A stretch of DNA of 64,000 nt, taken from contig CAVPLI010000001.1 in NCBI GenBank assembly GCA_963705965.1, positions 324,720-388,719 on the forward strand, read 5' to 3'. Positions 1 to 64,000 of the stretch are shown here, in pieces; within the stretch, counting starts at the first letter, position 1, and each line of letters starts with the position of its first letter. Position numbers and translations under genes: made by a program. Source of the DNA: an uncultured Actinomycetes bacterium. Lineage in GTDB: Bacteria > Actinomycetota > Thermoleophilia > Gaiellales > JALYLC01. The notes under the pieces are model-generated. The model was given only the letters and a program-made list of their open reading frames with translations, searched no databases and was not told where the DNA came from.

Positions 1-1575
1 CCTGGGACTACGAGCGCTTCGAGGAGCTGATGGAGGGCTCCATCCGGCGCGTGCCGGCGATGGAGGAGGCCGAGGTCAAGAAGTTCTTCAACGGCCCCGA
101 GGCGTTCACGCCCGACGGCGAGTTCATCCTCGGCCAGTCGGAGGTGCCGGGCTTCTGGGTCGCCGCGGGGTTCTGCGCGCACGGCCTCGCCGGCGCGGGC
201 GGGATCGGCAAGGTCATGGCGGAGTGGATCGTCGACGGCCAGCCGGAGTGGGACCTCTGGCACATGGACATCCGCCGCTTCGGCCGCCAGTACCGCTCCC
301 AGGCGTTCACGCTCGCCCGCACGATCGAGGTGTACTCGACGTACTACGACATCCGTACCCGGGCGAGGAGCGCCTGGCGGGGCGGCCGCTGCGCGTCTCG
401 CCGGCCTATCCGCGGCACATCGCGAACGGCGCGAGCTTCGGCGAGAAGTCCGGCTGGGAGCGCGTCAACTGGTTCGACCCGAACGCCGGCGACGGCGACG
501 AGTCGCTGCGGCCGCGCGGCTGGGCCGGCCGGAACTGGTCGCCGGCGATCGAGGCCGAGTGCCTCGCCGCGGGCGAGCGCGCGGTGCTGATCGACCAGTC
601 CTCGTTCGCGAAGATCGACGTCCACGGGCCGGGCGCGTGCGCGTTCCTCGAGCGCATGTGCGCCAACGCGGTCGACCGCCCGCTCGGATCGGTCATCTAC
701 ACGCAGCTGCTCAACGCCGCGCGGGGGCATCGAGGCCGACGTGACGCTCGTGCGGCTCGCGAGCGATCGCTACCTGTACGTCACGGGCACGGCGTTCGGC
801 TCGCACAACCTCGCCTGGCTGCGCCAGCACCTGCCCGATGGCGGTCGCACGTCGACGACATCACGCTCGTCGCGGACGTGCTACTGCCTCTGGGGCCCGC
901 GCGCGCGCGACATCCTGCAGCCGCTCACGAAGACCGATCTCTCGCACGAGGCGTTCCCCTACATGCGCGCGCGGGAGATCGCCGTCGGCAACGTGCCGCT
1001 GCTCGCCTCGCGCGTGACCTACGTGGGCGAGCTCGGCTGGGAGCTCTACGCGCCGGCGGAGTACGGCCTCGGGCTCTACGACGTGCTCTCACGACGGCCG
1101 GCGCGCAGCACGGCCTGCGCGGCGGCGGCTACCGCGCGATCGAGTCGATGCGGCTCGAGAAGGGCTATCGCGCCTGGGGCACCGACCTCACGCCCGAGAC
1201 GACGCCGGAGTCGGCGGGCGTGGGCTTCGCCGTGCGGCTCGACAAGGACACGCCGTTCATCGGCCAGGAGGCGCTGCGCGCCGAGCGCGCCGCCGGCGGG
1301 CCGTCCGAGCGGCTCGCGTGCCTCGTGCTCGACGATCCGCGCTCGGTCTGCCTGGGCTCCGAGCCGGTGCGCATCGACGGCGAGCTGTGCGGTCGCGTCA
1401 CGTCGGGCGGCTACGGCAGTCGCGTGCGGCGCAGCATCGCGCTCGCGTACGTGCCGGCCGCGCACGCCGTGGCCGGCACGCGCGCCGAGGTCGAGGTCTT
1501 CGGGGAGTGGGTACCGGCCGAGGTCGTGGAGGGCGCGCTCTACGATCCGGCTGGGAGAAGCGCATCCGGTCTTAG
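1..1575 (+). CDS. Dimethylglycine oxidase / sarcosine dehydrogenase-family protein (FAD oxidoreductase part plus GcvT-type aminomethyltransferase domain); 5' end outside window; frame-disrupted as sequenced
   Basis: Conserved blocks continue across 3 frames: FNGPEAFTPDGEFILGQSEVPGFWVAAGFCAHGLAGAGG, LIDQSSFAKIDVHGPGA, LYVTGTAFGSHNLAWL, VTYVGELGWELYAP, GYRAIESMRLEKGYRAWG, GRVTSGGYG. Frame changes lie near 355, 735, 845, 885, 1090 and 1555. Confidence 0.75.
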
Positions 1576-1583
1576 ACGTCCCC

Positions 1584-2405
1584 TTGCTCGTCGACTATCA
1601 CCTCCATCTCGCGCCCGACGGCGTCGCGCTTGGCGCGGCGGAGCTCTCGCCTGCCCACGTGGCGCTGTACGCCGAGAGCGCCCGCGAGCGCGGCATCGAC
1701 CACGTCTGCCTGACCGAGCACTGCCATCGCTTCCGCCAGGCGGCCGGTCTGCTTCGACCACCCGTTCTGGAACGAGAGCGCGCAGGCCGACCTGGACGCC
1801 TACGTCGACCGCGGTGCGCTCGAACGGCCCGCCCGTGGGCTGCGGGATCGAGCTCGACTGGATCGAGGGGCGCGAGGAGGAGATCGAGGCGCTCGTCTCC
1901 GCGCGCGACTTCGACCTCGTGCTCGGCTCCGTGCACTGGCTCGGCGGTCTCGCCGTCGACCACCCCGACTACGCGATCTGGGAGGAGATGGCGGCCGACG
2001 AGGTCTGGCGGCGCTACTTCGCGCAGGTGCGCGCGGCGGCGGCCTCCGGGCTCTTCGACGTGCTCGCGCACCTCGACCTCGCCAAGGTGTTCGGCCACTG
2101 CGCGAGCCAGTCCGTGATCGACAGCGAGCACGAGCAGACGGCCGATGCGATCGCGGCGGCCGGCATCGCGGTCGAGATCTCGACGGCGGGACTGCGCAAG
2201 GCCGCCGGCGAGCTGTATCCCGCACAGGACCTGCTGCGCGCGCTGCACCGGCGCGGCGTGCCGATCACGCTCGGCTCGGACGGCGCACGTGCCCGAGGAT
2301 CTGGGCCGCGACTACGCCCGCGCGCTCGAGGCCGCGCACGCCTGCGGCTACCGGACGGTGTCGATGTTCAGCGGCCGCGAGCGCCGCGAGGTACCGCTTG
2401 GCTGA
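1584..2405 (+). CDS. PHP-family histidinol-phosphatase-like hydrolase (frame-disrupted)
   Basis: Ordered PHP metal-ligand blocks [33 protein letters not shown] and ITLGSD-AH lie in 3 frames, with shifts near 1745-1800 and 2285. The TTG start at 1584 is a guess. Confidence 0.6.
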
Positions 2406-2879
2406 GCTGCGCGTCGGCACGGCATTCGACGCGCACCGGCTCGTCCCGGGCCTGCCGCTCGTACTCGGCGGCGTCGAGATCCCGCACTCCCACGGCCTCG
2501 AGGGGCACTCCGACGCCGACATCGTCTGCCACGCGCTCTGCGACGCGCTGCTCGGCGCCGCCTGCCTGGACGACATCGGCACGATGTTCCCGTCGAGCGA
2601 CGAGCGCTGGGCGCGGCGCGCGCAGCCTCGATCTGCTCGCCGAGGCCTGGCGCCGCATCGCGGGCATGGGCTGGAGCGTCGTCAACGTCGACGCGTTCGT
2701 CGTGCTGCAGGAGCCGAAGATCGCGCCCTACCGCGACGCCATGCGCGCGCACGTCGCCGACGCCCTGCTGCTGCGACGTGGGGCGCGTGTCGGTGCGCGG
2801 CACCGGCACGGACGGCCTCGGCTTCACGGGCCGCGGCGAGGGCGCGGCCTGCCAGGCCGTCGCGCTGCTGACCCGCTAG
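2398..2879 (+). CDS. ispF: 2-C-methyl-D-erythritol 2,4-cyclodiphosphate synthase (frame-disrupted)
   Basis: [30 protein letters not shown] and DIGTMFP are followed by [18 protein letters not shown] and [22 protein letters not shown] in other frames. Shifts lie near 2615 and 2775. The stop is TAG 2877-2879. Confidence 0.8.
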
Positions 2880-2880
2880 T

Positions 2881-2908
2881 GCTCAATTGGGGCCAGGCCC
2901 CAATGAGC
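2881..2908. terminator. GC-rich hairpin in the 31-nt gap between convergent ispF and the aminopeptidase gene
   Basis: GCTCAATTGGGGCC-A-GGCCCCAATGAGC forms a 13-14 bp stem with one bulge. The core TTGGGGNC..GNCCCCAA recurs at 24267-24299. There is no T-tract. Confidence 0.45.
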
Positions 2909-2910
2909 GG

Positions 2911-3892
2911 TCACACGAGCGCGCCGGTCCTCATCACGACGACGCCGTCGGCCTCGATCGTCGCGTCCGCCATCACGCCGTCGACGTGGATGGCGGCGCG
3001 GTTGTCGCCGCCGTAGCTCCCGCTCGCGTTGTCGCCGAACGCGACGTGCGCGGTGCCGAGCACCTTCTCGTCGGTGATGACGCTGCCCGTGATGCGCGCA
3101 CCCTCGTTCGTGCCGATGCCGAGCTCGGCGACGACGTCGGCGCCCTCGCCGGCTGTCTGCGATCGCGGCGCGCGTCGAGTCGGCGGAGCGGCCGCCCTCG
3201 ACCGAGACGATGCGGCCGCGCTCGAACGTCAGCCGGATCGGCTCGTCGACCAGCCCCACGCCGCCCAGCGCGATCGAGCGGTCGATCACGCACACGCCGT
3301 CCGCGCCCGTGGCGAGCGGCGCGACGAAGACCTCGCCGGCCGGGAGGTTGCCGAACGCACCGGGACGATCGAGCACGCCGTCGTCGAGCTTCCACTCGCG
3401 GCCGGTCACGTCGAACGTGCAGTCGGTGCCGCCCGGCGTCGTCACGCGCACGCGCGCGCGAACCCGCCATCCGCTCGCCCAGGCGCGCGGTCAGCTCGCG
3501 CAGCGCGCCGTAGTCCGCCGCCATCTCGTGCTCGAGGATCGAGTGGTCCATGTGCCCGCCGAAGGCGATGCGCGTCCCGGTCTCGCGGGCGCGCGTGTAG
3601 AGCGGCTTGCGGAAGCCCGCGAACTCGCCGTCGTGGATGTGCACGAACCAGAAGCAGATCGCGTCGGTCGCGGCCAGCGACGCCACGAGCGGCTCGTACG
3701 AGCCGAGCAGCGGGCGAGCGCGCGTCGGGAACGACGACGCACGCGGCCGAGGCCGCGCCCGCCGCCAGCGCGGCATCGCAGAGGCGCGTGCCGACCTCGG
3801 CGAACGGCTCGTCGACGAGCGCCTGGAAGCGCTCGCCGGGCTTGACGGCGAGGCAGGTCGACGGCGTTGGTGGCGTAGACGGGGATGCTCAC
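2911..3892 (-). CDS. M29-family aminopeptidase (AmpS/PepS-like), frame-disrupted
   Basis: Conserved blocks are LLGSYEPLVASLAATDAICFWFVHIHDGEFAGFRKPLYT, TPGGTDCTFDVTGREWKLDDGV, GNLPAGEVFVAP, ELGIGTN-type and GTAHVAFGDN, with C-terminus GVVVMRTGALV*. There are at least 3 frame changes. The GTG start 3892 overlaps the mutY stop (GTGA). Confidence 0.7.
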
Positions 3893-4668
3893 GAAGCGGG
3901 AATCTCCTCGGGTAGCGCGAGCAGGCCGTCGGCACGGCGCACGGCCAGGCCGTCGGCCAGCAGCGACTCGACGACGTCCCGATCGTAACCGCCGTCCGCG
4001 CGCGGCCCGTCCGCGAGCTCCCGCACGAGCGCGGCGCGGCGCTGGCGGCGCGAGCCCTCGAAGCGGCTCTGGCGGCGGAGCGGGGCGTAGGTGCGGCCGC
4101 GCGACGGGCACGAAGCCGCCAGCGGGCAGCGGTCGCAGCGCGGGATGCGCGCGAGGCAGACCTGGGCGCCGAGGTCGAAGAGCGCCTGGTTCCAGTCCCA
4201 CGCGCGCCCGTCCGGCGGCGGTACGTCGGTCGTGCCGAGCGATCGCTCGAGCACGCGGCGCACGTTCGTGTCGAGCGCCGTCACCTGGGCGCCGAACGCG
4301 AAGCACGCGATCGCGCGCGCGGTGTACGGGCCGATCCCCGGCAGACGCTCGAGGCCCTCGACGTCGCGCGGGAACCCGCCCAGCTCGACGACCCGGCGCG
4401 CGGCGTTCTGGAGGTTGAGCGCGCGGCGGTTGTAGCCGAGGCCCGACCAGGCGCGGAGCACGTCGGCGGCGGGCGCCGCCGCGAGCGCAGCCGGGGTCGG
4501 CCAGCGCTCGAGCCACGGCTCGTAGCGCTCCAGCACGCGCGCGACCTGCGTCTGCTGGAGCATGACCTCGCTGACGAGGATCGCGTAGGGGTCGCGCGTC
4601 CTGCGCCACGGCAGGTCGCGCGCGGCGCCGGCGAACCAGTCGAGCAACGCGTCCTGCATCCAGCGCAT
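3889..4668 (-). CDS. mutY: A/G-specific adenine glycosylase, short HhH-GPD form (no NUDIX-like C-terminal domain)
   Basis: Intact frame with LPWRRTRDPYAILVSEVMLQQTQV, GLGYNRRA and LPGIGPYTA (HhH). The 4Fe-4S motif is C-x6-C-x2-C-x5-C (CLARIPRCDRCPLAASC). The start is one of the Met codons at 4689, 4668 or 4659. Confidence 0.85.
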   Translation of the reverse strand: MRWMQDALLDWFAGAARDLPWRRTRDPYAILVSEVMLQQTQVARVLERYEPWLERWPTPAALAAAPAADVLRAWSGLGYNRRALNLQNAARRVVELGGFPRDVEGLERLPGIGPYTARAIACFAFGAQVTALDTNVRRVLERSLGTTDVPPPDGRAWDWNQALFDLGAQVCLARIPRCDRCPLAASCPSRGRTYAPLRRQSRFEGSRRQRRAALVRELADGPRADGGYDRDVVESLLADGLAVRRADGLLALPEEIPAS

Positions 4669-4687
4669 GCGCGACCATGGTAGATGC

Positions 4688-6018
4688 ATGCGCCCGGCCC
4701 GCCTCCGTTTCGCCCCGTCCCCGACCGGCCCGCTGCACCTCGGCTCGGCCGTGGTGGCGGTCGCCAACGCCCTGGGCGCTCGCAGTCTCGGAGGCGAGCT
4801 GCTGCTGCGCATCGACGACACGGATGCGGCGCGCACGGTCGCGGAGGCCGAGCAGGGGATCCTCGACGACCTCGCCTGGCTCGGCCTGGAGGTCACGGGC
4901 GCGCCCGTGCGCCAGAGCGAGCGGCACGAGCTCCACCTCGCCGCCGCGCGCGAGTTGCTCGCCACGGGGCATGCGTATCGCTGCTTCTGCCCACCGTCGC
5001 AGGAGCGCTACGACGGGCGCTGCCGGGCGCTCCCGCGCGGCGAGTCGGAGCGCCGCCACGAGGCGGGCGAGCCGAACGTCGTGCGCTTCCGCGTCCCGGG
5101 CGCCGAGGTCGTCGTGGAGGACGCGACGCGCGGGGCGGTGCGCTTCGCGGGTGACGAGATCTCGGACTTCGTGCTCGTGCGGGCCGACGGACGGCCGACG
5201 TTCGATCTCGCCACCTCCGTGGACGACCGCGATCTCGCGATCACGCACATCGTGCGCGGCGAGGATCACCTCGCGAACTCGGCGCGCCATCTGCTCCTGC
5301 TGCGCGCGCTGGGCGCGGTCGAGCCGGTCTTCGCGCACTGCCCGATCATCGTCGGCGCGGACGGCGAGCGGCTCTCGGCCCGGCGCGGCGCCGAGCCGCT
5401 CGCGGCGCTGCGCGCCCGCGGCGTGCCGCCGGAGGCCGTGGTCGCGTACGCCGCTCAGCTCGCCTGCCCGGCGCAGGGAGGCGCCGAGCGAGGTCGCATC
5501 GCTCGAGGAGCTCGCCGGGCGCTTCTCGCTCGCACGCCTCGGCCGGGGCACGGCGCACGCCGATCCCGCGCATCTCGCGTGGCTGGGCCGCGAGGTGCTC
5601 GCGGCCCTTCCGCTCGACGAGCTCGCGGGCCGCCTGGCGGCGTTCCTGCCGGCGGACACGCCGGAGCCCGTCCTGCACGCGCTCGCAGAGGCGGCGCGCG
5701 GCGCCTCGTCGCTCGGCGAGGTCGCCAACTCTGCTGCAGAATTGGCACAGCGGCCCTCCGGACCGCCTCCGCCCGGCCCGGCGCTGGAGCTCTTCCGCGA
5801 GCTGCGCGAGGCCGACGCGCGCGCGCAGCTGCCCTACGCGGCGGCCGTCAGAGCTCGTCGATCGGCTGCGCGAGCTCGGCGCGAGCCGCGGCCTCTCGGC
5901 CCGCGACGTGCTACACCCTCTGAGAATCGCCCTCACGGGCGCGCCGCACGGCCTGCCGCTTCCGGTCGTGGTCGCGGTGCTGCCGCGTGAGGAAGCCCTC
6001 GAACGCTGCAGGACATGA
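4688..6018 (+). CDS. gltX: Glutamate--tRNA ligase (frame-disrupted)
   Basis: [16 protein letters not shown] (HIGH-type), LLLRIDDTD and [16 protein letters not shown] are present, and the C-terminal anticodon-binding part sits in two further frames. Shifts lie near 5475 and 5850. The stop TGA 6016-6018 overlaps the cysS ATG. Confidence 0.85.
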
Positions 6019-7429
6019 CACCACTGAGGCTCTACGACCGCTTGAGAGACGAGATCGTCGACGTCGAGCCCAGCACGCCCGGCGTGCTGCGGGTCTACAG
6101 CTGCGGTCCCACGGTCTACGGGCGCATCCACGTCGGCAACGCGCGCCCGTACTGGACGGCGATGGTGCTCAAGCGCGCCTCCGAGCAGCTGCTGGACCTG
6201 CCGGCGCGCGTCGCGATCAACATCACGGACGTCAACGACAAGATCTACACCGCCGCGCGTGCAGCAGGGCGTTGCCGTCGCAGGAGCTCGCCGACCGGAT
6301 GGCCGCTGCCTATCGCGCGGACACCGACGGACTCGGGCTCGGGCGGCCCGACGCGGAGCCGCTCGCGAGCCAGACGATCCCCGAGATCGTCGCCCTGATC
6401 GAGCGGCTGATCGAGGAGGACGCGGCCTACGCGACCGCCGACGGAGACGTCTACTTCAGCGTCCAGGCCTATCCGCCGTACGGCGAGCTCTCGGGCCAGC
6501 GCCCCGACGAGCTGATCGCCGGCTCCCGCGTCGAGCCCGGCGAGGGCAAGCGCTCGCCGCTCGACTTCGCGCTCTGGAAGGCCAACAAGCCGGACGAGGA
6601 CACGGCCTGGGACTCGCCCTGGGGGCGAGGGCGGCCCGGCTGGCACATCGAGTGCTCGGCCATGGCGCGCGCGCAGCTCGGCGAGGACTTCGACGTGCAC
6701 GGCGGCGGCCTCGACCTGATCTTCCCGCACCACGAGAACGAGCGCGCCCAGTCGGAGGCCGCCGGCGAGCGCTTCGCGCGCACGTGGATGCACAACGGCA
6801 TGCTCCGCCTCACCGGCGAGAAGATGTCGAAGTCGCTCGGCAACATCGACGGGCTGGCCGAGGCGCTCGAGCGCGTGGGGCGCGAGACGTTGCTCGTGTT
6901 CTTCGCGCAGGCGCACTACCGCAGCCCGGTGGACTACTCCGACTCGACGCTCGAGCAGGCGTCGGCGACGGCGGCGGGTCTCCGCGAGGCGCTGCGCAAC
7001 GCGCGCCGCTACGCCGCCGCGGCCGGCACCGGGAGCGACACGGCCATCCGCACGCAGGCCGACGCGCGCCTTCGAGGCGCTTCGCCGCGTACATGGCCGA
7101 CGACCTCGACACGCCGCGTGCCCTGGCCGAGTTGCACGTCCTCGCCCGCGCGCTCAACACCGCCGTGGCCGGCGGCGAGGCCGATCCGGCCGCCGTGGGG
7201 GCCGCGGCAGACCTGCTCGTGAGCGCGCTCGACGTGCTCGGGCTCGCGTCGCTGGATCAGGAGGCGCGAGACGTCCGAGGAGGCGCTCGCCCTCGCCGTC
7301 GAGCGAGCCGCCGCGCGCGCCGCGGGCGACTACGCGCGCGCCGACGAGTTGCGCGACGAGATCGCGGCGCTCGGCTTCAGCGTGCGCGACACCCCGCAGG
7401 GGCCGCAGGTCGTGCCCCTCGATGGCTGA
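6015..7429 (+). CDS. cysS: Cysteine--tRNA ligase (frame-disrupted)
   Basis: [44 protein letters not shown] and KMSKSLGN are present, plus a C-terminal DALR-like tail. Frame changes lie near 6255, 7075 and 7275. The stop 7427-7429 overlaps the rlmB start. Confidence 0.9.
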
Positions 7430-8164
7430 CCGCGGCGACAAGCCGCCCCGCGACGACCTGGTCTACGGGCTGCAGCCCGTGCGCGAGGCGCTGCGCGGCC
7501 GCCGGCGCGTGCGGGAGGTCGTGTGCACGCGCGAGGCGGCCGAGGCGATGCCGTGGATCGAGAGCTCCGGGCGTGAGGATGTCGATCGCCGTCGCCGATC
7601 GCGTCACGGCGCTCGCCGAGCGGCCCGACCACCAGGGCGTCGTCGCGCTGTGCGATCCGTACCCGTATGCGGACGCGGCGGAGTTGCTCGCACGCCCGGA
7701 CGCGCTCGTCGTCGCGCTCGACGGCGTCACCGACCCCCGCAACCTCGGCGCGATCGCGCGCTCCTGCGAGTGCCTCGGGCGCTCACGGCCTCGTCATTCC
7801 CCGGCACGGCTCCGCCGGCGTCACGGCCGTCGTCGCGAAGGCCTCCGCGGGCGCGATCGAGCACCTGCCGATCGCCCAGGTCACGAACCTCGCCGAGTTG
7901 CTGCGCCGCAACAAGCGCGCCGACCTCTGGAGCTACGCCGCCGCCGAGGACGCGGACTCGACGCCCGATGCGCTCGACCTCACGGGCGGCGTGGTGCTCG
8001 TGCTCGGCGCCGAGGGGACCGGCATCCGGCCGCTCGTGCGCCAGCGCTGCGACGCGGCGGTCCGCATCCCGATGCACGGGCAGATCGGCTCGCTCAACGT
8101 CGCCGTCGCGGCGTCGTTGCTGCTCTACGAAGCCGATCGCCAGCGCCGCGCCGCGCGCCCGTAA
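7422..8164 (+). CDS. rlmB: SpoU/TrmH-family 23S rRNA 2'-O-methyltransferase (RlmB-like), frame-disrupted
   Basis: [47 protein letters not shown] and [22 protein letters not shown] are present. Frame changes lie near 7570 and 7785. Confidence 0.8.
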
Positions 8165-8193
8165 CTCTCAGCCAACTCTCAGGCAACCCTCAG
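8163..8193 (+). repeat. Three direct repeats AAC(T/C)CTCAG at exact 11-bp spacing, immediately after the rlmB stop
   Basis: AACTCTCAG occurs at 8163-8171 and 8174-8182, and AACCCTCAG at 8185-8193. The inverted partner TGAGGGTT lies at 8306-8313, with CTGAGGGT at 8299-8306. Confidence 0.6.
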
Positions 8194-8237
8194 GCGAACG
8201 CCTGTTCGTGCGGCCGGACAAATTCGCCTCAGCGCAC

Positions 8238-8265
8238 TTGCGTTCTTGAGCGTACGTGCTATGTT
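8238..8265 (+). promoter_or_regulatory. Candidate sigma70-type promoter for sigH
   Basis: TTGCGT (8238-8243), a 16-nt spacer, then TATGTT (8260-8265), in a locally AT-richer intergenic region about 115 nt upstream of the sigH start. Confidence 0.35.
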
Positions 8266-8378
8266 CGGCCAATCAGTGGCTCAAGTAGAGGTTGAGAGCT
8301 GAGGGTGAGGGTTCGCGCTGTGTCGCCGGCTGAGGGGTCGGTGCCAGCTGAGAAATACGGGCAGGAGCAGGCATTTCT

Positions 8379-9041
8379 ATGGCAGCGGCAGCGCAACGAA
8401 GCGAGTCGTACAAGGCTCAACGTGAAGTTGAGGATCTCCATCTTGTTCTGCGGGCGCGTTCGGGCAACCGCGCGAGCGAGGCAGAGATCATCCGGCGCTA
8501 CGCGGGCTTCGTCCGCCTCCGCTCGTCGAGCTATTTCATCGCCGGCGGCGATCCGGACGACCTCGTGCAGGAGGGCCTCGTCGGCCTCTACAAGGCGATC
8601 CGCGATTACCGCGTCGACAAGGACACGACGTTCCGCTCGTTCGCCGAGTTGTGCATCACGCGCCAGATCATCACGGCCATCAAGACGGCCACCCGGCACA
8701 AGCACGCTCCGCTCAACGGCGCGCTCTCGTTCAGCCATACGCCGGCGGGCTACGACGACGGCTCCGACTTCACGCTGGGCGACGCGCTGCCCGGATCGCC
8801 GATCGACGATCCTGCGCGCCGCGTCGTCGCGACCGAGGAGCTCGCCGCGCTCGTGGGCTGCCTCGGCTCGAGCCTCTCGCCGCTCGAGGGGCGCGTGCTC
8901 ACGCTCTATCTCGAGGGCCGCTCCTACGAGGAGATCGGCGAGATCGTCGAGTGCGATCCGAAGGCCGTCGACAACGCCCTGCAGCGCGTCAAGCGCAAGG
9001 TCGGCCAGCACCTGGCCACGCGCGCCGTGCTCGACGCCTGA
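8379..9041 (+). CDS. sigH: RNA polymerase sigma factor of the Bacillus SigH (sigma-30) type
   Basis: Intact 220-aa frame. FRSFAELCITRQIITAIKTATRHKHAPLN, LYLEGRSYEEIG and KAVDNALQRVKRK closely match my memory of B. subtilis SigH. The position after gltX-cysS-rlmB is the same as in Bacillus. Confidence 0.8.
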   Translation: MAAAAQRSESYKAQREVEDLHLVLRARSGNRASEAEIIRRYAGFVRLRSSSYFIAGGDPDDLVQEGLVGLYKAIRDYRVDKDTTFRSFAELCITRQIITAIKTATRHKHAPLNGALSFSHTPAGYDDGSDFTLGDALPGSPIDDPARRVVATEELAALVGCLGSSLSPLEGRVLTLYLEGRSYEEIGEIVECDPKAVDNALQRVKRKVGQHLATRAVLDA

Positions 9042-9719
9042 TCAGGCCTTCAGGCGCCCCGGCGTCGCCGCGCCCGGTGATCGTCGCCGCGCCCTTGCGC
9101 AGGGAGATGCCCGTGAGGTGGATGCCCTCGGGCAACGGCCCGAGCTGAATCGGCGCAGCGAGTGCCTGCCTGAGCGTCGCCGAGCCGCCGATCGGCACGA
9201 GCTCGATCGACGATATGCCCACGATTTTGGCTCTGACAGCCGCGTTCAGGCCTCCGGAGTGCAGCGTGGCGCGCCCGTTGCCGATCGTGACGCGCAGCGT
9301 CTTGGACGGCAGGCCGCGCTCGGCCAGGAGCGACCTGCAGGTACGCGCGTGAGAGCCGCTTGCGTCAGCCTGGCGTTGAAGACGACGGACGAGTAATGCA
9401 GCCGCACATCGCCCGAGATCAGGTCCGAGACGTCGACGTCGACGCCGTGGTAGACCGCCTGGGTGCCGGCGAGCCGGAGCCCGTCCCGCTCGAACTGCGT
9501 CGCCTTCACGGTGACGTTCCCGAGCTCGCCGCGCAGGGCGCCCGGCTCCACCGACGTCGCGATCGAGACGCTCACCGGCGTGCCGATGCGATCCTCGATC
9601 GAGCGCGCGGCGAGGCGCTCGACGAACGGGCGCCCCGCGACGAGGCCGATCACCCCCACCACGACGAGGATGAGGGCGAGCAGGATGACGAGGCGAAAGA
9701 GGCGGAAGAGGATGAACAC
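8989..9719 (-). CDS. Membrane-anchored DUF2993/LmeA-like protein (frame-disrupted; 3' end uncertain)
   Basis: An N-terminal TM helix (FRLVILLALILVVVGVIGLVA) is followed by GELGNVTVKATQFERDGLRL and SGDVRLHYSSVVFNARLTQAAL. The frame changes near 9340, then LPSKTLRVTIGNGRATLHSGG and IVGISSIELVPIGG follow. The stop used here overlaps the sigH 3' end and may be an artefact. Confidence 0.5.
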
Positions 9720-9723
9720 GGAT

Positions 9724-10557
9724 TCAGGCGGCGGGCGCTAGCTCAGAGAGCTGCTGTTCGGCATTGTCATGCCGCAACCTGCCGTCGTCATCCCCCGCCC
9801 CGCGCGGAACTTCGACCGCGGCGCCCGCCGCGATCGCCTGATCCCGCGTCGCCCCGCCGGCGAGCGCGAAGCGCACCGCCTGCTTGAGCGCATGCAGGTA
9901 GTCGAGATCGTCGCGTGCGATCTCGCGCGCCTCGGTGCCGGTGAGCGCTCGGCCGTGCCCCGGTGTCACGAGCTCGACGGGATCGCGCTCCAGCTCGGTC
10001 AACAGTGCTGAGAGCGTGGCACGGTAGGCGGCCGTCGACACGTACACGAACGGGAATTCGATGACCGAGAGGTAGTCGCCGACGACCAGCAGCCCGAGAT
10101 CGCGCACCCGGAAGCCCGCGCCGCAGGCCGTGTGGCCGGGCAGCGCCATCGTCTCGATCGCGAACGGGCCGACCTGGAGGGCCTCGCCCGGGTCGAAGAC
10201 GAGGTCGGCTCGCGGTGCGCCGTCCCAGCTGAGACCTTCCTCGCCGCCGTGGCGGACGACCTCCTCGGCGGCCTGGCCGCTCGCGATGCGGTCGGCGGCT
10301 CCGCGGCTCATGATCGCGGGGACGCCCGGGAAGGCGGAGATCCCGCACACGTGATCCCAGTCGGCGTGCGTGATCAGCAGGCCGCGCACCTCGAGCCCGC
10401 GCGACGCGACGTCGCCGGCGATCGCCGCGATCTCCGGAGCCGACACTCCCGGATCGACGAGCACCGCCTGGCCGTCGGCGTGCAGGGCCAGCGCGGTCGT
10501 CTCCCAGAGCGCGCTCTCGTAGCGGATCACGCCTGGGCGCAGATCGACCGCGGTCAC
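9724..10557 (-). CDS. MBL-fold metallo-hydrolase
   Basis: Intact 277-aa frame with LLITHADWDHVCG (HxHxDH-type), ALPGHTACG and VTPGHG. Confidence 0.8.
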   Translation of the reverse strand: MTAVDLRPGVIRYESALWETTALALHADGQAVLVDPGVSAPEIAAIAGDVASRGLEVRGLLITHADWDHVCGISAFPGVPAIMSRGAADRIASGQAAEEVVRHGGEEGLSWDGAPRADLVFDPGEALQVGPFAIETMALPGHTACGAGFRVRDLGLLVVGDYLSVIEFPFVYVSTAAYRATLSALLTELERDPVELVTPGHGRALTGTEAREIARDDLDYLHALKQAVRFALAGGATRDQAIAAGAAVEVPRGAGDDDGRLRHDNAEQQLSELAPAA

Positions 10558-10617
10558 GCCGTCAGGATAGGGGACGCCCAGGTTGCGGCCGGGTAGTCAC
10601 GGGGCAATACTCACTCG

Positions 10618-11779
10618 ATGACGAGCGCAGCAGAGCATGCATTCGGCAAGGGCGCGCCGCTGACGCTCGGCGTCGAGGAGGAGTTCATGCTCCTCGACGC
10701 GACGACGTTCGAGCTCTGCAGCCGCTTCGACGAGGTCGCCGACGTGCTCGCGGACGGCCCGCTCGACGGGCGGGCCCATCCCGAGCTGATGCAGAGCACG
10801 CTCGAGGTCGCATCGGTCGTGTGCCGCGACGTCGACGACCTGCGCAGCGACCTCGAGACCGTGCGCCGCGGCATCACGGCGGCGATCGAGCCGCTCGGCA
10901 TGCGGCTCGCGGGCGCCGGCGCGCACCCGTTCTCGCGCTCGGAGGACCAGCGCATCACGACGCGCGACCGCTACCGCTGGCTCGTCGAGCAGCTGCAGTA
11001 CGTGGCGCGCCGCGAGCTCGTGTTCGGCATGCACGTGCACGTCGCGGTGCCGGAGCCCGATCTCGCGATGCACGTCATGGAGAGCCTGCTGGCCGAGCTG
11101 CCCGTCCTCCTGGCGCTGTCGGCGAGCTCGCCGTTCTGGCGCGGCGAGGCGACCGGGCTCGCCTCGACGCGCACCGCGATCTTCGCGAGCATGCCCCGCT
11201 CGGGCCAGCCGCCGCGCTTCACGTCCTACGAGGACTACCTCGAGATGGTCGGCACGATGGAGGAGGCCGGCGTGATCGACGACTACACGTACCTGTGGTG
11301 GGACGTGCGCCCGCATCCGCGCCTGGGCACGGTCGAGATCCGGGTCATGGACGTGCAGTTCGACATCGACCAGATGCTCATGCTCGCCGCCTACGTGCAG
11401 GCGAGCGTCGCCCGGGCCGTCGACGAGGCCCAGCGCGGCGTGCTGCCGCCGGCGCATCACCGCCAGCTCGTCTCGGAGAACAAGTGGGCCGCGGCGCGCT
11501 ACGGCCTCGACGCGCTGCTGATGGACCTGGCCGGGGACCCGCGCACGCGGCTGCCCGCCACCGAGCTGGCGCGCCGCAGCGTCGAGCGGCTCGCGCCGTA
11601 CGCGCGCGAGCTCGGCTGCGCCGATGCGCTGCAACGAGATCGAGCGCACGATCTCCTGGGGCAACGGAGCGACGCGCATGATGCGCGCCTACAACGCCAA
11701 TCGCGACATGACCGAGCTCATGCGCGAGCTCGCGCACGCGACGGAGCTGCGCTCCGGCGAAGCGCTCAGCACGCCGTAG
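10618..11779 (+). CDS. Carboxylate-amine ligase, glutamate-cysteine ligase family 2 (YbdK-like), one frame change
   Basis: LTLGVEEEFMLLD, HPELMQSTLEVAS, FGMHVHVAV, SSPFWRG and TVEIRVMD are present. The frame changes near 11632, and the tail EIERTISWGNGATRMMRAYN ends at TAG 11777-11779. The 1061-aa track ORF is read-through antisense to the next gene. Confidence 0.8.
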
Positions 11780-13749
11780 ATGCTCTGAACGAGCGTCGCC
11801 GGCGGTTGCTCGCCGGCCTCGGTGCCCTCGAGGATCGCCTCCTCGAGCGAGCGCGCCCCGCGGCAGTCGCCGACCGGCGTGCAGGCGATGCCGCGCGCAC
11901 CGAGCGCGTGCACGAGCGCGTCGGCGGGCTCCCGGCCGAGCGCGAGCACGAGCGTCCTGACGTCGCCGGGCAGCGGCTCGGGCTCGTGCGTCCAGAGCGA
12001 GCGCAGCACGGCGCCGCCGGGCGCGTCGGCGAGCTCTCGGTGGTGCAGGATCGTGACGCCGAGCCGCTCGAGGCGCGCGAGGTAGAAGACGCGCTGGTAC
12101 TGGTGGACGTTCTCGCCCACGAGCGGTGCGGCGACCGCGAGCCACACGCGCGCGCCGGCGTCCGCGAGCGTCTCGGCCGCGTCGAGACCGGTCCAGCCGC
12201 CGCCCCAGTCGGCCACGAGCACCGGCCCGCTCACGCGCTCGGGCGCGCGGATGGCATCCCAGGCGTCGATCACCTCGACGCCGGGCGGGGCCGTGATCGA
12301 GGGTGTGTGCGCGACGGCGCCGGTGGCCACGATCACGCGATCGGCGCCGGCCGCGAGCGGGGAATCGCCGTCGATGCGCGTGCCGAGGCGCACGTCCACG
12401 CCCGCCGCCTCCAGGCGTCGCGCCCAGTCGGCCTGGTAGCGCCGCACGGTCTCGCGGTGCGCGGGCGCGTGTCCGGCCAGCGCGAACTGACCGCCCAGGG
12501 CGGCGCCGGCCTCGACCAGCGTGACCTCGGCACCTGCGCGTCCCGCTCCCACGGCAGCTGCCAGGCCGGCGGGGCCGCCGCCCACGACGAGCACGCGCGA
12601 TCCGGCCTGCGGCGCCGGCTCGGGCAGCGTGCGCTCGCGTCCCGTGCGCGGATTCTGGAGGCACGAGATCGGCATGCCGAGGTGGTAGTGGCCGATGCAG
12701 CCCTGATTGCAGCCGGTGCAGAGGATGCGCTCCTCCTCGCGTCCCTCGGCGATGCGCCGCGGCAGGTCGGGATCGGCGATCAGCGCGCGCGTCATGCCGA
12801 CCGCGTCGGCCGCGCCCGCGGCCAGCAGGGCCTCGGCCTCGGCCGGCTCGTGGATGCGCGAGGTGGCGATCAGCGGAACGCCCAGGCGCTCGTGCAGGAT
12901 CGCCGCCGGCGCGTGCATGGAGTCGCGCGCGATCGGCGGCGGCGGCACGATCCAGGCTGCGCCGACGTAGCTCGCCGAGTCTCCGATGACGGCGCTCGCG
13001 TAGTCGATCAGGCCCTCGCCCGCGAGCGTGCGCAGGATCGCGGCCGTCTCCGGCGCGTGGCGGCCCTCCGGCAGCGTCTCGTCGGCCGAGAGCCGGATGC
13101 CCACCGCGAGCCCCGAGCCGCCGCCGCGCCGCATCGCGCGCAGCGCCTCGCGCACGTAGTGCAGCCGGCGCTCGGCGTCGCCGCCCCAGGCGTCGTCGCG
13201 GCGGTTCGTGCGCTCGCTCAGGAACTGCGTCGGCAGGTAGCCGTGCGAGGCGCACAGCTCGATGCCGTCCAGCCCGGCTGCCCGCGCGTGGCCGGCCACC
13301 AGCTCGTGGTGCTCGATGATCTCCTCGATCTCGCCCGCGCTGAGTGCGCGCGGCTCGACCTTGAAGCGCTGACTCGGCACCGCGGACGGTGCGACCGCCG
13401 GCGCGCGGGGCGGGTCGTCGATCTGCTCGCGGCCGCCGTGGAAGAGCTGTGCGAAGAGCCGCGTGCCGCCCGCGTGCACGGCGTCTGCGACACGTGCGAG
13501 CCGTTCGACGACGCGCGGGTCGTAGCCGGCGATCGTGTGGCCGGTCAGCAGGCCGCTCGGGTGCACGGCCGTGGCCTCGATGCAGATCAGCCCGGTACCG
13601 CCGGCGGCGCGCGCAGCGTGGTAGGCGACGAAGTCGTCCGTGGGCAGGCCGTCCTCGACGAGCGTCGTCTGGTGCGCCGTCGAGACGATGCGGTTGGCGA
13701 TCTCGATCGGCCCGATCCGCAGCGGCCGGAGGAGCAACGGGTACGCCAT
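11689..13749 (-). CDS. OYE-type NADH:flavin oxidoreductase fused to an FAD/NAD(P)-binding domain (2,4-dienoyl-CoA reductase FadH-like)
   Basis: Intact frame from MAYPLLLRPLRIG. It has HGGREQ, the 4Fe-4S motif CTGCNQGCIGH and the Rossmann motif VLVVGGGPAGLAAA. The 3' end overlaps the convergent ybdK-like gene by about 90 nt. Confidence 0.8.
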   Translation of the reverse strand: MAYPLLLRPLRIGPIEIANRIVSTAHQTTLVEDGLPTDDFVAYHAARAAGGTGLICIEATAVHPSGLLTGHTIAGYDPRVVERLARVADAVHAGGTRLFAQLFHGGREQIDDPPRAPAVAPSAVPSQRFKVEPRALSAGEIEEIIEHHELVAGHARAAGLDGIELCASHGYLPTQFLSERTNRRDDAWGGDAERRLHYVREALRAMRRGGGSGLAVGIRLSADETLPEGRHAPETAAILRTLAGEGLIDYASAVIGDSASYVGAAWIVPPPPIARDSMHAPAAILHERLGVPLIATSRIHEPAEAEALLAAGAADAVGMTRALIADPDLPRRIAEGREEERILCTGCNQGCIGHYHLGMPISCLQNPRTGRERTLPEPAPQAGSRVLVVGGGPAGLAAAVGAGRAGAEVTLVEAGAALGGQFALAGHAPAHRETVRRYQADWARRLEAAGVDVRLGTRIDGDSPLAAGADRVIVATGAVAHTPSITAPPGVEVIDAWDAIRAPERVSGPVLVADWGGGWTGLDAAETLADAGARVWLAVAAPLVGENVHQYQRVFYLARLERLGVTILHHRELADAPGGAVLRSLWTHEPEPLPGDVRTLVLALGREPADALVHALGARGIACTPVGDCRGARSLEEAILEGTEAGEQPPATLVQSIYGVLSASPERSSVACASSRMSSVMSRLAL

Positions 13750-13763
13750 CCGACGAGGATAGG

Positions 13764-15867
13764 TCAGGCCGCCGGCACGTCCCGCAGGTGGCGTGCAGGG
13801 TGACCGTGCTCCCGCGTCAGCAGCGTCAGGGTCGCGCTCACGACCTCGGGGTCGAGCGCGCTCCCGGACTGCCGCTCGAGTGCCCTCGCTGCGTCCTTCC
13901 CGCCGACCGTCCCGGCGAGCTTCACGAACGCCGCGGCGCAGGCGACGATACGGGCCTCGAGCGGGATCTCCTGGCCGCTCAGGCCGGCCGGGTAGCCGCT
14001 GCCGTCGAACCACTCCTCGTGCGCGGCGACGACATCGGCGGCATCGCTCACCCCGGCGACGCCGCGCACGAGGCGGGCTCCGGCGCCCGGATGCGCCTCG
14101 TACTCGACGCGATCGCGGTCCGTCGGCGGCCCCACGAGGCCGAGAATGCGGTCGCTCACCGCAACAGTTCCTATGTCGTGTAACAGTCCTCCGAGTCTGC
14201 AACGACTCGTCGTGGCCTGGTCGGCCAGCAGTTGCTCGGCGATCGCGACCGCCAGGTCGGAGACGCGCTCGGCATCGACGTGCGGCAGGCCCGCGCGTGC
14301 GCTCGACGAGAGCGTGAGGGCGCGGGCCAGCCGGATCGGCTCGGGCTCCTCGGCGACCAGGTCCTCGACCGTCAGGTCGCCGAACAGCTGCACGCGATCG
14401 CGCCCGCGGCGCTTGGCGGCCGCCAGCGCGCGGCCGGCGCAGTCGACCAGCCCCTCGACCGACCGCAGCGCGTCGCCCGCGCGCACCGCTCCGATCGAGA
14501 CCGTCACGGGGAGCAGGGCGTCGTCGTCGAGCGCCACCGGCAGCGCGCCGACGAGCCGGCGGATCTGCTCGGCCAGCCGGCGCAGCATCTCGTCGTCCGG
14601 CACGCCCGGCGCGAGCACGATGAACTCCTCGCCGCCCCAGCGGCCGAGCACGTCGTAGCCGCGCAGCCGGCCCTGCAGGCGCACGGCGATCTCGCTCAGG
14701 ACGCGATCGCCGACGGCATGGCCGTAGACGTCGTTGATGCGCCGGAAGTGGTCGAGATCGAGCAGCATCACGCTCGGTGGCACGCCGGTGCGCTCGGAGC
14801 GGGCGAGCTCGGCGGCGATCGAGTCGAGCACGTGGCGGCGGTTGTAGAGGCCCGTCAGCGCGTCGGTGCGCGATCGCAGCTCGGCCTCGGCGCGGCCGCC
14901 CTCGGCGGCCAGCAGCGCCTGCGTCTCGTCGCGGCGCCGTTCACGCAGCGAGATGACGCCGACGGCGGCGAGCGCGACGGCGACCGCCAGCAGCGCGAGC
15001 ACGCCGGGAGAGATCCTGGCCGCAGCCAGGAGCGACGGCTGCGGGCTGCCGGCGATGACGACCCAGCCGAGGTTCTTGGGCACTCCGGTCAGCGTGCGAT
15101 ACGCGAGCCGCAGCCCGCCCGCCGACATCGTGCCCTCGTCGGCCCAGGCCGACGTGAGCTCGCGATACGCGGGCTGGGTCCCCGGCCCGCCCGCCAGCAC
15201 GCCGTGCGAGGTGTCGAGGATCTTGCGCCCGCTCGCCCGATCGACGACCGCGACCTGGAGATCGGCTTCCGCGCCCGAGCGCGGCCGCGGCCGTCGCGCG
15301 CACGCTCGCGAGCGGCAGCTCGAAGCGCACGATCCCGAGCGGCAACCCGCGGTCGTCGCGCACGAGCGCGGAGTTCGACACGACCCACTGGCCGGTGTCG
15401 GCCGAGCGGTACGGCTGCGAGACGTGCACGCCGCCGGGCCGTGTGCCGAGCGTGGCGCGGAAGAACGGCTGGTTGCGGACGTCGCGCGCGAGCGCGGTGA
15501 CCGGCGCAGCCTCGCCGCGCACGACGCGGGCGCGCTCGCGGCCGTCGATCCCGATCGCCGAGGCCGCGCCGGCGAGGCCCGGCTCGGCGCGCTCGAGCGA
15601 GCCCAGCGCGCGATTGATCGCGGTCGCTGCGCCGCGATCGGAGGCGGAGACGCCGTCGCGGAGTGCCGCGTCGGCGGCCAGGAGCCGGAGGGCCAGGCGG
15701 GTGCGCGTGAAGAGGCCTGCCACGGCCCCGGCCTCGCCGTCGGCCTGGAGCGCCAGGCGCTGATCGAGCCGCGCTCGCGTCTCGGCGTGCTCGGACACCG
15801 CGAGCGAGATGCCCACGAGCGCGAGGACGAGGCTCGTGAGGAGTGCGATGGCGGCGGCGTTGCGCAT
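13764..15867 (-). CDS. Membrane sensor: periplasmic Cache-like domain, then GGDEF diguanylate cyclase, then HD-GYP phosphodiesterase domain (one frame change)
   Basis: Two TM segments flank an extracytoplasmic domain. The GGDEF active site is GGEEF, with RGYD five residues upstream (I-site position). HDIG and HEEWFDGSGYP are present. The frame change is at the CCC run 15274-15276. Confidence 0.8.
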
Positions 15868-15974
15868 GCGGAGGGGAGGCGCTGGGCCGCCCATCGGATC
15901 TTGGATGCAAGGGGTTGGAAATTCCACCCCCACGAGGGGGAACGCTGGGTAAGAGAAGCCACCAAGACGGCGGA

Positions 15975-16013
15975 TTCACCGTCTCGTCACCAGATCGCCA
16001 CGACTCGACCACC
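15975..16013. promoter_or_regulatory. PHO-box-like array: four hexamers at exact 11-bp phasing upstream of phoA
   Basis: The hexamers are TTCACC (15975-80), GTCACC (15986-91), GCCACG (15997-16002) and ACCACC (16008-13). A further GTTCACC lies at 16069-16075. The array sits in the divergent intergenic region between the GGDEF sensor gene and phoA. Confidence 0.45.
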
Positions 16014-16092
16014 CAATGCCGGGATGCGGCGGCGCACGGTGCAGGTGGGCCGGCGGGAGCCGGCGGATGTTCACCGGATCTGGAGGGTTCTT

Positions 16093-17446
16093 GTGAGGCG
16101 AAGGAAACTGCTGCTCGGCGCCGTGCTCGGCGCGGTGCTCGCAACGGCGGCGGGCGTCGGCGTGGCGGTCGCGAATCAGAGCGGCGACCGCTCCCTCGAG
16201 GTCGCCGCTCAGGCGAAGGCCTCCCACAGCACGGCCAAGTACGTGATCTTCCTGCTGGGCGACGGCATGGGCCAGTCGGAGATCACGATCGCCCGCAACT
16301 ATCAGTACGGCGCCGCAGGCCGCCTGCCGGGTATCGACACGCCGCCGCTGACCGGCGACATCACGACCTACGCGCTGCAGGAGGCCGATCCCAGCAAGCC
16401 CGAGTACGTGACCGACTCCGCCGCTTCGGGCACGGGCTGGGCGACCGGGCACAAGACTTCCAACGGCCGCATCTCGACGACGGCCAAGACCGACCTGACA
16501 CTGCCGACGATCTTCGAGCAGGTCGCCAAGAAGGGCTGGGCGACCGGCAATGTCTCGACCGCGGAGATCACGGACGCCACGCCCGCGGTGCTCGCCTCGC
16601 ACGTCAACGCGCGCGGCTGCCAGGGCCCGACCGACATGGCCGCGTGCCCGAAGTACAAGAAGTCGGCGGGCGGCCCCGGCTCGATCGCCGAGCAGGAGGT
16701 CGACCACTCGCTCCGACGTCATCCTCGGCGGCGGCAAGGGGCGCTTCGATCAGGTGATCGACGGCGGCCCGTACGCCGGCAAGACGGTCGTCGATCAGGC
16801 CAAGGCGCTCGGTTACACCGTCGTGACGGACGCCGCAGGGCTCGACGCCGTCAAGAAGGGCCCGGTGCTCGGCCTCTTCAACAAGGGCAACATGAGCCTC
16901 GAGTGGAAGGGCCTGCCCGCGGACAAGCCGGTCACCGGCCCGCAGGTCTGCCAGGAGAACCAGCGGCCCGCCAACGAGCCGAGCCTCGCTGCGATGACGC
17001 AGAAGGCGATCGACCTGCTGCTCGCCAAGAACTCCAAGCACTTCTACCTCCAGGTCGAGGGCGCCTCGATCGACAAGCAGGACCACGCGGCGGCTCCGTG
17101 CGAGCAGATCGGCGAGACGATCGCGTTCGACAACGCGGTCCAGGTCGCCCTCGCGTTCGCGAAGACGCATCCGAAGACGCTCATCGTCGTCACCGCCGAC
17201 CACTCCCACTCGAGCCAGATCGTCGAGCCCGGCTCGGAGATCCAGGGCCTCGGCTCGATCCTCACCACCAAGGAGGGCGCGCCGATGGAGATCAGCTACG
17301 GCACGGCCCCGAAGGGCGGCTCGCAGAGCCACACCGGCGCGCAGCTCCGCGCCGCGGCACAGGGTCCGCAGTCGGCCAACGTCGTCGGTCTGCACGACCA
17401 GACCGAGCTGTACCACCTGCTCGCGCGCGCGACCGGCGTCGAGTAG
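16093..17446 (+). CDS. phoA: Alkaline phosphatase (PhoA family), secreted; one frame change
   Basis: GTG start with GGAGGG 5 nt upstream and a signal-like N-terminus. Conserved blocks are LLGDGMG, VTDSAASGTGWATG, GNVSTAEITDATPA, QVEGASIDKQDHA and VTADHSH. The frame change lies near 16705. Confidence 0.85.
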
Positions 17447-17486
17447 CGATCACGCCAATACCGAGCGCACCGACGCTCTCGAGAGT

Positions 17487-17523
17487 CCCGGGGAGCGGCG
17501 AGAGCCGCTCCCCGGGCGGTTTT
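17487..17523 (+). terminator. Rho-independent terminator after phoA (shared gap with the convergent acyl-CoA dehydrogenase gene)
   Basis: CCCGGGGAGCGGC-GAGA-GCCGCTCCCCGGG forms a perfect 13-bp stem, followed by CGGTTTT. Confidence 0.75.
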
Positions 17524-18686
17524 CAGAGCGAGAGCATCGCGGCGACGCCGCGCCTCTCGAGCCCGCGCGCCACGACCAGGCGCTGGATCTCGGACGTGCC
17601 TTCCCAGATGCGATCGACGCGCACTTCGCGCCACAGCCGCTCGGCCGCGTTCGTGCGCATGTAGCCGCGGCCTCCGAGGACCTGAACGACGGCGTCGGCC
17701 ACGCGGCCGGCGGCCTCCGAGGCGGCGAGCTTCGCCATCGATGCCTTGCCGTGCACGAGCTTGGGATCAGCGCCGTCGTCGGCGAGCTGCGCGACGTGGC
17801 GGGTCAGCAGCTTCATCGAGAGGCACGAGCACGCGGCGTCGGCGAGCGGGAACGAGACGCCCTGGAAGTCCATGATGCGCTGCCCGAACTGCTCGCGCTC
17901 GAGTGCCCAGGCGGTGCCGATCTCGAGCAGGCGTTCCATCGCGCCGACGCAGCGCGCGGCGATGTGCACGCGCTCCTCGATGAACCACTCGTTCGTGAGC
18001 GCGTCGCCGGCCCCGATCGGCCCGAGGCGCTGGCCGTCGTCCAGCTCGACGCTGAAGCGGATCGTCGGATGGCCGACCGGGAACGTGTGCGTGAACGGCG
18101 GGTCGTCGACGATCTCGACGCCCGGGCCCTTGTCGACGAGGAAGAGCGTGGGGCCGAGATTGCTCCCGTCCTCGTCGATCGCGAGCACGTGGACGATGAA
18201 GAAGTCGGCCACGTCGCCGCTCGTCGCGAACCACTTCTCGGTCTCCATGACCCAGCGGTCGCCGCGGCGCCGCGCGGTGCCGGTGACACCCGCGGCATCG
18301 GATCCGGCATTGGCCTCGGTGATCGCGTAGCACTCACCGCGCTCGCCGCGCAGGCCGGGGCGGAGATAGCGCTCGATCTGATCGGGCGTGCCGTGGGCGA
18401 GCACGTTTGCGACGCTCGGGATGTGCCACCAGATGCCGTTCGTGTTGCGGCCGAACGCCTCGTGGACGACGACCTGCTCGAGCAGGCCCATACCCTGGCC
18501 GCCGTGCTCTGGCTGGTGGTCGAGGCCGACCAGACCGGCCTCCCGGGCTGCACGCGCGATGGCGGCGACCGTCTCCTTCGGGAGCTTCCCCCCGTTGAGC
18601 TCGGCCGTCTCCTCGTGCGGGATGCAGTGCTCGTCGACGAAGCGCCGCGCGTCCGCCGCGAGCTCCTCGAGCGTGCGGCGGCTCAC
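17523..18686 (-). CDS. Acyl-CoA dehydrogenase family protein
   Basis: Intact frame from the GTG start with ECYAITEANAGSDA, FGQRIMDFQGVSFPLAD, LGGRGY and IWEGTSEIQR. The start overlaps the upstream aminotransferase stop (GTGA). Confidence 0.85.
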   Translation of the reverse strand: MSRRTLEELAADARRFVDEHCIPHEETAELNGGKLPKETVAAIARAAREAGLVGLDHQPEHGGQGMGLLEQVVVHEAFGRNTNGIWWHIPSVANVLAHGTPDQIERYLRPGLRGERGECYAITEANAGSDAAGVTGTARRRGDRWVMETEKWFATSGDVADFFIVHVLAIDEDGSNLGPTLFLVDKGPGVEIVDDPPFTHTFPVGHPTIRFSVELDDGQRLGPIGAGDALTNEWFIEERVHIAARCVGAMERLLEIGTAWALEREQFGQRIMDFQGVSFPLADAACSCLSMKLLTRHVAQLADDGADPKLVHGKASMAKLAASEAAGRVADAVVQVLGGRGYMRTNAAERLWREVRVDRIWEGTSEIQRLVVARGLERRGVAAMLSL

Positions 18687-20059
18687 GTCGTCAGATCGCC
18701 CGCGAGCTCCGCGAACACGTCGATGAAGCGGTCGACGTCGGCGTCGTCGTGCTGCACCGAGAGCGTCCACTCCTCCTCGCGGCCGGGTGTCATGAAGACG
18801 CCGCGATTCATGTTGTAGAGCCACGCCAGCTCGTTCAGCGGGCCGTTCGTCTTGGTCGCCCAGTCGCGGTAGTTGAGGATCGGGTCGGTCGCGAAGACGA
18901 TGCAACCCTTGGCACCGAGACCGATCACGTGCGCCGGGAAGCCGTGCTTGTCGATGATCGCGGTGAGGCCGTCGTGCAGGCGGTCGTTGAGATGCTCGAG
19001 ATGGACGTAGGCCTCCGGCGTCATGACCTCCTCGAAGCTCGCGCGTGCGGCCGCCATGCTCAGCGGGTTGCCGTTGTAGGTGCCCACCTGGTAGACGAGG
19101 CCGCTCTCGATCGAGGCCATGACCTCCTCCGAGCCGCCGATCGCGCCGCTCGGCAGCCCGCCGCCGAGCGCCTTCGCGAGCGTGACGAGGTCGGGCGTGA
19201 CGCCCCAGCGCTCGACTGCGCCGCCGGCGGCGATCGTGATGCCGGTCTTGACCTCGTCGAAGATCAGCACGACGTCGTGCTTTCGCGTGATCTCGCGCAC
19301 GGCGGCCAGGTAGCCGTCCTGCGGCAGCACGACGCCGATGTTCATCATCCCGGGCTCCATGATCACGCACGCGACCGTGCCCGCGAGCTCGGTCAGGCGC
19401 GCGTCGAGCGCGTCGGCGTCGTTGAACGGCACCGGGATCGTGTTCGCGACGGTGGACGCGGGGATGCCGCCTCCGTAGGGCACGCTGTTCGGCCGGTTGG
19501 CCGGCCCGACGGCGGCGTCGTCGATGTCGATGCCGATCGACACCATCACGGTGTCGTGGTGGCCGTGGTAGGAGCCCTCCATCTTGATCACGACCTCGCG
19601 GCCGGTATGGGCGCGCGCGAGCCGGATCGCATCCATCGTCGACTCCGAGCCGGAGTTCGTGAAGCGCCACTTCGGCAGCCCCCAGCGGCGCGCGAGCTCC
19701 TCCGCGACGACGACGCTGTCCTCGGTCATCGCTGCGAAATGCGTCCCGAGCGGCATGCGCTCGGCCACGGCGCGCGTGATCGCCGGGTGGCCATGGCCCT
19801 GCACCATCGAGCCGAAGCCGTTGTGGAAGTCGCGGTACTCGGAGCCGTCGACGTCCCAGACCTTCGAGCCCGAGCCGCGCTCGAGGAAGATCGGGTGCGG
19901 GCTACGTGCCTGGTAGGAGGACGCCACGCCCATCGGCATGACCTTGCGGGAGCGCTCGTACATGCGCGCCGAGCCGCTGGTCTCCGAGTTCAGGTGGGCC
20001 TCTTCGCGCTCGGTGAGCTGAGCGATTCGCGCGGGATCGATGCCGACGCCGGTCGCCAT
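18683..20059 (-). CDS. Class-III (aspartate aminotransferase family) aminotransferase, GSA-aminomutase-like
   Basis: Intact 458-aa frame with GGAGG upstream of the ATG. Conserved blocks are FTNSGSESTMDAIRLAR, LIFDEVKTG and TLAKALGGGLP (PLP lysine context). Confidence 0.85.
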   Translation of the reverse strand: MATGVGIDPARIAQLTEREEAHLNSETSGSARMYERSRKVMPMGVASSYQARSPHPIFLERGSGSKVWDVDGSEYRDFHNGFGSMVQGHGHPAITRAVAERMPLGTHFAAMTEDSVVVAEELARRWGLPKWRFTNSGSESTMDAIRLARAHTGREVVIKMEGSYHGHHDTVMVSIGIDIDDAAVGPANRPNSVPYGGGIPASTVANTIPVPFNDADALDARLTELAGTVACVIMEPGMMNIGVVLPQDGYLAAVREITRKHDVVLIFDEVKTGITIAAGGAVERWGVTPDLVTLAKALGGGLPSGAIGGSEEVMASIESGLVYQVGTYNGNPLSMAAARASFEEVMTPEAYVHLEHLNDRLHDGLTAIIDKHGFPAHVIGLGAKGCIVFATDPILNYRDWATKTNGPLNELAWLYNMNRGVFMTPGREEEWTLSVQHDDADVDRFIDVFAELAGDLTT

Positions 20060-20115
20060 GGGGTGTACCTCCGGGTTTGCGCGGCGTGCCGCGAAGTAAA
20101 GGCACGGTAGGGGAG

Positions 20116-20135
20116 CCTTGACTCGCGAGTCAAGG
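20116..20135. promoter_or_regulatory. Perfect 20-bp palindrome, candidate operator upstream of the aminotransferase/acyl-CoA dehydrogenase operon
   Basis: CCTTGACTCGCGAGTCAAGG lies 57 bp upstream of the ATG at 20059 and 50 bp upstream of tRNA-Thr. Each half contains TTGACT. Confidence 0.4.
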
Positions 20136-20185
20136 CACATCGGATGCGCAGAGATCCGGCGCACGGTGGACAATGCGGGGAACAG

Positions 20186-20258
20186 GCCGGGTTAGCTCAG
20201 CTGGTAGAGCGCTTCTCTTGTAAGGAAGATGTCGTCGGTTCGAGTCCGACACCCGGCT
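20186..20258 (+). tRNA. tRNA-Thr (anticodon TGT)
   Basis: Hand-folded cloverleaf. The acceptor is GCCGGGT/ACCCGGC, the D arm GCTC..GAGC, the anticodon stem CTTCT/GGAAG with loop CTTGTAA, and the T arm GTCGG-TTCGAGT-CCGAC. The discriminator is T and no CCA is encoded. Confidence 0.9.
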
Positions 20259-20280
20259 CTCGAGGCTCTAACCTCGTGCG

Positions 20281-21348
20281 GTGCGGATCCTCGTCGTCAC
20301 CAATGCGTACCCGTCGCCGGAGCGGCCGTCGTACGGCATCTACGTCCGCCGGCTCGTGACCGCCCTCGAGCGCGCCGGGCACGAGGTCGCCCTCGCGTCC
20401 GCGAGCGAGCAGGGCGGGGGATGGCGGACGCTGCTCAAGTACGCGCGCCTCGACCGGCGCGCCCGCGCCGCCGCGCGCAGCGGGCGGCCCGATGTCGTGT
20501 GGGGCCACTACCTCGTTCCCACCGGGACGATCGCGCGCCGTGCGGCGCGGGCGGCGGGCGTGCCGTACGCGCTGACCGCGCACGGCACGGACGTCGCGAA
20601 TGCCGAGCGCTCGCCGCGCATCCGCTCCGCCACCGCGAAGGCGGTCGCCGGCGCCTGCGCGGTGTTCGCGGTGTCCGAGGATCTGGGTGCCCGCCTGGAG
20701 GCGGTCGCCGGACCGCTCGGCGACCGCGTGCACATCGTCAGCGCGGGCGTGGACACGGACGCGTTCAGCGACGGCGACGCCGCGGTCGCCGCGAGTGCGC
20801 TCGGCTGGGACAGCGACGGGCCGCGCGTCGTGTCGGTCGCGAACTACATCGAGCGCAAGAACCTCCCGCGCCTGATCGAGGCGTTCGCGCAGGCGCGGGC
20901 GGCGTGGGGCGGCGGCTCGCTCGCTCTCGTCGGCGACGGGCCGCAGCAGGCCGAGCTGGAGGCGCGTGCGGGCGAGCTCGGCATTGCGGAGAGCGTGCGC
21001 TTCGTCCTGCACGCACCACCGGCGGAGGTGCCGCGCTGGCTGCGCGCCTGCGACGTCGCCTGCCTCGTCTCGACGGTCGAGGGTTTCGGCCTGGCTCCGA
21101 TCGAGGCGCTCGCCTGCGGCCGCCCCGTCGTCGTCTCCCGCGAGGTGCCCTCGGGCGTCGCCGTGACCGAAGGCCGCACGGGCGCCGTCTGCGACGCCCG
21201 CGACGTCGCCGGCATGGCGTCTGCGCTGCAGCGCGCCTCGGCGCTCACGCCGGGCGAGGAGGCGCGCGCTGCGGCGGCGCCCTATGCGGTCGCGCGCGAG
21301 GCGGAGCGCGCGGTCGACGTGCTCGCGGCGTGCATCAAGCGCTCTTAA
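20281..21348 (+). CDS. GT4-family (GT-B fold) glycosyltransferase
   Basis: Intact 355-aa frame with MRILVVTNAYP and a C-terminal EGFGLAPIEALACGRPVV (E-x7-E type) motif. Confidence 0.8.
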   Translation: MRILVVTNAYPSPERPSYGIYVRRLVTALERAGHEVALASASEQGGGWRTLLKYARLDRRARAAARSGRPDVVWGHYLVPTGTIARRAARAAGVPYALTAHGTDVANAERSPRIRSATAKAVAGACAVFAVSEDLGARLEAVAGPLGDRVHIVSAGVDTDAFSDGDAAVAASALGWDSDGPRVVSVANYIERKNLPRLIEAFAQARAAWGGGSLALVGDGPQQAELEARAGELGIAESVRFVLHAPPAEVPRWLRACDVACLVSTVEGFGLAPIEALACGRPVVVSREVPSGVAVTEGRTGAVCDARDVAGMASALQRASALTPGEEARAAAAPYAVAREAERAVDVLAACIKRS

Positions 21349-21444
21349 CCACGCATGAGGTTCTCTTGACCCGGAGCTGAGCAGCTCTTGGCCTACCGGT
21401 CGCAATCCTGGAAACGGAGGCAAATCCCGGACCCAGGAGAGATC

Positions 21445-22057
21445 ATGAAGACGCTACGCACGGTAGTGATCGTGTTCGTGCTCGCGGCATTCGCCGTGGG
21501 CGGGACCGCGTTGGCGAAGAGCGTCGCCGGCACTGCGCCGACGTCGCAATCGATCGCGGACGACCACGGCAGCGGGCACGGCGGTGACGACGACTCCGGC
21601 CACCATGGCGGCGACGACGGCGATCACAGCGGTCATCACGGCGATGACGACGGCGACGATCGCGGTCACCCGGCGACGATGACGATCGCGGACCACGACC
21701 GGCACCACGACGAGCACGACCACGACTGGCGCGACGACGACGGCGAGCCAGCGGCGAAGCGCCGGCGCGAAAGCGGGCAAGCGGTTGATCGGCACGGTCG
21801 GCCCCGGCTTCTCGATTGCGCTCAGGACGCCGGCCGGCGCTGCGGTGAAGACGCTGCGCGCCGGCGCCTACACCGTGGTCGTCCGCGACCGCTCGCCCGA
21901 GCACAACTTCCACCTGCGCGGGCGCGGCGTCGACAAGTCCACCACCGTGGGCGCGTCTGCGACGAAGACCTGGACCGTCAAGCTCGCCCCCGGCACGTAC
22001 ACCTACGTGTGCGACCCGCATGCGTCGAGCATGCGCGGCAGCCTGAAGGTCGTCTGA
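21445..22057 (+). CDS. Secreted protein: signal peptide, His/Asp-rich tract, Thr-rich linker, C-terminal cupredoxin (type-1 copper-like) domain; one frame change
   Basis: The signal peptide is MKTLRTVVIVFVLAAFAVGGTALA, followed by DDHGSGHGGDDDSGHHGGDDGDHSGHHGDDDGDD. The frame changes near 21685-21700 into TTTGTTTSTTTTGATTTAS and then GTVGPGFSIAL. The candidate Cu ligands are HNFH and YVCDPHASSM. Confidence 0.65.
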
Positions 22058-22076
22058 GCTCGGCGATCCGCGCATT

Positions 22077-22112
22077 CCGGGGTCGGGCACGCCGCGTGCG
22101 TGCCCGGCCCGG
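22077..22112. terminator. GC-rich hairpin between convergent genes
   Basis: CCGGGGTCGGGCACGC-(CGCGT)-GCGTGCCCGGCCCGG forms about 15 bp with one bulge. There is no T-tract. Confidence 0.45.
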
Positions 22113-22118
22113 TGCGGC

Positions 22119-22346
22119 TCAGGAGTCGGCCGCGCCGCCCGGCTGCTCGAGCGCCCGCACGTCCGCGAGCCGCTTCTCCAGGAGCCCGCGCAGGACGCCG
22201 TCTGCGAGCCCTGCGGCCTCGGCTTCGGCGAGCGCCTTCTCGTAGGTCTCGCGCGCCTTGCGGGCCTGGACAGGGCCGCCTTGCTTGAGACGGTTGTCGC
22301 CGGTCAGGATCAATGAGCGCACGCGGGCGCGGGCCTCGTCGGTCAC
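22119..22346 (-). CDS. Small helical hypothetical protein
   Basis: High third-position GC. The sequence is VTDEARARVRSLILTGDNRLKQGGPVQARKARETYEKALAEAEAAGL... The GTG start is a guess, and the upstream part of the 308-aa track ORF looks like non-coding read-through. Confidence 0.35.
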   Translation of the reverse strand: MTDEARARVRSLILTGDNRLKQGGPVQARKARETYEKALAEAEAAGLADGVLRGLLEKRLADVRALEQPGGAADS

Positions 22347-22367
22347 ATCAGCTAGCGTAGCCCTGCA

Positions 22368-22955
22368 ATGCCGAGCAGCAAGCGACGTCGTACCCCGCCG
22401 GCGGCGCCTGCCCCGGCTCCCGCCGCGCCGGTGCCGGCCGTCGTGCCGATGCCCTCGCTGCGCGAGACGTTCGCGCTCCGCCACTTCGTCGCCGCGGCCC
22501 TCCTGCTGATCGCGTCGGTGCCCGCGGTGCTCACGATCGGGTGGGGCGGCGCTGCCGACAACACCGGCGCCGCCGTGGTCGCGTTGCTCCTGCTGAACGC
22601 CTCGGCGTGGATCTTCGACCAGGAGCAGTGGGTCGCCGAGCCGCGGCGCCAGATGCTGCTGACGCTCGGCTTCGGAGTGCTCGCCGTCGCGACCGCGCCG
22701 GCCGTGCCGTACGGGCTCATCGTCCCCGTGCTGCTCGTCGCGATCCTCGAGTTCAAGCGCGGCTGGGGCGCGGCCTCGGCGCTCATGCTCGGGGCGGGCG
22801 TCGCCTACGCGGCCTTCGGAGTCGACCCGGTCGGGAGCTACCCGTTCATGATCGGAATGGCGTGGCCCGCGATCGGCGCCAACGTCATGCGCCGCATCGC
22901 GCTGGCCGGTACGGGGCACGGTCCGATGACGGTTCTGGGACGCCGGCGCTGGTAG
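22368..22955 (+). CDS. Hypothetical integral membrane protein (Pro/Ala-rich N-terminus, about 4-5 TM segments)
   Basis: Intact 195-aa frame with hydrophobic segments such as FVAAALLLIASVPAVLTIGW and LLTLGFGVLAVATAPAVPYGLIVPVLLVAIL. Confidence 0.5.
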   Translation: MPSSKRRRTPPAAPAPAPAAPVPAVVPMPSLRETFALRHFVAAALLLIASVPAVLTIGWGGAADNTGAAVVALLLLNASAWIFDQEQWVAEPRRQMLLTLGFGVLAVATAPAVPYGLIVPVLLVAILEFKRGWGAASALMLGAGVAYAAFGVDPVGSYPFMIGMAWPAIGANVMRRIALAGTGHGPMTVLGRRRW

Positions 22956-22964
22956 AGTCAAGGC

Positions 22965-23198
22965 GTGAGCGAGATCATCCGCATCGCTGCGATCGCCCTG
23001 CACATGCTGCTGGCGTTCAGCGTGATCATCCTGGTGCTGGCGCACTCCGGCAAGGACGCCGGCCTCTCCGGCGCCTTCGGGGTCGGCTCGTCGGGCTTCG
23101 GATCGACGCAGATCATGGAGCGCAACCTGACGCGCTTCACGGTCATCGCCTCGGTCGGACTGGCCTGCACGACGATCCTGCTCGGCTTCATCCTCTAG
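22965..23198 (+). CDS. secG: Preprotein translocase subunit SecG
   Basis: 77 aa with two TM helices flanking SGKDAGLSGAFGVGSSGFGSTQ, which is typical of SecG. Confidence 0.8.
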   Translation: MSEIIRIAAIALHMLLAFSVIILVLAHSGKDAGLSGAFGVGSSGFGSTQIMERNLTRFTVIASVGLACTTILLGFIL

Positions 23199-23222
23199 GC
23201 GCCGAGCGCGCCGCCCCGGCGG

Positions 23223-24225
23223 CTACTTCTTGCCGCCGGAGACGAACGGCATCATGCCGCGCAGCTCCTTGCCGACCGCCTCGATCTGGCTGCCCTTGGC
23301 CTTCTCGCGCAGCTCCTTCATGCGCGGGCCGCCGGCCTTGATGTCGCCGATGAACTCCTCGGCGAAGGCGCCCGAGCGGATCTCCTCGAGGATCTTGCCC
23401 ATCTCCTCGCGCACGTGGGCGTCGACGATGCGCGGCCCGCGCGTGAGGTCGCCGTACTCGGCCGTGTCGGAGATCGAGTAGCGCATGCCCTCGAGACCGC
23501 CCTCGTACATGAGGTCGACGATCAGCTTGAGCTCGTGGAGGCACTCGAAGTAGGCGATCTCGGGCTGGTAGCCCGCCTTGACGAGCGTCTCGAAGCCGGC
23601 CTGGACGAGCGCGGTGGTGCCGCCGCAGAGCACGGTCTGCTCGCCGAAGAGGTCGGTGATCGTCTCTTCCTCGAACGTCGTCTCGAGCACGCCGGCGCGA
23701 CCGCCGCCGATGCCGGAGGCCCAGGCCAGCGCCGTGCCGCGGGCGTGGCCGGAGGAGTCCTGGTCGACCGCGATCAGGCACGGCACGCCGGCGCCCTGCG
23801 TGTAGAGCCGGCGGACGAGATGCCCGGGGCCCTTCGGCGCGACCATGATGACGTCGATGTCGTCCGCGGGGCTTGATCGCCTTGAAGTGGATGCTGAAGC
23901 CGTGCGCGAAGAGCACCGTGGAGCCCGGCTTGAGCGCGGGGCCGATGGTCGACTCCCACAGCTCGAACGCGATGTGGTCGGGCACGAGGATGCCGATGAT
24001 GTCCGCGTCCGCGACGGCGTCGGCGACCGACTTCGGCGCCCAGCCGTCGTCCTCCGCGCGCTTCCAGCCCTCGGAGTTCGGCCGGATGCCGACGGTGACG
24101 TCGAAGCCGGAGTCCTTGAGATTGAGCGCGTGCGCGTGGCCCTGGGAGCCGTAGCCGACGACCGCGATCTTCTTGCCATCGAGCAGCGAGCGATCGGCGT
24201 CAGCGTCGTAGTAGACCTTCGTCAT
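23223..24225 (-). CDS. ilvC: Ketol-acid reductoisomerase (one frame change)
   Basis: [22 protein letters not shown] and [10 protein letters not shown] are followed by a frame change at the G4 run 23867-23870. [25 protein letters not shown] and [14 protein letters not shown] then follow. Confidence 0.9.
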
Positions 24226-24266
24226 CGGATTCCTCGTGCGGATTCGGCGGGAGTGGGCGTCCTAGC

Positions 24267-24299
24267 CCGCACGATTGGGGTCTGGCCCCAAACGTGCGG
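24267..24299. other. Intercistronic hairpin between ilvN and ilvC sharing its core with the hairpin at 2881-2908
   Basis: CCGCACGATTGGGG-TCTGG-CCCCAAACGTGCGG forms a 14-bp stem with one mismatch. Confidence 0.45.
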
Positions 24300-24320
24300 T
24301 TCGAGCGTAGCCGCATGCGC

Positions 24321-24860
24321 TCAGGCGATGACGCGCATGCGGGCGGCGTCGCGGTCGCGCCGCTCGCCGAGGGCACGGCGCATCGCGATGCGGCCCGTGC
24401 GGATGGTCTCCTTGATGCCGTACGGCCGCAGCAGCTCCTCGAACGAGGCGAGCTTGTCGGGATGCTCGACGATCTCGAACATCAGCGCCTGCGCGCCGAC
24501 GTCGGAGACGCGGGCGCCGTAGACCTCGGCGAGGTGGATCAGCTCGCCGCGCTTGTCGGGGCTCGCGGTCACCTTGACGAGCATCAGCTCGCGCTCGATC
24601 GCGTCCGCGGTGGTCATCTGGTTGACCTTGAGCACGTTGACGAGCTTGTAGAGCTGCTTGACGACCTGGTCGATGGAGACGTCGGAGCAGTCGACGCGGA
24701 TCGTGATGCACGAGCGGTCGGGACGCTCGGTCGGCCCGACGGCCAGCGACTCGATGTTGAACGCGCGGCGCGCGAACAGGCTCGAGACCCGCGTGAGCAC
24801 GCCGGGCGTGTTCTCGACCAGCACCGAGAGCGTGTGGTGGGTGTTGTCGGAGCGCGCCAT
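24321..24860 (-). CDS. ilvN: Acetolactate synthase small (regulatory) subunit
   Basis: Intact frame from [41 protein letters not shown] (ACT domain). The ATG overlaps the ilvB stop (ATGA). Confidence 0.9.
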   Translation of the reverse strand: MARSDNTHHTLSVLVENTPGVLTRVSSLFARRAFNIESLAVGPTERPDRSCITIRVDCSDVSIDQVVKQLYKLVNVLKVNQMTTADAIERELMLVKVTASPDKRGELIHLAEVYGARVSDVGAQALMFEIVEHPDKLASFEELLRPYGIKETIRTGRIAMRRALGERRDRDAARMRVIA

Positions 24861-26662
24861 CAGACCCCCTCCTCCACCCACGAGTTGTCGTCCTCGATCC
24901 AGGCGGCGTCCATCATGTCCGACGACGCGGCGCCCGCGGGCACCATCGGGTAGACCTTCTCCTCGTGGTCGACGCGGAAGTCGATCACGGCGGGTCGTCC
25001 GCTCTCGAGCGCGGCGAGGATCGCGACGTCGACCTCGGCCTCGTTCTCGGCCCGGAAGCCGACGGCGCCGAAGGCCTCGGCGAGCTTCACGTAGTCGGGG
25101 ATCTCGGCGTTCAGGTGCGTCTGCGAGAAGCGCTCGTCGTGGAACAGCTCCTGCCACTGGCGCACCATGCCGAGCCAGCCGTTGTTCATGACGGCGACGA
25201 TCACCGGGATGTCGTAGACGACCGCCGTCGCGAGCTCCTGCAGCGTCATCTGGAAGCAGCCGTCGCCGTCGATGCAGACGACGGTCGCCTCGGGCCGGCC
25301 GACCTTGGCGCCGAGCGCCGCCGGGAAGCCGAAGCCCATCGTGCCGAGGCCGCCGGAGGTGATGAAGCGGCGGCTGCCGTCGATGTGCAGCCACTGCGCG
25401 GCCCACATCTGGTGCTGGCCGACGCCGGTCGTCCAGATCGTGTCGCGCCCGGCGAGCAGGTCGCGCAGCCGCTCGATCACGTACTCGGGCTTGAGCGCGC
25501 CGGCGCGGCGGTAGCGGTACGGGTACTTGAACTTCCACTCCTCGACCTGCTCGAGCCAGGCGCGGTGGTTCATGATCGAGTCGGACTCGCGCAGCTTCGC
25601 GATCGCCTTCGTGAGCTGGGGCAGCACCTCGCGCAGCTCGCCCACGATCGGCACGTCGGCGTGGCGGTTCTTCGAGATCTCCGCCGGGTCGATGTCCATG
25701 TGGATGACCTTCGCGCCGGGCGCGAACGCGTCCAGCTTGCCGGTCACGCGATCGTCGAAGCGCGCGCCCACGGTGATCAGCAGGTCGGAGCGGTGGAGCG
25801 CCCAGTTCGCGAACTTGGAGCCGTGCATGCCCGGCATCTGCAGCGAGAGCGTGTGCGAGTCGGGGAACGCGCCCTTCGCCAGCAGCGTCGTGACGACCGG
25901 GATCTGCGTCTCCTCGGCGAGCGCCTGCAGCTCGGCCTCGGCGCCGGCGTTGATGACGCCGCCGCCGACGTAGAGCACCGGCTTCTTGGCGCGCGCGATC
26001 GCGAGCGCCGCCTCCTGGATCTGCAGCGGGTGCCCCTTGCCCGTGGGCCGGTAGCCGGGCAGGTCGATCTGCTTGGGCCAGCGGAACGTGAACTCCGTGT
26101 TGGCGATGTCCTTCGGGATGTCGATCAGCACCGGCCCCGGGCGCCCGGTGGAGGCGAGGTGGAAGGCCTCCATGAACACGCGCGGGATGTCCTCGACCTT
26201 CGTGACGAGGTAGGAGTGCTTGACGATCGGCATGAAGATGCCGGTCGTGTCGGCCTCCTGGAACGCGTCCGTGCCGATCAGGTGCGACGGGACCTGGCCC
26301 GTGACGACCACCATCGGCGTCGAGTCGAGGAACGCGTCGGCGACCGGCGTCACGAGGTTCGTCGCGCCCGGCCCGGACGTCGCCATGGCGACGCCGACCT
26401 TGCCGGTCGCGCGGGCATAGCCCTGCGCCATGTGGCCGGCGCCCTGCTCGTGGCGCACCAGCACGTGCTTGATCGCGGTCTTCGTCGAGGCGAGCGCGTC
26501 GTAGATCGGAAGGATCGCCCCGCCGGGAATCCCGAAGCAGACCTCGACGCCGCACGTCTCGAGCGAGCGGATAACGGCCTCCGCGCCGGTGAGGCGTTGG
26601 CCTTCGTAGGGATTGGGCGGGGGTGCCTCGGCGGAGGCAGCGCGCTTCTCTGCGGTGGACAT
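24860..26662 (-). CDS. ilvB: Acetolactate synthase large (catalytic) subunit
   Basis: Intact 600-aa frame with the ThDP motif [16 protein letters not shown]...DGDGCFQM...NNG. Confidence 0.9.
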
Positions 26663-26679
26663 CGTTCTCTCCCGGTCGG

Positions 26680-27729
26680 TCAGCTGGCGGTGGGCGTGGA
26701 AATGGTGAGTGATTCGGAGATCTCTTCGGCGACCTCGTCGGTGGTCGCCGTGCCGCCCAGGTCGGGCGTGCGCGCGCCGTCGTCGAGCACGCCGGTGACG
26801 GCGCCCTCGATCGCGCGCGCGGCCGCGGGCTGCCCGAGCTCGTCGAGCAGCAGCGCGATCGAGAGGATCGCGCCCGCGGGATTGGCCTTGCCCTGGCCGG
26901 CGATGTCGGGCGCCGTGCCGTGGATCGGCTCGAAGATGCCGGGCCCGCCGTCGGCCAGCGACGCCGAGGGCGCGAGGCCGATGCCGCCGCTCACGGAGGC
27001 GGCGAGGTCGGAGAGCACGTCACCGAACAGGTTCTCGGTGACGATCACGTCGTAGTCGGCGGGCCGCTCGACGAGCAGCATCGCCATCGAGTCGACCAGC
27101 TGGTGCTCGAGCGTCACGTCCGGGTGACGCTCGGCGACCTCGCCGGCCACGCGCCGCCAGAGCTTGGAGGTCGCGAGGACGTTGGCCTTGTCGACGCTCG
27201 TGAGGCGGCCGCTGCGGCGCTCGGCGAGGGTGCAGGCGCGCTCGACGATGCGGCGGATCTCGGCCGAGGTGTAGTTGCAGGTGTCGTAGGCCGCGTCGTC
27301 GCCGAGGCCGCGGTCGCCGAAGTAGATGCCGCCGATCAGCTCGCGCACGATCACGAGGTCGAGCTCGGCCACGAGCTCCTCGCGCAGCGGGCTCGACGTG
27401 TGCTTCGTGTAGCGCCGCGCCGGGCGGATGTTGGCGTAGCAGCCGAGCACCGAGCGCAGCGCGAGCAGACCCTGCTCGGGGCGGATCGCGGCGCTGTTCC
27501 AGCGGGGCCCGCCGACCGCGCCCAGCAGCACGGCGTCCGCGCCCAGGCACGCCTCGCGCGTGGCGTCCGGGAACGGGTGGCCCAGCTCGTCGATCGCGGC
27601 GCCGCCGAACGGGCGCTCGTCGAGCTCGACGGCGAACCCGAAGCGCGCCGAGGCCGCCGCGAGTACACGCAGTGCCGCTGTCGTGACCTCCGGACCGATG
27701 CCGTCACCGGGGAGGACGCAGATCCTCAT
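26680..27729 (-). CDS. leuB: 3-isopropylmalate dehydrogenase
   Basis: Intact 349-aa frame with [26 protein letters not shown] and [16 protein letters not shown] lies upstream of the ATG. It is the first gene of a leuB-ilvB-ilvN-ilvC string. Confidence 0.9.
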
Positions 27730-27909
27730 ACCCGTCCTTCCGGCCCGATGTGGTTAGAGCGCCAAGCCCACGACCCCACGGCTGCCGGGAGAACCCTGGC
27801 AGCCGATAATCCTTTGGGTCGCGGGGAGCGCGTACATGGGGCCAAGCATAGCGAGGTCGCGCGCACCTGCGCTGCGGTACGCGCGCACGCTCGCTATGAT
27901 CGGGCGGCG

Positions 27910-27963
27910 ATGACCTGTGAGACCCTGCGCACCCTGCTTGCCGGCCTCCTCCTCCCCTGCTAG
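27910..27963 (+). promoter_or_regulatory. Candidate Leu-rich leader peptide uORF (attenuator-type) upstream of leuA
   Basis: The peptide is MTCETLRTLLAGLLLPC*, 6 Leu in 17 codons including an LLL run. A TATGAT -10-like hexamer at 27895-27900 lies 9 nt upstream of the ATG. Hairpins at 27952-27968 and 27995-28019 follow or overlap the stop codon. Confidence 0.45.
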
Positions 27964-28056
27964 GGGAGCAATCGTGGACATAGTCATCCGTTGCCGTCCG
28001 TGGCCCAGCGCCACGGGCGTCGCCCTGTCCACTCTGCGATTTCCGGAGGCCGCTAG

Positions 28057-29721
<1,665 letters not shown>

Positions 29722-30905
29722 GTGAGCGCTCACGAGCTCGCGCTGCTGCTGGCGGTCGCCGGCGGGGCGGCCGTCGCGGCACTCGCGCTCGAGCCGCTCG
29801 CGCGCCGTCTCGGGATCCCGACGCCGCTCGCGTTCCTGCTCGGCGGGCTCGCGCTCGGGCAGCTGTGGGACGAGTCGCACGCCGTCGCCGGGCCGGACAT
29901 GATCGCGATCTTCGGCACCGTCGCGCTCGTGATCGTGCTGCTGCAGGGCGGCTTCAACTGCGGTCTCGAGGCCGTGCGCCGGCAGATCGCGCCGGTGCTC
30001 GCGCTCGGGCATCGCCGGCACCGCCGCGACGTTCGGTCTCGTGGCGGTCGCCGCCCACCAGTTCGCGGGGCTCGACTGGACGCAGTCGCTCCTGCTCGGC
30101 GCCGTGCTCTCGCCGACCGACCCGGCCGCGGTCTTCGCCGCCGTCTCGCGCGCTGGCGCGGGCGGTGCGCGCATCGTGCGGCTGCTCGAGGCCGAGGCGG
30201 GCTTCAACGACCCGGTGGCGATCGCGCTCACGCTCGCGCTCGTGAGCGCCGCGGGCAGCGGCGACATCGCTGCGGCGTCGGTCGCGTGGACGACGGGGCG
30301 CGAGCTCGTGGTCGGCTCCGCCGTCGGCCTGCTCGCCGGCCTGCTCGCGGCGCGGCTGCTGGGGCCGCGGCGGCCGACGGTCGCGATGGCGCCGCCGCTC
30401 GCGGTGCTCGCGGGCGCGTTCGCGACGTTCGGGATCGGCGCGCTCGCCCACGGCAGCGGCTTCGTCGCGGTGTACCTCTTCGGGCTGGTGCTGGGCGACG
30501 CCGCCGACCTCCCGCAGGTCGATGCGGTGCGCGCGTTCGGCGAGCAGCTCGCCTCGCTGGCCGAGATCGCGATGTTCGTGCTGCTCGGCGTCGCGCTCGC
30601 CCGGGTGCCGTTGCGGGGCGAGCTGCTCGACGCCGCGCTGCTGACGCTCGTACTCGTGTTCGTCATCCGCCCGGCCGTCGTCTATCCGGTGCTGCTGGCA
30701 TTCCGGCGCACGCGCGCCGAGGCGCTCTTCGCGACGGCCGGCGGGCTCAAGGGCGCGGTGCCGATCCTGCTCGCGGCGCTCCCGCTGCAGGCGGGGCTCG
30801 ACGGCTCGACGCGCATCTTCGCGCTCGCCGGGCATCGTCGTGCTCGCCTCGCTCGCCCTCCAGGGACCCGCCGTCGCGCGGCTCGCGCCGCGGGTTGCGG
30901 CATGA
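29722..30905 (+). CDS. CPA1-family cation:proton (Na+/H+) antiporter, frame-disrupted
   Basis: Multi-TM protein with LLLGAVLSPTDPAAV and EAEAGFNDPVAIAL. Frame changes lie near 30010 and 30835. The stop TGA 30903-30905 overlaps the next ATG. Confidence 0.7.
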
Positions 30906-31699
30906 GCGAGCCCGAGCTGCTCGCGGCCTACGACGCGCAGTTGCGCGGCGAGGCTCCCGATCCCCTCCCGGCGGGCGTCGGAGTCGCGCGCGACGGGCCG
31001 CTCCTGCGGCTGACCGGCCTCGGCCGCGGGGGCTTCATCGAGTATCGCGACCTCGGCGGTCTCGACGGCCCTGCCCTCGACGCGCTCATCGCGCGCCAGG
31101 TGGACGTCTTCCGCGCGCTCGGTGAGCCGTTCGAGTGGAAGCTGCACGGCCACGACCTGCCGCGGGACCTGCCCGAGCGGCTGCGCGCGGCGGGCTTCGT
31201 CCCCGAGGAGATCGAGACGGTGATGATCGCGGAGGTCTCTGCGATCGCCGGCGAGCCCGTCCTGCCGGACGGAGTCGCCGTGCGCGAGGTCGCCGATCCC
31301 GGCGAGGTCCGGGGCTTCGGCGAGCGGCTCTGGGAGCTGTGGGGCGAGGGGCACAACGCGTGGCTCGCGGAGAGTCTCGCGGCCGAGCTGGAAGCCGGTC
31401 CCGAAGCGCTCACGATCCTGATCGCCGAAGCCGGCGCGACGGTGGTCTGCGCCGCCTGGGTCCGGTTCGCGTCCGGGACCGGGTTCGCGACGCTGTGGGG
31501 CGGCTCCACGCTTCCGGCGTGGCGCGGACGCGGCATCTACCGGGCGCTCGTCGCGCAGCGTGCGAATCTCGCCGCGGCGCGCGGGTTCCGCTATCTGCAG
31601 GTCGACGCCTCGGACGCCAGCCGGCCCATCCTCGAGCGTCTCGGCTTCGTCCCCGTGACGACGACGACGCCGTTCATCTGGATGCCGCCCGAGCCCTAG
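30902..31699 (+). CDS. GNAT-family N-acetyltransferase
   Basis: Intact frame. The C-terminal half has the acetyl-CoA-binding block TLPAWRGRGIYRALVAQRANLAAARGFRYLQVDAS. Confidence 0.7.
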   Translation: MSEPELLAAYDAQLRGEAPDPLPAGVGVARDGPLLRLTGLGRGGFIEYRDLGGLDGPALDALIARQVDVFRALGEPFEWKLHGHDLPRDLPERLRAAGFVPEEIETVMIAEVSAIAGEPVLPDGVAVREVADPGEVRGFGERLWELWGEGHNAWLAESLAAELEAGPEALTILIAEAGATVVCAAWVRFASGTGFATLWGGSTLPAWRGRGIYRALVAQRANLAAARGFRYLQVDASDASRPILERLGFVPVTTTTPFIWMPPEP

Positions 31700-32338
31700 G
31701 ACGTGCGCCGGGCGGGGTGGGCGAGCGTCGCCAGGACGCCGAGCCCGATGAGGATGCCGCCACTCGCCCAGCGCTCGACGCGCCGCGCCCGCTCGCTCGC
31801 CTTGAGCACGCCGGCGAGGCTTCCGGCGCCGAGCGCCCAGACGGCGTCGGAGAGCGTGGCGATGGCGATGAAGACGAGCCCGAGCACGGTCGCCTGGAGC
31901 GCGACGTGGCCGCGCTCGGGGTCGACGAACTGGGGGAGGAATGCGAGGAAGAAGAGCGCCGTCTTCGGGTTGAGCGCGCTGACGATCAGGCCCTGGCGGA
32001 AGATCGACGTGTGAGCGCGTCCGCCGGCCATCTCCGTGGCGGCGACGGCGTCGCGCTCGACGCAGCCGCCTGATGCCGAGCACGATCAGGTAGGCGCCGC
32101 CGGCGAGCTTGAGCACCGAGAACGCGGTGGCCGACGACGCGATCACGGCCGAGACGCCGAGGGCGGCGCCGGCGACGTGGACGAACGCGCCGATCTCGAC
32201 GCCGAAGACGGCCGCCAGGCCGCCGCGCCGTCCGTGGCCGACGCTCTGCGAGACGATGTAGAGCACGGCCGGCCCGGGCACGACGATCAGCGCGAACGCG
32301 GCGACGGCGAAGAGCTCGAGTGCGGACAGGCTCGGCAT
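31696..32338 (-). CDS. LysE/RhtB-family amino-acid exporter (one frame change)
   Basis: FALIVVPGPAVLYIVSQS is followed by a frame change near 32060, then FRQGLIVSALNPKTALFFLAFLPQFV. Confidence 0.7.
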
Positions 32339-32406
32339 GCGCGAAAGCCTAACGAGCGGCGGTGGCGAGGGATTCAGGATCCGCCCGCCATGCCGATGGG
32401 AGCGAC

Positions 32407-33770
32407 ATGGAACTCGTCCAGGGCGGAGCGGGAGAGGTGCGGCAGTCCGAGGTCATCGCGGCGCTCTCGCACGCGCTCGACATGACCGAGGGGCATCCCG
32501 TCGGACAGGCCGAGCGCACGTGCCTGATCGGCATGCGCATCGCGCACGAGCTGCAACTCGACGAGGAGTCGCGCTACGCGCTGTATTACGCGCTGCTGCT
32601 CAAGGACGTCGGCTGCTCGTCGTCGGCGGCGCGCATGTGCGAGCTGTTCGGCACCGACGACATCGCGCTCAAGACGCACGGCAAGCTCGTCGACTGGACG
32701 AAGCCGGTGCAGGTCGCGCGCTACACCTCGCAGCACGTCGCGGCCGGTGGCCGCATCGCGCGCGCCCAGCGCACGCTCTCGGTGCTGCGCTCGCTGGTGG
32801 CCGAGGGCAAGGCGATCGTCGAGACGCGCTGCGACCGCGGCGCCGCGATCGTCAGGAGCCTCGGATTCCCGGAGGCGAGCGCGCAGGCGGTGTGGGCGCT
32901 CGACGAGTACTGGGACGGGCGCGGACAGCCGTCGGGCATGCAGGGCGAGGAGATCCCGCTGCTGGCGCGCATCGCCTGCCTCAGCCAGACCGCCGAGGTG
33001 TTCTTCGCGACGCACGGCGTCGCCGCGGCGCACGAGATGGTGCGCGAGCGCCGCGGGCGCTGGTTCGACCCGCAGATCGCCGACGTCCTGCTCGCGATCG
33101 GGCCCGAGGACCGGCTCTGGAGCGACCTGGTGCGCGACGACGTCGCCGCGCAGGTGCTCGCCGTCGAGCCCGTCGACCGCGTGCTGGTGCTCGACGAGGC
33201 CGGCATCGACAACGTCTGCGAGGCGTTCGCGGACGTCATCGACGCGAAGTCGCCGTTCACGGCCCGCCATTCGCGCGGCGTCGCCACCTACGCCGGCCTG
33301 ATCGGCCGCCAGCTCGGCTTCGCCCGGAGCAGCTGCGCGAGTTGCACCGCGCGGGGATGCTGCACGACATCGGCAAGCTCGGGATCCCGAACACGATCCT
33401 CGACAAGCCGGCCAGGCTGACCGACGACGAGTTCGCCCGCATCCGCCTGCATCCGGCGTACACCGAGAGCATCCTGGCGGGCATCCCGGCGTTCGCCCGC
33501 TTCGCCGCGGTGGCCGCGTCCCATCACGAGCGCCTGGACGGCCGCGGCTATCACCGCGGCGTGCCCGCCGGCGACCTTCCGCTGAGCGCGCGCGCCCTGG
33601 CGGTCGCCGACGTCTTCGAGGCGCTCACCGCCGACCGCCCGTACCGCAGCCCGATGGATCCCGCGGAGGCGCTCGCGATCGCGCGCGAGGACCCCGGCCA
33701 CCTCGATCAGTCCTGTGTCGAGGCACTCGCCGCCGGCGTCGAGCGCGCCGCCGAGCGCTTCGCCGCTTAG
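32407..33770 (+). CDS. Tandem HD-GYP-type protein: degenerate N-terminal copy plus canonical-like C-terminal copy (one frame change)
   Basis: The N-terminal copy has LLKDVG in place of HD and DEYWDGRGQP in place of HHExxDGxGYP. The C-terminal copy has AGMLHDIGKLGIP and ASHHERLDGRGYHRG. The frame change lies near 33320. Confidence 0.7.
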
Positions 33771-33820
33771 CCCCTCGCGCACGGGGTAAGGGTCCTGGCA
33801 GCTCTAGCCAGGAGGATCTC

Positions 33821-34198
33821 GTGAGCGGAAGCGACGAACAGCACGACCGCGTCAAGCCGACCGAGCAGCGCGGCGGGACGAACCCCGACGAGGCCGAGGC
33901 CCGCGAAAAGGGCCAGTGGGCAGGCACGGTCGAGGACGGCATGGTGCCGGCGGAGCTCGGTGGATCGGATGCGCCCCGGGAACTGCTGGCGGACGACCCG
34001 GAGCTCGGCAGCTCCGTTCTCGGGCAGACGACCGGTTCCGACGAGCCGGCCACCGAGGATGGCGTCGACCTCGGCGCCGGCGATCACGCGGACGCGACGA
34101 GTGACGGCGGCCCCGACGCGGCCGAAGGCGCCGAGGAGCCTTCGCTGCGAGACGCGCCCAATCTCCAGGTCCGCCCCGACGCCGGCACCGGCGGCTGA
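33821..34198 (+). CDS. Small acidic, low-complexity hypothetical protein
   Basis: GTG start with AGGAGG upstream, high third-position GC throughout, and a 125-aa D/E/G-rich sequence. Confidence 0.45.
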   Translation: MSGSDEQHDRVKPTEQRGGTNPDEAEAREKGQWAGTVEDGMVPAELGGSDAPRELLADDPELGSSVLGQTTGSDEPATEDGVDLGAGDHADATSDGGPDAAEGAEEPSLRDAPNLQVRPDAGTGG

Positions 34199-34213
34199 GG
34201 CCGGGCGCGCGCC

Positions 34214-34937
34214 TCAGAACACCGTCAGCGCACCCGGATCGGTCAGCCGGCTGACCGGCAGGCGGTCGCGCAGCAGCTGGATCGAGTCGTCGCGCAGCTC
34301 CGTGAGCAGGCCGAGGTAGACCTCGCGCGGGATCTCGATCGCTCCCAGCGTGCGCAGGTGCGGCGTCGCGTGCTGGACCTCGAAGAGACCGGCGCGGGCC
34401 TCGATCAGCCGGGCGGCGAGGTCGACCAGCGCGACCTTGGAGGCGTCGTTCGCGCGGTGGAACATCGACTCGCCGCAGAACACGCCGCCGACGAGGACGC
34501 CGTAGATCCCGCCGACCAGGCGCTCGCCGTCCCAGACCTCGACGCTGTGCGCGTGGCCGAGCCGGTGCAGCTCGCCGTAGGCGAGCGCGAGGTCGTCGCT
34601 GATCCAGGTGCCCGGCTCGTCGGGCCGCGGCTCGCGACAGCCTTCGACGACCGCCGCGAAGTCCTCGTCGAGCGTCGTCTCGTAGCCGCTGCGGCGCAGC
34701 GTGCGCGCGAGCGAGCGCGAGACGTGGACGCGGTCGAGCGGGAGGACGCCGCGGCGCGGCGGGCGAGAACCACGGCACCGTGTCGATCGTGTCGTGCGGC
34801 CACGGGAAGACACCGCGCCGGTAGGCGTCGACGAGCGTCGCCGGCGCGAGGTCGGCGCCGACGCCGACGAGGCCGTGCTCGTCGCCGGGCATCGCTTCGG
34901 GGAAGGTCCAGCCGCTTCGCGGCAGACCCTCGGGCAC
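34214..34937 (-). CDS. aat: Leucyl/phenylalanyl-tRNA--protein transferase (one frame change)
   Basis: LVDAYRRGVFPWP is followed by a frame change near 34765. WISDDLALAYGELHRLGHAHSVEVW, LVGGIYGVLVGGVFCGESMF and ASKVALV then follow. Confidence 0.8.
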
Positions 34938-34956
34938 GCTGCGTGCGGTGCTCGCG

Positions 34957-36351
34957 TCACTCCCCGCGCATGAGCTTCTGCGCGCGCGGGAGCACCGAGT
35001 CGAGCGCGCGGACCGCCTCGTCGATGTGCTCGCGCGTGCAGATCAGGGGCGGCGAGAGCTGGATCACCGGATCGCCGCGGTCGTCGGCGCGGCAGATCAC
35101 GCCGGCCTCCTGCAGCTGCGGCGAGAGGAACTCGCGCAGCAGCACCTGGCACTCCTCGGCGCTGAACGTCTCGCGCGTGGCGCGGTCCTTGACGAGCTCG
35201 AGCGACATGAAGTAGCCCGCGCCGCGCACGTCGCCGATGATCTCGTGGTCGCCCGCGAGGCCGTGGAGCTGCTCGGCGAAGTAGGCCTCGTTGGCGCGCA
35301 CGTTGGCGAGCAGGTCGAGCGCGCTCCATCACGTCGAGGTTGGCGCTCGCCGATCGCGGTCGCCATCGGATGGCCGCCGAACGTGATGCCGTGCAGGTAG
35401 TACTCGCCGCCCTCGACGAACGGCTCGGCCACGCGGTCGGAGATCAGCAGCGCGCCGAGCGACGCGTACCCGCTCGTCAGGCCCTTCGCGCACGTGATCA
35501 GGTCGGGCTCGTAGCCGTAGCGCTGGCAGCCGAACCACTCGCCGAGCCGGCCGAAGCCGCAGATCACCTCGTCGGCGACCTGCAGGACGCCGTAGGCGTC
35601 GCAGATCTCGCGCACGCGGCGGTGGTACTCCGGGTGCGGCGTGAACGTGCCGCCCGAGTTCTGGACGGGCTCCATGATCACCATGGCGACGGTCTCGGGC
35701 CCCTCCTGCTCGATCGTCTCGGCGACCTCGTCGGCGCACGCGAGCGAGCACTCGCCGGCCTCCGCGCAGTACTTGCAGCGGTAGCGGTTCGTGTTGGCGA
35801 CGTGGCGGACGCCGTCGATGAGCGGCTCGAACGGCGTGCGGATCGACGTGATGCCCGTGATCGAGAGCGCGCCCATGGTGGTGCCGTGGTAGGCGACCTT
35901 GCGCGAGATGACCTTGCGCCGCATCGGCTGGCCGTTGGCCGCGTGGTACTGGCGCGCGAGCTTCCAGGCCGACTCGACGGCCTCGGAGCCGCCGGAGACG
36001 AAGAACGCGCGGTTGATGCTCGGGCGGGGCGAGATCGGCGAGCCGGGCGGCGAGCTCGGCCGCGGGCGGGTGCGCGAACGTCCAGTTCGTGTAGTACGGC
36101 AGCTGCCGCATCTGCTCGAGCGCGGCCTGGCCGAGCTCCTCGCCGTACGAGTAGCCGATCTGCACGGTGAACAGCCCGCTGAGCATGTCCAGGTAGCGCT
36201 TGCCGTGCGTGTCGAACAGGTACGGGCCCTCGCCGCGCTCGATGATCGGGATCTCGTTGTCCCGGTAGGCGCCCATCGAGGAGAAGTGCAGCCAGAGGTG
36301 ATCCTTCGCCTTGCGCTGCAGTTCCGCGTGCAAACTCGTGTCGATCGCCAT
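34957..36351 (-). CDS. Class-III aminotransferase (omega-amino acid / putrescine:pyruvate-type), frame-disrupted
   Basis: HLWLHFS, FFVSGGSEAVESAWKLAR, MEPVQNSGG, ADEVICGFGRLG, TCAKGLTSGY and GITFGGHP are present. Frame changes lie near 36030 and 35320. Confidence 0.8.
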
Positions 36352-36413
36352 GTCCGCCCCTCCGTCGATCTGCCGGGCAACGCTAGCACTCGCTGCGCGG
36401 CTACAGTCCTCCC

Positions 36414-37464
36414 ATGGCCGGCGGACAGACCGCGAGCGAGTCCGCTCGCCGCGGCCTGATCGCGGCGCTCGTGGCGGTGGCGGCTCTGGCCGCGGCCGCC
36501 CAGCCGGCGCTCGCCGAACGGCCTGCGGGACCGCCCGTGCGCCTGGCAGCCGGGCCTGTCGGCGTTCCCCGCCGGGGTGCTCGCGCGCCGTCGCGGCGAG
36601 GACCGGCTGCCGCGTGCGGATCGTGCCGCCGCTCGCGCCCGGCGCCGTGCCCGCCGACCGGCATCGACCTCGTCGAGCTGCGGGGGGACGACGCGGGAGC
36701 GCTGGTGGCCTCCGGCCGTCTCGAGTTGATCAAGGAGTCGACCGTGCCCGGGCTGGGCGATGTCCCGGGCAAGCTGCGGGACGTCGTGCGCGACGCCGCC
36801 GGCGGCCTGCGCGCCGTGCCGTACCTGTGGAGCCCGCAGCTGCTGCTCGCGCGCCGCTCGGTCCACGGCACGAAGCCGCCGACGAGCCTGCGCGCGCTGT
36901 TCTCGCTCCGCGGGGCAGACGCGCGCCGCCCTGCCCGACTCGCCGCTCGAGCTCGCGATCGCGGCGCGTTACCTCGGAGTCGGCGATCCCTTCGAGCTCG
37001 ACCGCGACGAGCTGGCCGCCGCACGCGGGGTGGTCGCGCCGGCCCGTCCGCTGCTGCACCTGTACTCCGATGCCGCCGCCCTGCGCTCGCTCTTCCGGCG
37101 CGGCGTGATCGATCTCGCGCTCGGGAACGCCGCGACGCTCGGCGACCAGCGGGCGAGCGTCGTCGCGAGCGTGCCCGCCGAGGGGACGATCTCGACCGAG
37201 CGCGTGCTCGGCGTCGTCGCCGGCACGCGGCGGGCGGTCTGCGCGCGGCGCGTCGCCGGCGCGTTGCTCGCACCCGCCGCGCAGGCGCGGCTCGCCGCCG
37301 CGCGCGGCCTGCTCCCCGTGCGCACGGCGACCTGCGCGGCGCTTTCCGAGAGGCGCCTGCACGACCCTCCGGCGGGCGCTCTCGCAGACGCTCGCGAACA
37401 GCTCCATGGCGATTCATCCGGCGGCTTCGGAGGGTGTCACGGGCTGGCCGGAATGGGTGGGTGA
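36414..37464 (+). CDS. PotD/PotF-like periplasmic solute-binding protein, heavily frame-disrupted; 3' end uncertain
   Basis: A signal-like N-terminus (LIAALVAVAALAAAAQPALA) is present. Recognisable blocks are TGCRVRIV, GIDLVELRGDDAGALVASG, AVPYLWSPQLLLAR, LPDSPLELAIAARYLG and LHLYSDAAAL, spread over 3 frames. The last ~80 nt have poor third-position GC. Confidence 0.45.
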
Positions 37465-37557
37465 ATGGGTGCTCCTGCGGGGGTGACGGGGCCCTGCTGA
37501 GGCCGTCCGGCGTTGCCGCCATGCAGGGGAATTGCTAGGGTCCACCCGATGTTCGCC
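37408..37557 (+). ncRNA. Candidate structured leader, possibly a ydaO/c-di-AMP-type riboswitch, before the NlpC/P60 gene
   Basis: These blocks occur in the order I recall for ydaO RNAs: CGATTCATCC (37410-19), CACGGGCTGGCC (37438-49), GGGTGAATGG (37459-68), GTGACGGGGCCC (37483-94) and CACCCGA (37543-49, whose last A is the A of the ATG). A closing helix GGCGA (37408-12) / TCGCC (37553-57) encloses them. Not verified by a covariance model. Confidence 0.3.
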
Positions 37558-38724
37558 GCGCGCGGCAACGTGCGGGCCCTCGACCGGGCCCGCCGAGTTG
37601 GCCGCCACGTCTCTGTGCTCGCCGTGTGTGCGGTGGGCATCGGCGTTGGCTTGGCTACGCCTGCCCAGGCGGACAAGGTGGGCGACACGAAGGCCGAGGC
37701 GAACCGCGTCTGGGAGCAGATCCAGAGCGACGGCGAGCGCCTCGAGGCCACGATCGAGCAGTACAACGGCGCCAGATTCCGCCTCCAGCAGACGATGGGC
37801 CGGATCCACGAGAACGAGGTGCGTCTCTCGACCGCCCGCGTGAACCTCAAGAACGCCCACCACGCGCTCAACATCTCGCTCATCAGCGCGTACAAGAACC
37901 CGCGGCCCGACCCGCTGCAGGCGGCGCTGGAGGCGCGCAACTTCGGCCAGGTGCTCGAGCAGTTCGCGCTGCTCGATCGCGCCCAGAGCTACAACGCGAG
38001 CATCCTCACCGACATCCGCGACTACCGCAAGGACGTCGACTCGAGCCAGCGCGTGCTCAACCGCGAGCGCAACGCCCGCCGCGAGACGGTCGCCGAGCTG
38101 CAGTCGCTGAAGGGGCAGATCCAGAGCTCGATCGCGGCCGACAAGCAGCGCTACCGCGGTCTGCGCGCCAAGGTGCGGCGCCTGATCGAGGAGCGCCGCC
38201 AGGCCGAGATCGAGGCCTCGAGGCGCGTCGCCGAGCAGCAGCGCCGGTTGCAGGCCGCATCCACCACGCAGGCCGTGGCCGTCAACGACATCGGCGGCGT
38301 GAGCGGTACCGCGAACTCGTCGAGCGCGAGCGACTCCGGCGTCTCGGTCGCGCTCCCGTCGCCCTCCACGGCCGGCGAGGCGGCAGTCAACTTCGCGCTC
38401 GGCCAGCTGGGCACGCCCTACTCGTGGGGCGGCGCGGCGCCCGGCGGCTTCGACTGCTCCGGCCTCGTCTCCTGGGCCTACGCCCAGGCGGGCCGCGGCG
38501 GCCTCCCGCACTTCACGGGCGCGCTCTGGAACTCGGGCACGCACATCTCCTCGCCGGGCGATCTCGCTCCCGGCGACCTCGTCTTCTTCCACGGCCTCGG
38601 CCACGTCGGGCTGTACATCGGCGGCGGCAACTTCGTGCACGCGCCGCACACCGGCGACGTCGTGAAGATCTCGAATCTCGGCAGCTACAGCGGCTACGAC
38701 GGCGCTGTGCGCGTCAGCGGCTAG
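37549..38724 (+). CDS. Secreted NlpC/P60 (C40) peptidoglycan endopeptidase with long N-terminal coiled coil (RipA-like architecture)
   Basis: Intact frame with signal peptide VSVLAVCAVGIGVGLATPAQA and a coiled-coil region. The C-terminal domain has GTPYSWGGAAPGGFDCSGLVSWAY, GDLVFF, GHVGLYIG and HAPHTG. Confidence 0.85.
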   Translation: MFAARGNVRALDRARRVGRHVSVLAVCAVGIGVGLATPAQADKVGDTKAEANRVWEQIQSDGERLEATIEQYNGARFRLQQTMGRIHENEVRLSTARVNLKNAHHALNISLISAYKNPRPDPLQAALEARNFGQVLEQFALLDRAQSYNASILTDIRDYRKDVDSSQRVLNRERNARRETVAELQSLKGQIQSSIAADKQRYRGLRAKVRRLIEERRQAEIEASRRVAEQQRRLQAASTTQAVAVNDIGGVSGTANSSSASDSGVSVALPSPSTAGEAAVNFALGQLGTPYSWGGAAPGGFDCSGLVSWAYAQAGRGGLPHFTGALWNSGTHISSPGDLAPGDLVFFHGLGHVGLYIGGGNFVHAPHTGDVVKISNLGSYSGYDGAVRVSG

Positions 38725-38733
38725 CACGCGGCG

Positions 38734-39610
38734 CTAGACCGCGGCGTCGAGCACGGCGCGGATGCCCGCGTCGTCGGCGACGGGCGCGAGCGGGCGCCGC
38801 GTCGCGGTGCCGATGCCGTAGCGGATGGCGGCGGCCGCGCGCATGCCGGTCGGTGACGGCCCTGCGGCGCGGATCGCTCCCAGCAGCGGCACGAGCGGCG
38901 CGAAGAGGTCGGCAGCGCGCCCGCCCTCGCCGGCCGCCGCCGCCTCGTAGACCGCCAGGCAGCGCTCCGGCGCGACGTTCGCGATCGCGAGGATGCCCCC
39001 CGAGCCGCCGGCCAGCGTGACCAGGTAGAGCAGCGTCGGCGTGCCGCAGTAGGCGGCGAACGCCCGGCGGGCACGTGTCGAGCAGCTGGAGGAACCGGCC
39101 GACCTCCTCGCCCGACTCCTTGACGCCGCTCACGACGCCCTCGGACGCGAGCTCGCGCAGCACGTCGAGCGGCCACTGCGAGCCCGCCATCGCGGGCATC
39201 GTGTACGCGAGCAGCGGGAGCCCGCCCGCGGCGCCGTGCACGGCGCGCGCGAGTCCGGCGAGCTCGTCCCGGCCGACCCGGTTGTAGTACGGCGTGATCA
39301 GCATCACGGCGGCCGCGCCCGCCTGCGCGGCGTGCTCGGCGAGCGCGACCGCGTCGCGCTGCGCGGGCGCGCCGACCTGGGCCAGCACCGGCGTGCCGGG
39401 GCAGGCCGCGATGACCGCCTCGAGCAGCGCTCGGCGCTCGGGGGGCGTGTGCAGGTGGAACTCGCCGGTCGACCCCGCCAGCACGAGCCCGTGCACGCCG
39501 GCGTCGACGAGGCGGCGCGCGAAGGCCGCCGTCGCGTCGATGTCGATCTCCTCGGCGGCGTCGTAGAGCGTGAGCAGCGGGACGTGGACCCCAGGCGGCG
39601 GCATCGGCAT
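38734..39610 (-). CDS. DapA-family (dihydrodipicolinate synthase / class I aldolase-lyase) protein, one frame change
   Basis: [20 protein letters not shown] and VSGVKESG (Schiff-base Lys context) are present. The frame change lies near 39065. The C-terminus ...[14 protein letters not shown] stops at 38734-38736. Confidence 0.7.
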
Positions 39611-40829
39611 GGCGCCCAGGATACCGTTGGCGCACGTGACCGCCTCCGCCGTCGCCGCGCCCAGTCTGCGCCGGTCGTTACGCCCCCTGGGGCTGCTGAC
39701 GAGCGGCCATCTGGTCACCGATCTCGCGCAGGGCAGCGTGCCGGCGCTGCTGCCGTTCCTGCGCACCGAGCTGCACCTCTCCTACACCCGGACCGCGGCC
39801 ATCATGCTCGCCGCGACGGTCGCGTCGTCCTTCGTCCAGCCGATCTTCGGGTACCTCTTCGACAAGCGCCAGGGCGACTGGCTGCTGGTCGCGGGCCCGG
39901 CGCTCGCCGGGGTGGGCATCGGGCTGCTCGCGTTCGTCCACACGTTCGAGCTCGCGCTCCTGTGCGTGCTGGCGTCGAGTGTCGGCGTCGCCGCGTTCCA
40001 CCCCGAGGCGAGCAAGTTCGCGGCCTGGCTCTCGGGCGAGCGGCGCTCGACGGCGATGTCCGTCTTCTCGGTCGGCGGGAACCTGGGCGTCGCCATCGGC
40101 CCCCTGCTGGCCGGCGTGATCGCGGCGCACTACGGGCTCGGCGGCGTCTGGCTGCTCGCCATCCCGGGCCTCGTGATCGCGGGCGTGCAACTCGCGGGCC
40201 TTGCCGCGCTCGGCGGTGCCACCGCGCACGCCCGCGTGGCGACGGCGCTCGCGGGGCGCGACCGCTGGGGCGCGACGGGCCTGCTCCTGGTCGCCCTGAT
40301 GGTGCGCGGCTACGTGCACTTCGGCCTGCTCACGTTCATCCCGCTGTTCGAGCACGACGCGCGCGACACCAGCAGCGAGTACGGCTCGAGGGTGCTCGCG
40401 CTGATGCTCTTCGCGGGAGCGGTCGGCACGCTCGTGGTCGGCCCTCTGGCCGATCGCCACGGCCGCCGCCTCATGCTGACGCTGACGTTCGCGACGGCCG
40501 TTCCCGGCGTGGCGCTGTACCTCGCCAATCCGGGGGCGCTCGGCCTCGCCGGCATCGCGTTCGCGGGCGCCGGGATCATCTCGACGTTCGGCATCACGAT
40601 CGTGCTCTCGCAGGAGTACCTGCCGACCCGCCTCGCGACCGCTGCAGGGCTCTCGATCGGGCTCTCGATCGGCCTCGGCGGCGCCGCGTCGTTCGCGATC
40701 GGCCGCCTCGCCGACACGATCGGGCTGACCGACGCGCTCTGGACGATCCCGCCCGCGGCGCTGCTCGGGACGGCGCTGTGCGCCCTGCTGCCGGCACCGG
40801 ATCCTCCCCAGCGCGCCGCAGCGGCGTGA
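39609..40829 (+). CDS. MFS transporter
   Basis: Intact frame with about 12 hydrophobic segments and the MFS loop motif PLADRHGRR. The start is uncertain (the track ORF begins at 39570). Confidence 0.75.
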
Positions 40830-42362
40830 CCGTCACCGAGACGTACACGACGCCCGCCGCGCGCGACGACGTGCTGGAGGAGCTTGCCGAGAGCCACTTC
40901 GACCTGCTCGTGGTCGGCGGCGGGATCGTGGGCTGCGCGGTCGCCTGGCTCGGAGCGCATGCGGGCCTGCGGGTCGCGCTGGTCGAGCGAGGCGATCTCG
41001 CCGGGGCCACGTCGAGCGCGTCGTCCAAGCTCATCCACGGCGGGCTCCGCTATCTGGAGATGGGCGACGTCGGTCTCGTGCGCGAGGCCCACGCCGAGCG
41101 CCACGCGCTCGCCGGCGTCGTCGCGCCGCACCTCGTGCGGCCGCGCGCCTTCCTCGTCCCCGTGTATCGCGGAGGCCCGGTCCGCGCGACGAAGCTGCGC
41201 GCCGGGCTCGTCCTCTACGGCGCCCTCGGCCGCTTCGCCGACGGGGGCGGGAGCCTGCTGCGGCCCGAGGCGGCCCGGGCCCTCGTGCCGCCGCTGCTGC
41301 TGGACGGACTCCGCTCGGCCGGGCGCTACGTGGACGACGAGACCAACGATGCGCGCATGACGATCGCCGTCGCGCGCGCGGCGGCGCGCGCCGGTGCGCG
41401 CATCGCAACGCGCGTCGAGGTGCGCGCGCTGCGGCTGACGGGCGGCCGCGTGGTCGGTGCCGAGTGCGCCGACGTCCTCGGCGGGGCCGCCCTCGAGGTC
41501 ACGGCGACCTGCGTCGTGAACGCGACGGGGCCGTGGGTCGACGACGTGCGGCGCATGGCCGATCCGGCCGCGCCGCGCTCCCTGCGCTTCGCCAAGGGAG
41601 CGCATCTGATCGTGCGCCTCGACGAGCCCTGGGAAGCGGCACTCACGACGCCGCTCGAGGGCGGGCGCGTGCAGTTCGCGAACCCGTGGGAGGGGGCCCT
41701 GCTCGTCGGCACGACCGACGAGCCGTTCGAGGGCGACCCGCGCGATCTCGAGGTGACGGCCGCGGACGTCGAGCAGATCGTGCGCGAGTCGCGGGTCTCG
41801 ATCGAGCCGGGCGTCGTCGAGCCCGACCGCATCCTCTCGAGCTTCGCCGGCGTGCGCGTGCTGCCGCAGGGCGACGCCGAGACCCCGTCGGCGCGCCGCG
41901 AGACGGTGATCGAGCGCGGCGACAGCGGCCTGCTCTCGATCGCGGGCGGCAAGTTCACGACGTTCCGGCGCATCGCGCTCGATGCGCTCGAGCGGCTGCG
42001 CGAGGATCTCGATCTGCACCTGCTCGACCGGGCGCCGGTGCCGCTGCCCGGAGCGGCCGACCCCGGCGTCGTCGCGGAGCGGCTGCTGGCCGAGCTACCC
42101 GGCGCTCTCGGCGGCGACCGCTGCGCACCTCGCGCGCTTCCACGGCAGCGAGGCCTTCGACGTGCTCGCGCCCGCGCGCGAGGATCCGGCGCTGCTCGAG
42201 CCGCTCGCGGCGGGCGCTCCCGAGGTCGCCGCGCAGGTGCGCTGGGCGCGCGAGCAGGAGTGGGCGCTGACCGCGGACGACGTGCTGGCGCGCCGCACGA
42301 CTCTCGCCGCGCTCGGCCGCGGGGACGAGGCGCGCTCGCGCGTCGAGGAGCTTCTGCGATGA
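40826..42362 (+). CDS. glpD: FAD-dependent glycerol-3-phosphate dehydrogenase (one frame change)
   Basis: [28 protein letters not shown] and NATGPW are present. The frame change lies near 42110, followed by the C-terminal helical domain. The GTG start overlaps the MFS stop, and the stop overlaps the glpK ATG. Confidence 0.85.
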
Positions 42363-43820
42363 CGGCCCGCTACGTCGCCGCGCTCGATCAGGGCACCACG
42401 AGCACGCGCTGCATGCTCTTCGACGAGCGCGGCCGCACGGTCGCGACCGCGCAGCACGAGCACCGCCAGATCACGCCGCGCCCGGGGTGGGTCGAGCACG
42501 ACGCCGGACGAGATCCTCGCGCGCTCGCGCACGTGCATCGACGAGGCGCTCGCGGCCGCCGGCGCCGCGGCGACCGACGTGGCCGCGATCGGCATCGCCA
42601 ACCAGCGCGAGACCGTCGTGCTGTGGGAGCGCGAGACGGGCCGCCCGCTCGCGAACGCGATCGTGTGGCAGGACACGCGCAGCGCCGAGCGCGTCGCGGC
42701 GCTCGGCTCCCTCGACCGCTTCCGCGCGCAGACGGGCCTGCCGCTGGCGACGTACTTCTCGGGCCCGAAGCTCTCCTGGCTGCTCGACGAGCTGCCGGGC
42801 GCGCGCGAGCGCGCCGAGGCCGGCGAGCTCGCGGCGGGCACGATCGACAGCTGGCTCGCCTGGCACCTGGCGGGCGTCCACGTCACCGACGCGACCAACG
42901 CGAGCCGCACGCTGCTGATGGATCTCGACACGCTCGACTGGGACGACGGGCTGCTCGAGGCGATCGGCGTCCCGCGCGCGCTGCTCCCCGCCATCGGGCC
43001 GTCGAGCGGCGTCGTCGGCGAGATCGGCGGTATCCCGCTGGCCTCGCTGCTCGGAGATCAGCAGGCGGCGCTCTTCGGGCAGTGCTGCTTCGCGCCGGGC
43101 GAGGCCAAGTGCACCTACGGCACCGGCAACTTCCTCCTGCTCAACACCGGCGAGCGCCGCGTGCCCTCGAGCCACGGGCTGATCACCGGCATCGCCTACC
43201 GCCTCGGCGAGGACCCGCCCGCCTACATGCTGGAGGGCGCCGTCGCCGTCACGGGAGCGCTCATCCAGTGGCTGCGCGACAACCTCGGGGTGATCGGGGC
43301 GGCGGCCGAGGTCGAGGAGCTCGCCGCGAGCGTGCCCGACAGCGACGGCTGCGTGATCGTGCCGGCCTTCTCCGGCCTCTACGCGCCGCGCTGGCGCCCC
43401 GACGCCCGCGGCGTGATCTGCGGCCTCACGCAGTTCCACACCAGGGCGCATCTCGCGCGCGCCGCGCTCGACGCGACCGCGTACGCGACGCGCGAGCTGG
43501 TCGACGCGATGAGGGCGGATGCCGGTGTCGAGTTGCCCGCCTTGCGCGTCGACGGCGGCATGACCGCCAACGAGCTGCTGCTGGGGATCCAGGCCGACGT
43601 TCTCGGGCTGCCGGTCGTGCGGCCCGCCGTGACGGAGACCACCGCGCTCGGCGCCGCCTACGCAGCGGGGCTCGCCGTCGGCTTCTGGGAGTCGCTCGAC
43701 GAGCTGCGCGCGAATGAGCGCGGCGAGCGCACGTGGCATCCCCACACGACTGCGGAGGAGCGCGAGCGCGGGTACGCGCGCTGGAACGCCGCGGTCGAAC
43801 GCTCGCTCAACTGGGCCTGA
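42359..43820 (+). CDS. glpK: Glycerol kinase (one frame change)
   Basis: [18 protein letters not shown] and GWVEHDA are followed by an extra G at 42506-42507. [31 protein letters not shown] and VDGGMTAN then follow. Confidence 0.9.
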
Positions 43821-43906
43821 GCTGACCAGGTCAGCGCCAGCTCCTCTACGAGTCAACTCGCGGCGGGCCGATGCCCGGCCTGCAATTGCGACAGGGAGGA
43901 GGGTGG

Positions 43907-44582
43907 ATGGACGACAGCCAGCGAAAGCTCGCGGCCGAGTTCGTCGGCACGTTCGCGCTGATCTTCTTCGGCGCCGGCGCGGCGCTCCAGGGCGCCGATC
44001 TGGTCGGAGCAGGCGCTCGCCAACGGCCTGGCCATCGGCCTGATGGTGACTGCGGTCGGCCACATCTCGGGCGGTCACTTCAATCCGGCCGTGACGCTCT
44101 CGATGCTCGTCACCGGGCGCATCTCACTGGCGGAGGGAGCCCGCTACATGGTCTCCCAGCTCGCAGGGGCGACGGCGGCAGCACTCGTGCTGCTCGCGAT
44201 CTTCCCGTCCGCGGTCACGGACGCCGCCAATCTCGGCGTGCCCGCGGTGGGCGGCGACGGCATCAGCACGGGCAACGCGCTCGTGGCCGAGATCGTGACC
44301 ACGTTCTTCCTCGTCTTCGTCATCTACGGCGTTGCGGTCGACAAGCGCGGTGCGTTCAGCATCCTCGCGGGTCTGCCGATCGGCCTCACGATCAGCATCA
44401 GCGTGCTCGCGGTCGGCGACGTCTCGGGCGCCGCTCTCAACCCCGCGCGCTGGTTCGGGCCGGCCCTCGTCTCGGGCACGTTCGACGACTTCTGGATCTG
44501 GATCGTCGGACCGGCGATCGGCGCGGTCCTCGCCGGCATCGCCTACGACCGGATACTCCTCAGGGGCACTCCGGGGGAGTAG
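43907..44582 (+). CDS. glpF: MIP-family aquaporin / glycerol facilitator (one frame change)
   Basis: GGAGGAGGG lies upstream of the ATG. Both NPA boxes are present (SGGHFNPAVT and GAALNPARW). The frame change lies near 44010. Confidence 0.8.
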
Positions 44583-44661
44583 TTCGACGGTCGTCCACTG
44601 ATACCGTGTGGTGGGACGGCGGTGCCGTTCCACCACACGGCACAATGGCTGGGACGGTGGC

Positions 44662-45788
44662 ATGAGCGGAGAGAGCAGCGTGCGGGAGTTGCGCGCGACG
44701 GGCCTTCAGGGCGTTTCGCTCGGCGAGACGGAGATCGCGCTCGTCGACGGCGAGAACGGCCGCCTCGATCTACCGCGGTCACGATGCCGAGCGGCTCGCG
44801 CACGAGAGCACGTTCGAGGCCACCGCCTTCCTGCTCTGGAACGGGCGCCTGCCGGACGACGCACGAGCTCTCCGAGCTCAAGCACCGCGCCGTGGCCGGC
44901 ATGGTCGTGCCCTCCGAGGTGCACGACGCGATCCGCTCGCTCGGGCCGGACGCGCTGGCGATGGACGTCCTCCGCACGGGTCTCTCGGTCGTGGGGCGCC
45001 ATGCGCGGCCGCGCCGAGGGCGGCGACAGCGAGGACGCGCTGTGGGCGCTCGCGGCGACGCCGGCGATCGTCGCCGACTTCGCGCGACTGCGCACCGGCG
45101 CGCAGGTGCTCGCGCCCGATCCCGAGCTGGGAATCGTCGAGAACTACCTGCTCAAGCTCAGCGGCGAGCCGCCCGGAGCCCGCGCAGGCTCGCGCGCTCG
45201 ACGCGTATTTCATCCTCGGCGCCGAGCACGGCATGAACGCCTCGACGTTCACCGCGCGCGTGATCGTCTCGACGCTCTCCGACCTCGCCTCGGGCCTGGT
45301 CGGGGCGGTCGGAGCGCTCAAGGGGCCGCTGCACGGCGGTGCGCCGAGCCACGTCTCGCACATGATCGACGAGATCGGCTCGGCCGAGAACGCCGAGCCC
45401 TGGCTGCGCCGCAAGCTCGAGGCGCGGCGAGGTCCTGATGGGCTTCGGCCATCGCGTCTACCGCACCTACGACCCCCGCGCACGCGCGCTCGGCGAGATC
45501 GCCGAGGGGCTCGCCGGCGAGAACGAGCGCCTCGCGCTCGCGCGCCACGTCGAGGAGACCGCGCTGCGCCTGCTGGAGGAGTACAAGCCGGGTCGCCGGC
45601 TGTACACGAACGTCGAGTACTACGCGGCCGTCGTGCTCGGCGGCGTCGACCTGCCGCCCGATCTCTACCCGGCGACGTTCGCCGCCGCCCGCACCGCCGG
45701 CTGGACGGCGCACATCCTCGAGCAGCTGCAGCACAACCGCCTGATCCGCCCGACGGTCGACTACGTCGGGCCGATGCCCGAGTCCTGA
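44662..45788 (+). CDS. Citrate synthase / 2-methylcitrate synthase-type (short form), heavily frame-disrupted
   Basis: [62 protein letters not shown] and LYTNVEYY are spread over all 3 frames with at least 5 changes. Confidence 0.75.
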
Positions 45789-46015
45789 GCGGGGGCGCCC
45801 GGCGGCTCGGCGAGAGCCTCGGCGAGCTTCTCGATGCGCGCCTCGGCGGCCTCGAGCCGGGTGCGGCACGCGCGGTAGAGGGCCTCGCCGCGCTCCCACA
45901 GGGCGAGCGCCTCCTCGAGCGACGTCGAGCCGTCCTCGAGCCGCTGCACGACCTGCTCCAGCTCGTCGCGCGCAGCCTCGAACGAGAGCTGCTCGACGGG
46001 GGTTGGCTCATCCAT
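45761..46015 (-). CDS. xseB: Exodeoxyribonuclease VII small subunit
   Basis: [40 protein letters not shown] is typical of XseB. The start overlaps the xseA stop by 8 nt. Confidence 0.8.
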
Positions 46016-47252
46016 CCGCTCTGACCTCCTCGATGCGCGCACTGGCGGCGCCGCGCGCGAGCCGCAGGTCGACCTGCTCGCCCGTGGCGAGCGACGCGGC
46101 GTCGCGCACGGCCGCGCCGCCGTCGCCGATGACGATGGCGTAGCCGCGCTCGAGCGTGGCCTGCGGGGCGACCGCGCGCAGGCGCGCGACGAGCTGCTCG
46201 TTGCGCTGACTCCGCGACTCGAGCGCGCGCTGCGGCGCGCCGTCGAGCACGCTGCGCAGGCGCGCGAGCGCCTCGCGCCGCGAGACGACCCAGTAGTCGG
46301 GGCTGCGCAGCGCGGGTCGCGCCGCAAGGGACTCGAGTCGCTCGCGCGCACGCACGACGACGCGTTCGGCGCAGCGGCGCGCGGCCGAGCGCAGCCGCTC
46401 GACGTTCTCGAGCTCCTGGCGTGCGTCCGGGACGATCAGGCGCGCAGCGTCGGTGGGCGTCGAGGCGCGGCGGTCGGCGACCAGGTCGCACAGCGGAACG
46501 TCGCGCTCGTGCCCCACGGCGGAGACGACGACGGTCGAGCAGGCCGCGATCGCACGGCAGAGCCCCTCGTCCGAGAACGGCAGGAGATCCTCGAGCGAGC
46601 CGCCGCCGCGCGTGATCACGATCACGTCGACATCCGGCGCGGGCGTCGAGCGCCGTCAGGGCGCGCAGGATCTCGGGCACGGCGCGCTCACCCTGGACGG
46701 CGGTCTCGGCGAGCACGAAGCGCGCCGAGGGGAGGCGCGCCCGCGCGTTGCGGATGACGTCGAGCGGCGCGGCTGCATCCCGGCCCGCGATCAGGCCGAT
46801 GCCGCGCGGCCAGAGCGGCGGCGCGCTCTTGCGGGCGGCCTCGAAGAGCCCGTCGGCATCGAGCCGGCGCCGGGCCTCCTCGATGCGCGCGAGCAGCGCA
46901 CCGTCACCGGCGGGCTCGATGCGATCGGCGCGCAGCGACGAGCTCCGCGCGCTTGTCGTAGAGCGTCACCTTGCCGTGCACCTGCACGCGCTGGCCCTCG
47001 ACCGGACGCGGGTCGATGCGCTCGAACAGCCAGCGGGCCATCGTCACCAGCGAGCGTTGCGCCCTCGTCCGGATCGCGCAGCGTGAGGAACGTGACGCCG
47101 CGGTTGGCGTGGTAGCGCAGATCGCCGATCTCGCCCTCGACCCACAGCGCCGGCAGATCGTCGATGCGGCGCGCGAGCCCGCGATTGACGTTGGCGACGC
47201 TGTAGACGCGCCTGGCGGGCGCGACGGTGGCCTCGGCGCCGGCAGCGCTCAC
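46008..47252 (-). CDS. xseA: Exodeoxyribonuclease VII large subunit (frame-disrupted)
   Basis: [29 protein letters not shown] (OB fold), [20 protein letters not shown] and [26 protein letters not shown] are present. Frame changes lie near 47045, 46950 and 46640. Confidence 0.8.
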
Positions 47253-47267
47253 GAGAAGTTCAGTGCC

Positions 47268-47483
47268 CTAGACGAGGATGCGTTCGGCAAGCTCGGGCGA
47301 GCAGCCACTCGCCAGCAGGTCACACGCGTGGTGCAGGTCGGCGTCGCTGAGCGCGATGCGCTCGGCGACCTCCTGCGAACAGCCGGCCTGGACGAGTACG
47401 AGCTCGCGCCACTCGACCACCTGCTGCTGCACGTCGGAGCGCGGGCCCTGGCCTTGCGGAGCGGCAGATCGCGAAGCTGCCAT
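47268..47483 (-). CDS. Small hypothetical protein with an internal duplicated motif
   Basis: 71 aa. LVQAGCSQEVAERIAL and LLASGCSPELAERILV form two copies of an (A/S)GCS-x-E(V/L)AERI(A/L) motif. Third-position GC is high. Confidence 0.45.
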   Translation of the reverse strand: MAASRSAAPQGQGPRSDVQQQVVEWRELVLVQAGCSQEVAERIALSDADLHHACDLLASGCSPELAERILV

Positions 47484-47551
47484 GAGTCAATGGTACCCGA
47501 CAAGGCGCACGGTGTGGTCCCGGTCCGATTCCAGGCCTCTACGCTACGCCC

Positions 47552-48282
47552 ATGGCGAGCGAGGATCAGCTGCTCGCGGCCGCGGCGGCCGCGAAGCCGT
47601 TCGCCGCCGCCGGCGAGGAGGTCGTGGGCGTCCTCGTGGCGGATCCGTTCGAGCACGGGCTCGTGTTCCTGTGCGCGCTCGGGCCGCCGGCGGACGACGA
47701 GGACGAGGATGCCGACGACGTGCCGGAGCTCGGCTGGATCGCCGTCGACCCGGGCGGGCTCGCGCTCGCCGACTCGCGCCGCGTGCAGGAGGCGGCGATG
47801 CTCGCCGCACTCTGCGAGACGGCCGAGGAGGCCGCGCTCGTGCCCGAGGCGGCCGAGATCGCCGCGGCCGTCGACCGGGCGCTCGGCCTGGCCGGCGACG
47901 AGCGCCCCGAGCTGCGAGCCGCGCTCGACGCGACCCGGGAGGCGGCGCTGGCAGCGGCCGTCTACGACGACGGCCTGCGCGTCGCCCGCACGGGCTACGT
48001 CGACCAGCTCGGCGACGCCGCACGCGCTCTCGGCGCGAGCGCGCAGGATCTGCAGCAGCGCGGCGCGGAGCTGTCGGCGAGCCTCAGCGGCGGGCCCGGC
48101 GATCCTGCCGACGCGCTCGCCCGCGCAGTCTGGGACGTGCTCGACCGCATCGCGCTCGCGGGCGCGCCGGAGCGCTTCAGCGACGCGCTGGGTGACGCCG
48201 CGCCGGCCATCTCGGCGTTCGCCGAGGACGTGCTCGCGCACTACCGCGCGGACCTCGACGACGACGCGGAGGCAGGGCATGA
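47552..48282 (+). CDS. Acidic hypothetical protein; 3' end uncertain
   Basis: The frame is coding-like from MASEDQLLAAAA. The track ORF runs on to 48697 across the SDR start, so I assume a frame break near the end and a stop at TGA 48280-48282, which would overlap the SDR ATG. Confidence 0.4.
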
Positions 48283-49074
48283 CCACGTTCGACGGACGCC
48301 CCGTCCTGATCACCGGCGGCGGCACGGGCATGGGCCGGGCGTTCGCGCTCGCGCTCGCCGAGCGAGGCGCCTCCGTCGCCGTGTGCGGGCGCCGCGCCGA
48401 GCCGATCGAGGAGACGGCGGAGCTGTGCCGCGCCCACGGCGGTCGGCGCGCTCGCGTCGCAGGTCGACGTGCGCGATCCCGAGCGCGTCGAGGCCTGGGT
48501 GGCGGAGGCGGCCGCGGCGCTCGGCCCGCCGCGCATGCTCATCAACAACGCCGCCGGCAACTTCCTCGCGCACGCCATCGACCTCTCGCCGAACGGCTGG
48601 CGCGCCGTCATCGACATCGTCCTCAACGGGACGTTCTACTGCTCGACCTCGGTCGCGCGGAGCATGCGCGAGGCCGGCGTGGGCGGCTCGATCCTGAACG
48701 TGATCGCGAGCTACGCGTGGACGGGCAACCCGATGACGGCGCACTCGGCCGCCGCCAAGGCGGGCGTCTGGAACCTCGCCCGCTCGCTCGCGGTCGAGTG
48801 GGCCCCGCTCGGCATCCGCGTCAACTGCATCGCGCCCGGACCGCTCGACAGCGAGGGTGCCGCGGAACGCCTGTTCCCGACGCCCGAGATCCGCGACAAG
48901 ATGCTCGCGGACATCCCGGATCGCCGTTTCACGACGCTCGAGGACGTCGTCGCGAGCGCGCTCTTCCTGCTCTCCGACGACGCCGCCCACATCACGGGCG
49001 AGACGCTCACGATCGACGGCGGCCAGTCGCTCTCGCAGGGCATGTTCCGGCACAGCCCCATTCCGCAGCGCTGA
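48279..49074 (+). CDS. Short-chain dehydrogenase/reductase (2,4-dienoyl-CoA reductase-like SDR), one frame change
   Basis: [13 protein letters not shown] is followed by a frame change near 48445. LINNAAGNF, the catalytic YxxxK equivalent (HSAAAKAG), RVNCIAPGP and GETLTIDGG then follow. Confidence 0.8.
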
Positions 49075-49083
49075 ATCCCGTTC

Positions 49084-50369
<1,286 letters not shown>

Positions 50370-50443
50370 CGCGGCTTCCCTGGTCGAACGACATGGCGAT
50401 TGGAACCTACCCGGTTCCCGGCCTCGCCAGCCTCACCACGCCT

Positions 50444-51166
50444 CTATGCGGCGGCGCCGCGCGCCAGCAGGTGAGCGATGCTCGCCTCGCGGTTGTTCTC
50501 GCGCGCGACGCGCATGGCCTGGCGGCCCCACACGGCATCCGTGGCGTCGATCGGCGTTCCCGCGGCGAGCAGCTCGTCGATGACGGCGAGCCGTTCGTGG
50601 TCTGCGGCCATCACGAGTGCGCGGATGCGCGCCTCGGGATCCGTCTCGGGGGTCAGCCACTCGCCCAGGTCACCCGCGGCGGCGGCTTCCTCGATGCCGC
50701 GGACGCGCGCGCCGGCGGCGACCAGCACGTCGAGCACCGGCGTCATGCCGAACACGGCGGCGTGCAGCAGCGCGGTCCCGCCGGGCACGCCGCCGGCGTC
50801 GGGCGCCGCGAGCGCCTCCAGGTCGGCGCCGGCGGCGATGAGCTCGCGCGCGACATCGGCGTCGCCGTAGCTCGCCGCGGTGATCAGGGGCGTCTCGCGA
50901 TCCTCGGGCTCACCGTCGACGGGAGCCCCGGCTGCAAGCAGGGCACGTGCGATCGGCCCGGTGGCGGGCAGGTCGCCGGCGATCCCGAGGCGCTGCGCGT
51001 CGAAGCGGAGCATCGCGATGAAGGCGAGCGGCGGGGCGCTCCGCGGGTGATCGCACCATCGCTCGAGCGAGCCGGCGGCGACCTCCGGATCGCCCGCGAG
51101 CAACTCGCCCAGCCGTCGCGCGTCGCGCGTCGCCAGGATCTCGCGGCGTTCGGACTCGGTCGGCAT
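50444..51166 (-). CDS. Ankyrin-repeat protein
   Basis: Intact 240-aa frame with repeated ankyrin-like units: TPLITAASYGDADVARELIAAGADL, GTALLHAAVFGMTPVLDVLVAAGA and LVMAADHERLAVIDELLAAGTPID. Confidence 0.7.
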   Translation of the reverse strand: MPTESERREILATRDARRLGELLAGDPEVAAGSLERWCDHPRSAPPLAFIAMLRFDAQRLGIAGDLPATGPIARALLAAGAPVDGEPEDRETPLITAASYGDADVARELIAAGADLEALAAPDAGGVPGGTALLHAAVFGMTPVLDVLVAAGARVRGIEEAAAAGDLGEWLTPETDPEARIRALVMAADHERLAVIDELLAAGTPIDATDAVWGRQAMRVARENNREASIAHLLARGAAA

Positions 51167-51182
51167 CGGCGTCCAGCAGGCC

Positions 51183-51889
51183 CTACCCGCGCAGCGCCTC
51201 GTGCAGGCGCTCGACGAGCAGGGCGAAGGCCGAGTCCGTCAGCGCGGGGAGGAGGTCCTCGTCGGCGGGCATCGCGCGCGCTCATCGCCGGGCGGCGCGC
51301 CCTTCCGGCGCGGCCCAGGCGCGCACGATCGACTGCGTGCAGCTGCTCGCCGGCCGCGAGACGCCCGTTGAGGTGGCGTTCCGACCAGACGTGCATGCCG
51401 GCGATGCGGCCGACCGCGCCCGCGTCCAGCGGGTAGGCGCCGAGCACGTTCGCGCGGCAGCGGACGCCGCGGAGCGTGCGCCGTGATCGCGGCGGCCTCG
51501 CGCTGCCAGGTCGAGGCCACGGCCTCGGGCTCGTTGCCGTCGGGAAGCAGCCAGAGCTGGTCGTCCTCGGACGGCGGGAGCTCACCGGAGTAGAGGGCGA
51601 AGAGCAGGTCGCCGCGTGCGATCGCCTCGGCGGCGACCGCGTGCTGGCGGAGCGTGCCCGCGCTCACGCCGGGCAGCGGCGCGGAGGGGTCGCCGCCCTC
51701 GGCGCGCGAGTTGGCGTAGCCGAGCTGCGTCCAGCACCGCCAGGCGCTGGTCGGCGTAGGCCCGCACCGGATGATCCTCGGGCAGCGCCGGCGATGAGCC
51801 GCTCGACGCGCTCGCGGATCTGAAAGGCGAAGTGCGGCGTCGACGCGCCCGATCAGCGCGTCGATGTCCTGCGTCGTCGGCTCGCGCAT
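51183..51889 (-). CDS. Hypothetical protein, heavily frame-disrupted (family not recognised)
   Basis: Coding-like blocks lie in 3 frames: MREPTTQDIDALIGRVDAAL, DHPVRAYADQRLAVLDAA, GTLRQHAVAAEAIARGDLLFALYSGELPPSEDDQLWLLPDG, NVLGAYPLDAGAVGRIAGMHVWSERHLNG and LTDSAFALLVERLHEALRG*. Confidence 0.3.
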
Positions 51890-51900
51890 CGAGCGGAACC

Positions 51901-52808
51901 TTAGCCTCCAGATGGCCAGGGCGGCCGAGCAGCGCACGCGAACGCCTCGGGCCGCTCGACCATCGGCAGGTGGCCGCAGCCGGGCAGGAAGCGGATCGAG
52001 GCGCCGAGGGCACGTGCGCCTGCAGGACGGCGGCGTCGGCCGGGCGGCACGATGCGATCGCGGTCGCCCCAGATCGCCGCGATCGGCGCCGCCAGGCGCG
52101 CGCGCCTCCTCGGCCAGGCCGATCGCGAACGACGCGGCGATCGCGCCGGGCAGCTCGCGCGCGTCGCGGCCGCCGTCGACGAGGCGCGCGCAGTCTCGTC
52201 GATCGACGGTCGACGGGTCGTCGACCAGCGGCGGAGCGCGGCGCGCCGCAGCGGCCCGACGAGCGAGGCCAGCCAGTGCTCCCAGTGGGAACGGCGCTCG
52301 CCGCAGCGCCCGGTAGAGCGGCACGCGCTCAGCGCGCGCTGCTGCCAGACCGGCGCGGGCGCGAGCCCGCTCGGGCCCGACCAGGATCACGCGCGCGACG
52401 ACGTCCGGGTGGCGGAGGCGAAGCGCGACGGCCAGCGGGCCGCCGAGCGAATGGCCGCAGACGACCGCCGGCGACCCGTCTCGAGCGCGCGCATCGCGGC
52501 GGCCAGGCGTCGCTCGCCGAGTCGAGGTCGAATCCCGCCGGCGGGCTCGTCCGAGCGGCCGAAGCCGGGCAGGTCGAGCGCGATGCAGGCGCGCCCGGTC
52601 GCTCAGCAGCGCCATCGTGCGGCCCCAGTACTCCCAGGTGCCGCCGAGCCCGTGCAGCAGCAGGAGTCGGCGGGCCCGAGCCCGCCTCGGCGCCGGTCAC
52701 GAGCCGTCCGGACAGCTCGACGCGCAGCGGGCGGAAGCCGGCGGCGAGCCGGGCGCAGCCAACCGGGCGGCTCGCGCGGCTGCGCGCGATGGTGAGGAAG
52801 CGGCCCAT
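51901..52808 (-). CDS. Alpha/beta-fold hydrolase, heavily frame-disrupted
   Basis: LLLLHGLGGTWEYW-type, ALDLPGFGRS-type and VVCGHSLGGPLA (nucleophile elbow GxSxG) are present. There are at least 4 frame changes. The ATG 52808 overlaps the upstream stop (ATGA). Confidence 0.55.
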
Positions 52809-53479
52809 CAGGCGCGTGAGCCGTCTGCCAGGTACTCCGGCTCGTAGGCGCGGGCGCGGGCGACCAGCTCGGCGGGATCGGCGCCGCGCGCCCGCACGAT
52901 CTCGGGCACGGCGCCCGTCCAGCGCCTCGACCGAGTCGGCGTCGACCTCGATGTGGAACTGGATCGCCCAGACGGCGTCGCCGATGCGGTACGCCTGCTG
53001 CGGTGCGCGCTCGGAGCGCGCGAGCGGCACGGCTCCCTCGGGGAGCTCGCAGCCGTAGTCGTGCCACTGGAAGACCTCGCACGCGGGCGCGAGCGGCCCG
53101 AGCAGCGACGTCGTGCGGCACCGGCCTCGGTCAGCTCGACGTGGAACCAGCCCAGCTCGGGCTGCGCCAGCCGCGGCGCGCCGACGCCGAGCGCCTGGCC
53201 GAGCAGCTGCGCGCCGAGGCAGATCCCGAGCACCGCGGTGTCGCGCTCGACCGCCTCGGCGAGCGTTGCGCGCACGTCCGCGAGCCAGGCGAGCCGCGCG
53301 TCGTCGTCGGGGTTCATGGTGCCGCCGTAGGCGACCACCGCGTCCACGTCGTCGAGGATCGGCCGGGGCTCGCCGGCGTGTGCGTGCCAGTGCTCGATCG
53401 CCCAGCCGCCGGCACGTGCGGGGGCCAGCAGGCTGCCGCCGTCGGAGGTGGGCTCGTGATGGATGCAGAGCAGGCGCAC
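52808..53479 (-). CDS. Class-I glutamine amidotransferase-like protein (frame-disrupted)
   Basis: [33 protein letters not shown] (nucleophile Cys elbow) and AIQFHIE (His-Glu) are present. Frame changes lie near 53120 and 52925. The start is uncertain (53479 or 53530). Confidence 0.65.
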
Positions 53480-53536
53480 GGGCCGATCGTAGCCGCGCGT
53501 GCGTCCCGCTCGAGATGCGCCGACTACCATCCACGC

Positions 53537-54374
53537 GTGCACGCGGAGCGTCCGATCGGCATGTTCGACTCCGGCGTGGGAGGCCTCACGGTGCTCCACG
53601 AGTGCCTCGTCACGATGCCGCACGAGGACTTCCTCTACGCCGGCGACACCGCGCGCTTCCCGTACGGCGGGCGCTCGGCCGGACGAGCTGCGCGGCTACG
53701 CCCAGGAGATCGGCGGCTGGCTCGTCCGCGCGGGCGTGAAGCTGATCGTGGTCGCCTGCAACTCGGCCACGGCGACCGCGCTCGGCGATCTGCAGCGCAC
53801 GCTCGAGGTGCCGGTGATCGGCGTGCTCACGCCCGAGGCGCGGGCCGCGGTGCAGCTCACGCGCAACCGCCGCGTCGGGCTGCTGGCCACCGAGGCGACG
53901 ATCGCGAGCGGCCGCTATCGCGACGTCGTGCACGGCCTCGACGCCGGCATCGAGCTCGTCGAGGTGGCCTGTCCGGGCCTGGCCGACGCGATCCAGCGCG
54001 GCGAGACCTACGACGAGACGATGGTCGCGCGCGTGCGCGCGCACTGCGCGCCGCTGCGCGCGGCCGAGGTCGACACCGTGATCCTGGGCTGCACGCACTA
54101 CCCGCTGATCCGCGGGATGCTGCAGCGCGAGCTCGGGCGCGACGTGGCGCTCGTCTCGGCGGCCGAGGAGCTGGCCGAGGAGGTCGCCGCGACGCTCGCG
54201 CGCAAGCGGCTCGCGCGCGACCACGGCCGCCGCGGCTCGTACCGCTTCGCCTGCACGGGCGACGCCGAGGCGTTCGCGAGCGTCGGCCGCCGCTTCCTGC
54301 AGCTGCCCATCTCGAGCGTGCGCACGCTCGACGCCGGCCGAACTAGCCGGACTCAGTCCTCGCGGCCGTCTTAG
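53537..54374 (+). CDS. murI: Glutamate racemase (one frame change)
   Basis: [14 protein letters not shown] and [11 protein letters not shown] are followed by an extra G at 53681-53682. [11 protein letters not shown] and [10 protein letters not shown] then follow. Confidence 0.85.
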
Positions 54375-54409
54375 GGCACTGATGCGCAGGCACCGCCTAG
54401 ACTCCAGCG

Positions 54410-55136
54410 ATGCGACACGACGGCCGCGCAGAGGACGAGCTGCGCCCTCTCGACTTGCTGCCCGGGCTTCGTCGAGACGGCGGACGGCTCCGTGCTGTTC
54501 TCGATCGGCCGCACGCGCGTGATCTGCACGGCCAGCGTCGACGCGGACACGCCGCGCTGGCTGCGCGGCACCGGGCGCGGCTGGGTCAGCGCCGAGTACG
54601 GGATGCTGCCCGGCCTCGACCGGCCAGCGGAAGCAGCGCGACTCCTCGCGCGGCCGCCCGGACGGCCGCTCGATCGAGATCCAGCGCCTGATCGGCCGCT
54701 CGCTGCGCGCGATCGTCGACCTCGAGGCGCTCGGCGAGCGCACGGTGTGGGTCGACTGCGACGTCCTGCAGGCCGACGGCGGCACGCGCTGCGCGTCGAT
54801 CTGCGGCGGCTACGTCGCGCTGCACCGCGCGCTCAGCGGCCTCGTCGACGCCGGCAAGCTGCGCCGAGCTGCCGCTCACCGCGGGCGTGGCCGCCGTCTC
54901 CTGCGGGATCGTCGAGGGCGAGGCGGTGCTCGACCTCGACTACCACGAGGACTCGAGCGCCGAGGTCGACCTCAACGTCGTCATGACGAGCGGCGGGCCG
55001 CCTCGTCGAGGTGCAGGGCACGGCGGAGGGCCAGCCGTTCGACCGCGCCCAGCTCGACCGCCTGCTCGAGCTCGGCGCCGCGGGCATGGAGCGCATCGAG
55101 GCTGCGCAGCTGCGGGCGGTCGCCGCCCCCCGATGA
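54410..55136 (+). CDS. rph: Ribonuclease PH, heavily frame-disrupted
   Basis: [79 protein letters not shown] and VDLNVVMT lie across 3 frames with at least 5 changes. The stop overlaps the rdgB ATG (ATGA). Confidence 0.8.
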
Positions 55137-55717
55137 GCCGGCTGCGCGCGGTGCTCGCCACGGGGAACGCCGGCAAGGCAGCCGAGCTGTCGCGCCTGCT
55201 CGGCCGTCGACGTGCGAGGCGCGGCCGATCGAGGTCGACGAGAACGCCGGCACGTACGCGGGCAACGCGCTGCTCAAGGCGCGCGCCGCGCTCGCGGCGG
55301 CCGACGGCCGCATCGGGCTCGGCGACGACTCCGGGCTCGAGGTCGCGGCGCTCGGCGGCGAGCCGGGTCTGCGCTCGGCGCGCTGGGCCGGTCCGACCGA
55401 CGCCGACCGCAACGCGGCGCTGCTCGCGCGCCTCGACGGCGCCGCCGGACCGCTCGGCGGCGTTCGTGTGCGCGCTCGCCGCGGTCGCTGCCCGACGGCC
55501 GCGAGATCGTGGTCGAGGGGCGCGTCGAGGGCGCGATCGCCGACGCGCCGCGCGGCGAGCGCGCGGGTTCGGCTACGACCCGCTCTTCGTGCCCGAGGGC
55601 GAGTCGCGCACGCGTCGCGCGAGCTCGACGCCGCACGAGAAGGACGTCGCTCTCGCACCGCGGGCGCGCCTCGCGCGCGCTCGCGGCGGCGCTCGGCGGA
55701 GGCCGGCGTCGCTGTGA
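55133..55717 (+). CDS. rdgB: Non-canonical purine NTP pyrophosphatase (RdgB/HAM1 family), heavily frame-disrupted
   Basis: [52 protein letters not shown] and SHRG are present with at least 4 frame changes. The end is assigned to TGA 55715-55717, which overlaps a GTG. Confidence 0.65.
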
Positions 55718-57213
55718 ACGTCGCCGCCGCTGCTCCTGCCGTTCGTCGTCGCGCTGCCGCCCGGCGCCTCGCGCCGCCGCCGGGCGCGCTGCCGCGCGCG
55801 CGCGCAGGTCACGGCGCTCGATCGCGAGCTCGGCCTCGTGCCGTGCGCCTGCCCGAAGCGCGGCGTCGCGCCGGCGCTGCGCCGCCTGCGCGCGGCGCCG
55901 GGCGTGCGCTACGTCGAGCGCGACGCGCCGGTCAGCTCGCCGCCGGCCGAGGGCTGCGGCGGCGTCGGCTCACGACGCCCGAGAAGCCGTTTCCGGGCTG
56001 GCGCAGCGCGATCCACCTGAGCAGCGCTCGGCCGCCGGGATGCTCGATCGGCATCGCCGACTCGGCGTCGACGACGATCGCCTCGCGCCGCGTCCAGGCA
56101 CCGCTGCTGAAGCTCGTCCGCCGGCGGCGCCAAGAGGCCGCAGGATCCGACTCGGGCACGGCACGGCCGTGGCCAGCCTCCTGCGTCGCCAACCGCCCGG
56201 ACGTCGGACGTCGTCGGCATCGTCCCGGACGCGACGCTGCTCGTCGGCGCGCATCATCAGCGCCGACCTCGTGCGCGCAGCCGGTGCTCGCGCAGCGGAC
56301 TGATCAAGGCGCTTCGGCTGGCTGCGCCGCCAGGGCGCGCAGGTCGTCAACGTCTCGGCGACGGCGCGTGCCCTCGCGCGCGCTGCGTCGACTCGCTGCG
56401 GGCGCTGCGAGCTCTCGGGCGCGCTGGTCGTCGCCGCCGTCGGCAACGGCGGCAGCGTCGCGCGCCGCGACCGCTTCCCGGCGTCGCAGCCCGGCGTGCT
56501 CGGCGTCGGCGCGCTCGCGCCGCGCTCCTCCACCAAGGTCGAGACGGACTCGACGCGCGGCCCGCAGGTCGATCTCGTCGCGCCGGCGGAGGGCATCAAG
56601 GTCGTCGCCTCGACGCCGATCTCGGCGGCCGCCGAGACGGCGATCGACACCCGGCGGGCACCTCGTTCGCCGCGCCGCTCGTGACCGGCGCCGCCGCGAT
56701 GGTGTGGGCGACGCACCGCGACTGGATCCGCCGCCGAGGTCGCGAATGCGCTCGTGCGCAGCGCCACGCCGCTCGCGGCGCGGCGCGCCGAACCGCGACT
56801 CGGGCTGCGGGCCGGCTCGACGTGCGGCGCGCGCTGCAGCATCGCGCCGCGTGCCCGATCCGCACGAGCCGAACGACTGGGTCGCCGCCGCGCTCGCGCC
56901 AGCGCCCGCTGCACCCCGGGCGCCGTCGTCGTCGCGAGCCTCGGCTATGCCGGCGACCCGGTCGACGCCTACACGGTGCGACGTGCCCGCCGGCGACGCA
57001 GGCCCGCGCGGTGCTGCGCACGGGCGGGGCCGGGATGACGCTGCGCCGCGCTCTCGGTGAAGCCGACCGACGCGCTGCGTCGCGGGCGTGCGCACGCGCA
57101 GCGCACGCGGCCGACCGCGCAGATCACGCTGCCGCCGGGCCGCTCGCTCCTGGTCGTCGACGCCGCGAGCCAGGGCGCCGGGCGCCTACACGCTCGCGCT
57201 CTCGGGCACCTGA
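55714..57213 (+). CDS. Subtilisin-like S8 serine peptidase with I9-type propeptide and C-terminal pre-peptidase-like domain; at least 8 frame changes (possible true pseudogene)
   Basis: [14 protein letters not shown] (signal), [29 protein letters not shown]-type (Asp), [10 protein letters not shown] (His), [26 protein letters not shown] (Ser) and PHEPNDW are present, ending ...YTLALSGT*. The blocks are scattered over all 3 frames. Confidence 0.55.
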
Positions 57214-58076
57214 GCGCCGCCGCGGTCGGCCGCCGCCGCGGCGCGCCCGCGCGCCGACCACCAGGTGATCGCGCCGCCGATCAGCACGATGTTGCCCATC
57301 AGGTAGAGCCAGACGAGCAGCACCGCCGCGCCGCCGAAGACCTTCAGCGCCGGCAGCGCCCTCGACCGTGCGCACGTAGAGCGGCAGCGCCTCGAACGTG
57401 ATCTGCAGCAGCGCGGTCGCGACCAGCGCGCCCGGCAGCACCTGGCGCGTCGTGAGCTCGGTGTTGGGCAGCGTGCGGTAGACGAGCAGCAGGAAGAGGA
57501 ACGTCGTCACGCGTGCTGATCGCGAGCGCCGCCGCCGATCCGCCAGACGGCGAGGTTGCGAGAGCCCGGGCGCGATCTCCGAGAGCGCCGTCTGGCTCGT
57601 GACCACGATCGTGAGGCCGAGCAGCAGGCCGATCAGCGCCGGCGCCCAGCAGGCCCGAGCATGACCAGCTTCTGGTGCAGGAAGCCGCGGTTGGGCAGCC
57701 CGTAGATCACGTTGAGCCCCGACTCGAGCGCCGAGAGGAAGCCGAGCGACGACCACAGCAGCGCGACGACGCCGATCAGGCCGATCTCGCGCGGCGTTCG
57801 ACTCGAGGCTGCGCACGAAGCCGCGCGAGGTCGCGCGCGCTCGTGCCCGGCAGGACGTGGCTGAGGTCGTGCAGCAGCGCCGAGGTCTCCTCGGGCCGCC
57901 CGATCGCGCTCACCAGCGAGGCCGCCAGGAACACGAACGGGAACAGCGAGAGCAGCGCGTAGTAGGCGAGCATCGCGGCCAGGTGCGGGCCGCGGGCGCC
58001 GAAGTAGCTGCGCAGGATCGGCCGAGACCATGTGCACGGGCCGCATCGCGCCGCTCGCGATCTCGGCGCGCCCCAT
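57186..58076 (-). CDS. YihY/BrkB-family membrane protein, heavily frame-disrupted
   Basis: AAMLAYYALLSLFPFVFLAASL, IGVVALLWSSLGFLSALESGLNVIYG, TFLFLLLVYRTLPN and LYLMGNIVLIGGAITWW are present with at least 5 frame changes. The 3' end overlaps the convergent S8 gene by 27 nt. Confidence 0.65.
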
Positions 58077-58239
58077 CAGGGCATTGAAGCGGGCCGAGCG
58101 GCGTCGGTCCGTCGCGCGCGACCTGGGCGGGTGCGCGCGGCGCCCTCGTCCCGGCGTGCGGACGTGCCGGATTTTCCGCTTGGGCGTACCGTTCGTGTGG
58201 TACGGTCCGCCCGTTCCATGCGGTCCGAGAAGGGTGCTT

Positions 58240-58665
58240 ATGGACGGGCATGAAGCGCTCGCCGACCTCAAGCAGATCTCCGTGCAGATCGAAGCCGCAG
58301 TGATCGCCGATCACAGCGGTGCGGTGCAGGCCTGCTCGCCGGACGACGCGGCCACGGGCGAGCTGCTCGCGCGGCTCGCGCTCGAGATCTGGGAGGCGGC
58401 CGACGCGCTCGCGCCGCGACCTCGGCCGCGACGCGCTCACGCAGGTCGAGCTCTCGACGGCGCAGGGCAGCGTGTTCGTCGTGCGCGATCGCCCGCCACG
58501 TGCTGCTCGCGACGACGGCGCCCGATCCCACGGTCGGGCCTCGTCTTCTACGACCTCAAGTCGGCGCTGCACGCGCTCGACGGCCAGCCCGGCCGCGCCG
58601 AGCCGACCGTCGTCTGGCAGGCCGATGCCGGCGTGGGCCCGGAGGGCGGCGATGGCGCGGCGTAA
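58240..58665 (+). CDS. Roadblock/LC7 (MglB-like) domain protein, three +1 frame changes that restore the original frame
   Basis: LADLKQISVQIEAAVIADHSGAV, DALTQVELSTAQGSVFVVRD, LLATTAPDPTVG and LVFYDLKSAL are present. The middle segment (about 58430-58545) reads in the two other frames. Confidence 0.55.
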   Translation: MDGHEALADLKQISVQIEAAVIADHSGAVQACSPDDAATGELLARLALEIWEAADALAPRPRPRRAHAGRALDGAGQRVRRARSPATCCSRRRRPIPRSGLVFYDLKSALHALDGQPGRAEPTVVWQADAGVGPEGGDGAA

Positions 58666-58871
58666 GCGCAAGGTTGCTCGGGGCCGTCGACGCTCGCGGT
58701 CGGATCGGCGGCGGGCTCCGCGCTGATCTTCAAGCGCAAGCGCGAGCGCAACGCGAGCCGCGCCGACCTCTACTTCGAGGACGGCTCGATGCTCTCGCTG
58801 TCGCAGGGCGCGCCCGAGGCGGACCGCTGCTGCCGCTCGCCGCCGAGGCGCTCGCGGCCACCGGCCGGTGA
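58652..58871 (+). CDS. Small basic hypothetical protein bridging the roadblock-like gene and pyrE (frame-disrupted)
   Basis: The ATG overlaps the upstream stop and the TGA overlaps the pyrE GTG. The reconstruction is MARRKRKVARG / STLAVGSAAGSALIFKRKRERNASRADLYFEDGSMLSLSQGAPEADR / LLPLAAEALAATGR* over 3 frames. Confidence 0.3.
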
Positions 58872-59407
58872 CGCGCGCCGAGCTCGCCCGTCGCGTCGCG
58901 GAGCGCGCGCTGCTGCACGGCGACTTCGTGCTGCGCTCGGGCAAGCGCTCGTCGGTCTACCTCGACAAGTACCGCTTCGAGACCGATCCGGCGCTGCTCG
59001 GGCCGATCGGCGAGGCGCTCGGCGAGCTGATCGCGCGCAGCGCTGCCCGCGCCCGACCGGCTCGCCGGGCCCGGAGCTCGGCGCGGTGCCGCTCGCGGCG
59101 GCCGCGGCGCTGGCCACGCGGCATCCCGTTCCTGATCGTGCGCAAGGCGACCAAGGACTACGGCACCGAGGGTCGCATCGAGGGCGTCTACGAGGCCGGC
59201 GAGCGCGTGCTCGTGGTCGAGGACGTCGTCACCACGGGCGGCGCCCTGATCGCGGCCATCGAGGCGCTGCGCGCGGCGGATCTGGTCGTCGAGACCGCAC
59301 TCTGCGTGCTCGATCGCGAAGAAGGCGGAAACGAGGCCCTCGCGGCACTCGGCGTCCGCCTCGAGCCGCTCTTCCGCCGTGCCGATCTGGGCATGCCGGT
59401 CGCGTAG
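58868..59407 (+). CDS. pyrE: Orotate phosphoribosyltransferase (three +1 frame changes within about 70 nt restore the frame)
   Basis: GDFVLRSGKRSSVYLD, LAGPELGAVPLAAAAALAT (other frames, 59038-59110), IPFLIVRKATKDYG and VLVVEDVVTTGG (PRPP motif) are present. Confidence 0.85.
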   Translation: MTRAELARRVAERALLHGDFVLRSGKRSSVYLDKYRFETDPALLGPIGEALGELIARSAARARPARRARSSARCRSRRPRRWPRGIPFLIVRKATKDYGTEGRIEGVYEAGERVLVVEDVVTTGGALIAAIEALRAADLVVETALCVLDREEGGNEALAALGVRLEPLFRRADLGMPVA

Positions 59408-59416
59408 AGGCCGGGT

Positions 59417-59447
59417 GATTCCGCTGCACACGGCGGAATCCTGTTGT
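59417..59447 (+). terminator. Hairpin after pyrE
   Basis: GATTCCGC-(TGCACACG)-GCGGAATC is followed by CTGTTGT. The stem is modest and the U-tract weak. Confidence 0.4.
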
Positions 59448-59536
59448 ACGAGTGGGTTTGCGGCTTGTCGCGTGTGCTCCGGCCGCTCGGGTGTAAGCGT
59501 GCGCACCGGCAGGCCCGAAACGGTGCCGATGGGCAC

Positions 59537-59560
59537 GAAACCGCATGGCCATGCGGTTTC
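59537..59560. promoter_or_regulatory. Perfect 24-bp palindrome upstream of hup
   Basis: GAAACCGCATGGCCATGCGGTTTC lies 57 nt upstream of the hup ATG, within a 209-nt intergenic region of locally lower GC. Confidence 0.4.
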
Positions 59561-59616
59561 CCGTCCGATGCCTCTGCTAGCGTGCTCGCGGTTCCCAACC
59601 GAGGAGGAATTCCACG

Positions 59617-59895
59617 ATGACCAAGGGTGAGTTCATCGACGAGGTGGCGACGCGCACCGGGCTGTCCAAGAAGGACGCCGGGGCCGCGGTCGACGCCGTG
59701 CTCTCGACGATCAGCGACACGCTGAAGAAGGGTGGAGACGTCGCCTTCACCGGCTTCGGCAAGTTCCACGTCACGAAGCGCTCGGCGCGCACCGGCGTCA
59801 ACCCGCGGAACCCGGGTCAGAAGGTCCAGATCCCCGCGGCGACCGTGCCGAAGTTCTCCGCCGGCTCGACGCTCAAGGCCGCCGTCCGCGGCTAG
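59617..59895 (+). CDS. hup: HU-family nucleoid-associated DNA-binding protein
   Basis: Intact 92 aa with GAGGAGG upstream. Conserved blocks are MTKGEFIDEVA, GFGKFHVTKRSARTGVNPRNPGQKVQIPA and VPKFSAGSTLK. Confidence 0.9.
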   Translation: MTKGEFIDEVATRTGLSKKDAGAAVDAVLSTISDTLKKGGDVAFTGFGKFHVTKRSARTGVNPRNPGQKVQIPAATVPKFSAGSTLKAAVRG

Positions 59896-59908
59896 CAGGC
59901 TGCCCGGA

Positions 59909-59963
59909 GGTGGCGTCCGCCCGATCTGCGAACATACGTTCGCATGGCTGGACGGACGCCACC
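59909..59963 (+). terminator. Nested hairpin after hup that also engulfs the predicted start codon of the next gene
   Basis: The outer stem is GGTGGCGTCCG (59909-19) / CGGACGCCACC (59953-63). The inner stem is TGCGAAC-ATAC-GTTCGCA (59927-44). The ATG at 59944 begins at the last base of the inner stem. Confidence 0.45.
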
Positions 59964-61932
59964 CCCTCGCGGGCCTCGCGTCGCTCCGCTCCAGCTGGAG
60001 CTCGGAGCGGCTGACCGGCTCGCGGCACTGATCGAGGAGAGCGGCGAGCCGCTCGCTCCCGAGCGGGCCGCGGGTGCGCTGCTGGCGCTGCCGCGCGTGC
60101 CGGGAGAGCTGGCACGGCGTGTGCTCGAGGAGGTCGTGCAGGACGATGCGCGCCTCGTGCGCCACGACGACGGGCGCGTCGGTCTCGTCGGGCTCGCGCC
60201 GCCGCCGCGCACGCCGCTGGACGAGGCGGCCTGGACGATCGTCGACCTCGAGACGACCGGCGTCGGGGCGAGTGCCCGCATCGTCGAGATCGGGGCCGTG
60301 CGCCTCGAGGGCGATCGGCAGGTCGGGACGATCTCGCGCCTGGTCGACCCCGGCATTCCGATGCCGCCGCGCATCACCCAGATCACGGGCATCCGCGATC
60401 GCGACCTGGCGGGCGCCGGCCCGCTGCGTCCGGCGATCGCCGAGCTGCTCGCACTCGCGCGCGGCAGCATCTTCGTGGCCCACAACGCGTCCTTCGACGT
60501 CGGCATGCTCGACCGCGCGCTGATGCGGCTCGACGGCACGCGCGTGGGCATGCGCGTGCTCGACACCGTCGCGCTCGCCCGGCGCCTGCTCGCCGGGCGG
60601 CTCGCGCGCTTCGACCTCGCGAGCGTGTCCGAGCGCTTCGACGTGACCGTGCGGCCCTGCCATCGCGCGCTGCCCGACGCGCTCGCGACGGCCGAGGTGC
60701 TGGTCGCGCTGATCGGGCTCGCCCAGGAGCGCGGGGCGGAGACCGCCGAGGACGTGATGGCGCTGGCGCTGGCTCCCCCGCGGCGCGCGCGCCAGCAGCG
60801 GCACCTCGCGACCGGCCTGCCCGCCGGGCCCGGCGTCTACGTGATGCGCGACCGCCTCGGCCAGGCGCTCTACGTCGGCAAGGCCGGCGACCTGCGCACC
60901 CGCGTGCGCTCGTACTTCGGCCCGCGCCGGCAGCCGCCGCGCATCGAGGGCGCGCTCGCGGCGCTCGCGAAGATCGACTCGGCGCCCACGGGCTCGGAGC
61001 TCGAGGCGGCGCTCTGCGAGCTCGACCTGATCCGCCGCTGGCGGCCGCCCGGGAACGTGCGCGACAAGCGGCCGGACAAGGCCGTCTACCTGCGGCTGGG
61101 ACTCGCCGAGCATGCGCCCGCGCTCGGCGTGCGCGAGGTGGTGCGCGACGACGGCGCCGTGTACGCCGGGCCGTTCCCGTCCCGCCGGCGCGCGACCGAG
61201 GCCGCCGAGGCACTGCGCGACGCATACGGCCTGCGCACGTGCCGGCCGCGGGTGCCGGTCGACGACGGCCGCTGCCTGCGCGGTGCCGCCGGGCGGTGCC
61301 TGGCACCGTGCCGCGGCGGCGACGACGCACTCGCCTATGCCCGTTCTGCGCGTGCGCTGGCCGCCTGGCTGGCGGGGGAGGAGGCGGTCGTCGACGCGCC
61401 CTTGCGCGAGCGCGTGGCGCGTCTGATCTCGCAGCACCGCTTCGAGGACGCGCGGCGCACCACGACGCCTGATGGATTCGCTGCGCGCGGTGGATGCGCA
61501 GGTCGCGACGATCCGGCGTGCGAGCCGGCGCACGGGCGTCCTGCTCGCAGCCGACCTCGATCCGCGCCACGTCGTCGCGTTCGCCGTGGTGCGCGGCGCG
61601 CTCGTCGCCAAGCGCCGTCTGCCGCGCGCGGGCGATCCCGGACTCGAGCTCGGGGCGCTCGCGCAGTCGCTCGAGCGCGCCCTCGACCCGGCCGAGGCGC
61701 TCGCACCGCGCGCCGAGGGGCCGTGGCTCCCGGCGGAGCGCTCCGCCGAGGCGCTGCTGCTGGCAGCAGGCCTTCGCCGGGCGCGCGCCGGGCGTGGTGC
61801 CGATCGCCTGCACGGCGCCGGACGCCCTCGCGCTCAAGCGCGTCGAAGGCGCGCGCCGCCGCGTGCCGCTGCGCGTGGCCCTGCCCGCCGGGCCGCCACG
61901 CGCGAGCCGACGAGCTCGCCGCCGTGGCCTGA
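59944..61932 (+). CDS. DEDDh 3'-5' exonuclease (DnaQ-like) fused to a GIY-YIG (UvrC/Cho-like) nuclease domain; C-terminal third frame-disrupted
   Basis: Exo motifs are WTIVDLETTG, FVAHNASFDVGML and HRALPDALATAEV. The GIY-YIG part is GPGVYVMRDRLGQALYVGKAGDLRTRVRSYF and ELEAALCELDLIRRWRPPGN. Frame changes occur from about 61465 onward. Confidence 0.75.
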   Translation: MAGRTPPPRGPRVAPLQLELGAADRLAALIEESGEPLAPERAAGALLALPRVPGELARRVLEEVVQDDARLVRHDDGRVGLVGLAPPPRTPLDEAAWTIVDLETTGVGASARIVEIGAVRLEGDRQVGTISRLVDPGIPMPPRITQITGIRDRDLAGAGPLRPAIAELLALARGSIFVAHNASFDVGMLDRALMRLDGTRVGMRVLDTVALARRLLAGRLARFDLASVSERFDVTVRPCHRALPDALATAEVLVALIGLAQERGAETAEDVMALALAPPRRARQQRHLATGLPAGPGVYVMRDRLGQALYVGKAGDLRTRVRSYFGPRRQPPRIEGALAALAKIDSAPTGSELEAALCELDLIRRWRPPGNVRDKRPDKAVYLRLGLAEHAPALGVREVVRDDGAVYAGPFPSRRRATEAAEALRDAYGLRTCRPRVPVDDGRCLRGAAGRCLAPCRGGDDALAYARSARALAAWLAGEEAVVDAPLRERVARLISQHRFEDARRTTTPDGFAARGGCAGRDDPACEPAHGRPARSRPRSAPRRRVRRGARRARRQAPSAARGRSRTRARGARAVARARPRPGRGARTARRGAVAPGGALRRGAAAGSRPSPGARRAWCRSPARRRTPSRSSASKARAAACRCAWPCPPGRHARADELAAVA

Positions 61933-61972
61933 GAGGTCCTGGCCCCCGGAGCCCAGGCGGTAGCCTGACGGC

Positions 61973-62842
61973 GTGGCGAGCAGCTTCCGGGAGCGTCTCG
62001 AGCGGATGGCGGCTGAGCGGAGGAGCGTGCTGTGCGTCGGTCTCGATCCGCGGCCCGACCTGTTCCCGGACGAGGTGTTCCGCGGCGTGCGCGACGGCCC
62101 CGCGGGCCTCGCGCGGGCGATGGAGCGGTTCTGCACGGGCATCGTCGACGCCGTGGCCGAGCACGCGGTCGCCGTCAAGCCGCAGCTCGCGTTCTTCGAG
62201 CAGGCGGGCCACAACGGTCTCGCGGCGGTCGAGCGCATCGCCGAGCACGCGCGCGAGCGCGGTCTCCTGGTGATCGCCGACGGCAAGCGCGGGGACATCG
62301 GATCGACCGCCGAGGCCTATGCGTCGGCGTATCTCGCGCCGCGGCGCTCCTCGCCTCCGCTGGCCGATGCGCTGACCGTCAATCCGTACCTGGGAGCGGA
62401 CTCGCTGGAGCCGTTCGCTGACGCCTGCCGGGCCTCCGGCGGTCTGATGTTCGTGCTCGTGCGCACGTCGAATCCCGGCGGCGCCGACCTCCAGGAGCTC
62501 GAGCTGGCCGACGGCTCGCGCGTGTGGGAGCGCGTGGCGCGCATCGTCGACTCGCTCGCCCCGGTCGCAGGCGCCGTGGTCGGCGCGACGCAGCCGGGTG
62601 CCGTCGCGCGAGCGCGGGAGCTCATGCCGCACGCGACGTTCCTGCTGCCCGGCATCGGCGCGCAGGGCGGCGACGTGGCTGCGCTCGGACCGGCGTTCGC
62701 GCCCGGAGCGGCGGGCGGCCTCGTGAGCGCGTCGCGCTCGGTGCTCTACGCCTCGCGCGAGAACGGCCGCTGGCAGGCCGAGGCGGCGGCCGAGGCGAGC
62801 CGCCTCAGAGAGGCGGCCTGGGCGGTCGTGGAGGGCGCGTGA
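61973..62842 (+). CDS. pyrF: Orotidine 5'-phosphate decarboxylase (long, type 2)
   Basis: Intact 289-aa frame with LCVGLDP, VKPQLAFFE, IADGKRGDIGST and LLPGIGAQGG. Confidence 0.85.
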   Translation: MASSFRERLERMAAERRSVLCVGLDPRPDLFPDEVFRGVRDGPAGLARAMERFCTGIVDAVAEHAVAVKPQLAFFEQAGHNGLAAVERIAEHARERGLLVIADGKRGDIGSTAEAYASAYLAPRRSSPPLADALTVNPYLGADSLEPFADACRASGGLMFVLVRTSNPGGADLQELELADGSRVWERVARIVDSLAPVAGAVVGATQPGAVARARELMPHATFLLPGIGAQGGDVAALGPAFAPGAAGGLVSASRSVLYASRENGRWQAEAAAEASRLREAAWAVVEGA

Positions 62843-63384
62843 GCAAGCGCGCGCCCCGACCGCGACGGAAGAAACGGCCGAGAGCACCGGGCGCCCGCCG
62901 CTCGCCGTGGAACTACCTGGCCCCGGCCGCGCTGCTCCTCGCGGTGACGGCGATCACGCTGATCCTCGCGAGCGCGGGCGTGCTCGGGCATACGTCCGAC
63001 GGGGACTCGCCGGTCGTCACCGCCCGCGGCGGGCCGGTCGAGACGCTGCCCGTGCCGTCGACCGCGCCGCCGCCCGCGCCTCCGCCGCCCCAGCCGCAGC
63101 CCGTGCCGCCGCCCGCGCCGCCCGAGCCGCCGCCGCCCGCGACCACCGCCGAGACGACGGCCTCGACCACGACGACGACCACGACGGATACGTCGACCAC
63201 CGAGACGACGACCGGAGACGACCAGCAGCGTCGGCCAGCACGTGAAGTGGACGGTCAAGCCCGGCGACACGCTGGCCTCGATCGCCACGCAGTTCGGGAC
63301 GACGCGTGCGAGGCGCTTCTGCGCCTGAATCCGAGCATCGATCCGGACACGCTGCAGATCGGACAGGAGATAATCGTGCGCTGA
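62839..63384 (+). CDS. Membrane-anchored Pro/Thr-rich protein with C-terminal LysM domain (two compensating frame changes)
   Basis: The GTG overlaps the pyrF stop. A TM helix (LAPAALLLAVTAITLILASA) is followed by the PPPAPPPPQPQPVPPPAPPEPPPP and T-rich tracts. The LysM block is WTVKPGDTLASIATQFGTT / EALLRLNPSIDPDTLQIGQEIIV, with the frame off between about 63230 and 63305. Confidence 0.7.
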   Translation: MSKRAPRPRRKKRPRAPGARRSPWNYLAPAALLLAVTAITLILASAGVLGHTSDGDSPVVTARGGPVETLPVPSTAPPPAPPPPQPQPVPPPAPPEPPPPATTAETTASTTTTTTTDTSTTETTTGDDQQRRPAREVDGQARRHAGLDRHAVRDDACEALLRLNPSIDPDTLQIGQEIIVR

Positions 63385-63415
63385 TGCGGCGACCCGGTGC
63401 CGGAGCGTGCTGCGG

Positions 63416-64000
63416 CTAGAACTCCTCACCGGGCACCGGCGGCGGTGGTCGTAGCGCGGTAAGCGTGATCAGGCAGACGTCGAGCCCGAAGCCGAGCACG
63501 CCCGTGCCGACCAGGAGCGCGGTCAGGGTGAGCGGCGTGGCGCCGCTGTCGAACGAGGGCCCGAGCGCAGCGGCGAGCACGAACGAGATGGTCAGCCACA
63601 CGGCGGTGACGCCGAGCGAGGCACCCGGGCGGCGCAGGACGACGTGCAGGCTGGAGCGGAACGCCCCCAGCAGGCCGAGGTCGTCGATCACGATCGCGTA
63701 GTCGGCATAGAGCGTGAAGAGGAGCACCCCCAGCAGCACCGGCGGCCCGATCTCGGGCACGTCGGCCTTCTCGAGGATGCCGATGCCGAACGCGAGCGGT
63801 GTCACGACGCAGACGTCGAGCAGCACGAGGCGGACGACCGAGGGCCATGCCGGCCGCGGAAAGCCGCCCGTCGTGGCGAGTGCGCGGATGTAGGAGGCGC
63901 GGATCCAGGCCATCGGCCATGGCCGCACGAACACGTACAGCGCGACCGCCGCCGCGCACGCCCAGTCGCCCCCGACGGCGCGGTCGAGCGCGTCGGCGAG
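63416..64000 (-). CDS. Hypothetical integral membrane protein, 5' end beyond the window
   Basis: The open frame continues past Met 63934 to the window edge. Multiple hydrophobic segments are present (VVRLVLLDVCVVTPLAFGIGIL, PVLLGVLLFTLYADYAIV, GVTAVWLTISFVLAAALG). Confidence 0.5.
   Translation of the reverse strand, partial: LADALDRAVGGDWACAAAVALYVFVRPWPMAWIRASYIRALATTGGFPRPAWPSVVRLVLLDVCVVTPLAFGIGILEKADVPEIGPPVLLGVLLFTLYADYAIVIDDLGLLGAFRSSLHVVLRRPGASLGVTAVWLTISFVLAAALGPSFDSGATPLTLTALLVGTGVLGFGLDVCLITLTALRPPPPVPGEEF

Follow-up and report, generated by a model that had tools for sequence, protein, structure and literature searches.

Reading-frame breaks in a high-GC actinobacterial metagenome contig are very probably consensus errors, many apparently strain polymorphisms written as two adjacent bases

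The many reading-frame breaks in the 64-kb stretch of DNA analysed here (the window) are, with a probability that we put at about 95%, errors in the consensus of a long-read metagenome assembly (nanopore-type, Flye-style) and not mutations of the organism. The underlying indels are private to one assembly, affect coding and non-coding DNA alike, and their removal leaves intact, highly conserved genes. In the dominant error mode, as comparison with related contigs shows, both alleles of a SNP stand side by side in the consensus, the SNP being usually of the G/C type and at the third codon position. We infer both the sequencing platform and the mixture of strains.

Results

Frame breaks and their distribution

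Because the G+C content across the window is 69–78%, plain lists of open reading frames are uninformative; the frame signals in a GC3 plot are clear. The frame map was obtained with a 7-state Viterbi model trained on the codon usage of ilvB, leuB and leuA. It contains 93 direct frame switches on the same strand, 73 corresponding to one extra base and 20 to one missing base. When frame-stitched products were scanned with Pfam, 49 junctions fell strictly within one continuous domain alignment, the affected genes including gltX, cysS, rlmB, ispF, ilvC, murI, rph and rdgB as well as glpD, glpK, glpF, xseA, two citrate synthases and pyrE. This confirms the original observation of many breaks in conserved genes, and its figure of about 45 of about 65 affected genes agrees with our own count of about 42–45 of about 66.

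Related contigs cover 88 of the junctions. Of these, 75 lie within 30 bp of an indel that a relative lacks and whose length is not a multiple of three; the indels behind these matched switches are 1–2 nt long and have no counterpart in the related contigs. The remaining 13 covered switches resemble ordinary gene boundaries, several with start/stop overlaps (ATGA, GTGA). By this comparison, private 1–2 nt indels account for about 75–80 of the 93 switches. Identity to the window is 98.0% for L001, 95% for L003, 95–97% for L005–L011 and 91–98.7% for L172–L180. The features referred to below are the following.

1–64000, no strand: whole window, a high-GC actinobacterial chromosome segment with about 66 genes and 93 same-strand frame switches.
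4658–5910, plus strand: gltX, private insertions near 5477–5486 and 5848 (indels relative to L172–L174 and L176); the Pfam tRNA-synt_1c alignment spans the first junction, near 5477.
6048–7426, plus strand: cysS, five private +1 insertions (6258, 6274, 7067, 7079, 7266), all absent from short-read L176.
7427–8158, plus strand: rlmB-like SpoU methylase gene, private +1 insertions at 7572 and 7777, neither present in L176, L178 or L180.
15271, minus strand: break in a dCache/GGDEF sensor gene, an extra G turning CC into CGC on the plus strand; absent from L001, L173 and L174.
17526–21342, no strand: break-free block (acyl-CoA dehydrogenase, aminotransferase, tRNA-Thr, GT4 glycosyltransferase); its sole junction, 18692, is a gene boundary also present in L001.
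23864–23865, minus strand: ilvC break, an extra base that L001 lacks; the Pfam KARI_N alignment spans the junction.
24324–29715, no strand: break-free block ilvN-ilvB-leuB-leuA according to the frame map; nearly identical to L001 from 24.3 to 27.9 kb.
42505–42506, plus strand: glpK CG doublet, Ala GCC/GCG written as GCCG; L012 reads GAC GCG GAC GAG, and Pfam FGGY_N spans the junction.
44716–45767, plus strand: citrate-synthase family gene, five private insertions relative to L012 (44766, 44863, 44990, 45170, 45425); a single Citrate_synt alignment (profile positions 8–357 of 357) bridges all five junctions.
52000–59150, no strand: densest error stretch (hydrolase, GATase, murI, rph, rdgB, S8 peptidase, BrkB, Roadblock-like gene, 72-aa ORF, pyrE).
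53680–53683, plus strand: murI extra base, Ala GCC/GCG written as GCCG; L002, L003 and L004 are each one base shorter, L002 and L004 carrying different alleles.
58255–58662, plus strand: Roadblock/LC7-like gene, private insertions 58407, 58491 and 58535, absent from short-read L005.
58866–59404, plus strand: pyrE, private insertions 59045, 59070 and 59118, absent from L005 and L007.
59527–59616, no strand: non-coding indels upstream of an HU gene, an A lost at 59527 and a CG doublet at 59615/59616, the relatives carrying only one of the two bases, C or G, at that place; six or seven independent short-read contigs contradict the window at these sites.
61467, plus strand: extra G in an RNase T/GIY-YIG gene, found in the window and in long-read L003; the Thr codon is ACC in short-read L006 and ACG in L004.

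The window-private indels number about 180, a total that is approximate in 52–58 kb, where the references are error-prone long-read contigs only, two of them just 84–86% identical. Their distribution is as uneven as originally described, with none per 2 kb in 18–22 and 24–28 kb compared with 22–40 per 2 kb in 52–58 kb (chi-square 360 across 2-kb bins, 27 df). An exact-protein look-up with leuA (28060–29721) found no match; since this left no close relative, the reading of 27.9–32.4 kb is drawn entirely from the frame map and Pfam. A scan of metagenome contigs with a CysS fragment gave at most 61% identity among the matches listed and was not used further. Apart from the tRNA-Thr, Rfam and tandem-repeat scans of the window returned only GC-rich repeats that were short and low-scoring; none of these hits is relevant to the breaks.

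Comparison with related contigs

Independent contigs of the same lineage, 91–99% identical, lack the breaks of the window. Relative to the short-read contig L176 all 11 indels are insertions in the window, and most of them recur in comparisons with L178–L180 where these overlap. Short-read relatives contain 5 junctions in 27.9 kb (0.18 per kb), those mapped being ordinary gene boundaries, and long-read relatives of the contig_N type contain 202 in 147.7 kb (1.37 per kb; 1–2.7 frame breaks per kb in individual assemblies), at positions that differ from those of the window. In L003, 5 of 40 junctions lie within 25 bp of one in the window; they are mostly gene boundaries with one of another type, and only the insertion at 61467 is a shared break. 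The deletions seen relative to short-read contigs are four, all losses of a single A. The locus is present in two contigs from one sample (L172 and L173; ERZ25039530), with identities of 91% and 94% respectively; related strains therefore co-occur.

Gene restoration and selection

Deleting the private bases restored CysS with zero stop codons and 462 of 469 residues identical to that of L176, RlmB with 246 of 246 identical to the short-read protein, the Roadblock-like protein with 139 of 140 and PyrE with 174 of 178, likewise against short-read proteins. For RlmB, complete identity was reached by removing 2 bases despite a nucleotide divergence of about 2.4% from L176. Corrected genes were scored by the best single-frame alignment; using the longest open frame was rejected because at 73% G+C the wrong frames are open as well.

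Before and after the breaks alike, mismatches to relatives show a several-fold excess at the third codon position of the frame inferred locally. Every 2-kb bin, those of 52–58 kb included, has a position-(1+2)/3 mismatch ratio of 0.06–0.38; purifying selection is thus visible on either side of the breaks, with no relaxation downstream. The indels ignore coding status, 42 of the roughly 180 falling in non-coding DNA (for example 59527 and 59615). With indels that are private, proteins restored to 98–100% and selection intact, the preference first expressed for consensus indel error over decay or recoding is upheld.

Error spectrum

Insertions outnumber deletions 144 to 36 among the window-private indels, in agreement with the earlier impression that most junctions need one base skipped. 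The inserted base could be resolved in 56 cases and was C in 27, G in 21, A in 7 and T in 1, that is, G or C in 48 of 56. Homopolymer miscalls, which had been proposed as a source of the errors, do not explain most of them: counting the inserted base, the run length was 1 in 40 cases, 2 in 14 and 3 in 2, and 40 of 56 insertions (71%) thus lie outside any run. At random positions of the window the run length is 1 for 64%, and the insertions are accordingly no more run-associated than expected. The four junctions originally resolved base by base were all recovered within 3–5 nt; the one at 15271, however, is a G splitting CC and not a longer CCC run. The change CC to CGC or GG to GCG represents 22 of the 56 insertions, while CC and GG together make up only 17.5% of dinucleotides.

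An insertion was considered testable for a both-alleles signature when at least two informative relatives were available, the signature being that relatives disagree on which of the adjacent window bases is the extra one. It was found in 46 of 88 testable insertions (52%) compared with 15% of simulated insertions (p = 5e-16). The two alleles of such doublets are C and G in 23 of 36 cases, and the doublet starts at codon position 3 in 22 of 36; worked examples are those at 42505, 53680, 59615 and 61467. About half of the testable insertions do not have the signature, given the relatives at hand, and a second error mode, for example plain low-depth noise, must therefore contribute.

We also considered CpG creation as a driver. 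The inserted base creates a CpG in 36 of 56 cases where 44% would be expected (p = 0.0015), a modest enrichment that is better explained by the SNP-doublet effect. The decamer GCCGGACGAG, which had been noted at both the glpK and the murI break, was rejected as a determinant: it has 3 copies in the window compared with 1.5 expected, a count of 3 is attained in 18 of 100 shuffles, and the remaining copy (6589) lies in frame. The observation itself holds in that both breaks are doublets, with GCCG standing for the two Ala codon alleles, GCC and GCG; the recurrence is not significant. Insertion density did not correlate with divergence from the nearest relative over the whole window (rho 0.04), where the comparison is confounded because different relatives were used in different zones. 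Within 49–64 kb a correlation was found (rho 0.55, p = 0.03).

Discussion

The main error mode can be read from the doublets: where co-occurring strains have different bases at a site, mostly G versus C in the third codon position, the consensus holds both alleles side by side, and the added base shifts the frame. As for its origin, reads from at least two strains 2–10% apart may have been collapsed into one contig, and the assembler or polisher may then have resolved mixed columns as a base plus an insertion. In this case error density would track local strain divergence and/or read depth, leaving clean and dirty stretches. Among genome records the nearest is a nanopore MAG from Microflora Danica; that project used Flye and one round of Medaka, without short reads (PMC12313526). 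Flye is known to collapse strains into a consensus contig when they are about 98.65% identical (PMC8302730), and nanopore R10.4 consensus is near-finished only from about 40x coverage (PMC9262707).

The most serious competitor is the version first proposed, in which generic low-coverage or homopolymer base-calling noise produced the breaks and strain mixtures played no part. The strong clustering of the errors is what uneven read depth would produce, consensus indels increase at low coverage (PMC9262707), and mismatches at positions 1+2 reach 3.6% in the dirtiest bin (56–58 kb) compared with 0.25–0.45% in 60–64 kb. The single-A losses, which make up all four deletions relative to short-read contigs, and the roughly half of the insertions that do not have the both-alleles signature also fit such noise. 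However, random noise predicts neither a 4 to 1 excess of insertions nor 52% of them on SNP sites with both alleles against 15% in simulation, and the insertions are no closer to homopolymer runs than random positions are. We consider noise as the sole source unlikely, though still a possibility to be taken seriously.

Among known systems, the consensus indels of nanopore-only assemblies and MAGs (PMC9262707, PMC12313526) are close to what is seen here. As in those assemblies, single-base indels fragment conserved genes at a density that varies by assembly or region, short-read assemblies of that organism do not contain them, and their removal restores the genes. The classical error, on the other hand, is a miscalled homopolymer length, usually a deletion, while in the window 71% of the resolved insertions are outside runs, insertions dominate 4 to 1 and about half of them double a SNP. 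The strain-collapsed contigs of the Strainberry paper (PMC8302730) are similar in that close strains co-occur and the consensus mixes alleles of several strains; the paper deals with collapse and with contigs rich in SNVs, and the conversion of an SNV into a tandem doublet and hence a frameshift was not found in it.

Reductive decay with mass pseudogenisation, as in Mycobacterium leprae or recent endosymbionts, likewise leaves many genes frameshifted. True decay spares essential genes, leaves lesions that close relatives have in common and lets selection relax in the dead genes; the window has none of these three hallmarks. Recent, real indels in a decaying or indel-mutator lineage gaining frameshifts in most genes are thus very improbable, even though the bases are present in the deposited sequence and the insertion at 61467 is common to L003, which comes from another sample. 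The breaks affect genes that are normally essential, gltX, cysS and murI among them, and relatives 1–5% away do not share these breaks, the exceptions being 61467 and natural overlaps between genes. Selection remains strong downstream of the breaks (ratio 0.06–0.38), and RlmB becomes identical over its entire length once two bases are removed. Moreover, other long-read assemblies have the same break density at other sites, whereas short-read contigs show only gene boundaries.

Slippage and programmed frameshifting, known from endosymbiont poly-A tracts, prfB and dnaX, depend on a slippery motif or a long homopolymer that orthologues conserve as well. As in those cases, the conserved protein sequence and the codon bias continue in the new frame after each one-base shift; but real indels that some 80 events of transcriptional slippage or programmed ribosomal frameshifting would offset, one per site, have practically no chance of being the explanation, since the sites have neither slippery heptamers nor long homopolymers (inserted bases are mostly in runs of 1), are private to one assembly and not conserved in near-identical strains, non-coding DNA carries indels equally, and the extra base is the alternative allele of a SNP. 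We give hardly more credence to the broader proposition of a living soil actinobacterium in which the indels are real and some 80 frameshifts per 64 kb, gltX, cysS and murI included, are offset by recoding.

If, as we conclude, the breaks are consensus errors, their consequences concern the use of the data. Gene calls, pseudogene counts, completeness estimates and protein clusters derived from this contig are wrong for about two thirds of the genes, and sibling long-read contigs, with 1–2.7 frame breaks per kb, pose the same problem. Homopolymer-aware fixes would miss SNP doublets because the error signature is not linked to homopolymers; phasing-aware or short-read polishing should remove them. 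Long-read polishers that work on collapsed strains may systematically turn G/C SNPs into tandem doublets, an artefact that would then be under-recognised and for which public MAG catalogues could be screened. For the organism itself the breaks have no biological significance: because they are errors of the consensus, the genes of this bacterium are not broken but intact.

Reading frames across the window

G+C content lies at 69-78% across the entire window and leaves all frames open, so that an ORF list is of no use for gene finding. Genes were instead followed with a Viterbi frame map comprising six coding frames and a non-coding state, trained on the codon usage of ilvB, leuB and leuA and retrained once. 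Very frequent frame changes were apparent both on this map and on a GC3 plot. The map contains 93 direct same-strand switches (junctions) in the 64-kb window; 73 shift the frame as one extra base would, and 20 as one missing base would. When the segments were translated each in its own frame and then joined, sensible proteins resulted, and a Pfam scan of 30 such stitched products placed 49 junctions strictly within one continuous domain alignment. Examples are:

Citrate_synt, aligned over profile positions 8-357 of 357, spanning five junctions
Ham1p_like, spanning four junctions
Aminotran_3, aligned over profile positions 11-403 of 403, spanning three junctions
KARI_N, tRNA-synt_1c, FGGY_N, MIP, Asp_Glu_race and Alk_phosphatase, each spanning one junction

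By our own count, some 42-45 of the roughly 66 genes in the window are affected. The original prediction of pervasive frame breaks is thus confirmed, and its counts, its gene list and its bias towards extra bases were correct. The sole RNA gene found in the window is a tRNA-Thr (20186-20259). Within the S8 peptidase gene (55700-57210), which is intact and encodes 490 aa in the long-read contig L002, the map assigns short pieces to the other strand or to the non-coding state; these assignments reflect very dense indels and are no evidence of antisense genes.

Comparison with related contigs

Relatives were fetched by exact-protein look-up with three intact window proteins (ilvB, HU and a sigma factor), which yielded independent contigs of the same lineage; one further relative came from a genome scan with GlpK. 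Jointly they cover 58.3 kb of the window.

Related contigs, with identity to the window
L001, via ilvB: 98.0% over 13 kb
L002-L004, via HU: three long-read contigs (contig_N naming), 84-95%
L005-L011, via HU: seven short-read contigs, 95-97%
L172-L175, via the sigma factor: four long-read contigs, 91-98%
L176-L180, via the sigma factor: five short-read contigs, 91-98.7%
L012 (MFD05942.bin.1.384, a Microflora Danica nanopore MAG), via GlpK: 86%, syntenic over 32.4-52.6 kb

At least one relative covers 88 of the 93 junctions, and at 75 of these 88 a non-3n indel missing from at least one relative lies within 30 bp. The remaining 13 resemble ordinary gene boundaries, several with start/stop overlaps such as GATGGCTGA, GCGATGACG and GGTGACG. 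Against the short-read contig L176 (97.6% identity) the window shows 11 indels, every one a single-base insertion in the window, and most were seen again against L178-L180 where these overlap. Comparison with L005-L011 revealed private insertions (present in the window, absent from relatives) in four genes: the Roadblock-like gene, the 72-aa ORF, pyrE and the RNase T gene. Two further indels, at 59527 and 59615, are non-coding, and there the window differs from six or seven independent contigs that agree with one another. Even with the long-read contig L003 (95% identity) junctions coincide at only 5 of 40 places, mostly gene boundaries.

Removal of the private indels restores genes matching their short-read counterparts:

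CysS, 5 bases removed: 462/469 identity, no stop codons
RlmB, 2 bases removed: 246/246 identity
Roadblock-like protein, 3 bases removed: 139/140 identity
PyrE, 3 bases removed: 174/178 identity
72-aa ORF, 2 bases removed and 1 added: 68/72 identity

Against every relative, mismatches fall mainly on the third position of codons read in the locally inferred frame (positions 1, 2 and 3: 0.64%, 0.62% and 3.64% for L001; 0.68%, 0.41% and 9.3% for L006), and the position-(1+2)/3 mismatch ratio is 0.06-0.38 in every 2-kb bin, the densest stretch included. Genes that had died long ago, or even moderately recently, could not show this pattern. Decay of the genes is therefore contradicted by unrelaxed selection, by breaks that the relatives do not share and by indels that also strike non-coding DNA, which holds 42 of the ~180 private ones. 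The other alternative, real breaks compensated by recoding, is contradicted by the last two observations as well as by the absence of slippery sites.

The ilvN-ilvB-leuB block (24300-27900) is nearly identical to L001, with mismatches of 0.9-2.7% at position 3 and 0-0.1% at positions 1+2, while position 3 differs by 3-8% in the flanking 14-22 kb. A recent sweep or recombination between strains could have made the block a low-diversity island, or it may simply be more strongly constrained. For indels, too, no stretch of the window is cleaner.

Nature of the inserted bases

Compared with all relatives, the window carries ~180 private indels of non-3n length, 144 of them insertions and 36 deletions; the count is approximate in 52-58 kb, where other long-read contigs are the sole references. 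Consensus indel error, favoured in the original prediction, is supported as the preferred reading. Homopolymer miscalls, which it named as one possible source, are not supported, since 40 of the 56 base-resolved junction insertions lie outside any homopolymer. The inserted base was C in 27, G in 21, A in 7 and T in 1, and in 22 of the 56 a CC became CGC or a GG became GCG.

At 59615 and 61467 relatives have one or other of two adjacent window bases. More generally, of the 88 insertions for which two or more relatives are informative, 46 have relatives that differ as to which of the bases is the extra one, as against 15% of simulated nearby insertions (p = 5e-16); at these 46 the window carries both SNP alleles in tandem. 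The allele pair is C/G in 23 of 36 and the doublet starts at codon position 3 in 22 of 36. Both junctions of the original prediction that share GCCGGACGAG, in glpK and murI, are an Ala codon GCC/GCG written as GCCG. The decamer itself was rejected as a cause of breaks: a third copy (6589-6598) is in frame within cysS (K-P-D-E) and unbroken.

Reads of co-occurring strains were thus probably collapsed, with mixed columns then resolved as a base plus an insertion. Such a collapse would fit with the reported merging of ~98.65% identical strains into consensus contigs by Flye (PMC8302730), and with the two separate contigs that one sample (ENA ERZ25039530) provides for the locus, L172 (91% identical to the window) and L173 (94%). 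Close relatives hence co-occur in one soil sample; the frame-break density of these two contigs differs strongly (2.7 vs 1.0 per kb).

The extra G at 61467 (ACG-C CTG) is common to the window and L003, which stems from a different sample; the homologous codon is ACC in the short-read L006 and ACG in L004. Either an error recurs systematically at this G/C SNP, or the window and L003 share a real variant. The four single-base deletions seen relative to short-read contigs, at 58142, 58240, 58828 and 59527, are each the loss of an A (GC[A]GC, TT[A]ATG, GC[A]TG and GC[A]CG), which suggests a second, composition-biased error mode.

Dependence on the assembly

With the same frame map, short-read contigs have 5 junctions in 27.9 kb, at positions matching called-gene boundaries, and long-read contigs have 202 in 147.7 kb (range 0.19-2.7 per kb). 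L001 has its own ilvC break at 3745 (window 24144), where a C is lost (TCCCAG to TCCAG), resulting in a truncated 253-aa KARI gene call; the window is intact there (YGSQGH). Private indels are strongly clustered (chi-square 360, 27 df): 18-22 and 24-28 kb hold none, 52-58 kb holds 22-40 per 2 kb. In 49-64 kb insertions become denser as third-position divergence from L003 increases (rho 0.55, p = 0.03), with local read depth as an alternative driver; over the whole window the test, which is confounded, gave no correlation.

Contig names, like the nearest genome record, suggest assembly with Flye from nanopore reads alone and a single round of Medaka polishing (PMC12313526). The authors of that study themselves tie low coding density to low coverage, and an R10.4 consensus reportedly needs ~40x coverage (PMC9262707).

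The exact HU protein (59617-59895) is present in 22 blocks of the public collection and the exact sigma factor (8379-9041) in 36; ENA, JGI soil metagenomes, Logan and NCBI GCA_0475204xx records are among the sources. The lineage occurs widely in soils, and the frame breaks are not a feature of its biology.
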